Source: Candidatus Iainarchaeum sp. (lineage in GTDB: Archaea > Iainarchaeota > Iainarchaeia > Iainarchaeales > CSSED10-239). From it: a DNA stretch of 32,000 nt. Under the pieces are notes generated by a model that did not search any database, was not told the origin of the DNA, and was given only the letters and a program-made list of their open reading frames with translations. The stretch covers positions 22,166-54,165 of the forward strand of contig JAQVTI010000005.1 of the NCBI GenBank assembly GCA_028700115.1. The letters are read 5' to 3'. Shown piece by piece: positions 1 to 32,000 of this stretch (positions within the stretch are counted from its first letter, which is position 1; each line of letters opens with the position of its first letter). The translations under genes were made by a program, and so were the position numbers.

Positions 1-1887
1 TGACAAAATTTCACTAGTTTTATCTAAAATATTTTCTTTTTCTCTAATATATCTTAAAGCAGATTTATATGTTGTAAAAATAATCCTGACAACACCATCT
101 TGAACTGAATTTCTTTTAATAATCTTAAAAACACCAACTTTAGATGTATTATTTAAATGAAGACCAGCACAAGCTTGAACATCAATACCTAAAATTTCAA
201 TAATTCTAAGAGAATTCCCTGGAATTGCACCACCTTGATATAATCTAAATCCATATTTTTTTTCAGCTAGATCTTTATCTAATGTAAAAATATTTATATC
301 AATTGAATCAAATATCCAATTATTAACTAATTCTTCAATTTGTATAATTTCACTATCTGTGATAGCTTTATAATGAGTAATATCTAAATGTGCTTGGTTT
401 ATATCTTTATAAGCCCCAGCTTGCCAAATATGATTTCCTAAAATTTGTTTACAAGCTGCATTTAATAAATGAGTCCCAGTATGTTGAGATCTAAGTTGCC
501 TTTGTCTATCTACATCTACTAAAAGAACTACTGCTTGTCCAACATTTAATGTTTTTTGAAAATTATCTAAAATATGTAAAATCTTACCTTCAAAATTATA
601 AACTTCTAAAACATCAAAAGACCCATTAATAGTCCCTTTATCAAAAGACTGCCCTCCTCCTTCTGGATAAAAAACAGTTTGATCTAAAATAACCAAATTT
701 TTAGATGCATATATGATTTTTGAAACACATTCTGTTTTATCTTCATAATATATTTTTTTTGTATTTGAAAGCATTTTAATAATTTCTACATTTTCTTTTT
801 CTAAAAGTTTTTCAATTTTATTATTTTCTTTTATTTTTTCAGTTTCATTACTTTGAGATATTAATTCAAAATAATTAGATGGTATTTTAATTTCTTTTTT
901 TAATTTTAAAGAAGTTTGAATTATTTGTTCTTTAGTTATTCCATCACTTTTATAAAACATAACCATATCTTTTAAAGAAATATCTTTTCCTGAAGAAAAA
1001 AATAATTCTAATTTTTGTTTTGCTTTTATTTGATTTTCTAAATATTTTTTTCGTTCTTCTTCTAAAATATCACATGCTGATTTATATCCTTTAATAATTG
1101 TAGGATCAAATTCTTTTAAAGAATCTATATGAATTTTAAAAATCTGATTTAAATCTAAATCAAAAGAATATTTTCTTTGCATATCAAATATCCTTCTAGC
1201 TAAAATTCTAAGATTATATCCCCCTCCAGAATTACTTGGTAAAAGTCCATCTGTACAAGTATATAAAAGTGTTTTAGTATGATCTGCAATTGCATATAAT
1301 GCAAAAATAGGATCTAAAATTTCAAATAATTCTTTTTTTGAATATCCTAAATTTTCTGCAATTTTTTCTTGTTCTTTTTCTAAATTTTTTACTTCATCTA
1401 TATTTAATTTAGATGAATCTTTATAAAAAGCTAAAAGTAATTTTTTATCAAAATTAATTTTTGTTTTCTTTTTTAAATAATCTAATACTTCTTTAAAAGT
1501 AATATCATAACTAGTAGGAGTTCCATTTGTATACCAAACAAGTCTTTCATAACCTGCACCCATATCTATAACAGGTCTTTCTAATTTTTTATGAGTTCCA
1601 TTTTTTAAATCTTGAAACTCCATAAAAACACAGTTTCCTAATTCCACTCCATTTGCAAAATATTCCATTGAAGGCCCAAAATAACCTCCACCTTCCCAAA
1701 CATCTTCTTTAAAGATTAAGTCTTTTTCTTTAACTCCAATAACTTTAGTTAAATATTCAAAATCAAGACTAATTGCTTCTTCTTTAAAATATGGTTTTTT
1801 TGGATCTGTATTAAATGCATGTTGCCCAAACATAACAAATGTTGTATAATGTGTTCCAGTAACTCCTACATTTGAAACATCTCCAAA
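1..1887 (-). CDS. alaS: Alanyl-tRNA synthetase (archaeal type), portion downstream of an in-frame TGA; 3' end runs off the window
   Basis: I hand-translated the minus strand in the frame that continues from the TGA at 1888-1890. It stays open for all 629 codons down to position 1, with no stop seen. It contains AlaRS hallmarks: FGDVSNVGVTGTHYTTFVMFGQHAF, WEGGGYFGPS, IADHTKTLL and LPSNSGGGYNLRILARR, plus the editing-domain motifs HTGTHLL and VQACAGLH. The first internal ATG after the TGA is at 1831-1833. The ORF track does not list this frame because it has no stop inside the window. Confidence 0.85.
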
Positions 1888-2316
1888 TCAAATAGAAGTC
1901 TGTGGGACAATTAAAGGATCTGCTGGAGGTTTAACTTCTCCATTTACAACATATGGTTGAAAATCTATAATTGAGGCATTTGTAAAATACAAATCACTTC
2001 TCCATCTAGGTATAACTGGATATCTTGGAATTGAAGTATGTCCATTTTTTTCAAAGAACTTTTCTATTTTTTTCCAACATTCAGTATAACTATATTCTTT
2101 TGTTTTTTTACCTAAAAAAGAAACACCCATACAAGAAGAATCAGAACAAATTTCTTTAGAAGAATCAAGTGTCCAAAATGGATCTCCACAATTTTTACAA
2201 ATTTTTCTTTCATATCCTAATTTAGTAAGAGCCTTAACTTGATAATGTTCCTTCCAGTTTTTTTCAAACATAGGTCTAACTTGCTTTTTAAGTAAAGTTT
2301 CTGCCATAATTTCCAC
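1888..2316 (-). CDS. alaS: Alanyl-tRNA synthetase N-terminal fragment (142 codons) ending at an in-frame TGA
   Basis: The ORF-track product contains MFEKNWKEHY..CKNCGDPFWT, a C-x2-C N-terminal element I associate with archaeal AlaRS. It also contains RYPVIPRWRSDLYFTNASIIDFQPY. The ORF-track start at 2316 is GTG; the ATG at 2305-2307 is the likelier start. The same frame continues past the TGA (see 1-1887), so the two pieces form one interrupted gene. Confidence 0.85.
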   Translation of the reverse strand: MEIMAETLLKKQVRPMFEKNWKEHYQVKALTKLGYERKICKNCGDPFWTLDSSKEICSDSSCMGVSFLGKKTKEYSYTECWKKIEKFFEKNGHTSIPRYPVIPRWRSDLYFTNASIIDFQPYVVNGEVKPPADPLIVPQTSI

Positions 2317-2452
2317 ATTTATAAATATATAAATATATTTTAAAATATATAATATATATAAAGAAGTATTTGTTTTTAAACTTTATTAATTTATAAAAAA
2401 ATAAAAATAAATATAAAAATAGAAATATTAAAAAATATAAATTTTAAAAAAA

Positions 2453-3766
2453 TTAAAGTTTAGATTTTAAAAAAGAAATAGCTTCTTTTACACTATATTC
2501 TTTTTCATCTCCAGAAACCATATCTTTAATTTTTATAACATTCTTATTAATTTCGTCTTCTCCAATTATACCTACATAAGATATATTTAATTTATTAGCA
2601 TAATCTAAATTTTTACCAATAGATTTTCTAGATAATAAATCATAAGAAGTATTTATTCCATTTTCTCTAAATTCAAAAGCAAGTTTTGAGACTTCTTTTA
2701 AAAATTTATTTGAAATTGAACATATATAAAAATCAATAGTTGTAAGTTTGTTTAGACCTTCTTTTTGTTTAATAACTTCCATAATTGGTTCAAGTCCAAG
2801 ACTTGCCCCAACTGCTGGTAAATTCATATTATCATTACAAACATATTTACCAATCATCTCATCCCATCTTCCTCCACCAGAAAGTGAAGAAGACATAATC
2901 TTTTCATCATTATAAACAACTTCAAAGATAGGACCTGTATAATAAGATAAACCTCTTGCAAGAGATGGTAAAAATTTATAAGAAATATTTAAATTATCTA
3001 AATATGAAAATAGTTCTTTAAGTTCTAAAATGCCTTCAGTTTGTCCAAGTTTTTCTTCAATTTTATTTAAAATTTCTAAATTGTTTCCTTCTTGACAAAT
3101 TATTTCAAATATATTATCAATTGTTTCTTCTAAAATATCTTTTTCTAGAAGTTCTTTTTTAACTCCAACTTGTCTAATCTTTTTTAGTTTATCTAAACTA
3201 ATAATAACTGTACTTTGTTTATCTTTAGGTATTTTTACAAAATCTAAAATTTTAGATAAAAGCTTTCTATTATTAATCTCAATAGTTACATCTAAATCTA
3301 ATTTTTTAAAAGCATAAGCAATAACAGAAATAATCTCACAATCTGCAATCATTTCCTTTGCTCCAACAATATCTATATCACATTGATAAAATTCTCTATA
3401 TCTTCCTTTCTTAATAGGTCCATCTCTAAAAACAGAACCTATTTGATATCTTTTAAAAGGTAATTTAGTTTGTGGGTTTTGAGCCATAAATCTTGCAAGT
3501 GCAAAAGTAAATTCATATCTTAAACCTAACTCTCTTTTTCCTTGATCTTTAAAAGAATATAATTCACCAACGATGTCTGAATCTTCTCCTGCTCCAAACT
3601 TTGCAGTTAAAACTTCTTTTCTTTCGATTATAGGAGTTTCTAATGGTGAAAAACCATAAATTTCAAAAGCTTTTTTAATTATAGAAATAACTTTATCTCT
3701 TAAAATTTTTTCTTCAGGAGAAAAATCTCTAAATCCTTTTGGAAGTGAAATATCTATTTTTTTCAT
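2453..3766 (-). CDS. hisS: Histidyl-tRNA synthetase (class II)
   Basis: HisRS motifs are present: PKGFRDF near the N-terminus, FRDGPIKKGRYREFYQCDIDIVG (motif 2-like) and LSGGGRWDEMIGKY (motif 3-like). The C-terminal region looks like an anticodon-binding domain. The ORF-track start at 3775 is GTG; I prefer the ATG at 3764-3766 (MKKIDISLPKGFRDF). The stop is TAA. Confidence 0.9.
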   Translation of the reverse strand: MKKIDISLPKGFRDFSPEEKILRDKVISIIKKAFEIYGFSPLETPIIERKEVLTAKFGAGEDSDIVGELYSFKDQGKRELGLRYEFTFALARFMAQNPQTKLPFKRYQIGSVFRDGPIKKGRYREFYQCDIDIVGAKEMIADCEIISVIAYAFKKLDLDVTIEINNRKLLSKILDFVKIPKDKQSTVIISLDKLKKIRQVGVKKELLEKDILEETIDNIFEIICQEGNNLEILNKIEEKLGQTEGILELKELFSYLDNLNISYKFLPSLARGLSYYTGPIFEVVYNDEKIMSSSLSGGGRWDEMIGKYVCNDNMNLPAVGASLGLEPIMEVIKQKEGLNKLTTIDFYICSISNKFLKEVSKLAFEFRENGINTSYDLLSRKSIGKNLDYANKLNISYVGIIGEDEINKNVIKIKDMVSGDEKEYSVKEAISFLKSKL

Positions 3767-3900
3767 AAAAGCCACAATTTTTTTAAATATTATTTATATT
3801 TAATTATAAGTACCAACAAATATATAAATTGTTTTAAGATACTAAATAAATAATTTAAAAAAAATTAAAAGAATATTACTATATTTATATTAAAAAATTA

Positions 3901-3948
3901 TTTTTAAAAAGAAAAAGAAAAAACTTTTTAATTAAAAATTAAAAAGTT
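3901..3948 (-). terminator. Hairpin plus U-tract, candidate terminator of the HU gene
   Basis: A perfect 12-bp inverted repeat (3922-3933 aactttttaatt / 3937-3948 aattaaaaagtt) has a 3-nt loop. It starts 34 nt after the HU stop. On the minus strand it is followed by TTTTTTCTTTTTCTTTTT. The stem has only one G-C pair, so the structure is weak. The T-tract alone could serve as an archaeal termination signal. Confidence 0.4.
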
Positions 3949-3982
3949 AAAATTATTTGAAAAGAAATTAATATATAAAAAT

Positions 3983-4252
3983 CTATAAACTACTTTTGAA
4001 ATCTTTTCCAACTTTAAAAGTAACTGTCTTAGAAGCTTTGATTTTCATTTCTTTTCCTGTTTGTGGATTTCTTCCCATTCTTGCAGCTCTTTTTTTAACA
4101 TTGAAAGTTCCAAATCCAATTAATTGTAATTTTCCATGTTTCTTGATTATCTTTTTCATTACATCCATTTCCATGTTCAAAAGTCTTTCAAGTTCTGCTT
4201 TAGAATAATCAGAATTTTTTGCCATTTCTTCAATTAACATTTTTTTATTCAT
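3983..4252 (-). CDS. hup: HU-type (bacterial histone-like, DNABII) DNA-binding protein
   Basis: The 89-aa product aligns end to end by eye with HU. It has MNKKMLIEEMA at the N-terminus and the beta-arm signature GFGTFNVKKRAARMGRNPQTGKEMKIKASKTVTFKVGKDFK (compare HU GFGTFEVRERAAR.GRNPQTGEEI.I.A.KVP.FK.GK.LK). A GGGGG Shine-Dalgarno-like run lies 11 nt upstream of the ATG. The stop is TAG. Confidence 0.9.
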   Translation of the reverse strand: MNKKMLIEEMAKNSDYSKAELERLLNMEMDVMKKIIKKHGKLQLIGFGTFNVKKRAARMGRNPQTGKEMKIKASKTVTFKVGKDFKSSL

Positions 4253-4400
4253 ATTTTCTCAAACCCCCGTTATCTATTAAGATAACATTAATTATATTTA
4301 ATTTTATACATCTAAAGCTTTTTAAACCTTTGTTAAAAATATACTAAATTTCATATTAAAAACCTTATTTATAAGGGTTTAAAGACCAATTATAAAATAT

Positions 4401-7400
4401 TTATTTTATTCTAATTTCATATCCATAAGTAAAAATATTTTTATCAATTAAATCTATAAAATCAGAATAATCAAAATTAATTATAAAAAATCTATCATTA
4501 ACTTTTTCATATTCTAATTTTTTAATAAACTTATTATTAATATATAATGTAGGTATAAAAATTAGATTTTTCTGAGGATTATATACCCCAAATATATTAA
4601 AAGGCCCATCATTTTCATTATACAAAACATATCCAGAAACTTCATCAAAGTATATAGAATATTTTTTCCATTGATCAGCTCTATTTCTTATATAATTACT
4701 TAGAGGATATTTATCAATCCAATAATGTTTTTCTAAAATAAAGGAATAATTTTTATTATCTTCTAAATTTGGATTTAATCTAATTTGATTTAAGATATCT
4801 TCATAAAGCCAGAAATTTCTATAATTATTATTTTCAGGTTCTTTATAAGGATATATCTTGTTATAAGGATATGAGCTAGTAAATTTAATTTTACTAAAAT
4901 TATATGAATAATTTAAGATAACATCCTTACCTCTATCATTTTCAAAATAAATATAATTAATATTAGTTTGTTCACCATCTTTATTTAATAAATTTCTAGT
5001 AAATATAGTTCCAATTTTTGGAAAATACATAATTTTTAAATCACTAATATCTACAGAACTTCTAAATATTTTTTTACTTAATAAATTATTTTTTTCTAAA
5101 GGATCTAAAAACACATAAAATCCTTCATCATCTGAATAATATGCATACAAACCATATTCTAATATATTATCTTTAGAAACACTAATTAAATTTGATTGAT
5201 TTATATTTGAATTAAGAGGTCTAAAAGAAATACTAGGATCTCCAAGTAAAAAAATAGACTCTAACCCATTTTGTTTATTTTCTTCAGAATTAATATATGC
5301 ATTTTGTGTAAGTCTTAAAAGATTTGATAATTTATTATTATAAATATTTATAGGAAACATATCATAATTAATATGAAGTGAATTATAACTTGCAAGATAA
5401 TTAGATGCACCTCTATCTAAAAACTCTCTTCCTAAATAAACTCCAGTTAGACAACTTTGTGCAAAGATAACAGGTCTATTTTCTAGATATGAATCAATAT
5501 AATCTATTGTAAATAAATCTTTTGTAACTCCAAAAGAATCAGTAATTGCAAATAAATTTGGCCCTCCATGAGATATAAAATAAATTTGATCCATATTATA
5601 AAAATCACTAACTAATTCATCCTTTGAAGGTGAAACTTTAAAAGGATAATAAGATTTTTCTAAAAAGTTTTCACTTTCTGCAATACTGTTTTTAAATAAT
5701 GGAATTTCATCAAATATTTCTGTATTAAATGTATGCACATTATTTAATTTATAATCACCTAAATCTAATTTAAAATCAAAACCAATAGAGTGTAATTTAT
5801 TAATAAATCTATCAACATTAATAATATAAGATTCTGAATCAGGATATAGAATGTGTGTGTATTTTTTTAATAATTCATTTTTATCTTTATATCTTCCATA
5901 ATCAAAATCTAAATTTTTATAATAATATTTTAAATAATCATTAATTTCTTCAAAAGTTAATCTTCCAACATTTAATTCAACATCTTTATCATCATCAACA
6001 TTTCCATAATAAAGATTATCTAAAACAAAAGGAAAATCTGTTAATGATTTAAAATTATTATAAATTTCCATATGAACATCACTTGCTAAATTACCAAACA
6101 AAACATCTGTTTTTACTGGAATTGCATCATAATCTCCTAAAAGTAATAAATAATCAAAAGCTTCTGTAATATGTTCTAACTTTACATTTGTTTTAATTTC
6201 TTTAATTGCTTTAGAATAATCAATATCTGCATATGAATTTTCAAAATTATCAACAATATTATAATCTAAATCTAATTTAGGTAATTTAACTTCTTCAAAA
6301 TTAAAATAATAAGTTCTTTCTTTATCTTTAAATGAATAAACATTTTCTTTTAAAATTGCATAATATGAATCTCCTCTTTTTTCTACAGAATCCACATATG
6401 CAGTTACATTTAATCCATCTCTACTATAAGAGTTATCTAAATTATGAATATTTACATTAAAATGAATCTCTTTATTATATTTTTTTAAATCATTTAAAAC
6501 AGATAAATCTGTCATTTTACGTTTAAAATTATATTTTTCAACATCATTTAAACTTGTAAGATCTAAATCTTCAAAATAAATATCTGAAATTGTAATAAAA
6601 TTAAAATCATTTGAAGTTAAATAGTTTACATTCTCATCAATAAAGCTACCTTCAATTAATTTTGCATGATTTAAAATATAATCATTAAAGTCTTCAGGAG
6701 TAAGATAATTATAATTAAATACATAGTTTAAATTATCTAAACCATCTATTTTAAAATTATACATATTATTTGCATAATTGTAAGAAATATCCCCAGATTT
6801 ATTCTCATTTGGAATTGCACTAAAATTAATTTCCCCAGAATCTTTAAAAATTAATTTTCTTATTTCAGTCCAGTCGTCTTTATCAAAATCATAATAATAA
6901 TCATCAAAATATTCTGTTTTTCCATAACTTTCTCTTATAGGAAAACCAACCTCTAAACCATCATAAGTACACCCATATGTTTTCATAAAAGCTCCAAATC
7001 TATCTACATATAAACCAGTAAATGGAACTTTAAAACACATATAAGGTTTACCAAAAATAAAATTAACTACATTCTCATTAGATGCTTCGATTTTTTTATT
7101 TTCACTAATTGGCAAATTATTATTTTGTGAAATTAAAAAATCATTATACCATATTTTATTTTTAATATCAAAAACAATTTGATCATCTTTATTTAATGCA
7201 GCTCCTAAATTCACATCCACAATATTTTTATAATCTATAACAGAAGAACTTGAATTATAATCAAATAAAGAAACAAAAGGTGTTTCTAAATAAATATCTC
7301 CACCTATAAATAAATTTTTAAAATCATAACCATTTTGTAAATCAAAATCAAAATAATTATATACATTATAAAAATTATTTAATTTATCACAATAATTATA

Positions 7401-9911
7401 GACATTAGGATTACAATTAAAAGTTATAAAATCATAAGAATCACTACTTGCTTTTCTTGAAAACAATAAATCCATTCCAGAACCAACTTTAAAAGACACA
7501 TCATCATCTAATAATTTACTTCCAAGATTAACTTTTTCATTAATTGATTTTTCTTCAAAAAACAAATTATATTGATCAGTATTTACAACTAATGTATTAT
7601 ATTTTATTTCAGGATCATAATTTACAGAAACATTTAAATCTAGTAATTTCTTATTAGCTTTATTTTCAAATATATTACGATCATAATTATAAATTATAGA
7701 ATTATTATTAAAATTTAAAGTAACATTATTAGAAATTGGATCTAATGATCTTACATAAAAATCTATATTTCCATTTGATACTTTATTAAAAACAGAAGTT
7801 TCAAAACTATCTGAAAATTCTTTTTCTGGAAAAGTATTTCTTTGGAAAATAGTATATTTTTTCAAAATAGCATCATGATAAACAACATAATTATCTGTAA
7901 AATAAAATCTAGATTCATCTCCACCTAATCCTTCAAATATATAATTATCAAAAACATAATTTCTAGAAACTTTCTTAAATTCACTCTCACCAATCTTCTT
8001 ATTAAAATTAATTGTAAAATTATGTTTTTCTAATACATTTTGAGAAACATAATATTTATTAAAAACATCATAATAATAAACTGTTTTTACTCCATTTGAA
8101 TTTTCAGAAATACAACTTAAAACAACATACTCATCAGAATCAATTTGTTCTTGAGGAGTAGCATTAGTTTTATCTACAAAAGGATCTTGTTTAATATTAC
8201 AAGGAATATTATTTTCTAAAACATGTTTTTTAGAAGATAAATCTAAAAAAGAAATTTCAAAATTTACAAAATTTTCATTAAACCCATTAAATTTAATTAC
8301 AAAATTATCATAATAAAATAAATAATATCTACTATAAATTTCATAATCATTTATTTCTTTTGAAAACTTCTTATAAAAATCAGAAACTTTAATAGTCCTT
8401 CCTTGAAGTCCAGCTTTATTTACTGATGGTTCTGGATAGTTAACTTTATTATAAGATTCAGATTCATCTACATTTATAAATTCACTAAAAAAGAAATTAT
8501 AAGTATGTGCATTTTTAACAAAATGATTCATATAAGTTTCTTTAGATTCAACAAATGAAAAATCACAAATATAAAGTCCAGTATGCTCATTATCTTCTAT
8601 ACATCTATCATATGTATCTAATTTTTCAAAATATCTAAATTTAGCATAATTTTCAATAGGAACTTCTCTCCAACCTTTTTCTTGAGAAATAAGCTCTCCT
8701 AAATCATTTATCCCTGCAAAATTATCTTCTTTATAAAAATCTAAATCTTCATGTGTTTCTAAATATTTTTCTTCAGTTTGGTCTTTAGGATAAACAACAG
8801 CTCCATCTTTTAAAATATTAATATGCAAAGATTCTAAAGAATTATATATATTATTTAAATTAAATTTCAAAGTTGATTCTTTTTCAAAAGTATAATCTGA
8901 TTTTATATAAGCAATTGCTCTATTTAAATATGCTCTAGGAATAAGATATCTTTTCTCAAGCATACTTTGTAAAGTTTCTTGAGAAAAATGTTTTCCTAAT
9001 TCATCTGGTGTTCTTTTAATTAATGCAATCTTATTTTCTAAAGGATATTTTTCATAATATTTAATAACTTCTTTTTCTTCTAAAGTCAAAGAATCATAAT
9101 TAAAATTATAATTTAGAACAAAAACAGGTAATTTTTCAAATATCTCATAAGATTTAACAGGTTTTGTTCTATCTTCTAAAAAGGTCTCTTTTTTAGAACT
9201 TTTTAAATAAGGATTAATTGAAGGATTATATCTTCCAGATTCATAATAATAATTTTTTTCTAATAAAGATGAAGAGTAAGGATCTAATATTCTTTTTGAA
9301 CTTATTTCATTTTCTTTTTCTTCAGAATAAATATTTGGATAATAAATATAATTAATTGGAGAAGAAGGAGTTAAATTTAAATTTATAAAATCAAAATCAG
9401 AAAAAACCTTTTCAATAACATCAGATGTCTCAAATTCTAATTTTAAATCTTTAACAAGTTCTAGTTCTTTTTTATAATTGTCATAATTATAATTTAGATT
9501 ATCAGAAGTATATTCAAAATCAGGATATTTAGAGTCTTGATTTCTACAAGAATCACAAGATGGACTTGTAAGTAAATATCTAAAAGTTAATTTCTCAACA
9601 TTATTATCTTCAGAATCTATTTGATGAGGAGAATAAAAGGTAATAGGTGAGAAAAAATAATTATCAAATCTATTAGTCATTTGAGTTTCATCTAAAAAAT
9701 ATTTTGTATTTCCTGAAAATTCACTTGCATCTTTTGGAAAATTTAGATTTGAAATATCACTAGAAAAACCAAATATATCTTTAAAAGTATCAACTAAACT
9801 AAACTCAGAAGACATAGATATATTTGTATCAATTGCAAACATTAACAGAAACAATCCTAAAATAAAAACAATTAATATTAAAATATTAAAAATATTCTTT
9901 TTAAATAACAT
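4401..9911 (-). CDS. Giant (1836 aa) secreted or anchored surface protein with a C-terminal-proximal gingipain-like (C25) cysteine peptidase domain
   Basis: A 5.5-kb ORF stays open in DNA of about 25% G+C. The N-terminus is a hydrophobic signal or anchor (MLFKKNIFNILILIVFILGLFLLMFAI). The first roughly 1230 residues are N/D/Y/F/S-rich with no motif I recognise. The C25-like motifs are listed in the next feature. The stop is TAA. Confidence 0.95.
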   Translation of the reverse strand: MLFKKNIFNILILIVFILGLFLLMFAIDTNISMSSEFSLVDTFKDIFGFSSDISNLNFPKDASEFSGNTKYFLDETQMTNRFDNYFFSPITFYSPHQIDSEDNNVEKLTFRYLLTSPSCDSCRNQDSKYPDFEYTSDNLNYNYDNYKKELELVKDLKLEFETSDVIEKVFSDFDFINLNLTPSSPINYIYYPNIYSEEKENEISSKRILDPYSSSLLEKNYYYESGRYNPSINPYLKSSKKETFLEDRTKPVKSYEIFEKLPVFVLNYNFNYDSLTLEEKEVIKYYEKYPLENKIALIKRTPDELGKHFSQETLQSMLEKRYLIPRAYLNRAIAYIKSDYTFEKESTLKFNLNNIYNSLESLHINILKDGAVVYPKDQTEEKYLETHEDLDFYKEDNFAGINDLGELISQEKGWREVPIENYAKFRYFEKLDTYDRCIEDNEHTGLYICDFSFVESKETYMNHFVKNAHTYNFFFSEFINVDESESYNKVNYPEPSVNKAGLQGRTIKVSDFYKKFSKEINDYEIYSRYYLFYYDNFVIKFNGFNENFVNFEISFLDLSSKKHVLENNIPCNIKQDPFVDKTNATPQEQIDSDEYVVLSCISENSNGVKTVYYYDVFNKYYVSQNVLEKHNFTINFNKKIGESEFKKVSRNYVFDNYIFEGLGGDESRFYFTDNYVVYHDAILKKYTIFQRNTFPEKEFSDSFETSVFNKVSNGNIDFYVRSLDPISNNVTLNFNNNSIIYNYDRNIFENKANKKLLDLNVSVNYDPEIKYNTLVVNTDQYNLFFEEKSINEKVNLGSKLLDDDVSFKVGSGMDLLFSRKASSDSYDFITFNCNPNVYNYCDKLNNFYNVYNYFDFDLQNGYDFKNLFIGGDIYLETPFVSLFDYNSSSSVIDYKNIVDVNLGAALNKDDQIVFDIKNKIWYNDFLISQNNNLPISENKKIEASNENVVNFIFGKPYMCFKVPFTGLYVDRFGAFMKTYGCTYDGLEVGFPIRESYGKTEYFDDYYYDFDKDDWTEIRKLIFKDSGEINFSAIPNENKSGDISYNYANNMYNFKIDGLDNLNYVFNYNYLTPEDFNDYILNHAKLIEGSFIDENVNYLTSNDFNFITISDIYFEDLDLTSLNDVEKYNFKRKMTDLSVLNDLKKYNKEIHFNVNIHNLDNSYSRDGLNVTAYVDSVEKRGDSYYAILKENVYSFKDKERTYYFNFEEVKLPKLDLDYNIVDNFENSYADIDYSKAIKEIKTNVKLEHITEAFDYLLLLGDYDAIPVKTDVLFGNLASDVHMEIYNNFKSLTDFPFVLDNLYYGNVDDDKDVELNVGRLTFEEINDYLKYYYKNLDFDYGRYKDKNELLKKYTHILYPDSESYIINVDRFINKLHSIGFDFKLDLGDYKLNNVHTFNTEIFDEIPLFKNSIAESENFLEKSYYPFKVSPSKDELVSDFYNMDQIYFISHGGPNLFAITDSFGVTKDLFTIDYIDSYLENRPVIFAQSCLTGVYLGREFLDRGASNYLASYNSLHINYDMFPINIYNNKLSNLLRLTQNAYINSEENKQNGLESIFLLGDPSISFRPLNSNINQSNLISVSKDNILEYGLYAYYSDDEGFYVFLDPLEKNNLLSKKIFRSSVDISDLKIMYFPKIGTIFTRNLLNKDGEQTNINYIYFENDRGKDVILNYSYNFSKIKFTSSYPYNKIYPYKEPENNNYRNFWLYEDILNQIRLNPNLEDNKNYSFILEKHYWIDKYPLSNYIRNRADQWKKYSIYFDEVSGYVLYNENDGPFNIFGVYNPQKNLIFIPTLYINNKFIKKLEYEKVNDRFFIINFDYSDFIDLIDKNIFTYGYEIRIK
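5232..6224 (-). other. Peptidase C25 (gingipain-like, clan CD) domain, residues ~1230-1560 of the 1836-aa protein
   Basis: Family-typical motifs occur in the expected order. They are YLLLLGDYDAIPV (Y1254), DNLYYGNVDDDKDVELNVGRLTFEE (GRL at 1316-1318), YFISHGGPN (His1448, nt 5568-5570), VIFAQSCLTG (Cys1487, nt 5451-5453), RGASNYLASY and FLLGDPS (1555-1561). The His-then-Cys order and the 39-residue spacing fit the clan CD caspase-like fold. Confidence 0.65.
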
Positions 9912-9998
9912 AATAAATCTACCTTAAATATATATTAGTAGATTTATTTATAAATATAATTAATTCTTTTAAAAAAATAAAAATATAGTAAAAAAAAA

Positions 9999-10349
9999 TT
10001 ATTTTTTTCTTGAAAGAGTAGAAGTTCCCCATATAAATGTAGATATTAATCCAAATCCTAAAAACAAATATAACATAGTAATACTTGCTGTAAGATAAAG
10101 ATATTTATAAACTAAAAAATAAGCTAAAACACCTGTCAAAATATATGCTAAAATTCCTTTACCAATTGAATTTACAATAGTTTCATATATAAAAAATACA
10201 ATAATACCCATCATTAAATACTTTACTACTGGAAAAGCAACCATTGCTCCAGGAATAATTAAAACTCCAATTATAATTACAATTATAATTTTGAAAATCA
10301 TAGGAATTGGACCTAAAAAAGATAACATTTTTCCTTTTTCAGAAAACAT
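9999..10349 (-). CDS. Small polytopic membrane protein (116 aa, about 4 hydrophobic spans)
   Basis: The product is almost entirely hydrophobic segments: IFKIIIVIIIGVLIIPGAMVAF, MMGIIVFFIYETIV, ILAYILTGVLAYFLVY and MLYLFLGFGLISTFIWG. Its ATG lies 1 nt after the upstream gene's TAA, and a strong AGGAGGG sits 7 nt upstream. I found no recognisable family. Confidence 0.75.
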   Translation of the reverse strand: MFSEKGKMLSFLGPIPMIFKIIIVIIIGVLIIPGAMVAFPVVKYLMMGIIVFFIYETIVNSIGKGILAYILTGVLAYFLVYKYLYLTASITMLYLFLGFGLISTFIWGTSTLSRKK

Positions 10350-10350
10350 T

Positions 10351-10722
10351 TTAAGGCCCTCCTGGTCTTTTTATCATATTTGATACTTTTCTTTGTCTCA
10401 TAGAATTTTCTAAACCTCCAGGAGACCCAGGAGTATTACTTTTTTTATTAAGCATCTCTTCTGGAGAACCACCAGCACTAACAAAAAAGAAGTCAATAAA
10501 TATTCCTGCAATTCCAATTGTTAAGAGAACATAAAAAATATACCCAACTCTAAAAATTGGCCAAAAAAAGAACAAAGTTACAAAAAGAGTAATAATTATA
10601 AAAAATATAGACATTTTTTTATTTTCAACCTTTCTTTTAAAAAAAGAAACAATTGCAAGGATAAAAAAAATTTTGATAATTAAATCCATATCTCCTAAAA
10701 ACCCTAAAAACAATAAATCCAT
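10351..10722 (-). CDS. Small membrane protein (123 aa, about 3 hydrophobic spans, G/P/S/K/R-rich tail)
   Basis: Hydrophobic segments are IIKIFFILAIVSFF, MSIFFIIITLFVTLFFFWPIF and GYIFYVLLTIGIAGIFIDFFFV. They are followed by the hydrophilic tail SAGGSPEEMLNKKSNTPGSPGGLENSMRQRKVSNMIKRPGGP. An alternative start exists at 10689. The gene is tightly coupled to the 116-aa gene. Confidence 0.7.
   Translation of the reverse strand: MDLLFLGFLGDMDLIIKIFFILAIVSFFKRKVENKKMSIFFIIITLFVTLFFFWPIFRVGYIFYVLLTIGIAGIFIDFFFVSAGGSPEEMLNKKSNTPGSPGGLENSMRQRKVSNMIKRPGGP
10357..10363 (-). promoter_or_regulatory. Shine-Dalgarno site (AGGAGGG) for the 116-aa gene, embedded in the end of the 123-aa gene
   Basis: The minus strand reads AGGAGGG CCTTAAA ATG. 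This is the strongest match in the window to the anti-SD complement AGGAGGTGATC. The upstream stop TAA (10351-10353) lies between the SD and the ATG, which is the classic layout for translational coupling. Confidence 0.7.
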
Positions 10723-10773
10723 AAACTTTCTCTTTTTTTCTTTTTTTAATTAATTAACTTGTAAAACAAAAGA

Positions 10774-10781
10774 TATTTAAA
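10774..10781 (-). promoter_or_regulatory. TATA-box-like element (TTTAAATA) upstream of the small-membrane-protein pair
   Basis: The minus strand reads cTTTAAATAtc about 51 nt upstream of the 10722 ATG, in the 76-nt gap after the 2155-aa gene. It matches the archaeal TATA consensus TTTAWATA. Such strings are frequent in DNA this AT-rich, so support is weak. Confidence 0.25.
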
Positions 10782-10798
10782 GAATAACTTTAAAAAAA

Positions 10799-13700
10799 TT
10801 ATTCCCCAGACATCCCCCCACCTGTTTGATTATATGAACAATCTTCTACTTGTTCTAGACTGTTTCTAATAACATTTAATTCTTCTTCACTAAAATCAAC
10901 TAAATCATTATATCTAATTGAAGTATTAAAAACTGAATTTGAAATACAAATTTCATCAGAATTTCCAATAGATTGAATCAATCCTTCTAATGTAAAGTCT
11001 TCTAAACCAAAATTTACTTTAGAGTTTAATATAAATTCTCTAGATCCTTCTTCTAGATTATCTAGACTATAAAAATATGTATTTGTATCATTTCCTAAAG
11101 AATCTAAAGATAAATTATATTGATTAATTTGAGAAGATGCAGGAACATACATTATGGTTTTTGCAGAAACATTTTCTAAATCTTCTAAACTATAATTTGA
11201 AAAGTCAATAGAATGGAATTGATAAGTCCCACTAGTTGCACTAATTGCAATATCTTTAATCTTCATATCATTATTTTCTTCTAAAATCCATTCTAAAAAG
11301 TTAGTGTTTTCTAAAACTCTAATTAAATTATTACTTTCATTTTCTTTTAAAACATAATTCAAATTATTTTCTAAATTACATTTAGAATCAACATAAACAG
11401 GAACAGGAATTGAAGGCATATAATCTAAGTCTATATATATTTGATCTTGACTATAAGTTTCATTTAAATTTAAAATATTTCCTTCAGATTTTAAAATTGT
11501 TTCAAAATAACTTGATTCAATTCCATTTTCTCTATTATAAATATTTAAAACTACAGGATTATGATTATATGTTTCTACAGGAATAAGAGATATAGAAAAG
11601 TCTTTTGTAACTGGGATATATTCTAAATTATCTGAATTAATATAATTAATTTCAGAACCATAACCTTCTCTAGTATTATCTCCGTTTGGATTAACACTAC
11701 TATCATAAATTCCAATCATTCCATCAATTGGTAGATGGTAATAAACATTATCCTTATATGAAGGAACATCTTGTATTTTTTCTAAATCAATAATAAATGT
11801 TTCTTCAAAATCACCAGTAACTTTAACTTTATACAAACCTACTTCTATAGAATTTTTATTTATTGCAAACTTTCCTTGTTCAATTGCTTCTTTTGAAAAG
11901 AAAGCTTTATTTGTAAATGAATTTGGAAGATATATATTTTCATAATTAACAATATCTTTTAATAAATCTAAAGAAGCTCCATCTCTTAAAAGATAAATAT
12001 AAAACTCAGATCCTGAAGATAAACTTTCATCAAATGTTTTTGAAAGAATATTATAAACTGCTTGAACAGAATCACAATAATATAAAGAAGAATCATCATA
12101 TTCAGAAACATCAGATGTACATAAATTACTCCAAGATAAATTACTACTAGAAAGATCACTCCAGTTATAAATTACTTTTGGTTTATATTCTTCTCCTGAA
12201 TTACAGCCTGTAAGATCATCATCTAAACAATTACCAATAACAAATAAATTTCCATTTTTAGTATAACTTCCAGAACCAATACAAAAATTACCAGTAATTC
12301 CTGTTTCTAGATCAAAAGGTTCTTGTTGTATATTATAATAAACATTAATAGAACTATTCTTTTCTAAACTATACATAGAATTTTCTACAAATGTAAATTT
12401 ATTAGTAAAATCTAAGCTTTCATTATAAATTCCATAACTAGAAATTTCTTCAAAATTCCCAGAAATTATAAGTTCAATAGCATCAGAAGATTCTAAATTA
12501 ATAGATATAAATTCTAATATTAAATCATTATCTGAATTTATTTCAGAATAAAGCACATCATCAAAATCAAAATTATAACTTTGTGTATTATTTACAAATC
12601 CATAATATCTAGATGTAGAACAATCATTTAAAGAATTACAAATAATATCTCTAGTAATTCCTTGTTGATTAATTTCAATTGCATCATCTTTGTTTAAAAT
12701 AAAAATATTAATTTCTTTTGAAATTGTAATTATTTCTCCAGAAACATTCAAATCAAAATCTAAATTTAAAACACCATTTGTTGTTTGATTATCTAAAGTT
12801 TGAATTGGTAAGACAAAACTTAAATCTAGAATAGAACTTCCAACCAAACTATTTAAACTATTATTTAATAAATCTAAATCAATTGAAGCATCTGAACTTA
12901 CATTAATTCCTTCTAAAATAATATCTTGAGAAGAATTTTCTAAATTAAAAGTATATTCTAAATCTAAACTATCATAAACTAAACTAATTAACTCTACATT
13001 TTCACTATTATCTTCAGAGTCAATAAAATAACCTTGTTTTCCTATATTACTATTTAAAAAATTTATTTTTCCAAAATAATTTAAATTAGTAAATGATTGT
13101 AAATCTAAATCTAAAAGAACACTTGAACTATTATGACTTAAAATGATGTTATGTCTATATACAGAATCAAGATATTGACTTTGTGTAACATTATCTAAAT
13201 CTAAATAAACTGGAGCATTTACTCTCAAAGACGAAGAAAGCTCTTTATTTTCATAAGCTTCAAGTTCTAAATTTATTTGTTCAGCATCAAAATTATTTGA
13301 AAAACTATTAAAAATTATTGAATTTATGTTTGCCATAACTTCAGAATATTTATTAATAAAATAATCTTTAGGAGAATCAATTGAATAAATATATTCATCT
13401 TCAACCTCAATTACTTCTGCATTAAACTCTAATAAATCAGAATCAATTATGATTCCAGAAGATATATCTTTTGTAACTTCAATTTCATTATTTTCTATTC
13501 CATAACTTGAATCAAAAACAAAAACAAAAGTTAAAGTTCCATTTGTTAAATCAGATAAAGATAGATTTAAATCAATATCTTCAAGTAAACCTAAACTATT
13601 TGTAGTTCCAATTACAGGATAGGTTTCATTTCCAATTTTGTAATATATTTCAACTTCAGAAACTGGTTCTGAAAAATTATCATAAACACTAAATGAAGCA

Positions 13701-16700
13701 ATATTTTCTCCAACATAAAAATTATTACTACCATTTGCATCTTCTGTAGTAATATCAATTATCATGTCTGCAGAATCAGTGTATGCTCTAATTGGTAAGT
13801 TAATATCTACTAAATCTAAAACATTTGTCTTAACATATGAATTATCTAAAAAGTCCAAAAACCCATTTGCTCTAATTAAAGATTCATTTGTAAAATAATA
13901 ACTAAAATATGCAGAAATATCTGAAATAGTATATTCTAAATCATTTACTATAACTTCATTTTCACTACCAATTGAAATATCTTCTTTTTGATTAAAAGAA
14001 TATTTCAAAAATTCTAAATTATCAGATGTATATTCAGAATTATAATATATATCTTCTAAAACACTTTGGTCTTTTAGATATACAAAATCTAAAACATAAT
14101 TATAATTATTATCAATAAATAAATTATAAAAATCTCCATTTTTATAAATTGGAAATCCTGTTTCTGTTTCTAAAGAAACATTATAAATATAACTATCAGA
14201 ATCAAAAGGTATGTACTCATTATAAAATGGGGAATAAAAATAACCTTCAGGAACAATTGTCCAATTCTCATAATTTTCTAAAATAGGATCAAAGTCAAAA
14301 TCATTTCCTTTATCTAAAAGTGCTTTATATGAAAAAGTATAGTCATCAATATCTGTAATAACATCACTAAACAAAATATCAACAGAAAACTCTAACTCAT
14401 CTACATCTAAAAATGAAAAGTCAATAATTGCAAACTTAGAAAATTCATTTTGTGAAGTATAAGCTAAGTCTGGTTCATAATGCTCTAAAAAATAATCACT
14501 ATTCCAATCTTCTAATTCACCAGAATAAGCATACCCATATGTAAAATCTAAATCATAAGTTGAACTTAAATCAGAAATATAAATAAAATCATTATCTATT
14601 AATTGAGAATTTCCAGTCTTAATCATAACAGAAGAATCGTGATCTTGAGAATAACAAGATAGATATCTAAACTTAAGTTTATATGTATCATCTAATGTAA
14701 AATTATCAAAATCTATTGCATCAATTTCAACTTGACCAGATTCATCAAACAAACCAACAAACTGCAAAGATATATCTTCACATGAACCAAGAGGTGTTAA
14801 ATTAATTGATTTGTAAATAGTTTGTCCAATATACAATGTAATATAGTCTGTTTGATAAGAAGAATAACCTTCTGATTTAATCTTTGCATAAACAACATTA
14901 TCTTCTCCATAGAAAATATAATTTGTATTTGAATCATCTATTTGTTCAGTCACATAGTTTGTAACTAAAGTATGTGATGAGTTATAAAAATTTATATCAT
15001 AATCATTAACATTAACTTCTAAGTTTAAAACACTAGGACTATTACCCATAGTTATAAAAAACTCTAAAAATTCATTTGCATCTAATGTTTTAACAACAGA
15101 TTCTCCAGAAAGTTCTTCAAATGAATTAATTGCATAAGCATAATAGTCTTTATTTGCTCTTTGATTATAAAAATTAACATCCCCATCATTATTTGTAATT
15201 TCAGGTTCTGCATTAACTAAAATATATTCATCTTCAAACTCTCTAAATAAATATACTTTTGAATTACTTAAAGAATATCCTTGTTCATTCTTTACAGAAA
15301 CTCCAATATCTCCAGAATTAAGTTCAGAAGAATATCCTAAATATAAATCAACATTTTGATCAATTCCAGAAACATTATATGGATCAGGAGAAATATACCC
15401 TTCATCTTCAGTATCTGAAACAATTATTCTATAATCATATAAATCTACAATATCAAAATGTGCACTTGATGAATCAGAAACACTAATTCCAGAGTCCTCA
15501 TAAGAAACATTTTCATCTTTTGGTTTATAATATAAAGAAATATCTCCAAATACTTCTTGAGAAGTATTATTTACATCCCATAAATTTACATTTAAATAAC
15601 CTATATTTCCAATAACACATTCTCCATTTGGAAGATGTGAAATATATAGTTGCAAATAAACATTATCACAATCAATTTCTCCATTTACACAAAACATAGA
15701 ATATTTATCTAATGAACAATCTATGTTTGCAAGATCTTGAGCAGTAAACAAAACAAAATCCACACTTGTGCTTTGATTTAGTAAAACATTAAAAGGTCCT
15801 TTTTTAGGTGTAAACAAATAACCTTGTTTATCCACAGAAACTAAATAATCTCCAGGAGAAACATCAAATGAATAACTACCATAAATATCAGAATTACCTT
15901 TTTGTAAAACCATTAAAGATTCATCCACTGGAGTTGATGATATATCTTTATTATAAATTTTAATAACAGCATCACTTATCTTAATATTATCTAAATTTGT
16001 AACATTAACATTAATCTTACCAGTATCATTATTAATTCTTGTTAAAACAACTTTATTATTCTCAGGAACTAATTTATTATTAATAGATTTATAATTTGAA
16101 GAAGTCACACTAACTCTTAAATCTCCACAACCAGAAACTTGTTTTACTTGTAAATATCCTGAAGATATAATTTTAGATTTAGGAATTGGAGTTTTTGATG
16201 AATTTGAACAATAAAATGAAACATTTAAAGTATCTGTAATTACAACATCATTATTTTCAACAAAAGAAATATTTCTTATTTTTTCTTCAGACTGAGAAGA
16301 TAAAAGCATTAATTCAGTATCAATATCTAGAACAACTTGTTCTCTAATTTCTTTTTTATTAAGTTCTAAATCAACCTCTTTTGTATAATAATATTCTTTT
16401 GAAACAATAAGTTTAGCAATTCCTTTTGCCTTAAACTCACTAAACATAGTTTCTCCAAAAACATCTGTTTGAGAAACACTTATGTTTTCATCATTAATCT
16501 GTAAAACTACACTTGCTCCATTTAACATAGCGCCTGTAGTATCACTTACTTCAACTGTTAAAACATAACTTTTTGAAAAGCTAAACACACCAAATATTAA
16601 TAAAAATATAAAAACTAAAATAAGTAAAAAGACAATAAATGAAGGAATAACTTTATCTATTTTGTCTGTAACATTATTTAATCTAATATTCTTTTTTTCT

Positions 16701-17266
16701 AAAAAATCAATAAAATCATAATATTTGTTTTCAAAGAAAAAATAAATTTTCACAAATATATTTAAAAAAGCAATATAGAAAGGTGCTTTTTTAATATCTA
16801 CTAAACTTTTTTCTTTTTTTGAATTTTCAGAAACTTTTTGAATTTCTTTTTTTGAAATCTCATATTTATTTTCAGATTCTTTTTTTGTTTCAACTTTTTT
16901 AATAATATCTTTAGACTTATTTTTATCTTTTTCAAATTTTGAACTAACTATTTTATTTTGTTTAATAGCCCCAGAAAGCTCTGCTAAAATTTGTTTTTTT
17001 GAAACTTCTTTTTTGTCTTGTTTAGATTTATCTTTAGAAACATTAATAGTTTTAGAATTATTATCTTCTCTAAACACAAAGCTTTTTGTTTTTATTAATT
17101 TTCTTAAAACTTTATTTGCTACCTTTTTAGAATAACCTTCTTGTATAATTGCAGAAATTACTTCTTTTTTAGTAAATTTATTATTTTGCTTAGATATAAT
17201 TATAAATAAAGAATCTATATCTTTTTTATTTTTCTTACTTCCAAAAATATTTTTTAAAAAACTCAT
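10799..17266 (-). CDS. Giant (2155 aa) type-II-anchored surface protein: Lys-rich cytoplasmic N-terminus, one TM, Ig-like domain array, shared C-terminal module
   Basis: This is a 6.5-kb open ORF. Residues 1-206 are hydrophilic and Lys-rich. A TM segment spans about 207-230 (VIPSFIVFLLILVFIFLLIFGVFSF). CarboxypepD_reg/PEGA-like units follow, e.g. VLTVEVSDTTGAMLNGASVVLQINDENISVSQTDVFGETMF and GKINVNVTNLDNIKISDAVIKIYN..GDYLVSVDKQGY. The protein is colinear with the 2447-aa protein. A GTGAT SD-like motif lies 6 nt upstream of the ATG. The stop is TAA. Confidence 0.95.
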   Translation of the reverse strand: MSFLKNIFGSKKNKKDIDSLFIIISKQNNKFTKKEVISAIIQEGYSKKVANKVLRKLIKTKSFVFREDNNSKTINVSKDKSKQDKKEVSKKQILAELSGAIKQNKIVSSKFEKDKNKSKDIIKKVETKKESENKYEISKKEIQKVSENSKKEKSLVDIKKAPFYIAFLNIFVKIYFFFENKYYDFIDFLEKKNIRLNNVTDKIDKVIPSFIVFLLILVFIFLLIFGVFSFSKSYVLTVEVSDTTGAMLNGASVVLQINDENISVSQTDVFGETMFSEFKAKGIAKLIVSKEYYYTKEVDLELNKKEIREQVVLDIDTELMLLSSQSEEKIRNISFVENNDVVITDTLNVSFYCSNSSKTPIPKSKIISSGYLQVKQVSGCGDLRVSVTSSNYKSINNKLVPENNKVVLTRINNDTGKINVNVTNLDNIKISDAVIKIYNKDISSTPVDESLMVLQKGNSDIYGSYSFDVSPGDYLVSVDKQGYLFTPKKGPFNVLLNQSTSVDFVLFTAQDLANIDCSLDKYSMFCVNGEIDCDNVYLQLYISHLPNGECVIGNIGYLNVNLWDVNNTSQEVFGDISLYYKPKDENVSYEDSGISVSDSSSAHFDIVDLYDYRIIVSDTEDEGYISPDPYNVSGIDQNVDLYLGYSSELNSGDIGVSVKNEQGYSLSNSKVYLFREFEDEYILVNAEPEITNNDGDVNFYNQRANKDYYAYAINSFEELSGESVVKTLDANEFLEFFITMGNSPSVLNLEVNVNDYDINFYNSSHTLVTNYVTEQIDDSNTNYIFYGEDNVVYAKIKSEGYSSYQTDYITLYIGQTIYKSINLTPLGSCEDISLQFVGLFDESGQVEIDAIDFDNFTLDDTYKLKFRYLSCYSQDHDSSVMIKTGNSQLIDNDFIYISDLSSTYDLDFTYGYAYSGELEDWNSDYFLEHYEPDLAYTSQNEFSKFAIIDFSFLDVDELEFSVDILFSDVITDIDDYTFSYKALLDKGNDFDFDPILENYENWTIVPEGYFYSPFYNEYIPFDSDSYIYNVSLETETGFPIYKNGDFYNLFIDNNYNYVLDFVYLKDQSVLEDIYYNSEYTSDNLEFLKYSFNQKEDISIGSENEVIVNDLEYTISDISAYFSYYFTNESLIRANGFLDFLDNSYVKTNVLDLVDINLPIRAYTDSADMIIDITTEDANGSNNFYVGENIASFSVYDNFSEPVSEVEIYYKIGNETYPVIGTTNSLGLLEDIDLNLSLSDLTNGTLTFVFVFDSSYGIENNEIEVTKDISSGIIIDSDLLEFNAEVIEVEDEYIYSIDSPKDYFINKYSEVMANINSIIFNSFSNNFDAEQINLELEAYENKELSSSLRVNAPVYLDLDNVTQSQYLDSVYRHNIILSHNSSSVLLDLDLQSFTNLNYFGKINFLNSNIGKQGYFIDSEDNSENVELISLVYDSLDLEYTFNLENSSQDIILEGINVSSDASIDLDLLNNSLNSLVGSSILDLSFVLPIQTLDNQTTNGVLNLDFDLNVSGEIITISKEINIFILNKDDAIEINQQGITRDIICNSLNDCSTSRYYGFVNNTQSYNFDFDDVLYSEINSDNDLILEFISINLESSDAIELIISGNFEEISSYGIYNESLDFTNKFTFVENSMYSLEKNSSINVYYNIQQEPFDLETGITGNFCIGSGSYTKNGNLFVIGNCLDDDLTGCNSGEEYKPKVIYNWSDLSSSNLSWSNLCTSDVSEYDDSSLYYCDSVQAVYNILSKTFDESLSSGSEFYIYLLRDGASLDLLKDIVNYENIYLPNSFTNKAFFSKEAIEQGKFAINKNSIEVGLYKVKVTGDFEETFIIDLEKIQDVPSYKDNVYYHLPIDGMIGIYDSSVNPNGDNTREGYGSEINYINSDNLEYIPVTKDFSISLIPVETYNHNPVVLNIYNRENGIESSYFETILKSEGNILNLNETYSQDQIYIDLDYMPSIPVPVYVDSKCNLENNLNYVLKENESNNLIRVLENTNFLEWILEENNDMKIKDIAISATSGTYQFHSIDFSNYSLEDLENVSAKTIMYVPASSQINQYNLSLDSLGNDTNTYFYSLDNLEEGSREFILNSKVNFGLEDFTLEGLIQSIGNSDEICISNSVFNTSIRYNDLVDFSEEELNVIRNSLEQVEDCSYNQTGGGMSGE
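10802..12349 (-). other. Shared C-terminal module, copy in the 2155-aa protein (residues ~1640-2155)
   Basis: The module carries KPKVIYNWSDL, YYCDSVQAVYNILSK, FYIYLLRDGASLDLLKDIVNY, VGLYKVKVTGDFEE, NVYYHLPIDGMIGIY..REGYG, EGNILNLNETYS, PSIPVPVYVDS, SAKTIMYVPAS and DEICISNS..EDCS. These appear in the same order as in the other two copies. Confidence 0.75.
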
Positions 17267-17288
17267 AATAAATCACTATTATTAAATA

Positions 17289-19775
17289 TCACCAAGTACT
17301 AAACACAGGAGTAAAAGGCATTCTTATATTAATTAGATTAGAAGCACCTTGTTTTAAAAAATCAAATTCAATAAAATATTGTTGATTATATGCAAAAGGA
17401 TATTCTCCATCTACAAGTAATCTATTTGGATTCCACCAATCAAAATTATATCTAAATTCATTATAATTTAAATCATATTCATAAAGTCCATACAAAGATT
17501 CTTCTTTAGGCACAGAATATGTAAACACTTTGTCATAAGTATAAACAGAATAATTATTTTCTAATCTAGGATTAAATAATTTATAATTACTATTTCCATC
17601 TATATCTGCATAATAAACTTTCAAATTACTAATAGTTCCAATATCTTGACTATAGATTTTAAATTGTTTACTAGTTCTAAAATTTGAAGAAGAATTATCT
17701 ATTAGATATTCTGTAGCAGGTGGACAAAATATTTCACTTCCATCAAAATTATTAAAATTACTATTAAATATACTTGATAATTCATTATAATTTGCAAAAT
17801 TAAAATCTACACTTGTAAAATTATAATCTAATTCTCCAGGTATTTTTACAAAACACCCACTCATATAAATATTTCTAGAATCTAAATTGTTTTCAATATA
17901 ATAATTATCATAATCTAAAAATATTTTTTTAGGAATATAACTATTTGATTTTATATTATTTATATAAACATCCCCGGTATGCCCAGGAAAATTTTCATCA
18001 GGTATTAAATTTTCTATAAACAAACCATTATCTCCTGCAAGACCATAATTAAGATTTATTTTAAATTGCTCAGAAATATTTTCTAAATAATTAATAAATA
18101 AATCAATTGTGTTTCCACCATCTCCACCATTTCCTGCTTCATCATCATTATTAAATCCATTAAAACTATTATCTATATCTTGTATCTTATCTCCACCATC
18201 TCCTGCTTTTCCAGGATATGTGCTAATTTCAAAAATACCTCTATTTGAAATTAAATTAAAATACAAACCATACTCTTGTAAAGAAAAAGATAATTCATTA
18301 AAATAACCATTTGAAGGCAACCCCACATTCCCAGAAAGCCCACCATCCCCTGCTTTTTTAAAATTTAAATGTGACCATTTCTTAGCTTTATCCTTACCTG
18401 TGTTTCCACCTCTACCCCCATCTCCAGAGTATAAATCAAGATAAAAATAAGCATCAGATGCATTAAAAATATTATTTATAAAAATATCAGAAATTCCACC
18501 ATTACCTCCATTTCCACCTTCTCCAAATAAATTATCTTTTCTATGTTTGTTTCTAGTAGCATATTGGTTTCTACCATTTCCACCATCCCCACCATCCCCT
18601 GCAAACAAATCTACATTTAATGTGCCGTAATTTTCAATAGTACTACTTGATAAATATGAAAAACCACCAAGTCCACCATTTCCCCCATCAAAACCTAAAT
18701 CACATTTTGACCAAGTTGAACCAATACTACTTCTACCCATTTCATCTACATTACATCCAACTGCAGCAGTATTAAAAGACATTCCACTTGCACCATTTCC
18801 TGCCTTTAAATTTAAATTTAAATTACCATAATTAAAAATATCTTTAATATCTAAATTTACATCCCCACCATTAGAAGTAATATTAGAATATGTATCATAC
18901 AAATAATCAATACTAATTTTATCCTTAACAAATTTTGTATCTCCTGTTCCATCTTCACAGCTATAAGCAATATCTACAAATCCAGAATTTCCTTCTCTTT
19001 GTAAAAGTTTATCTCCTTCTGTATCTTTTGCAATCATATTTAAATCTAAACTTGAACCATCCATTACTTTTAAACTAATAATATCTAAATATAAATTATA
19101 TGACTCATCTGATAAACCTTTAATATAATTTTTTCCTTCAGTTGTACAAAAATTTCTTTTTGGAAAATCATCAACCATCTTAATATATGAATTTGTAAAT
19201 GTATCTTCTAAATAATTTCCTTCATTATCTAAAACTCCACCAAATTCTAAATTTGCATCTATATTAAAATAAGTATTTAAAAATCCAATATCTGAAATAA
19301 TCCCTGATGGGTAAATTCCAGTTTGAGCAAACTCTCTAACTTTAGAATTATCTGAATTATTAAAAATAAATGTATTTACAGAAAGCTCAATAAAGCTGTT
19401 ATTATTAAAAACAACTTTATTAATTCCATTTGTTATAAAATTAACTTCATTATATTCTTTATAAGATTTAAATTTCAAACCATCTTCATGATTATAATTT
19501 ACAATTACAATATTGTCATTACATTTTTCTGCATTTAATTTTAATCCATAAATTTCTTTATTAAAATACATATCAAAAATACAAGTAGTACTAGTACAAT
19601 CTTGAAGACTAGTATTTGAAACATTTAAATAAGTTGTTTGAGTTAAAGTATTTTCATAAAAATCATCATAATAAGTATATTCTGCACTAACTTTACAAGC
19701 AGAAACATTATAACTTAAAAGAATTATTATTGAAAACAAAACTACTAAAAAAAACTTATTTAATTTCATAAACAT
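17289..19775 (-). CDS. Secreted (possibly lipid-anchored) 828-aa protein with Gly-rich (A/S)GDGGxGGN repeats, possible beta-solenoid
   Basis: The N-terminal signal is MFMKLNKFFLVVLFSIIILLSYNVSAC; the V-S-A-C is weakly lipobox-like. The central region holds nine Gly-rich motifs. The gene starts 13 nt after the upstream stop. The stop is TGA. Confidence 0.9.
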   Translation of the reverse strand: MFMKLNKFFLVVLFSIIILLSYNVSACKVSAEYTYYDDFYENTLTQTTYLNVSNTSLQDCTSTTCIFDMYFNKEIYGLKLNAEKCNDNIVIVNYNHEDGLKFKSYKEYNEVNFITNGINKVVFNNNSFIELSVNTFIFNNSDNSKVREFAQTGIYPSGIISDIGFLNTYFNIDANLEFGGVLDNEGNYLEDTFTNSYIKMVDDFPKRNFCTTEGKNYIKGLSDESYNLYLDIISLKVMDGSSLDLNMIAKDTEGDKLLQREGNSGFVDIAYSCEDGTGDTKFVKDKISIDYLYDTYSNITSNGGDVNLDIKDIFNYGNLNLNLKAGNGASGMSFNTAAVGCNVDEMGRSSIGSTWSKCDLGFDGGNGGLGGFSYLSSSTIENYGTLNVDLFAGDGGDGGNGRNQYATRNKHRKDNLFGEGGNGGNGGISDIFINNIFNASDAYFYLDLYSGDGGRGGNTGKDKAKKWSHLNFKKAGDGGLSGNVGLPSNGYFNELSFSLQEYGLYFNLISNRGIFEISTYPGKAGDGGDKIQDIDNSFNGFNNDDEAGNGGDGGNTIDLFINYLENISEQFKINLNYGLAGDNGLFIENLIPDENFPGHTGDVYINNIKSNSYIPKKIFLDYDNYYIENNLDSRNIYMSGCFVKIPGELDYNFTSVDFNFANYNELSSIFNSNFNNFDGSEIFCPPATEYLIDNSSSNFRTSKQFKIYSQDIGTISNLKVYYADIDGNSNYKLFNPRLENNYSVYTYDKVFTYSVPKEESLYGLYEYDLNYNEFRYNFDWWNPNRLLVDGEYPFAYNQQYFIEFDFLKQGASNLINIRMPFTPVFSTW
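18021..18803 (-). repeat. Protein-level Gly-rich repeat region (residues ~325-585 of the 828-aa protein)
   Basis: Nine motifs occur, each after a short alternating hydrophobic strand. They are LNLKAGNGASG, LGFDGGNGGLGG, VDLFAGDGGDGGNG, LFGEGGNGGNGG, LDLYSGDGGRGGNTG, NFKKAGDGGLSGNVG, YPGKAGDGGDK, DEAGNGGDGGNT and NYGLAGDNG. On the plus strand they appear as ccaccatc/ccaccatt strings. Confidence 0.8.
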
Positions 19776-19788
19776 CTAAATTAATTAA

Positions 19789-20766
19789 TTAATTATACAA
19801 TCTAAACCCAAATCCTAAAGGTATATTATAAACATTTTGATCCATATCTTCTAATTTAAAGCTTGAAGAATATCCAAATAAATTATTATAAGAACCATTT
19901 GAAACTTTATAAAGATCAGAAAAATTAATTGGATTCATATAAATTACAAATTGATTATTACTAGAATTTATTCTTTTAAATAAATAAGAATAATAATTTG
20001 AAGTATAATCATTATATATCTTATAATCATAAACATCTAAAACTTTTAAAGGATTATAAAATGAATCATAAAAATTTCCAAAAACAACAGGAGATTGTCT
20101 TAAAATATAACTACTATTTCCAACAGGGGGATTATTATGATTTGGAACATAACAATCTTCATAACAATTTAAAGAAGTTTCTACAGGTGTTGATTCAGCA
20201 TCACAAGTTCCATTTCCACAGGTATAAAAAATATAATTTGGAATTTTACACATCACAGAAGCTTCATTTAAACAAGAATTGTCTAATGGACAATTTCTAT
20301 AAACATAATAATTTATACAATTTATATTACTATTATTGTTATTAGAACAATCTGCAGAACAAGTCTCATTTTCTCCAAACTCATCTTGACAAGATTCATC
20401 CCCACAATAAAATTCACAATCTAAACAATTTAAATCACAAGAAGTTTCACAATTCTCAAAACAACCTGTCTGTTCTAAGCAAGTTTCTTTTGCAGAATCA
20501 CAAGTATCTATACAAATTTGATCTTCTCTACAATCGAAAACACATTTATCATATGCATCAAAATTAGTAATATCTAAAAAACAATTTTGAAAATCTTCAT
20601 TTTCTAAACAATCATTTTCACAAGACTCATTACAAAAATCTATACAATCTTCTCTATAATTATTATTTGTATAATCACTACAATCAGCTAAAACAAAAGG
20701 CATAAATACAGATATAAAAACAAAAACCAAAACAATTTTTCTTAAATCCATATATTTTTCACACAT
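19789..20766 (-). CDS. Small secreted Cys-rich protein (325 aa)
   Basis: The signal peptide is (MCEKY)MDLRKIVLVFVFISVFMPFVLA; a second ATG at 20749-20751 is an equally plausible start. By my count about 28 Cys fall between residues 29 and 205, spaced 2-10 residues apart. This region includes two CG[DN]x[ST]C..C..DC units. The C-terminal ~120 residues are Cys-free and N/Y/S-rich. The stop is TAA. Confidence 0.9.
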   Translation of the reverse strand: MCEKYMDLRKIVLVFVFISVFMPFVLADCSDYTNNNYREDCIDFCNESCENDCLENEDFQNCFLDITNFDAYDKCVFDCREDQICIDTCDSAKETCLEQTGCFENCETSCDLNCLDCEFYCGDESCQDEFGENETCSADCSNNNNSNINCINYYVYRNCPLDNSCLNEASVMCKIPNYIFYTCGNGTCDAESTPVETSLNCYEDCYVPNHNNPPVGNSSYILRQSPVVFGNFYDSFYNPLKVLDVYDYKIYNDYTSNYYSYLFKRINSSNNQFVIYMNPINFSDLYKVSNGSYNNLFGYSSSFKLEDMDQNVYNIPLGFGFRLYN

Positions 20767-20800
20767 CCTCTATAATATATTTAATAAAAATATATTTAAA

Positions 20801-23800
20801 TCAACTACATTGTAATGAATCAGGATAATTTTGTGTAAACACATTATCTTGACCATAAACTTCTGATGGATTCCACCAAAATTCTGATTTCAAACCATCT
20901 TCTGAATTTGTAACACAAACTTTATTTTCTAAAATATAAGAAAATAATTGTTTTAAAGATTCAATTTCTATAACACCTTCAGGAAGATCATACACATTAA
21001 ATGTAACATCTGCTGAATTTCCTGATTTATCTTTAATTTCAAAAATTCTATTCAACGGTGTATAAACAATTGTTCTTAAATAAATCTTACCAATCTTACT
21101 TGGAGTTTGTGTCCAACTAATTTTGTAAGCATTATTTATTCCATCTTCAGGAAGTGACATATCATCAAATGTATTATTAAATGTAGAATAAATATAATCT
21201 CCAGAGAAATCACATCCATCTCCAACTCCACTCCATCTAAATAAGTTAGAGTTTCCATAAACTACATCTCCTAAAACACTATCAGTTACATCTAAAAGCT
21301 TATAAAATATTGTAAACGTTTCAAGTCTATTAATACCAACAGACATTAAAACAGGAGTTGCATTACTTGGAGAAAATACTAATTGTGTTTGATCTGAATC
21401 ATATTCAATATTTAATAAATTACCTCTTGAGTTTACATTTGAATTTATTTTAAAAAAATCATTTTCTTTTAAAACATTCAAAACCCCAAATGCATTTGAA
21501 GAAGTATCATTTGATGTTAAGATTGGTTCTTCATTTTCTTGAGAAATTAAAATTTCATCTCCAAAATATGAAAGTCCATATCCTTGTCTATTATAACCAT
21601 TTTCTGTATATCCTAAAAATCCATCAAATGGAAGTCTATAAAACACACTATTATTTTCACTTGAAACAGGAACATAATCAAATGTAACAACTGAGTTTAA
21701 ATCAACTTGACTATCTTGTTCAAAATTCCAAAACTCATTATCAAAGTCTAAATCAATTCTCACTCTATATTTTCCAGGAGTATTAATTGAAACTTCATCT
21801 TGATATGAATGCTTTAGAGTAAACTCTAAATTATCTCTATAAACATTAGATAAGATACCATTTGTATAATCTGAGACTACACTTGCTCCTAAAGAATAAG
21901 GCCCACAAGAAAGTCCATCTTCAAAGCTTGCTTGTCCACAATAAGCAAGATCAAAATCATCTTTTAAAAATTGATTATAATTATCTGTAATTAAATATGC
22001 TTCAAATGAAATTAAACTTTTCAAATAGTCAATATCTTCTTGAGTTAATCCAAATCCACCATTTGTCATAACTTGTTCAGGATACATATCTGCATTAAAC
22101 CAATAATCAATAAAATCTATATTATTAATTACTTTTGTAGTTGAAGGAACTAAACAACTTTGACTTGAACTAGCTGAATCATAAATAAACAAATCAACTA
22201 TTGAGTTAAAGTTATTATTAATTGGGTCAACTGATTCTCCAGAATAATTTATTTCTAAAGACATATCTTCTTGTTCAAATAGATTTGAATTATCATAAAC
22301 CATTGTAACAATTAAAGTATCATCTGCATCAATTTGTAAATCATAAATTCCATTTGAAGAAACTTCAATTTCTTGAGGAACTGATGAAGAATAACTATAA
22401 ACATAAACATGATCTGGAAGATTAGATCCAAAACTAAAATCTAAACTTCCTTGTTTAGTTTCAAGTGTTCTATTTTTAATATATGTTTTTATATTAAAAT
22501 TATTTTCATTATCAAAAGCAAAAATTCCTCTTTTGATTCCAACTGAGTTATAATTTATTTCATTTTCTATAATACTAGGCTCAGCTGAATAACCATAAGA
22601 CCCATCAAGTGCACTTGCTAAGATTTGCTCTTCACTTAAAGGACATGAGATTCCATCTTGGCTTTCTAAAAAGTCTTTAATTAATTTTAATCTATTTATA
22701 ATCTCAATTGAAAGTTGTGCACCATCACAATATGTCTCAGAACATCTATTAATTTCTGTGTCTTGCCATGACCAATCTAAACTAACATTAGGAACAATTC
22801 CTTCTCCAGTATACCCTTGTTTGTCAGTATCAGTATAACAACTTGTAAGTTCTAAATCTACATTTGGTTGTTCATTTACATTAAGTTTATGAAACTCAAA
22901 TCTAAACTTACCTATCTTTGAAGAACCATCAAATGCAGGATCAACTATATCAACAGTATCATTATATGTAGGATAAATATTATATTCTTTGAAAATGTTT
23001 TGTGTTGATGAATTATTAAATGTATCTAAGAAACTACTTGTTAAAACAAACTCAATAGGTTTGATTCCTGATTGTTCAGGCCAAACTGTTTGATTTTCTT
23101 TACAAGTTGCAATTGAGATATATTCTAAATCAAGTTTTTGTCTAAACACAGCAGAACCTGTACAAGTTGTCTTAAAATCATATCTACTATTATTATTTGT
23201 AATTTCTAAAGGACTACAATTTGTTGATGTAGCTAAAATTTTACCATAAAGTCCATTATATAAATCATCTTCATAAAGTTCAAAATTACTATTTTTTAAA
23301 CTACAAGCATCTAAACTATTTATTATATCTTCATCTTTTGCTAAATTTCCAAAAGCCTCTACTTTTTGTGATAAATAATTAAAATGTCTAGCTCCTGTAA
23401 TATCAAAGACATCTAAATACATAGGCTCAACATCTTGAGTCTCAATCACTTGTATTTTTGTTGATTCATCTTCATTTAAAATATTTCCAACATCTAATGA
23501 ATAATCCCAAGCATAATGTTTGCTATCTGAAGCAATTGTATTATAAATTAACTCAGCTAAAGGAAAAATACCACTAAGATAATAACCAACACCACCTAAA
23601 TTATTATGTAACTTTGCAAAAAACTCATCATAACCTGAGCTTCCACCAATTGGAAAACCATTTTCTAGATTTCCATTATCACTAAATTTTGCTTTTGTAT
23701 AAATTGTACCATCATTATTTTCAAAATCATCTGACATAAATTTAGAAAATCCATCATGACCTTCTACTTTTTGCTCTGCATAATCCCATGGTGTTTTTAC

Positions 23801-26800
23801 AATATTTTTATTATACAATTTAGCATTATAAACTCTATCATCATCTAAGACTTCTAAGAAAGGATTCTCCATCCATAATTGATCTTTAACATTTACTCTT
23901 AAATTTTTTGTAACTCTAGAAAGCACTCTATCATTTTGATTCATAGCTTCAATCAAAACATTAATAATATACGCTCCAGGAACTTCTGGTTTATAAATAT
24001 CTACAATCTTTTCTTGGTCTCCAACAGAAAACACAATCTCATTATTTTGATTTCCTGAAAGATTACCATACTCTAAATCTTGACAAGAAAAATGGTTTGC
24101 TTTATCATCACAAAATGTAAGTCTAAACTTACCATTATTAGAACATTTATTTCTAATAGTAACTTCTTGAGAAGAACCAATAATTGTCTCACTATCAATT
24201 ACAAACATACCGTTTTGATTAATTGTTTTACCATCTTGTTCAAACTCAAAACATTCATTTATATTTACAATTGAAAACTCAGAATCTAAAAATTGTTCAG
24301 TATCTCCATTATTAACATATTCTAAACCATCTTCTGTTTCTACTTGTCCATTAATATAAAGATCTGTTTTTATATCTCCAAACTTTAAAACTCCAGAATT
24401 AAATGTAATTGTAACCATATAATCTGTTTCTGGTTCAATTGTATCATATGCTTTTTTATAAATTCCTTCTGAAAGTCTAGTTGTTTGTCCATTCAAACTT
24501 ACATCATAATATCCAGTCTTGTCTTCTGTATTTACAATCTTAAATTTTAAATTTCTTAAACTTAAAAATGTATCTGGATTATCATAAGACTTACAATTAT
24601 TCTGAACAATAAAACTTATAGTTTGAGCTTTAGAACCATCAATTACTCCTTCCCAAACTTTTTCATGTCCAGATGTAGTTAAACAATTATCTTGTAAAAC
24701 TCCATTTCCTACAGAAATTATAACTTCAATAGGCACAGAAAAAATATACTCACTACTTTCAATTGAAGTAGTTCCTGTTAAAACACCTGAAAGATATTTA
24801 GTTTCAAATAAACTAACAGCATCTAAAGAAGGTGAAATCTTTACTTCTAAAGTTCTACTTGAGTTTGCAGGAATTACAAAACCTTCAGAGATTTGTGTAT
24901 TTAAAAACTCTAAAGTCTTTTCAACAGCAAGATAATTTGATTCTTCAAAATAAATTCCTTCTGTTTCAAACTCATTTAAAGTCATATCAAACTCAGTTAA
25001 GTTCTCAATTGTAATTTCTTTAATAGTCCCATTTACTTCATTTTTATTAATATTAATTTCTAAAGGAGCATCATCTGTAATTTCTACAGAACCATCTAAA
25101 ATATTTAAAACATCTTGATTTGCAGAAACTTCAATTCTTTCTGCAAAATAAGTTGCTTTTGTAGCTTCAATTATTAGTTTTTCTCCAATCTCTAAAGGTG
25201 CAAGAGAAACTAAAACTTCTCCTAAGTCATTTGTTTTTTTATCTAAAACAACAGGATATTCATATCCATTTACTTTATAATAAATATTTACAGTAACATC
25301 TGAAAGGAAAGTGTTTTCTTCTTGATCTTTAATTGTGATTAAAAGATCAAATGGTTTATTAGGAACAATATTTACAGGAGAATAATTTACTTGCATATTG
25401 TGTAAATTTCCAACTAAAAGATTAAGTCCTAATGAATAAATTTCTTGTTGATCATTAATAATTTGATGATACAGTCTAGATTGTCCAAGATATAATGGAG
25501 AAAGTGTATTTTTGAAAAATGTTTCAGAATATGAAGGTATACTTTCAGTTAAAATTTCGTCTTCATTAAAAGGTATCTTAAAACTTTCTTCTCCAGCAGT
25601 TAAATAACCAGTATCATTAAACGCACCTGAAATTTCATAATTTTTAATATTTACAACTTCAAGTGGGTTATTATATAAATCAGAATTAAAAATTAATAAT
25701 CTAGATTCATCAAAATCATCAGAAGATGAATTTGTTAAATAATATTCTAATAAATAATCAGAATTAATTTGCATAGGCACATCTAGATTAGAACTTATAT
25801 CAGATCTAATATCTTTTAAAACATCAACATATTGTCCTTTAAAACAAAAGCTAGAACTACAAAGTTCTTCTGCATCTATGTAATATTGATAATATTCATA
25901 TAATGAATTATTTGTATAATCTTCAAAATTATCAGAATATGAATTAAAATAAACAGGAACAACTTCATTAATTGCAGCATCATGTGTTCTAATAGGCACA
26001 GTTAATTCATAAACTCCAGGAGAAATATTATCCCATAAGATATCAATTAGTTTTGCATGCATATCTGAAGATATAATTTCTGTAAAAGGATATTCTTTAA
26101 AATATTTAGTTACACCTAATGTGTTTGTAATTGGATTTATAAAAACAATATCATCATCAGAAGAATTTTTACTTCCAATCTTAAAAACAAATCCCATTTT
26201 TTCTGAAGCTATTGGATTTGTTAATCTATATTTAAAATAAAATATTTTATTATTTTCTAAAGCATCAACTTCTTGACTAGTAGAATCATAAACTCCTAAA
26301 TAATCAACTAAAGGTGTGCTTCCAGTATATTCACTAGATAAAATAATATCTTTTGTAATAACTGTATCATTTTCCACTCTAATTACTTCTGTAAAATATG
26401 GCATATAACCTTCTTTTGAAACCTTAACATAAACTCTTTTATCTGCTTTTAAAGTCTTTGAATAAGTTCCGTTTTGTGTAGAATAATCAGTACCTAATAA
26501 ATCACCTGTATCTAAATAAAAATCAAGTGTAGCATCTGAAACAGAATCTCCTAGACTATCAAAAATATTTAATCTTAAAGTTCCTTCTCCAATAAACACA
26601 GAAACTAAAGCATTACTATCTTCTGGAGGAGTATGTGTAAACTCTTCAGAAACTCCTTCTAGATAAAGTTGTTTTAGTTTAATAAAATAATCTCCTTCTG
26701 GAATATTTTCAAAACTAACTTCTCCATTTGAATCTGTTGTTAAAAAATCAAATCTAGAATCAATATAACCAGTTTGAGAATCATAGATTAAAACTTTAGA

Positions 26801-28144
26801 AAAAGCAACAGGAATTTCTTCTTCATCTAAAGCCTTTACATTTATATTAGAAACATTACTTACAGTAACTTCTTCTAATTTAATAATATAATTATTAGAA
26901 TCATTAACTTCCACAATTTCAGGGATGTAATTTAATGCAGAACCTCTAATTGAATAATCTTTTCCTTCTTCAATTAAAAAAGTAAAATCAGTTGGATCTG
27001 TTTTAACCTGAACAGATTCATTTCCATCTAAAATTAATTTTATTTGAGGTTCATAAACTAAATCATCTATAATTTCTAAAGTTTCTTTATCTTTTAAAGT
27101 AACTTCAATTAATCTAGTTGAAACTACTTGGTTAGTATCAGGATCAACTAAACTATTTGGATCTTGTGAATCCATTAAATATAAATTTGCTTTTGTTAAA
27201 TTATCTTTTTCAATTACAATGTCTTTTGAAGAAGAAAGATATCTATTTACAGAATCACTAGTAACTATTCTATAACTTCCGGTAGGTAAGTTATTAAACT
27301 CAGAAACCCCCCAAACTGTGTCTTTAACTTTAAATGGATTTAATAAATCGTCTGAAGAATAAACTGAAACTGTAATTCCATCAATAAATTGAGATTGACT
27401 TCCATTTTTTATAGTAGTAACTTTTAAAGATCCAGTATCCACATACAAATAAATATAATCTAATTTTACAACAGATTGATTTTCAGGAATAATAATTCCT
27501 TCAGTTACATAATTTTCTCCTTTAACACTAGCAATAATAGAACCACAATTAGAAGGAACATCAAAAGTATATTTTCCATTATCTACAACTAAGTTTGTAG
27601 GAGATATTTTATCTCCATTTTCACATCTTAAAGTAACATTTAATGCTTCTAAGATTAATGAAGTTGTAGAAGAGTCTACAAAAGACAATGTTTTATTAAA
27701 TGAAGTAGGAACATCTAAAGTTTCTAAAATAACTTTAAACTCAGAAAGATTAGGATCTACATCTTTTTCAAAAAGTTTATATCCCTTACTTTTAATTACA
27801 ACCTGATACATTTTTTTTGTGTCTAATGAAATAATTTTCTTTCCAGATGAATCAGAAACATAAGTTATCTCTTCACCTGTATTTATGTTTTTTATATCAA
27901 AAGAAAAGTTAGTTAAAAGCAAACCAGTATCATCTGCTAGTTTAAATGTAACATCATTATAAACCGGAACAGGATTTAAGATATATGGTTTAAATATAAA
28001 AAATAATATTACTAAAATTATTAAAATAAATATCCAAAAAGAAACTAATTTATTTTTTTTATCTAACTTAGAAGTTATTTTTTTTATAGGTATTCTTTGA
28101 TCTACTTTATCTAAAAAATCTTGCCATTTATCTCCAAAAGACAT
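20801..28144 (-). CDS. Giant (2447 aa) type-II-anchored surface protein: short N-terminus, one TM, Ig-like domain array, shared C-terminal module
   Basis: This is a 7.3-kb open ORF. A GGTGAT SD (28150-28155) lies 5 nt upstream of the ATG. The TM spans about residues 34-51 (VSFWIFILIILVILFFIF). At least six CarboxypepD_reg/PEGA-like units occupy residues ~60-600, e.g. NINVKALDEEEIPVAFSKVLIYDSQTGYIDSRFDFLTTDSNGEVSFENIPEGDYFIKL. The stop is TGA. Confidence 0.95.
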   Translation of the reverse strand: MSFGDKWQDFLDKVDQRIPIKKITSKLDKKNKLVSFWIFILIILVILFFIFKPYILNPVPVYNDVTFKLADDTGLLLTNFSFDIKNINTGEEITYVSDSSGKKIISLDTKKMYQVVIKSKGYKLFEKDVDPNLSEFKVILETLDVPTSFNKTLSFVDSSTTSLILEALNVTLRCENGDKISPTNLVVDNGKYTFDVPSNCGSIIASVKGENYVTEGIIIPENQSVVKLDYIYLYVDTGSLKVTTIKNGSQSQFIDGITVSVYSSDDLLNPFKVKDTVWGVSEFNNLPTGSYRIVTSDSVNRYLSSSKDIVIEKDNLTKANLYLMDSQDPNSLVDPDTNQVVSTRLIEVTLKDKETLEIIDDLVYEPQIKLILDGNESVQVKTDPTDFTFLIEEGKDYSIRGSALNYIPEIVEVNDSNNYIIKLEEVTVSNVSNINVKALDEEEIPVAFSKVLIYDSQTGYIDSRFDFLTTDSNGEVSFENIPEGDYFIKLKQLYLEGVSEEFTHTPPEDSNALVSVFIGEGTLRLNIFDSLGDSVSDATLDFYLDTGDLLGTDYSTQNGTYSKTLKADKRVYVKVSKEGYMPYFTEVIRVENDTVITKDIILSSEYTGSTPLVDYLGVYDSTSQEVDALENNKIFYFKYRLTNPIASEKMGFVFKIGSKNSSDDDIVFINPITNTLGVTKYFKEYPFTEIISSDMHAKLIDILWDNISPGVYELTVPIRTHDAAINEVVPVYFNSYSDNFEDYTNNSLYEYYQYYIDAEELCSSSFCFKGQYVDVLKDIRSDISSNLDVPMQINSDYLLEYYLTNSSSDDFDESRLLIFNSDLYNNPLEVVNIKNYEISGAFNDTGYLTAGEESFKIPFNEDEILTESIPSYSETFFKNTLSPLYLGQSRLYHQIINDQQEIYSLGLNLLVGNLHNMQVNYSPVNIVPNKPFDLLITIKDQEENTFLSDVTVNIYYKVNGYEYPVVLDKKTNDLGEVLVSLAPLEIGEKLIIEATKATYFAERIEVSANQDVLNILDGSVEITDDAPLEININKNEVNGTIKEITIENLTEFDMTLNEFETEGIYFEESNYLAVEKTLEFLNTQISEGFVIPANSSRTLEVKISPSLDAVSLFETKYLSGVLTGTTSIESSEYIFSVPIEVIISVGNGVLQDNCLTTSGHEKVWEGVIDGSKAQTISFIVQNNCKSYDNPDTFLSLRNLKFKIVNTEDKTGYYDVSLNGQTTRLSEGIYKKAYDTIEPETDYMVTITFNSGVLKFGDIKTDLYINGQVETEDGLEYVNNGDTEQFLDSEFSIVNINECFEFEQDGKTINQNGMFVIDSETIIGSSQEVTIRNKCSNNGKFRLTFCDDKANHFSCQDLEYGNLSGNQNNEIVFSVGDQEKIVDIYKPEVPGAYIINVLIEAMNQNDRVLSRVTKNLRVNVKDQLWMENPFLEVLDDDRVYNAKLYNKNIVKTPWDYAEQKVEGHDGFSKFMSDDFENNDGTIYTKAKFSDNGNLENGFPIGGSSGYDEFFAKLHNNLGGVGYYLSGIFPLAELIYNTIASDSKHYAWDYSLDVGNILNEDESTKIQVIETQDVEPMYLDVFDITGARHFNYLSQKVEAFGNLAKDEDIINSLDACSLKNSNFELYEDDLYNGLYGKILATSTNCSPLEITNNNSRYDFKTTCTGSAVFRQKLDLEYISIATCKENQTVWPEQSGIKPIEFVLTSSFLDTFNNSSTQNIFKEYNIYPTYNDTVDIVDPAFDGSSKIGKFRFEFHKLNVNEQPNVDLELTSCYTDTDKQGYTGEGIVPNVSLDWSWQDTEINRCSETYCDGAQLSIEIINRLKLIKDFLESQDGISCPLSEEQILASALDGSYGYSAEPSIIENEINYNSVGIKRGIFAFDNENNFNIKTYIKNRTLETKQGSLDFSFGSNLPDHVYVYSYSSSVPQEIEVSSNGIYDLQIDADDTLIVTMVYDNSNLFEQEDMSLEINYSGESVDPINNNFNSIVDLFIYDSASSSQSCLVPSTTKVINNIDFIDYWFNADMYPEQVMTNGGFGLTQEDIDYLKSLISFEAYLITDNYNQFLKDDFDLAYCGQASFEDGLSCGPYSLGASVVSDYTNGILSNVYRDNLEFTLKHSYQDEVSINTPGKYRVRIDLDFDNEFWNFEQDSQVDLNSVVTFDYVPVSSENNSVFYRLPFDGFLGYTENGYNRQGYGLSYFGDEILISQENEEPILTSNDTSSNAFGVLNVLKENDFFKINSNVNSRGNLLNIEYDSDQTQLVFSPSNATPVLMSVGINRLETFTIFYKLLDVTDSVLGDVVYGNSNLFRWSGVGDGCDFSGDYIYSTFNNTFDDMSLPEDGINNAYKISWTQTPSKIGKIYLRTIVYTPLNRIFEIKDKSGNSADVTFNVYDLPEGVIEIESLKQLFSYILENKVCVTNSEDGLKSEFWWNPSEVYGQDNVFTQNYPDSLQCS
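20804..22912 (-). other. Shared C-terminal module, copy in the 2447-aa protein (residues ~1745-2447)
   Basis: The module carries FRFEFHKLNVNEQPNVDLELTSC, PNVSLDWSW, YCDGAQLSIEIINRLKLIKDF, FEAYLITDNYNQFLKDDFDLAY, PGKYRVRIDLDFDN, SVFYRLPFDGFLGY..RQGYG, RGNLLNIEYDS, VFSPSNATPVLMSV, WSGVGDGCDFSG, IYLRTIVYTPL and NKVCVTNS..LQCS. Confidence 0.8.
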
Positions 28145-28191
28145 TTAAAATCACCAAAATATATTTTAATATATATGTAGATATTTTAGTT

Positions 28192-28199
28192 TTTAAATA
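28192..28199 (-). promoter_or_regulatory. TATA-box-like element upstream of the 2447-aa gene
   Basis: The quasi-symmetric string tttaaata/tatttaaa lies about 48-55 nt upstream of the 28144 ATG. It sits between the terminator-like structure of the 1025-aa gene and the GGTGAT SD. The same 10-mer, ttttaaatat, recurs at 3781-3790 upstream of hisS. Support is weak because the background is so AT-rich. Confidence 0.25.
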
Positions 28200-28221
28200 T
28201 ATGTTTTTTAGAAATAATAAA

Positions 28222-28274
28222 TAAAAAAATAAAAGAAAAAGAAAAAAGATTTTATTTTTTAAAAAATAAAATCT
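28222..28274 (-). terminator. Palindrome plus U-tract, candidate terminator of the 1025-aa gene
   Basis: A perfect 28-bp palindrome (28247-28260 agattttatttttt / 28261-28274 aaaaaataaaatct) overlaps the TAG stop. On the minus strand it is followed by TTTTTCTTTTTCTTTTATTTTTTT. The trailing 16-mer TTTTTCTTTTTCTTTT is identical to the one after the HU hairpin. Confidence 0.45.
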
Positions 28275-31200
28275 AATCTATAATACATCCACCGTTTTGT
28301 TTAATCCAAGAATTCATATTTTCAGTATCTAAACTTCCAAAATATTCTTCATAAACAAACTTAGGATTATAATAAACATTCATACTTGTAGATGAATAGT
28401 TTACACATGCTTTTTTATCAGCAATCATATCATAGATATCTTTAATTGTTTGAATATCATTACTATAGATATTTTCTAAATCAACAATTGTTCCATCTCC
28501 TGAGTTTGTATAAAACATTAAATCATCAGAATATGAATCTGCAACTAATTGACTTGTACCATTTCCTAAAGGTGAGTTACTTGGTGTATAAAGAATAGTC
28601 TTTAAGAAAACACTACCATTCTTTCTAATAATCTCATCTTCTGGCCATTCAACACCATATGTAAAGTTTTGAGATGGTGTATATGGAGCAAGTTCAGATT
28701 GAGTAGCTAAAATATCTGCTCTATCAATAAATATTTCTTGAACTGAAATTCCAGTAAAATCTTTACATTCTCCAATTCCTGTCCATTTTGTTAAATAACT
28801 TCCAGGACTTGCAGCTTCTCCTCCTTGGTCTTCAGGAGCTCCAACACTTAGTTTATAAAAAGCATAAGCATCATTGTTTGTGTTTGTAACTTTCATAACA
28901 ACAGGTGTTGCTCTAGAAGGAGCAAATCTTACTTCAGGAGCAGAATGTGAAGAGTTTGTTTGAACAGAAAGGATTTGTCCTCTTGTTTGGTTATTATTTA
29001 ATTTTGAAAAATCCCCTGGTCTATTTCCAATCTCAGTAAAACTAACTGTGTTTACTGTGTTTGAAGCAGTAAAAGGTTCTGATCTAATAACAGTTGCCTG
29101 ACCATCATTATAAACCTCTAAAACATCTCCAATGTAATCAATTCCATAACCTTGTCTTGCATTTTCAGAAAGCACACCAACTAAACCATCAAATGGCATA
29201 TAATAGATAGGTGCATCTTTTTCAGGAGGCATTTCCTTAGATAAAACAATTTCCACATCTCCTACAATGTTTCCAAAATCATCAAAAATTCTCCATTGAT
29301 CATCAAATGTAACATCAACTAAAACTTCATATCTTCCAGGACCAGGTAAAACTAATTTTCCAGATTCTGAATCAAATGAGCTAGTGTATGCAAATTTATC
29401 ATGATCTAATAAAAGTTTATATAAACCTTCTTCTGTAGTATCATCGTAATAATACTGTGGATATGCCATAAAGGTCATTCTATAATATTCATCAAAATCT
29501 TCTAAAAAATCATTTGAATATCCATCAAGCATTAAAAGTGATCTAAAGTTAACTAATTTATCATAATCAAAATTATTTAATTCTCTAGCAAAATCTTTTA
29601 TATTTTCAGAAGTATGTTCTAGAGAACATTCAACTCCTTCTGTTGAAAATATATTTTCTAAGAAATTATCTAAAGATCTAGGTTCATTATATTCTGAGTT
29701 TAAATCAGAAGTAAAATTACTTAAAGATGCAGTTACAGTTAACTTTTCAGGATCTGCAAAGTAACCTGCATTTAAAGAAACTTCTCCACTTATATTTTCT
29801 AAAGAAAGTTCTTCTCTTGAAAGTTCAACTTCAACAGAATCTAAAATTACACTATTTGAATTTTCTAAACTTAAAGTCAAAGTAGCACTAGAATCACTTG
29901 AAGGATTAATTCCAGAAAAATCATAATAAGATTCTAAAGTATATTCTACATTTACTAAACTTAATGAATCATATTCTGAGTTTAGAGAAGTTATTCCAAC
30001 ATTATCTGTTTGAACTTCTAAATCTTGAGTTACACCTGGCATAGGACAAGTAAACTCAGAACTGTTTTGTAAAACATATTCTTCAAGTTGATGTAATTTA
30101 TTTAAAATTTCAATATTAAATTGAGTAGCATCACAATACATTCCAGTGTCTGTAATAGAATCATTTCCTGATGATCCACTTGTAATTGATTTAGAATCAA
30201 CATCACACCATGTATCTTTTGTAAGTTCTTGACCATTTATTGCAATTGTATTACCAGTATCAAAGTCCCAATCAAATGAAACTCTTGGTAAAGATTCTTC
30301 TCCTGTTGTTCCAAGAATAATACCACCATCTACACAATCTAGTTCTTCTAATTCTAAAGTTGAATCTTCATCAACTGTCCAAGAATTAAAGACTAAATGG
30401 AATGCTTGTTTTTCTTCTTTAACTTCAGCCATATCTTGTAGTTCTTTTGCTAAAGTTTTTCCATCTAAAATTTTATCAAGTCTTAAAGCACTTGTAACTG
30501 AATAAAATGGCATAAAATATAAATTTGCCCATCCTAAATCATCTTTTATCATATCAAATTTTAAATTAATATAAATTTCTTCTTCATCAAATAAAAGTTT
30601 AGGATATTTTGTAACTAAAAATCTATACTCATAATCATTTCCAACAGTTTTGTTTGGATCTTCAAAAAGAATTCCTCTTTTTTGAGCAGAAGTTACATTA
30701 TTATTTAAATCATATGTAGTATATTCTTCTGTTGTTTCTTCTAATCTAAATGTAGGCGAATTAGATCTATCTAATGAAGGTAAATCAACAGTTTGAATAA
30801 ACTCAGTATCTAAAATATTTTTATCAGTAATTGTCATTGTCTCATAAGGCAAAGTATCTGTTTCATATGTATTATAATTTGGATCATTTGGAGACATTAT
30901 TCTTTGTAAATAAAAATCTGCAGCATAATTTGAATAATCAGGATAATCTATATAATCAGATTTATCATTTGAAATATTAACTAAATCTTTTGTTAAAACA
31001 AATTCAAATTTAGTATCTTTTACATTTTGATATGTTTTAAATCCAGAAACTGCTCCAGCTAAAACACCATGTATAATAGGAGAAGGACCTACTATTTTTT
31101 CAACTAAATCTATTGCAACATTAGTTAAATTTCCTAAAAGATAACCAGAATTATTTCCTCCTGTTAGAAAATTTCCTAAATTTCCTGCTAAAGCATTATT

Positions 31201-31350
31201 ATTTTGTGAATTATTATATTGATTAGTACTATTTTGTGTGTTTGTTTGTTGTCCATCACCATCTGCAGCAAAAATATTTGCAGAAAAAACACACATAAGC
31301 ATAAGTCCAACTAATAAAACACTTAAAATCTTCATATTCATTTTTTTCAT
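28273..31350 (-). CDS. Secreted 1025-aa protein: cleavable signal peptide, Q/N-rich N-terminal region, shared C-terminal module
   Basis: The Sec-type signal is MKKMNMKILSVLLVGLMLMCVFSANIFA, followed by ADGDG. A GGTG SD (31359-31362) lies 8 nt upstream of the ATG. Residues ~315-1025 are colinear with the C-termini of the 2447-aa and 2155-aa proteins. The stop is TAG. Confidence 0.95.
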   Translation of the reverse strand: MKKMNMKILSVLLVGLMLMCVFSANIFAADGDGQQTNTQNSTNQYNNSQNNNALAGNLGNFLTGGNNSGYLLGNLTNVAIDLVEKIVGPSPIIHGVLAGAVSGFKTYQNVKDTKFEFVLTKDLVNISNDKSDYIDYPDYSNYAADFYLQRIMSPNDPNYNTYETDTLPYETMTITDKNILDTEFIQTVDLPSLDRSNSPTFRLEETTEEYTTYDLNNNVTSAQKRGILFEDPNKTVGNDYEYRFLVTKYPKLLFDEEEIYINLKFDMIKDDLGWANLYFMPFYSVTSALRLDKILDGKTLAKELQDMAEVKEEKQAFHLVFNSWTVDEDSTLELEELDCVDGGIILGTTGEESLPRVSFDWDFDTGNTIAINGQELTKDTWCDVDSKSITSGSSGNDSITDTGMYCDATQFNIEILNKLHQLEEYVLQNSSEFTCPMPGVTQDLEVQTDNVGITSLNSEYDSLSLVNVEYTLESYYDFSGINPSSDSSATLTLSLENSNSVILDSVEVELSREELSLENISGEVSLNAGYFADPEKLTVTASLSNFTSDLNSEYNEPRSLDNFLENIFSTEGVECSLEHTSENIKDFARELNNFDYDKLVNFRSLLMLDGYSNDFLEDFDEYYRMTFMAYPQYYYDDTTEEGLYKLLLDHDKFAYTSSFDSESGKLVLPGPGRYEVLVDVTFDDQWRIFDDFGNIVGDVEIVLSKEMPPEKDAPIYYMPFDGLVGVLSENARQGYGIDYIGDVLEVYNDGQATVIRSEPFTASNTVNTVSFTEIGNRPGDFSKLNNNQTRGQILSVQTNSSHSAPEVRFAPSRATPVVMKVTNTNNDAYAFYKLSVGAPEDQGGEAASPGSYLTKWTGIGECKDFTGISVQEIFIDRADILATQSELAPYTPSQNFTYGVEWPEDEIIRKNGSVFLKTILYTPSNSPLGNGTSQLVADSYSDDLMFYTNSGDGTIVDLENIYSNDIQTIKDIYDMIADKKACVNYSSTSMNVYYNPKFVYEEYFGSLDTENMNSWIKQNGGCIID
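28276..30408 (-). other. Shared C-terminal module, copy in the 1025-aa protein (residues ~315-1025)
   Basis: The module carries AFHLVFNSWTVDEDSTLELEELDC, PRVSFDWDF, YCDATQFNIEILNKLHQLEEY, FRSLLMLDGYSNDFLEDFDEYY, PGRYEVLVDVTFDD, PIYYMPFDGLVGV..RQGYG (YYMPFDG at nt 29185-29205), RGQILSVQTNS, RFAPSRATPVVMKV, WTGIGECKDFTG, VFLKTILYTPS and KKACVNYS..GGCIID. Confidence 0.8.
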
Positions 31351-31393
31351 TTTAATTACACCTACATTTTTTAAATATCATTTTTATTAAAAT

Positions 31394-32000
31394 TTATTTT
31401 TTATTAGTTATAACTTTCTTTAAATTATAACTAGCTCCATAAGATTCATTAAAATTTTCAATTAAAATCTTATTTCTACTTCCAGAAAGTCTAAATACTT
31501 TTGGAGTACCTTGATTATCTTTTCCTAAATAAATTACAAAATAACCTAAATTATTAGCACTATTTGGAGAAGTATATCCTATAATTTGACCAGGTTCTAC
31601 TTGATCAATACTTGTCCAATCAGAACAATTATTTTTACCACAAATATCTGAATTACTTGCTGTTGCATAATTATATTTTGTATTTCCAGCAAGTTTATTT
31701 GCATATCTTGCAACATTTGTAAATAAAGTTTTAGCAGGAGCTGAAGGCCCTGTATAATCATTATTATTATAATTATCTAAACCAATTAAATAAGTTGAAT
31801 CAATTACAGTTGGTTCTTCAACAACATCGTCACCAGTTGTATCATCACCAGTTGTATCATCACCAGTAGTATTATCACCAGTAGTATTATCACCAGTAGT
31901 ATTATCACCAGTAGTATTATCACCAGTAGTATTATCACCAGTAGTATTATCACCAGTAGTATTATCACCAGTAGTATTATCACCAGTAGTATTATCACCA
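31394..32000 (-). CDS. Partial gene (5' end beyond the window): protein with (GDNTT)n repeats and a ~135-aa C-terminal globular domain of unknown function
   Basis: I hand-translated the minus-strand frame whose codons begin at 31999. It gives (GDNTT)x9, (GDDTT)x2, then [146 protein letters not shown]. The stop is TAA at 31394-31396. The frame contains no Met, GTG or TTG, which explains its absence from the ORF track. Confidence 0.8.
31831..32000 (-). repeat. 15-bp in-frame tandem repeat: 2 x caccagttgtatcat, then 9 perfect x caccagtagtattat, plus a partial unit at the window edge
   Basis: Direct reading shows units at 31831-31845 and 31846-31860 (variant form). Nine identical units follow at 31861-31995, and cacca continues to 32000. 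The unit encodes G-D-N-T-T (variant G-D-D-T-T) on the minus strand. Confidence 0.95.

Follow-up and report, generated by a model that had tools for sequence, protein, structure and literature searches.

A conserved archaeal gene cluster combining giant membrane-anchored proteins, secreted proteins and two small membrane partners

The locus and its genes

The window analysed here is a 32,000-nt stretch of DNA that holds 11 genes, 11 of 11 on the minus strand, so co-direction by itself is not special. A first-pass annotation of the letters alone had proposed eight consecutive real genes between positions 4401 and 31350, and these were borne out exactly: a coordinate check confirmed all eight minus-strand open reading frames, each beginning with ATG and free of internal stops, and their products together amount to 8,855 aa in a block that takes up 84% of the window. 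Block genes have a G+C content of 21–28%, and stop codons make up 9–17% of the codons in their other two frames, such that frames of 828–2447 codons cannot be open by chance. All eight are under purifying selection comparable to that on flanking housekeeping genes, with dN/dS of 0.06–0.35 against a relative sharing 81–94% amino-acid identity, alongside 0.11–0.22 for HU, HisRS and AlaRS. Intergenic gaps of 34, 13, 22 and 1 nt were verified, as was an AGGAGGG just upstream of the 116-aa gene. The window encodes an archaeal-type AlaRS N-terminus, relatives carry ProRS-C_1, an ATP-dependent DNA ligase and PolB nearby, and the best-matching genomes are those of Ca. Forterrea multitransposorum (CP045477.1) and Ca. 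Iainarchaeum; the DNA is that of a DPANN archaeon related to these two (Iainarchaeota/Diapherotrites).

Each large product has exactly one strong hydrophobic segment, and none has one at the C-terminus. Export or membrane anchoring of the products, as first proposed, is predicted. That every large product begins with such a segment needs amending for the 2155-aa protein, in which it spans residues 203–228, behind a cytoplasmic extension of ~200 aa; the absence of a hydrophobic C-terminal tail stands. Searches of the block proteins yielded no motor, secretin, pilin or sorting signal, in agreement with the earlier statement that known secretion, pilus and sorting machinery is absent. The many N-x-S/T sequons reported at first do not amount to an enrichment: measured against composition-matched shuffles there is no excess save a mild one in the 2155-aa protein (+2.5 sd), and in the 1836-aa protein sequons are depleted.

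Membrane-anchored giants

Families are lettered A to I in their conserved gene order. A, B, D and G are four old paralogues, all type II signal-anchor giants, of which D and G lie within the window, and they share a new cytoplasmic anchor motif of ~35 aa at the N-terminus. Its family-wide consensus is …YYxxEDKYYxxLDxxDxxIPxYKIxDPIDKxxPSF, followed by a transmembrane (TM) helix; among 89 representatives of the giant family the median position of the first TM helix is residue 35, and none of the 89 has a C-terminal one. The extracellular region that follows (~1300 aa) is collinear and non-repetitive across the four families, with transthyretin/Ig-like beta-sandwich domains. Over 18 diverse members, Pfam matches are of the beta-sandwich adhesin type only (CarboxypepD_reg in 17 of 18, bMG3 in 13, Big_1 and SpaA in 10 each, SdrD_B in 8, with MG4 in 5), and Foldseek matches are solely to elongated multi-beta-sandwich proteins (MSCRAMM adhesins, pilins, integrins and phage fibres), all at TM-scores below 0.1.

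The D giant (2447 aa, 20801..28144, minus strand) is a type II protein (N-in, C-out) running from the cytoplasmic motif through a single TM helix and a ~1300-aa beta-sandwich region to a non-repetitive middle and a C-terminal head module. Its anchor (27980..28144, minus strand) comprises the motif MSFGDKWQDFLDKVDQRIPIKKITSKLDKK and then the TM helix LVSFWIFILIILVILFFIF, and residues 436–510 (26615..26839, minus strand) match the transthyretin-like beta-sandwich CarboxypepD_reg (PF13620, E 4e-11, 43.6 bits, cut-off 32.3). Orthologues are 2426–2514 aa long at 36–94% identity, conservation is uniform along the length (26–56% per 100-aa block) and no internal repeats were found in the 2447 aa.

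The G giant (2155 aa, 10799..17266, minus strand) has the same anchor motif, TM helix and beta-sandwich region, ending in a diverged head module, with a Lys-rich cytoplasmic extension of ~175–200 aa preceding the motif. Motif and helix occupy residues 178–228 (16583..16735, minus strand), blastp aligning residues 178–407 with D residues 3–226, and CarboxypepD_reg lies at residues 418–506 (15749..16015, minus strand; PF13620, E 1.5e-9, 38.5 bits). Orthologues in L002, L003, L005, L008 and L010 (L numbers denote the compared loci) measure 2113–2147 aa.

A ninth giant, of the B family, enters at the right-hand end of the window, where the C-terminal 201 aa are encoded co-directionally at 31394..32000 (minus strand) in a frame open to the window end; in relatives B-family proteins are about 1700–1850 aa, and the copy here runs off the edge. 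The fragment contains 12 GDNTT repeats, encoded by a 15-nt tandem repeat in 11.4 copies, and a small C-terminal domain of ~90 aa, and it shares 39% identity (E 8e-16) with the C-terminus of the L003 protein. B-family tips vary: a cadherin-like match in L002, low complexity in L011 and the small domain in the window and L003.

The shared head module and the secreted proteins

An uncharacterised C-terminal module of 400–700 aa is common to the C, D and G proteins. It makes up most of the 1025-aa C protein (28273..31350, minus strand), a secreted paralogue whose signal peptide looks cleavable (…SANIFA/ADG) and whose orthologues of 964–1023 aa occupy the equivalent position in L001–L004. In C the module spans residues 317–1002 (28345..30402, minus strand), aligned by hhalign to the D family at 100% probability; in D, residues 1747–2432 (20849..22906, minus strand); and in G, in diverged form, residues 1754–2123 (10898..12007, minus strand; hhalign 97.6–97.7% to the C and D families). 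The proposal of two paralogous giants with a secreted paralogue is thereby upheld, the 1025-aa protein being a paralogue of the C-terminal part of the other two. The D module carries an invariant YCDxxQ motif and a terminal KVCVTNS…FWWNP motif, G has YYCDSVQ, and [YF]CDxxQ is invariant in 89 of 89 large members; the module also has invariant Asp, Arg, Tyr and Trp residues. YCDxxQ lies among four invariant Cys, which suggests two disulfides rather than free Cys. Searching 1.84 billion representatives with phmmer gave 392 matches at E<=1e-3 (170 at E<=1e-30), and the matches, in at least 392 protein clusters, are mostly C-terminal in proteins of 2200–3250 aa. The module had no Pfam, NCBIfam or PDB-sequence match. 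An AlphaFold model of D residues 1300–2447 (mean pLDDT 60.9) consists largely of beta structure with a single alpha/beta sub-region, and near YCDxxQ it does not form an alpha/alpha barrel.

Two further secreted proteins lie between D and G. The E protein (325 aa, 19789..20766, minus strand) had been described as small and disulfide-rich; its 29 Cys are real, and most sit in a ~200-aa insertion specific to this lineage, within a conserved core of ~120 aa that corresponds to positional homologues of 120–155 aa in L002–L004, L008, L010 and L016. The F protein (828 aa, 17289..19775, minus strand), rightly called Gly-rich, carries Gly/Asn-rich repeats in its middle (…LNxxLxAGDGGxGGNG…), predicted to fold as a series of beta-hairpins, and its C-terminal domain is conserved. 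Its AlphaFold model has a mean pLDDT of 46.7, with residues 300–580 alone reaching 70–85, and gave no significant fold match; positional homologues are 666–828 aa long at 25–31% identity.

Small membrane partners and conserved gene order

Downstream of G, the H gene (10351..10722, minus strand) encodes 123 aa that include three hydrophobic helices and a conserved FF(V/I)SAGGSxEEM motif leading into a basic C-terminal tail, and the I gene (9999..10349, minus strand), which begins 1 nt past it, encodes a small polytopic membrane protein of 116 aa (3–4 helices). H has no Pfam or NCBIfam match, and the H and I profile models match each other (E 1e-4 to 7e-6). Homologues of H adjoin giants in L002, L003, L005, L008 and L010, and distant homologues were recovered for both H (L014 of the L013/L014 pair, E 1e-20; L015, E 2e-23) and I (L014, E 7e-21; L013, 2e-20; L015, 8e-18). 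A giant with adjacent H and I thus recurs in L013/L014 (31% G+C), where the giant is just 21% identical to the window's, and in L015 (53% G+C); H and I accompany giants in every lineage examined, distant ones included, and this is the only linkage found universally.

Conservation of gene order in relatives, named at the outset as a check, was found. The order A-B-C-D-E-F-G-H-I followed by HU, HisRS and AlaRS recurs in L001/L005, L002, L003, L004, L008 and L010, with short gaps between genes (6–142 nt) and at a fixed genomic position amid housekeeping genes; seven of the eight block genes follow this conserved order, which at least six related genomes share. The paralogues stay distinct orthologous groups in unchanged order across genera only 34–45% identical, and the non-paralogous E, F, H and I are interleaved between the giants at fixed positions, with gaps of 1–34 nt. 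Content does vary: E, F, B or C are missing from some relatives (L015, L016), L016 lacking both B and C, L015 having only two giants and L013 having its giants dispersed. The block makes up the downstream two-thirds of an operon-like cluster, conserved in Iainarchaeota (Diapherotrites), that reaches upstream past the window by two further giants. The original limits of 4401–31350 must consequently be redrawn, since the ninth giant extends the cluster on one side and the 1836-aa gene falls outside its core on the other.

A lineage-specific peptidase gene

That gene, X (1836 aa, 4401..9911, minus strand; N-terminal signal or anchor), is a lineage-specific insertion. Only two homologues were found, at 100% and 81% identity, tblastn gave no match in any other locus, and at the equivalent site in Forterrea and Iainarchaeum (L008, L010) HU comes immediately after the I gene; X has the highest dN in the block, with dN/dS of 0.28. 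It was correctly described as a protease-bearing giant: residues about 1251–1562 (5226..6161, minus strand) form a gingipain-like, clan CD Peptidase_C25 domain (PF01364, E 6.6e-8, 32.6 bits, cut-off 23), which a whole-protein Pfam scan missed and a 361-aa piece revealed, the match covering profile positions 65–373 of 374. A candidate catalytic dyad, read from the sequence, is the His of FISHGG and the Cys of AQSCLTG, in His-Gly and Gln-Ser-Cys contexts that we take to be typical of clan CD, as in gingipain. The likeness to gingipains concerns X only, with its nearly full-length match above the gathering cut-off; the domain lies towards the C-terminal end of an archaeal protein that is otherwise unannotated and lacks the T9SS C-terminal domain.

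Relation to described systems

The first-pass annotation had matched this gene set to no described system. It remains the case that none of the families has been characterised, yet a 42-kb cluster of large membrane-anchored proteins published for Ca. Forterrea multitransposorum (Probst & Banfield 2018, PMC5905446) is the orthologous locus: G matches CP045477.1 at full length with 34% identity, and the D-E-F-G-H-I-HU-HisRS…AlaRS order is the same, in the same host-dependent Diapherotrites context. The published account (PMC5905446) says nothing of paralogy among the giants, of sequence motifs, of the head module and the small membrane partners, or of a wider family. Forterrea lacks both the C25-peptidase gene and the Cys-rich insertion in E, which were added in the window's lineage.

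Other likenesses are looser. The Giant1-5 genes of Apilactobacillus kunkeei also encode consecutive giant extracellular proteins, occupying about 5–6% of a small genome, some of them paralogous, elongated with a specialised end domain, and with newer members joining an older core (PMC12863079). These are, however, bacterial proteins of 3000–8000 aa that carry a beta-solenoid binding domain at the N-terminus and lack the N-terminal signal-anchor motif of the archaeal cluster and partners of the H and I type; the likeness is one of organisation only. The stalk regions of the giants match the Pfam families of Gram-positive MSCRAMM, pilin-type and other beta-sandwich adhesins (SpaA, SdrD_B, Big_1, CarboxypepD_reg), and FnBPA, antigen I/II and CFA/I pilin are among the local Foldseek matches of highest probability. 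The giants differ from such adhesins in being archaeal, in being held by an N-terminal TM helix rather than a C-terminal LPXTG/sortase or PGF-CTERM/archaeosortase signal, and in having non-repetitive, positionally conserved domains instead of tandem repeats. Sulfolobales SlaA/SlaB and Micrarchaeota SLP_Mh offer a likeness in concept, namely an anchored long stalk co-encoded with secreted partners possibly on top, and all are surface-exposed, Asn/Ser/Thr-rich and archaeal; there is, however, no sequence or domain relationship, PF05123 and other S-layer families are absent, and SlaB is anchored at its C-terminus.

Possible functions of the cluster

We propose, at a probability of about one half, that the cluster encodes an anchored surface-fibre or cell-to-cell contact apparatus. 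The giants would be fibres that reach tens of nanometres out from the membrane and carry the conserved C-terminal module at their far tips, H and I would form a membrane base holding or inserting the giants via the N-terminal motif, and the secreted C, E and F proteins would join the distal assembly. Such an assembly may serve as a contact surface attaching to a host or partner that supplies nutrients to a metabolically minimal archaeon, with X a later, lineage-specific addition whose probable role is to cleave proteins on the surface of the partner or of its own cell. Lipid, nucleotide and most central metabolism are missing from the Forterrea genome, and its authors inferred host dependence; on the other side, a free-living lifestyle has been proposed for some Diapherotrites (PMC5905446). 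No informative sequence or structure match assigned an activity to the head module, F, H or I.

Even conservation and near-fixed giant lengths between genera are more in keeping with a structural scaffold than with an adhesin that recognises hosts and evolves fast. It is possible, if unlikely, that the giants together with their secreted partners make up the cell's own wall, in which anchored stalks carry an outer canopy with a role in shape and protection and not in contact with another cell. SlaB carrying SlaA in Sulfolobus, and tetrabrachion, are models for such a wall. Orthologue lengths of 2426–2514, 2113–2155 and 964–1025 aa, the absence of repeat-number changes, dN/dS as low as in housekeeping genes, a fixed place among those genes, and a single operon-like cluster joining anchored stalks with head-only and other secreted proteins all suit this reading. 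It sits poorly with the lack of both an S-layer Pfam domain and a C-terminal anchor, with the unusual cost of four to five 2000+-aa subunits for a ~0.8 Mb genome, and with Micrarchaeota, which also have the giant family, yet whose demonstrated S-layer protein is a separate 101-kDa PF05123 protein (10.1101/2021.04.28.441871).

Rather doubtful is an array of independent adhesin-like genes whose adjacency is historical, each protein acting alone with a ligand of its own and H and I serving an unrelated membrane function, as might be expected from the paralogy of the giants, the variable composition of the array, the differing B-family tips and the Apilactobacillus precedent (PMC12863079). Against it stand the separateness and constant order of the orthologous groups across genera and the fixed interleaving of E, F, H and I. 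An extracellular degradative or defensive system, in which the head module is an unrecognised enzyme or protease trap and the C25 peptidase acts alongside, appears very improbable: MG-like domains (bMG3, MG4) recall alpha-2-macroglobulins, [YF]CDxxQ bears a superficial likeness to the CGEQ thioester, invariant Asp, Arg, Tyr and Trp residues occur in the head module, and the neighbouring peptidase domain is genuine, but Pfam and NCBIfam scans, piecewise ones included, gave no thioester-domain, bait-region or catalytic match, the Cys-to-Gln spacing is unlike CGEQ, the Cys are apparently paired in disulfides, the model lacks an alpha/alpha barrel at the motif, and the C25 gene is confined to the closest relatives.

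Returning to the contact apparatus, we infer that the products of the cluster co-assemble into one structure. The strongest evidence for a single functional unit, as we read it, is the co-travelling of H and I with a giant in distant archaea, an adjacency that recurs at 24%, 31% and 53% G+C and likewise argues against independent adhesins.

Gene reality and selection

All eight minus-strand open reading frames that the first-pass annotation had taken to be real genes were recovered by an ORF finder with identical coordinates, ATG starts and zero internal stops. G+C across the genes of the window is 21–28%, and stop codons make up 9–17% of codons in two alternative frames of the eight genes, so frames of 828–2447 codons would not stay open by chance. 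Measured against the contig of a close relative (ENA ERZ18242344 NODE_499, loci L001 and L005), which has 81–94% amino-acid identity to every gene, dN/dS is 0.06–0.35 for the genes of the block and 0.11–0.22 for the adjoining HU, HisRS and AlaRS genes; as these ranges match, all eight are functional genes under purifying selection. The reported gaps of 34, 13, 22 and 1 nt were reproduced, as was the AGGAGGG upstream of the 116-aa gene. Co-direction alone says little, since the window has minus-strand genes only, and a ninth co-directional giant exits the right end of the window (31394–32000). Scans of the window for sigma-70 promoters (152 sites vs 152.5 in shuffles) and for terminators (at chance level) are uninformative for an AT-rich archaeon, and no tRNA or Rfam RNA was found there. 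The many N-x-S/T sequons noted earlier are no enrichment: counts equal the expectation from composition, except for an excess of 2.5 sd in the 2155-aa protein, and a glycosylation signal was set aside on that ground.

Conserved gene order and limits of the unit

Full-length homologues of the 2447-aa protein were found at 36–45% identity, and their contigs repeat one gene order, whose members are here called A to I: the giants A (~2350 aa in relatives) and B (~1700–1850 aa), then C (~1000 aa), the giant D (~2450 aa), E (120–325 aa), F (666–828 aa), the giant G (~2130 aa) and the small membrane proteins H (~123 aa) and I (~116 aa), followed in related loci by HU, HisRS and AlaRS. Intergenic gaps within this order are 6–142 nt, the widest preceding D in the window and in the related locus L002. 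Synteny in relatives, which the first-pass annotation had named as a check on its single functional unit, was thus observed across the related contigs. Among the species-representative genomes scanned, four loci matched the profile of the 2155-aa family (G), including a 671-kb contig of Ca. Iainarchaeum and the complete genome of Ca. Forterrea multitransposorum. In the latter (CP045477.1, 259140–285511), D (no fewer than 2248 aa within the region covered), E (120 aa) and F (809 aa) precede G (2147 aa), H (123 aa), I (125 aa), HU, HisRS and AlaRS, in the order of the window; G of the window is 34% identical to its Forterrea counterpart over residues 7–2130. By sequence comparison the cluster is orthologous and syntenic between the two. 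Further downstream in the window, the same strand encodes a bacterial-type HU, HisRS and an AlaRS whose N-terminus is of archaeal type, and the contig of the close relative goes on to an archaeal-type ProRS and an ATP-dependent DNA ligase. The window thus derives from a DPANN archaeon of the Iainarchaeota (Diapherotrites), near Forterrea.

The extent first assigned to the unit (4401–31350) needs amending. Seven of its eight genes (C–I) belong to the conserved block; the eighth, encoding the 1836-aa protein X, lies outside it, and the block runs further upstream through the remainder of B and then A. The gene cut off by the window's right end is the B orthologue, and A was recovered complete in the related locus L012 (2357 aa). 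One contiguous region holds several membrane-anchored proteins of more than 1,800 aa: those of 2447 and 2155 aa, each with a single TM helix in its N-terminal region, and the upstream A and B giants as observed in relatives. Within the B-family gene, a 15-nt tandem repeat at 31830–32000 (11.4 copies, 98% matches) encodes GDNTT twelve times, and the 77.7-kb contig of the close relative stops within the same gene; assemblies probably break at this repeat, whose copy number may vary.

Architecture of the giant proteins

Profile–profile comparison showed that A, B, D and G have a collinear N-terminal ~1300 aa in common (probabilities of 94–100%) and that C, D and G have in common a C-terminal module of ~400–700 aa (97–100%), here termed the head module; E, F, H, I and X are unrelated to these proteins and to one another, save for a weak cross-match between H and I. 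The C-terminal half of A has no detectable relation to the head module apart from similarity in one short terminal motif (33% probability), and the C-terminal tip of B varies between genomes. A C-terminal 'tag' common to all secreted products was also considered and rejected, because relatedness in that region is limited to C, D and G (82–98% probability): the match of A is the weak one just given, and F, E and X are unrelated. The WWNP of the 828-aa protein (F) is probably a coincidence.

The cytoplasmic N-terminus of the giants carries the very highly conserved motif …YYxxEDKYYxxLDxxDxxIPxYKIxDPIDKxxPSF, immediately followed by a single TM helix, and G has 130–200 additional cytoplasmic residues ahead of it. 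The earlier statement that every large product begins with a hydrophobic segment accordingly holds only in part: a hydropathy scan finds one strong segment per large product and none near the C-terminus, but in the 2155-aa protein the segment is at residues 203–228, behind a Lys-rich cytoplasmic extension. Among 89 family representatives of at least 2000 aa, the juxtamembrane pattern xD[KRSQ]xxP[ST][FL] occurs within the first 120 residues in 57, [YF]CDxxQ within the last 800 residues in all 89, and WNP within the last 80 residues in 76; the first TM helix has a median position of residue 35, and none of the 89 has a TM helix in the last 100 residues.

Whole-protein scans with Pfam and NCBIfam returned only CarboxypepD_reg, and the extra matches from piecewise scans (45 overlapping pieces of 360 aa) were solely to beta-sandwich families. 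In the beta-sandwich regions, Pfam matches in the window are to transthyretin/Ig-like families alone (CarboxypepD_reg, SpaA, SdrD_B, Y_Y_Y), to which relatives add bMG3, Big_1 and MG4. Internal repeats were sought in the giants and none was found, the giants are conserved evenly along their length, and their lengths are near-constant across genera; this suggests a defined architecture with its own place for every domain, unlike repeat-built adhesin stalks. The giants have a type II signal-anchor topology, with extracellular regions rich in beta-sandwiches and a conserved distal module, and the cluster also encodes secreted paralogues and partners.

A phmmer search with the 1025-aa protein (C) against 1.84 billion representative proteins found the head module in at least 392 clusters (50% identity) at E≤1e-3, and in 170 at E≤1e-30, with nearly all matches in the last 400–700 residues of proteins of 2200–3250 aa. 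Source names of the matches include Ca. Diapherotrites and Ca. Micrarchaeota, a spread resting on a handful of named sequences. Against PDB sequences, a 44-sequence profile of the head module gave zero matches, as did phmmer searches with the 2447-aa, 828-aa and 1836-aa proteins. For the last 1148 aa of D, AlphaFold gave a mainly beta model with one alpha/beta sub-region (pLDDT 60.9), and Foldseek against PDB and BFVD returned only generic multi-beta-sandwich fibres (adhesins, pilins, integrins and phage fibres), all at TM<0.1; this model and that of the 828-aa protein are both of low to moderate confidence.

Core and accessory components

The membrane proteins H and I are small, polytopic and well conserved, each has at least three strongly hydrophobic segments in the hydropathy scan, and Pfam/NCBIfam scans assigned neither to a family. 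Their profile models cross-match at E 1e-4 to 7e-6 (window 9999–10722; loci L013, L014 and L015), and they are probably ancient paralogues kept adjacent as a pair. In L013, L014 and L015, distant giants with 21–22% identity to those of the window are each followed by two small membrane proteins, in DNA of 31% G+C in L013 and L014 and of 53% in L015, which is from an uncultured archaeon. Matches to the H and I profiles have E 1e-20 and 7e-21 in L014, and 2e-23 and 8e-18 in L015. E and F are absent from these three loci, and B and C are missing from L016. Because the H/I pair recurs beside distant giants and E and F do not, the stable evolutionary core is one or more giants with H and I; C, E and F are accessories of the Iainarchaeota version, and the C25-bearing protein X an accessory of the window's own lineage. 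Across the loci compared, the linkage of giants to H and I is obligatory. In L013 (11762–13324) and L014 (9068–10842) three additional small membrane proteins, of 86, 101 and 113 aa, come after the pair, which has as its flanks two coiled-coil proteins and, adjoining PolB, a 490-aa protein without annotation; in that lineage, such extra proteins might be parts of this membrane system as well.

The secreted protein F (828 aa) evolves fast, with 25–31% identity between genera, and its central Gly/Asn-rich repeat (…LNxxLxAGDGGxGGNG…) was modelled, with modest confidence, as about five beta-hairpin units. Its AlphaFold model is poor (pLDDT 46.7, from a 5-sequence alignment), Foldseek against PDB gave no match with E<0.1, and an exact-sequence look-up found the protein absent from the record. 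E (19789–20766) consists of a conserved secreted core of ~120 aa and an insertion of ~200 aa, the latter confined to the lineage of the window and a relative at 87% identity and bearing ~29 Cys in C-x(3-5)-C-rich patterns. Its earlier description as a disulfide-rich small protein thus fits the Cys count of the 325-aa protein but not its conserved core, outside which these residues sit; with a dN/dS of 0.35, the E gene is the maximum of the block.

For X (4401–9911, minus strand) just two homologues were found, 100% and 81% identical, and tblastn against all other loci gave no match; in Forterrea and Iainarchaeum HU comes directly after the I gene, ~200 nt on. X is a lineage-specific insertion outside the conserved block. 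The motif series read from its sequence is YLLLLGDYDAIP … VGRLTF … FISHGG … AQSCLTG … FLLGDPS, and its designation as a protease-bearing giant was upheld: residues 1220–1580 scanned alone match Peptidase_C25 (PF01364) at E 6.6e-8, scoring 32.6 bits (curated cut-off 23) over profile positions 65–373 of 374. FISHGG and AQSCLTG lie 39 residues apart within the match and contain the candidate catalytic His and Cys, as read from the motifs; phmmer of this C25 piece against PDB sequences gave zero matches. A whole-protein Pfam scan of X missed the domain, as did pieces that started without its first 10 residues. Domain calls in composition-biased giants vary with how the query is cut, and the C25 case is a warning that whole-protein Pfam scans of such proteins can hide domains.

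Comparison with known systems

The claim that known machinery is absent was confirmed, secretion motors, pilins and sorting signals being absent in scans. There is no C-terminal hydrophobic segment in the window proteins that could serve as a C-terminal TM or PGF-CTERM anchor, and the segment near the C-terminus that belongs to a sortase/LPXTG or archaeosortase tripartite signal occurs in none of them, nor within the last 100 aa of any of the 89 family representatives. Neither in the window nor in the 10-kb flanks of relatives was an ATPase, PilC/FlaJ or pilin family of a type IV pilus or archaellum detected, and the N-termini in the window do not resemble the class III signal peptides of those systems. 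RTX and ABC/MFP Pfam matches are lacking in the window and related loci, and the Gly-rich repeats of the 828-aa protein differ in pattern from the GGxGxDxUx nonapeptides of RTX adhesins. The closest domain-level relatives of the giants are Gram-positive beta-sandwich adhesins, and the closest organisational analogue, on the parts of its published description compared here, is the Giant1-5 cluster of Apilactobacillus kunkeei (PMC12863079); the anchoring principle of the giants is unlike that of either.

In kind, the locus is one of the giant surface-protein clusters of small-genome symbionts. That it matches no described system is true of its component families, which are uncharacterised, but the cluster and a general guess at its role were already published for Forterrea (PMC5905446), and neither its existence nor that guess is new. 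We found a single sentence, on Forterrea, about this giant family in the DPANN literature, and no published description of the paralogue structure, anchor motif, H/I partnership or C25 add-on, or of the C-terminal module and its occurrence across Iainarchaeota and Micrarchaeota in at least 392 families. Judged from sequence, the cluster is solid and conserved, yet expected in outline, and its mechanism is a proposal.

Proposed working and alternative explanations

How DPANN archaea attach to and exchange material with other cells is a central open question, and to our knowledge almost none of the molecular components are known outside Nanoarchaeota and Nanohaloarchaeota. The locus gives a defined parts list: a widespread giant family (at least 392 clusters), a signature anchor motif at the N-terminus, a signature C-terminal domain for which no relative is known, and H and I as the giants' constant companions. 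The cluster takes up ~4–5% of a ~0.8 Mb genome that has shed most metabolism, a cost from which it can be argued that its function is essential to the lifestyle. We put at about one half the probability that the cluster forms, from anchored giants, a contact surface to a partner organism. As long fibres, the giants would project from the membrane; H and I would form a membrane base that recognises the conserved N-terminal motif and acts in insertion, clustering or retention; C, and perhaps also E and F, would join the distal ends of the giants; and the complete assembly would be the cell's contact surface toward its partner. The Forterrea genome is without pathways for lipids, nucleotides and most of central metabolism, and host dependence has been proposed (PMC5905446). 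A bolder version, which we hold only tentatively, would make the giants with H and I an undescribed surface machine of Iainarchaeota and Micrarchaeota, with a new anchoring and assembly principle, a heteromeric fibre and a distal organ of DPANN–host contact. Here H and I, as dedicated polytopic partners, would recognise …EDKYYxxLDxxDxxIPxYKIxDPIDKxxPSF plus the TM helix, several non-identical giant chains would co-assemble into one fibre, and the C-terminal modules with the secreted head-only paralogue would make up the distal organ, through which cells of this branch would physically attach to hosts or bridge to them.

The giants' even conservation and their fixed lengths favour a wall scaffold, the main rival, which we nevertheless consider rather unlikely: no S-layer Pfam/TIGRFAM domain (e.g. 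PF05123) matched in whole-protein or piecewise scans, and Micrarchaeota, which also have the giant family, possess a different, experimentally shown S-layer protein (10.1101/2021.04.28.441871). Slightly less probable again is that the locus is a row of independent tandem adhesins, a reading favoured by its variable accessory content, for the giants fall into distinct orthologous groups in a fixed order and the H/I linkage recurs. Should either rival prove right, several large 'dark matter' families would still be annotated. A degradative or thioester-trap role is improbable. The giants' [YF]CDxxQ has a Cys-to-Gln spacing unlike the CGEQ of alpha-2-macroglobulin, four invariant Cys residues suggest disulfides, and no thioester domain was detected, MG3/MG4 matches occurring only in relatives of the window proteins; the predicted model around the motif also lacks an alpha/alpha barrel, and a thioester or A2M-like identity was rejected on these grounds.

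Flanking housekeeping genes

The AlaRS gene (1–2316, minus strand) contains an in-frame TGA at 1888–1890, where the close relative has AGA encoding a conserved Arg in …PQTSIRFGDVSNVG…, and this stop leaves one piece of 142 aa and another of at least 629 aa. No other housekeeping gene here has diverged as far as AlaRS (82.8% identity, dN/dS 0.22). The TGA could stem from a mistake in sequencing or assembly, from variation within the population or from a true nonsense mutation in an essential gene; an alternative genetic code was rejected, as the relative has AGA there and no other gene has an in-frame TGA. The HU at 3983–4252 (minus strand; PF00216, E 2e-29) is of bacterial type in an archaeal genome; Forterrea and Iainarchaeum keep it in the corresponding place, with 66–69% identity. 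A histidine-specific methyltransferase (Methyltransf_33) is encoded in full (312 aa) between HisRS and AlaRS in Forterrea, whereas the close relative has a 128-aa fragment of it there (L005, 17424–18670) and the window no more than an AT-rich gap of 137 nt that contains short tandem repeats (2317–2452), from which this gene appears to be decaying or lost along the lineage.

Follow-up and report, generated by a model that had tools for sequence, protein, structure and literature searches.

A giant archaeal protein with a predicted membrane anchor carries a C25 (gingipain-family) peptidase domain

We find that a 1836-aa giant encoded by an uncultured, small-genome archaeon (DPANN-type, genome ~1 Mb, landfill source) belongs to peptidase family C25 (PF01364; MEROPS C25), clan CD, and that its gene is an accessory, strain-variable add-on to a conserved giant adhesin-like locus. 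Taken as a whole, we consider it likely that the protein is an anchored extracellular C25 endopeptidase with external or host-surface targets, encoded by an accessory addition to this locus. All coordinates are those of the window, that is, the whole 32,000-nt stretch of DNA that was analysed, in which the gene of interest lies on the minus strand.

Layout of the giant protein

The gene and the parts of its product are as follows.

4401 to 9911, minus strand: whole gene for the 1836-aa giant, predicted surface protein; an open frame without internal stop, ending in a stop codon at 4401-4403
9831 to 9911, minus strand: predicted N-terminal signal-anchor, residues 1-27 (KK n-region, then a hydrophobic helix), the sole hydrophobic 19-residue window of the protein
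6225 to 9830, minus strand: N-, Y-, D- and F-rich ectodomain 'stalk' of ~1200 residues, with five pairs of closely spaced Cys and without Pfam or ESM Atlas match
8592 to 9134, minus strand: conserved N-terminal module, ~residues 260-440, with 93-96% identity to P0033 and 34-39% to P0003
5226 to 6206, minus strand: catalytic domain of the Peptidase_C25 (gingipain) family, residues 1236-1562, both subdomains included, delimited from Pfam, family alignment, profile match, AF2 model and dN/dS
4404 to 5225, minus strand: C-terminal 274 residues, with homology to the C-terminus of P0003 and without a match in Pfam, Atlas or PDB

With its single N-terminal anchor, the protein is predicted to lie outside the cell in a type-II-like orientation, in line with the surface location that an earlier note on this DNA had proposed. 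The signal-anchor is also kept in P0033, P0003, P0005 and the ORF in L005. The database gene model P0002 begins at Met24 and cuts through the signal-anchor. An alternative genetic code was considered and rejected; across the genome, TGA is the stop codon of 74 among 566 long ORFs, about as often as TAG.

The arrangement of an anchor, ~1200 residues, a C25 domain and a further ~275 residues recurs in at least five other archaeal proteins of 1.8-1.9 kaa, among them P0003, P0004, P0005, P0033 and a 1843-aa ORF in L005. The ~260-440 module is the sole part besides C25 that also matches P0005 and the L005 ORF, which is from Micrarchaeota. The Cys pairs of the stalk are 119/122, 437/449, 571/600, 833/841 and 959/981. 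As the earlier note had said, ~1230 residues upstream and ~275 residues downstream of the domain are unrecognised: Pfam reported nothing significant on the N- and C-terminal pieces (upstream of C25, and residues 1560-1836), and an ESM Atlas search with residues 30-1190 and 1565-1836 returned no match. The AF2 model of residues 1100-1836 is of low confidence outside C25, with pLDDT of 30-58 in the C-terminal part.

Motifs and family membership of the C25 domain

We checked the translation of ORF 4401-9911(-) for the six motifs on which the earlier note had based its assignment to a C25-like, clan CD peptidase, and all six are present where it had placed them, within the interval 5232-6224 (residues 1230-1560) that it had reported.

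6114 to 6152, minus strand, residues 1254-1266: YLLLLGDYDAIPV
5946 to 6020, minus strand, residues 1298-1322: DNLYYGNVDDDKDVELNVGRLTFEE
Residues 1444-1452, minus strand: YFISHGGPN, which contains His1448
Residues 1481-1490, minus strand: VIFAQSCLTG, which contains Cys1487
Residues 1500-1509, minus strand: RGASNYLASY
5232 to 5252, minus strand, residues 1554-1560: FLLGDPS

The assignment itself holds. PF01364 matches excised residues 1200-1580 with an E value of 6e-8 and 32.8 bits, above the cut-off of 23, over profile positions 49-373 of 374, and is the sole Pfam family reported for the excised domain at E≤10; the other clan CD families (C11 clostripain, C13 legumain, C14 caspase, C50 separase and CHAT) gave no Pfam match at that threshold. 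The full 1836-aa protein has zero matches in Pfam and NCBIfam, and the precomputed annotation of its database copies is empty; thus, the domain escapes routine annotation. A HMMER search of 1.84 billion representative proteins yielded 31 matches, and seven of the nine matches that were scanned are PF01364 members themselves. We used two alignments: a family alignment of 31 sequences (A1) and a profile of four giants only (A2). The A1 family profile matches the gingipain RgpB (1CVR) with an E value of 5.4e-6, while phmmer with the single domain found no match among PDB sequences, so that the family profile was required; the A2 profile covered too little of RgpB for mapping of the S1 residue.

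The domain is also under strong constraint. Compared with the 81%-identical orthologue, dN/dS is 0.28 over the entire 1836-aa ORF, but 0.14 in the C25 domain versus 0.54 in the adjoining, fast-evolving stalk (residues 701-1229). One segment of subdomain B sets this protein and its closest relatives apart from the rest of the family.

5652 to 5756, minus strand: insertion of ~35 residues (1386-1420) within subdomain B, confined to this protein and its closest relatives

The insertion is gapped in at least 27 homologues of A1 and has pLDDT <50 in the model, but is conserved nonetheless relative to the 81% orthologue (dN/dS 0.065 over 35 codons).

Predicted structure and catalytic residues

The AF2 model of the C25 region (pTM 0.76, core pLDDT >90) has the fold of a gingipain-type catalytic domain, with subdomains A and B, of which B is caspase-like, based on the model and its structural matches. 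The best Foldseek match is the Lys-gingipain Kgp (4RBM, E 1.7e-6), and Kgp is also at the top of a structural search of Swiss-Prot AFDB; with VIA-align, 286 residues are aligned to 4RBM with a Z of 20.6, ahead of separase (~15), CHAT (~12) and caspases (~7). Archaeoglobus fulgidus AF_0048 and AF_2167 are among the structural matches to the model. The residues predicted to carry out catalysis, and the loop that may assist them, are the following.

5568 to 5570, minus strand: His1448, predicted catalytic histidine, followed by Gly1449; invariant in 31/31 sequences (A1)
5451 to 5453, minus strand: Cys1487, predicted catalytic nucleophile; invariant in 31/31 sequences (A1)
5811 to 5840, minus strand: loop Asp1358-Asp1367, from the first strand to the first helix of subdomain B; candidate equivalent, by topology only, of RgpB s5-h5 Glu152-Asp163

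The order of the two residues, His-Gly and then Ser-Cys, is that of the canonical C25 dyad. In the family profile, His1448 aligns with RgpB His211 in YTGHGSE and Cys1487 with RgpB Cys244 in DVACVNG, residues whose roles in RgpB have been described (PMC9559808). In the AF2 model, His1448 is two residues past the strand 1442-1446, in a region with pLDDT >90, and Cys1487 comes after the strand 1481-1485; the DSSP string of the model thus places both residues directly after strands, which compares them at the level of topology only. No Cys other than Cys1487 occurs within the last 855 residues, and Cys1487 is the lone Cys that is conserved across all five giants. The dyad residues that the earlier note had singled out are therefore in place by invariance of His and Cys, by alignment to RgpB and with Kgp as the best structural match.

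In RgpB, the s5-h5 segment Glu152-Asp163 provides the third catalytic acid and the charge that anchors S1 (PMC9559808). By topology and spacing, Asp1358 and Asp1367 are candidates for the loop equivalent to the third acid (RgpB Glu152 / Kgp Asp388) and the S1 anchor (RgpB Asp163). The loop is bordered by the strand Y1351-L1355 and by a helix that starts at V1366. All four giants of A2 share an invariant YPD; Asp1358 is invariant in the giants, and the position of Asp1367 is D or E in them, but the stretch from Asp1358 to Asp1367 is not conserved in the shorter homologues of A1.

The C25 gene is an optional part of a conserved locus

The C25 gene is co-oriented with a block of giant genes, whose neighbouring products are 2447, 2155, 1025 and 828 aa long, and lies at the 3' end of that block. 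The HU gene is directly downstream of it, and HisRS also flanks the block, while two small membrane genes upstream also occur in genomes that lack the protease. Upstream of the C25 gene is an oligo-T run and then an AT-rich gap of 87 nt. A search with the A1 profile found one copy of the gene in its own genome, whereas a six-frame PF01364 search of that genome missed it. The 81%-identical orthologue is found at L008 in the same gene order.

In 21 other genomes of the family, where the flanking block is conserved, no copy of the gene was detected. Two near-closed, congeneric genomes are G004, on one contig, and G002, on two: each carries orthologues of g1025, g2447, g828, g2155, g123 and g116 in the same order, followed directly by HU and HisRS, and neither has a homologue of the C25 gene. 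Because G004 and G002 keep the whole block and its flanks without the C25 gene, this gene is accessory.

Function of the protein and alternative explanations

In the reading that we propose, a predicted N-terminal membrane anchor is followed by ~1,200 residues of fast-evolving ectodomain, near the distal end of which lies a complete two-subdomain endopeptidase domain of the gingipain family. Cys1487 would serve as nucleophile and His1448 as general base, and the acidic loop from Asp1358 to Asp1367 would probably correspond to the third acid and the S1 anchor of gingipains; if this loop is indeed the S1 anchor, cleavage after basic residues would be expected. The data themselves show family membership, fold, conserved residues, topology, constraint and the distribution of the gene over genomes; we infer the P1 preference and likewise the substrate, and catalytic activity is inferred from the intact residues and from purifying selection. 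The enzyme would most likely cut proteins outside the cell, either environmental proteins or those on the surface of a partner or host cell, and would be an optional addition to the locus rather than an obligatory processing enzyme for the giants. Overall, the protein is probably a surface-tethered endopeptidase active on external or host-surface proteins. A purely nutritional role has little support, because the genome, which is 89% complete, yielded neither an oligopeptide-binding protein nor an OPT transporter; it does have one amino-acid permease.

The earlier note had suggested that the protease might process the other giants of the block, and a dedicated maturation or shedding enzyme that trims or releases the 2447-, 2155-, 1025- and 828-aa proteins would fit both the co-orientation of the gene at the 3' end of the block and the maintenance of the same order in the 81% relative L008; gingipains of Porphyromonas do process other surface proteins. 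This suggestion is weakened by G004 and G002, which carry orthologues of the giants and lack the C25 gene, so that the giants exist without the protease, and by the upstream gap that the C25 gene has to itself; we thus regard a dedicated maturase as unlikely. Autoprocessing, or the attachment of cargo by a PorU-like transpeptidase ('sortase'), would be another use of such a domain, given that clan CD domains within giant proteins are often self-processing and that the profile search recovers PorU, a C25-family protein, though weakly (6ZA2, E 0.056). However, gingipains score far better than PorU in that search, Pfam detected neither a Por secretion tail nor any other sorting signal in the protein, and the host is archaeal by its archaeal-type AlaRS (TIGR03683), so that a type IX secretion system is not expected; of the alternatives that we considered, we give this one the least credence.

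A third kind of explanation is that the domain no longer cleaves anything and acts as a binding-only, adhesive head on the stalk, as might be suspected from its adhesin-like flanks, from the placement of the third acid and the S1 residue by topology only and from the existence of separase-like pseudo-protease domains with the same fold. If catalysis had been lost, we would find it hard to account for the invariance of His1448, Gly1449 and Cys1487 over 31 diverged homologues of 20-40% identity, for the retention of Cys1487 as the sole cysteine kept in all five giants or for the strong purifying selection on the domain; a dead protease is improbable, somewhat more so than a maturase. The reading that we prefer remains an active, anchored endopeptidase directed at proteins outside the cell.

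A broader and more speculative proposal, which we put forward as possible though doubtful, is that the proteins of ~1.8-1.9 kaa form a 'protease-on-a-stalk' family: ultra-small archaea would hold an active C25 protease about a stalk length off their surface and cut the host's S-layer or other proteins on its surface, and the gene would be gained and lost at the end of the giant-adhesin locus as a strain-specific module for host range or attack.

Archaeal C25 peptidases were already known, and the protein is an unannotated and fairly ordinary addition to them; since neither the family and its fold nor the presence of such enzymes in archaea is new, no concept is changed. What the analysis provides is a testable biochemical activity for a protein that is blank in public annotation, the definition of a small family of similarly built archaeal giants of 1.8-1.9 kaa, and, from presence and absence across genomes, evidence that the protease is an optional part of a conserved locus of giant surface proteins in an archaeon with a reduced genome. 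If the target is indeed the surface of a partner cell, the protein would be among the few concrete enzymatic candidates for an interaction between such an archaeon and its host.

Comparison with known systems

The gingipains Kgp and RgpB of Porphyromonas gingivalis (4RBM, 1CVR, 4IEF) belong to the same Pfam family, have a two-subdomain alpha/beta catalytic domain and are extracellular; they share the LLhGD..IP, D..YG...D...GR and GDPS motifs with the archaeal domain, although identity to it is only 13-16%. The gingipain catalytic domain follows a prodomain of ~200 residues, but the archaeal C25 domain follows ~1,230 residues; gingipains are anchored through a type IX secretion tail and A-LPS, but the archaeal protein through an N-terminal helix, and the archaeal domain has the extra ~35-residue insertion in subdomain B. 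No gingipain-style IgSF domain, haemagglutinin/adhesin domain, prodomain or sorting tail was recognised with Pfam, and the low-confidence C-terminal model is not recognisably Ig-like. The lack of a recognisable prodomain, IgSF domain and type IX C-terminal domain, together with the archaeal host, makes the protein a member of the C25 family and not a gingipain orthologue. Separase (C50), CHAT proteases and caspases (C14) share the caspase-like subdomain, in which His and Cys likewise follow successive strands, but their structural scores are below that of Kgp.

Sediment archaea such as Thermoprofundales/MBG-D have C25 peptidases as well, and these, like the uncharacterised AF_0048 and AF_2167, are archaeal members of the family that are predicted to be extracellular; expression of the Thermoprofundales genes has been reported (PMC6461988). 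In the literature such proteins are seen as peptidases that serve the nutrition of free-living heterotrophs, and those that were matched are 300-900 aa long, whereas the domain described here is inside an anchored giant of 1.8 kaa, in a genome of ~1 Mb, and adjoins a giant adhesin-like locus. The protein also resembles giant surface proteins of DPANN archaea, such as the nanohaloarchaeal 'SPEARE' proteins, which belong to ultra-small archaea, are likewise very large and N-terminally secreted or anchored and are thought to mediate contact with the host, although we found no sequence relationship between the 1836-aa protein and SPEARE proteins. A protease domain has been proposed for SPEARE proteins, but its assignment as a serine protease is disputed (PMC10266531); in contrast, the protease domain of the 1836-aa protein passes both the curated family threshold and the fold test.

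A C25 peptidase domain within an uninterrupted giant ORF

The ORF at 4401-9911 on the minus strand gives an uninterrupted 1836-residue translation, and the region at 5232-6224, in which the earlier note had placed a C25 peptidase domain, encodes residues 1230-1560 of this product (the giant C25 protein). Pfam and NCBIfam scans of the entire 1836-aa protein gave no match, and its database copies carry no precomputed domain annotation. When residues 1200-1580 were excised and scanned against Pfam, the segment matched Peptidase_C25 (PF01364) with an E value of 6e-8 and 32.8 bits, above the cut-off of 23 bits; the match covers profile positions 49-373 of 374, nearly the full profile, and no other family was reported even at E ≤10. 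C25 clusters also account for 68 of the 100 language-model neighbours of this segment.

HMMER, run exhaustively against 1.84 billion representative proteins, yielded 31 matches including the giant C25 protein itself, among them three further giants, P0003 (1828 aa, 40% identity), P0004 (1899 aa) and P0005 (1876 aa); the remaining 27 are shorter, at about 500-1100 aa. Of nine matches that were scanned in turn, seven themselves belong to PF01364. Nine columns are invariant in the 31-sequence C25 alignment, including those of His1448, Cys1487, Pro1265, Asp1298, Gly1316, Arg1317 and Pro1559, and Gly1449 is nearly invariant; Cys1487 is the sole cysteine kept in all five giants. Invariant columns fall within the LLhGD..IP, D..YYG...D...VGR and GDP motifs that the earlier note gave for the family, and the six motifs it quoted are all present, in the order and at the residue numbers given. 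The giant C25 protein is a real, previously unannotated member of a known enzyme family.

Features of the C25 region
Residues 1236-1562, minus strand: C25 domain, from Pfam, the 31-sequence alignment and the model
Residues 1386-1420, nt 5652-5756, minus strand: insertion of about 35 residues, specific to the lineage, within the caspase-like subdomain
His1448, nt 5568-5570, minus strand: predicted catalytic His, invariant in the alignment
Cys1487, nt 5451-5453, minus strand: predicted nucleophile, invariant in the alignment

Predicted fold and catalytic dyad, and a candidate S1 site

A search with the profile of the 31-sequence alignment found Arg-gingipain best (1CVR, E 5.4e-6; 4IEF), Lys-gingipain next and PorU weakly. 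The profile places the HG of the giant C25 protein on RgpB YTGHGSE (His211) and the Cys on DVACVNG (Cys244), and these two residues form the catalytic dyad of RgpB (PMC9559808). An AlphaFold2 model built from the alignment has a pTM of 0.76 and a mean pLDDT of 71, with pLDDT above 90 in the catalytic core (residues 1429-1510). By DSSP, His1448 lies two residues beyond the strand 1442-1446 and Cys1487 two residues beyond the strand 1481-1485, a placing that, in the model, is the clan CD arrangement. Kgp is the best structural match to this predicted fold, and the top matches among Swiss-Prot AlphaFold models are Kgp proteins and two uncharacterised proteins of Archaeoglobus fulgidus, AF_0048 and AF_2167. 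Because a C25 profile match and a gingipain-like model topology were both found, the proposed C25 domain stands.

Structural matches to the C25 model
Kgp (4RBM): Foldseek top, E 1.7e-6; VIA-align Z 20.6, 286 residues aligned
Separases: Foldseek lower; VIA-align Z about 15
CHAT proteases: Foldseek lower; VIA-align Z about 12
Caspases: Foldseek lower; VIA-align Z about 7

The s5-h5 segment of RgpB lines the active site and its Asp163 is the S1 charge anchor (PMC9559808), while the third catalytic residue of Kgp is Asp388 (PMC12385285). With RgpB numbered from the profile alignment, the first strand of subdomain B ends just before Glu152, and the helix that follows has Asp163 at its N-terminus. 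The corresponding strand of the giant C25 protein is predicted at Y1351-L1355 and the helix to begin at V1366; Asp1358, in a YPD motif, is invariant in an alignment of four giants, the position of Asp1367 is D or E in these giants, and the stretch with both residues is absent from the shorter homologues. If this candidate equivalence to s5-h5 is valid, a basic P1 preference would be plausible.

Anatomy and selective constraint

The only hydrophobic segment in the whole protein spans residues about 5-27 and is preceded by KK. The public gene model (P0002, 1813 aa) begins at Met24 and thus loses most of this anchor; an upstream ATG at 9911 (9843-9911) gives a KK-plus-helix signal-anchor, as in homologues. 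We favour the longer start because the 81%-identical orthologue P0033, P0003, P0005 and the 1843-aa ORF of L005 all open with a similar helix. About 1200 residues enriched in N, Y, D and F follow with no assigned family, and five closely spaced Cys pairs in this ectodomain stretch fit an extracellular location. The note's estimate of about 1230 residues before the domain and about 275 after it with no recognised family was accurate; the last 274 residues are unassigned.

Residues about 260-440 (8592-9134) form a strongly conserved, apparently helical module, 93-96% identical to P0033, which is the only part outside C25 that the giant C25 protein has in common with the distant giants P0005 and the L005 ORF; its best Pfam match, to the KANSL3 helical domain, is not significant (E 0.039).

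Constraint was estimated by the Nei-Gojobori method from a single pair, the gene and P0033. Identity is highest (91-95%) at residues 1301-1500 and drops to 53-69% at residues 801-1100. Almost no other C25 homologue has the insertion at 1386-1420, which is modelled at low confidence yet strongly kept in this pair (dN/dS 0.065, 35 codons).

dN/dS by region
C25 domain: 0.14
Residues 701-1229: 0.54
C-terminus: 0.26
Whole gene: 0.28

Distribution and gene neighbourhood

G+C in the window is 21-27% and every large ORF is on the minus strand; the source assembly (G000) comprises 965 kb in 47 contigs at 22.4% G+C, with an estimated completeness of 89%. The gene is present in two landfill metagenome runs and partly in two wastewater runs. 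Upstream are two small genes for polytopic membrane proteins, together with giants of 2155, 828, 325, 2447 and 1025 aa, with a C-terminal similarity common to three giants of the block; downstream are genes for HU, HisRS and AlaRS. Gene order is the same in L008, the contig of P0033. The HU-type gene (Bac_DNA_binding, 89 aa, 3983-4252, minus strand) lies directly downstream of the giant, and L008, L018 and L019 each have one at the corresponding place.

The AlaRS gene (1-2316) is intact except for one in-frame TGA (1888-1890, minus strand), and its archaeal type was assigned (TIGR03683, 771 bits) with that TGA read through as X. The TGA falls on the Arg of a conserved PQ..IRF motif, where L008 has AGA (Arg), one A-to-T change apart, in an uninterrupted 894-aa gene. 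TGA is an ordinary stop in G000, ending 74 of 566 long ORFs. The one in AlaRS most likely reflects a nonsense mutation, read-through, or an error in sequencing or assembly; recoding is less likely.

The profile of the 31-sequence alignment finds a single copy in G000. It matches nothing in 21 further genomes from that family, and of 19 other families in the order, 6 gave matches. The near-closed congeners G004 (locus L018) and G002 (L019) carry orthologues of the block genes g1025, g2447, g828, g2155, g123 and g116 (named by product length) in the same order, followed directly by HU and HisRS; only about 200 nt lie at the expected C25 site, and tblastn with the giant C25 protein finds nothing there. 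Since these congeners keep the locus without it, the C25 gene is accessory, added to the end of a locus that is itself conserved. Across the block (9999-31350), most genes are 34-51% identical to those of L018 and L019 and the 828-aa gene 25-28%; of the block and its HU and HisRS flank, only the C25 giant is missing there, apart from the 325-aa gene, for which tblastn gave no match in either genome.

P0003 is homologous along its full length, and HisRS follows its gene too. P0005, from a MAG labelled uncultured archaeon, and the L005 ORF, from one labelled Candidatus Micrarchaeota, are full-length homologues of one another; both have their C25 domain in the same relative position as the giant C25 protein, and both share its module at about residues 260-440. 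By sequence, these predicted anchored giants of about 1.8-1.9 kaa are a family, and the 1.8-kaa architecture is recurrent but undescribed. Contigs labelled Methanophagales and Falkowbacteria carry shorter C25 relatives.

Possible function and comparison with known systems

Intact, conserved and under constraint, the domain is also predicted to be extracellular. The most likely predicted activity is that of a thiol endopeptidase that would act on external proteins. Less probable rival readings are a dead binding module and a PorU-like transpeptidase or autoprocessing domain. A third, also less probable, is that the protein is a maturase of the neighbouring giants, as the earlier note had suggested. 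As an obligatory role this is argued against by the accessory position of the gene, with G004 and G002 retaining the giants of the block.

Among possible targets of the predicted endopeptidase, a partner or host surface would fit the adhesin-like neighbourhood. A nutritional role has little support, because neither an SBP_bac_5 oligopeptide-binding protein nor an OPT transporter was found in the 89% complete G000, which has one amino-acid permease (AA_permease_2, contig C18:26279-27439).

Giant surface proteins have been described in DPANN archaea, where a protease claim for the SPEARE proteins is disputed (PMC10266531). Extracellular C25 peptidases are documented for archaea, with expression reported in Thermoprofundales (PMC6461988; also PMC8359207). 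Since neither a prodomain, an IgSF domain nor a Por secretion tail was recognised in it, the giant C25 protein is a C25-family member rather than an orthologue of the gingipains RgpB and Kgp, which it nonetheless matches in the positions of the HG and Cys and, as modelled, in overall fold.
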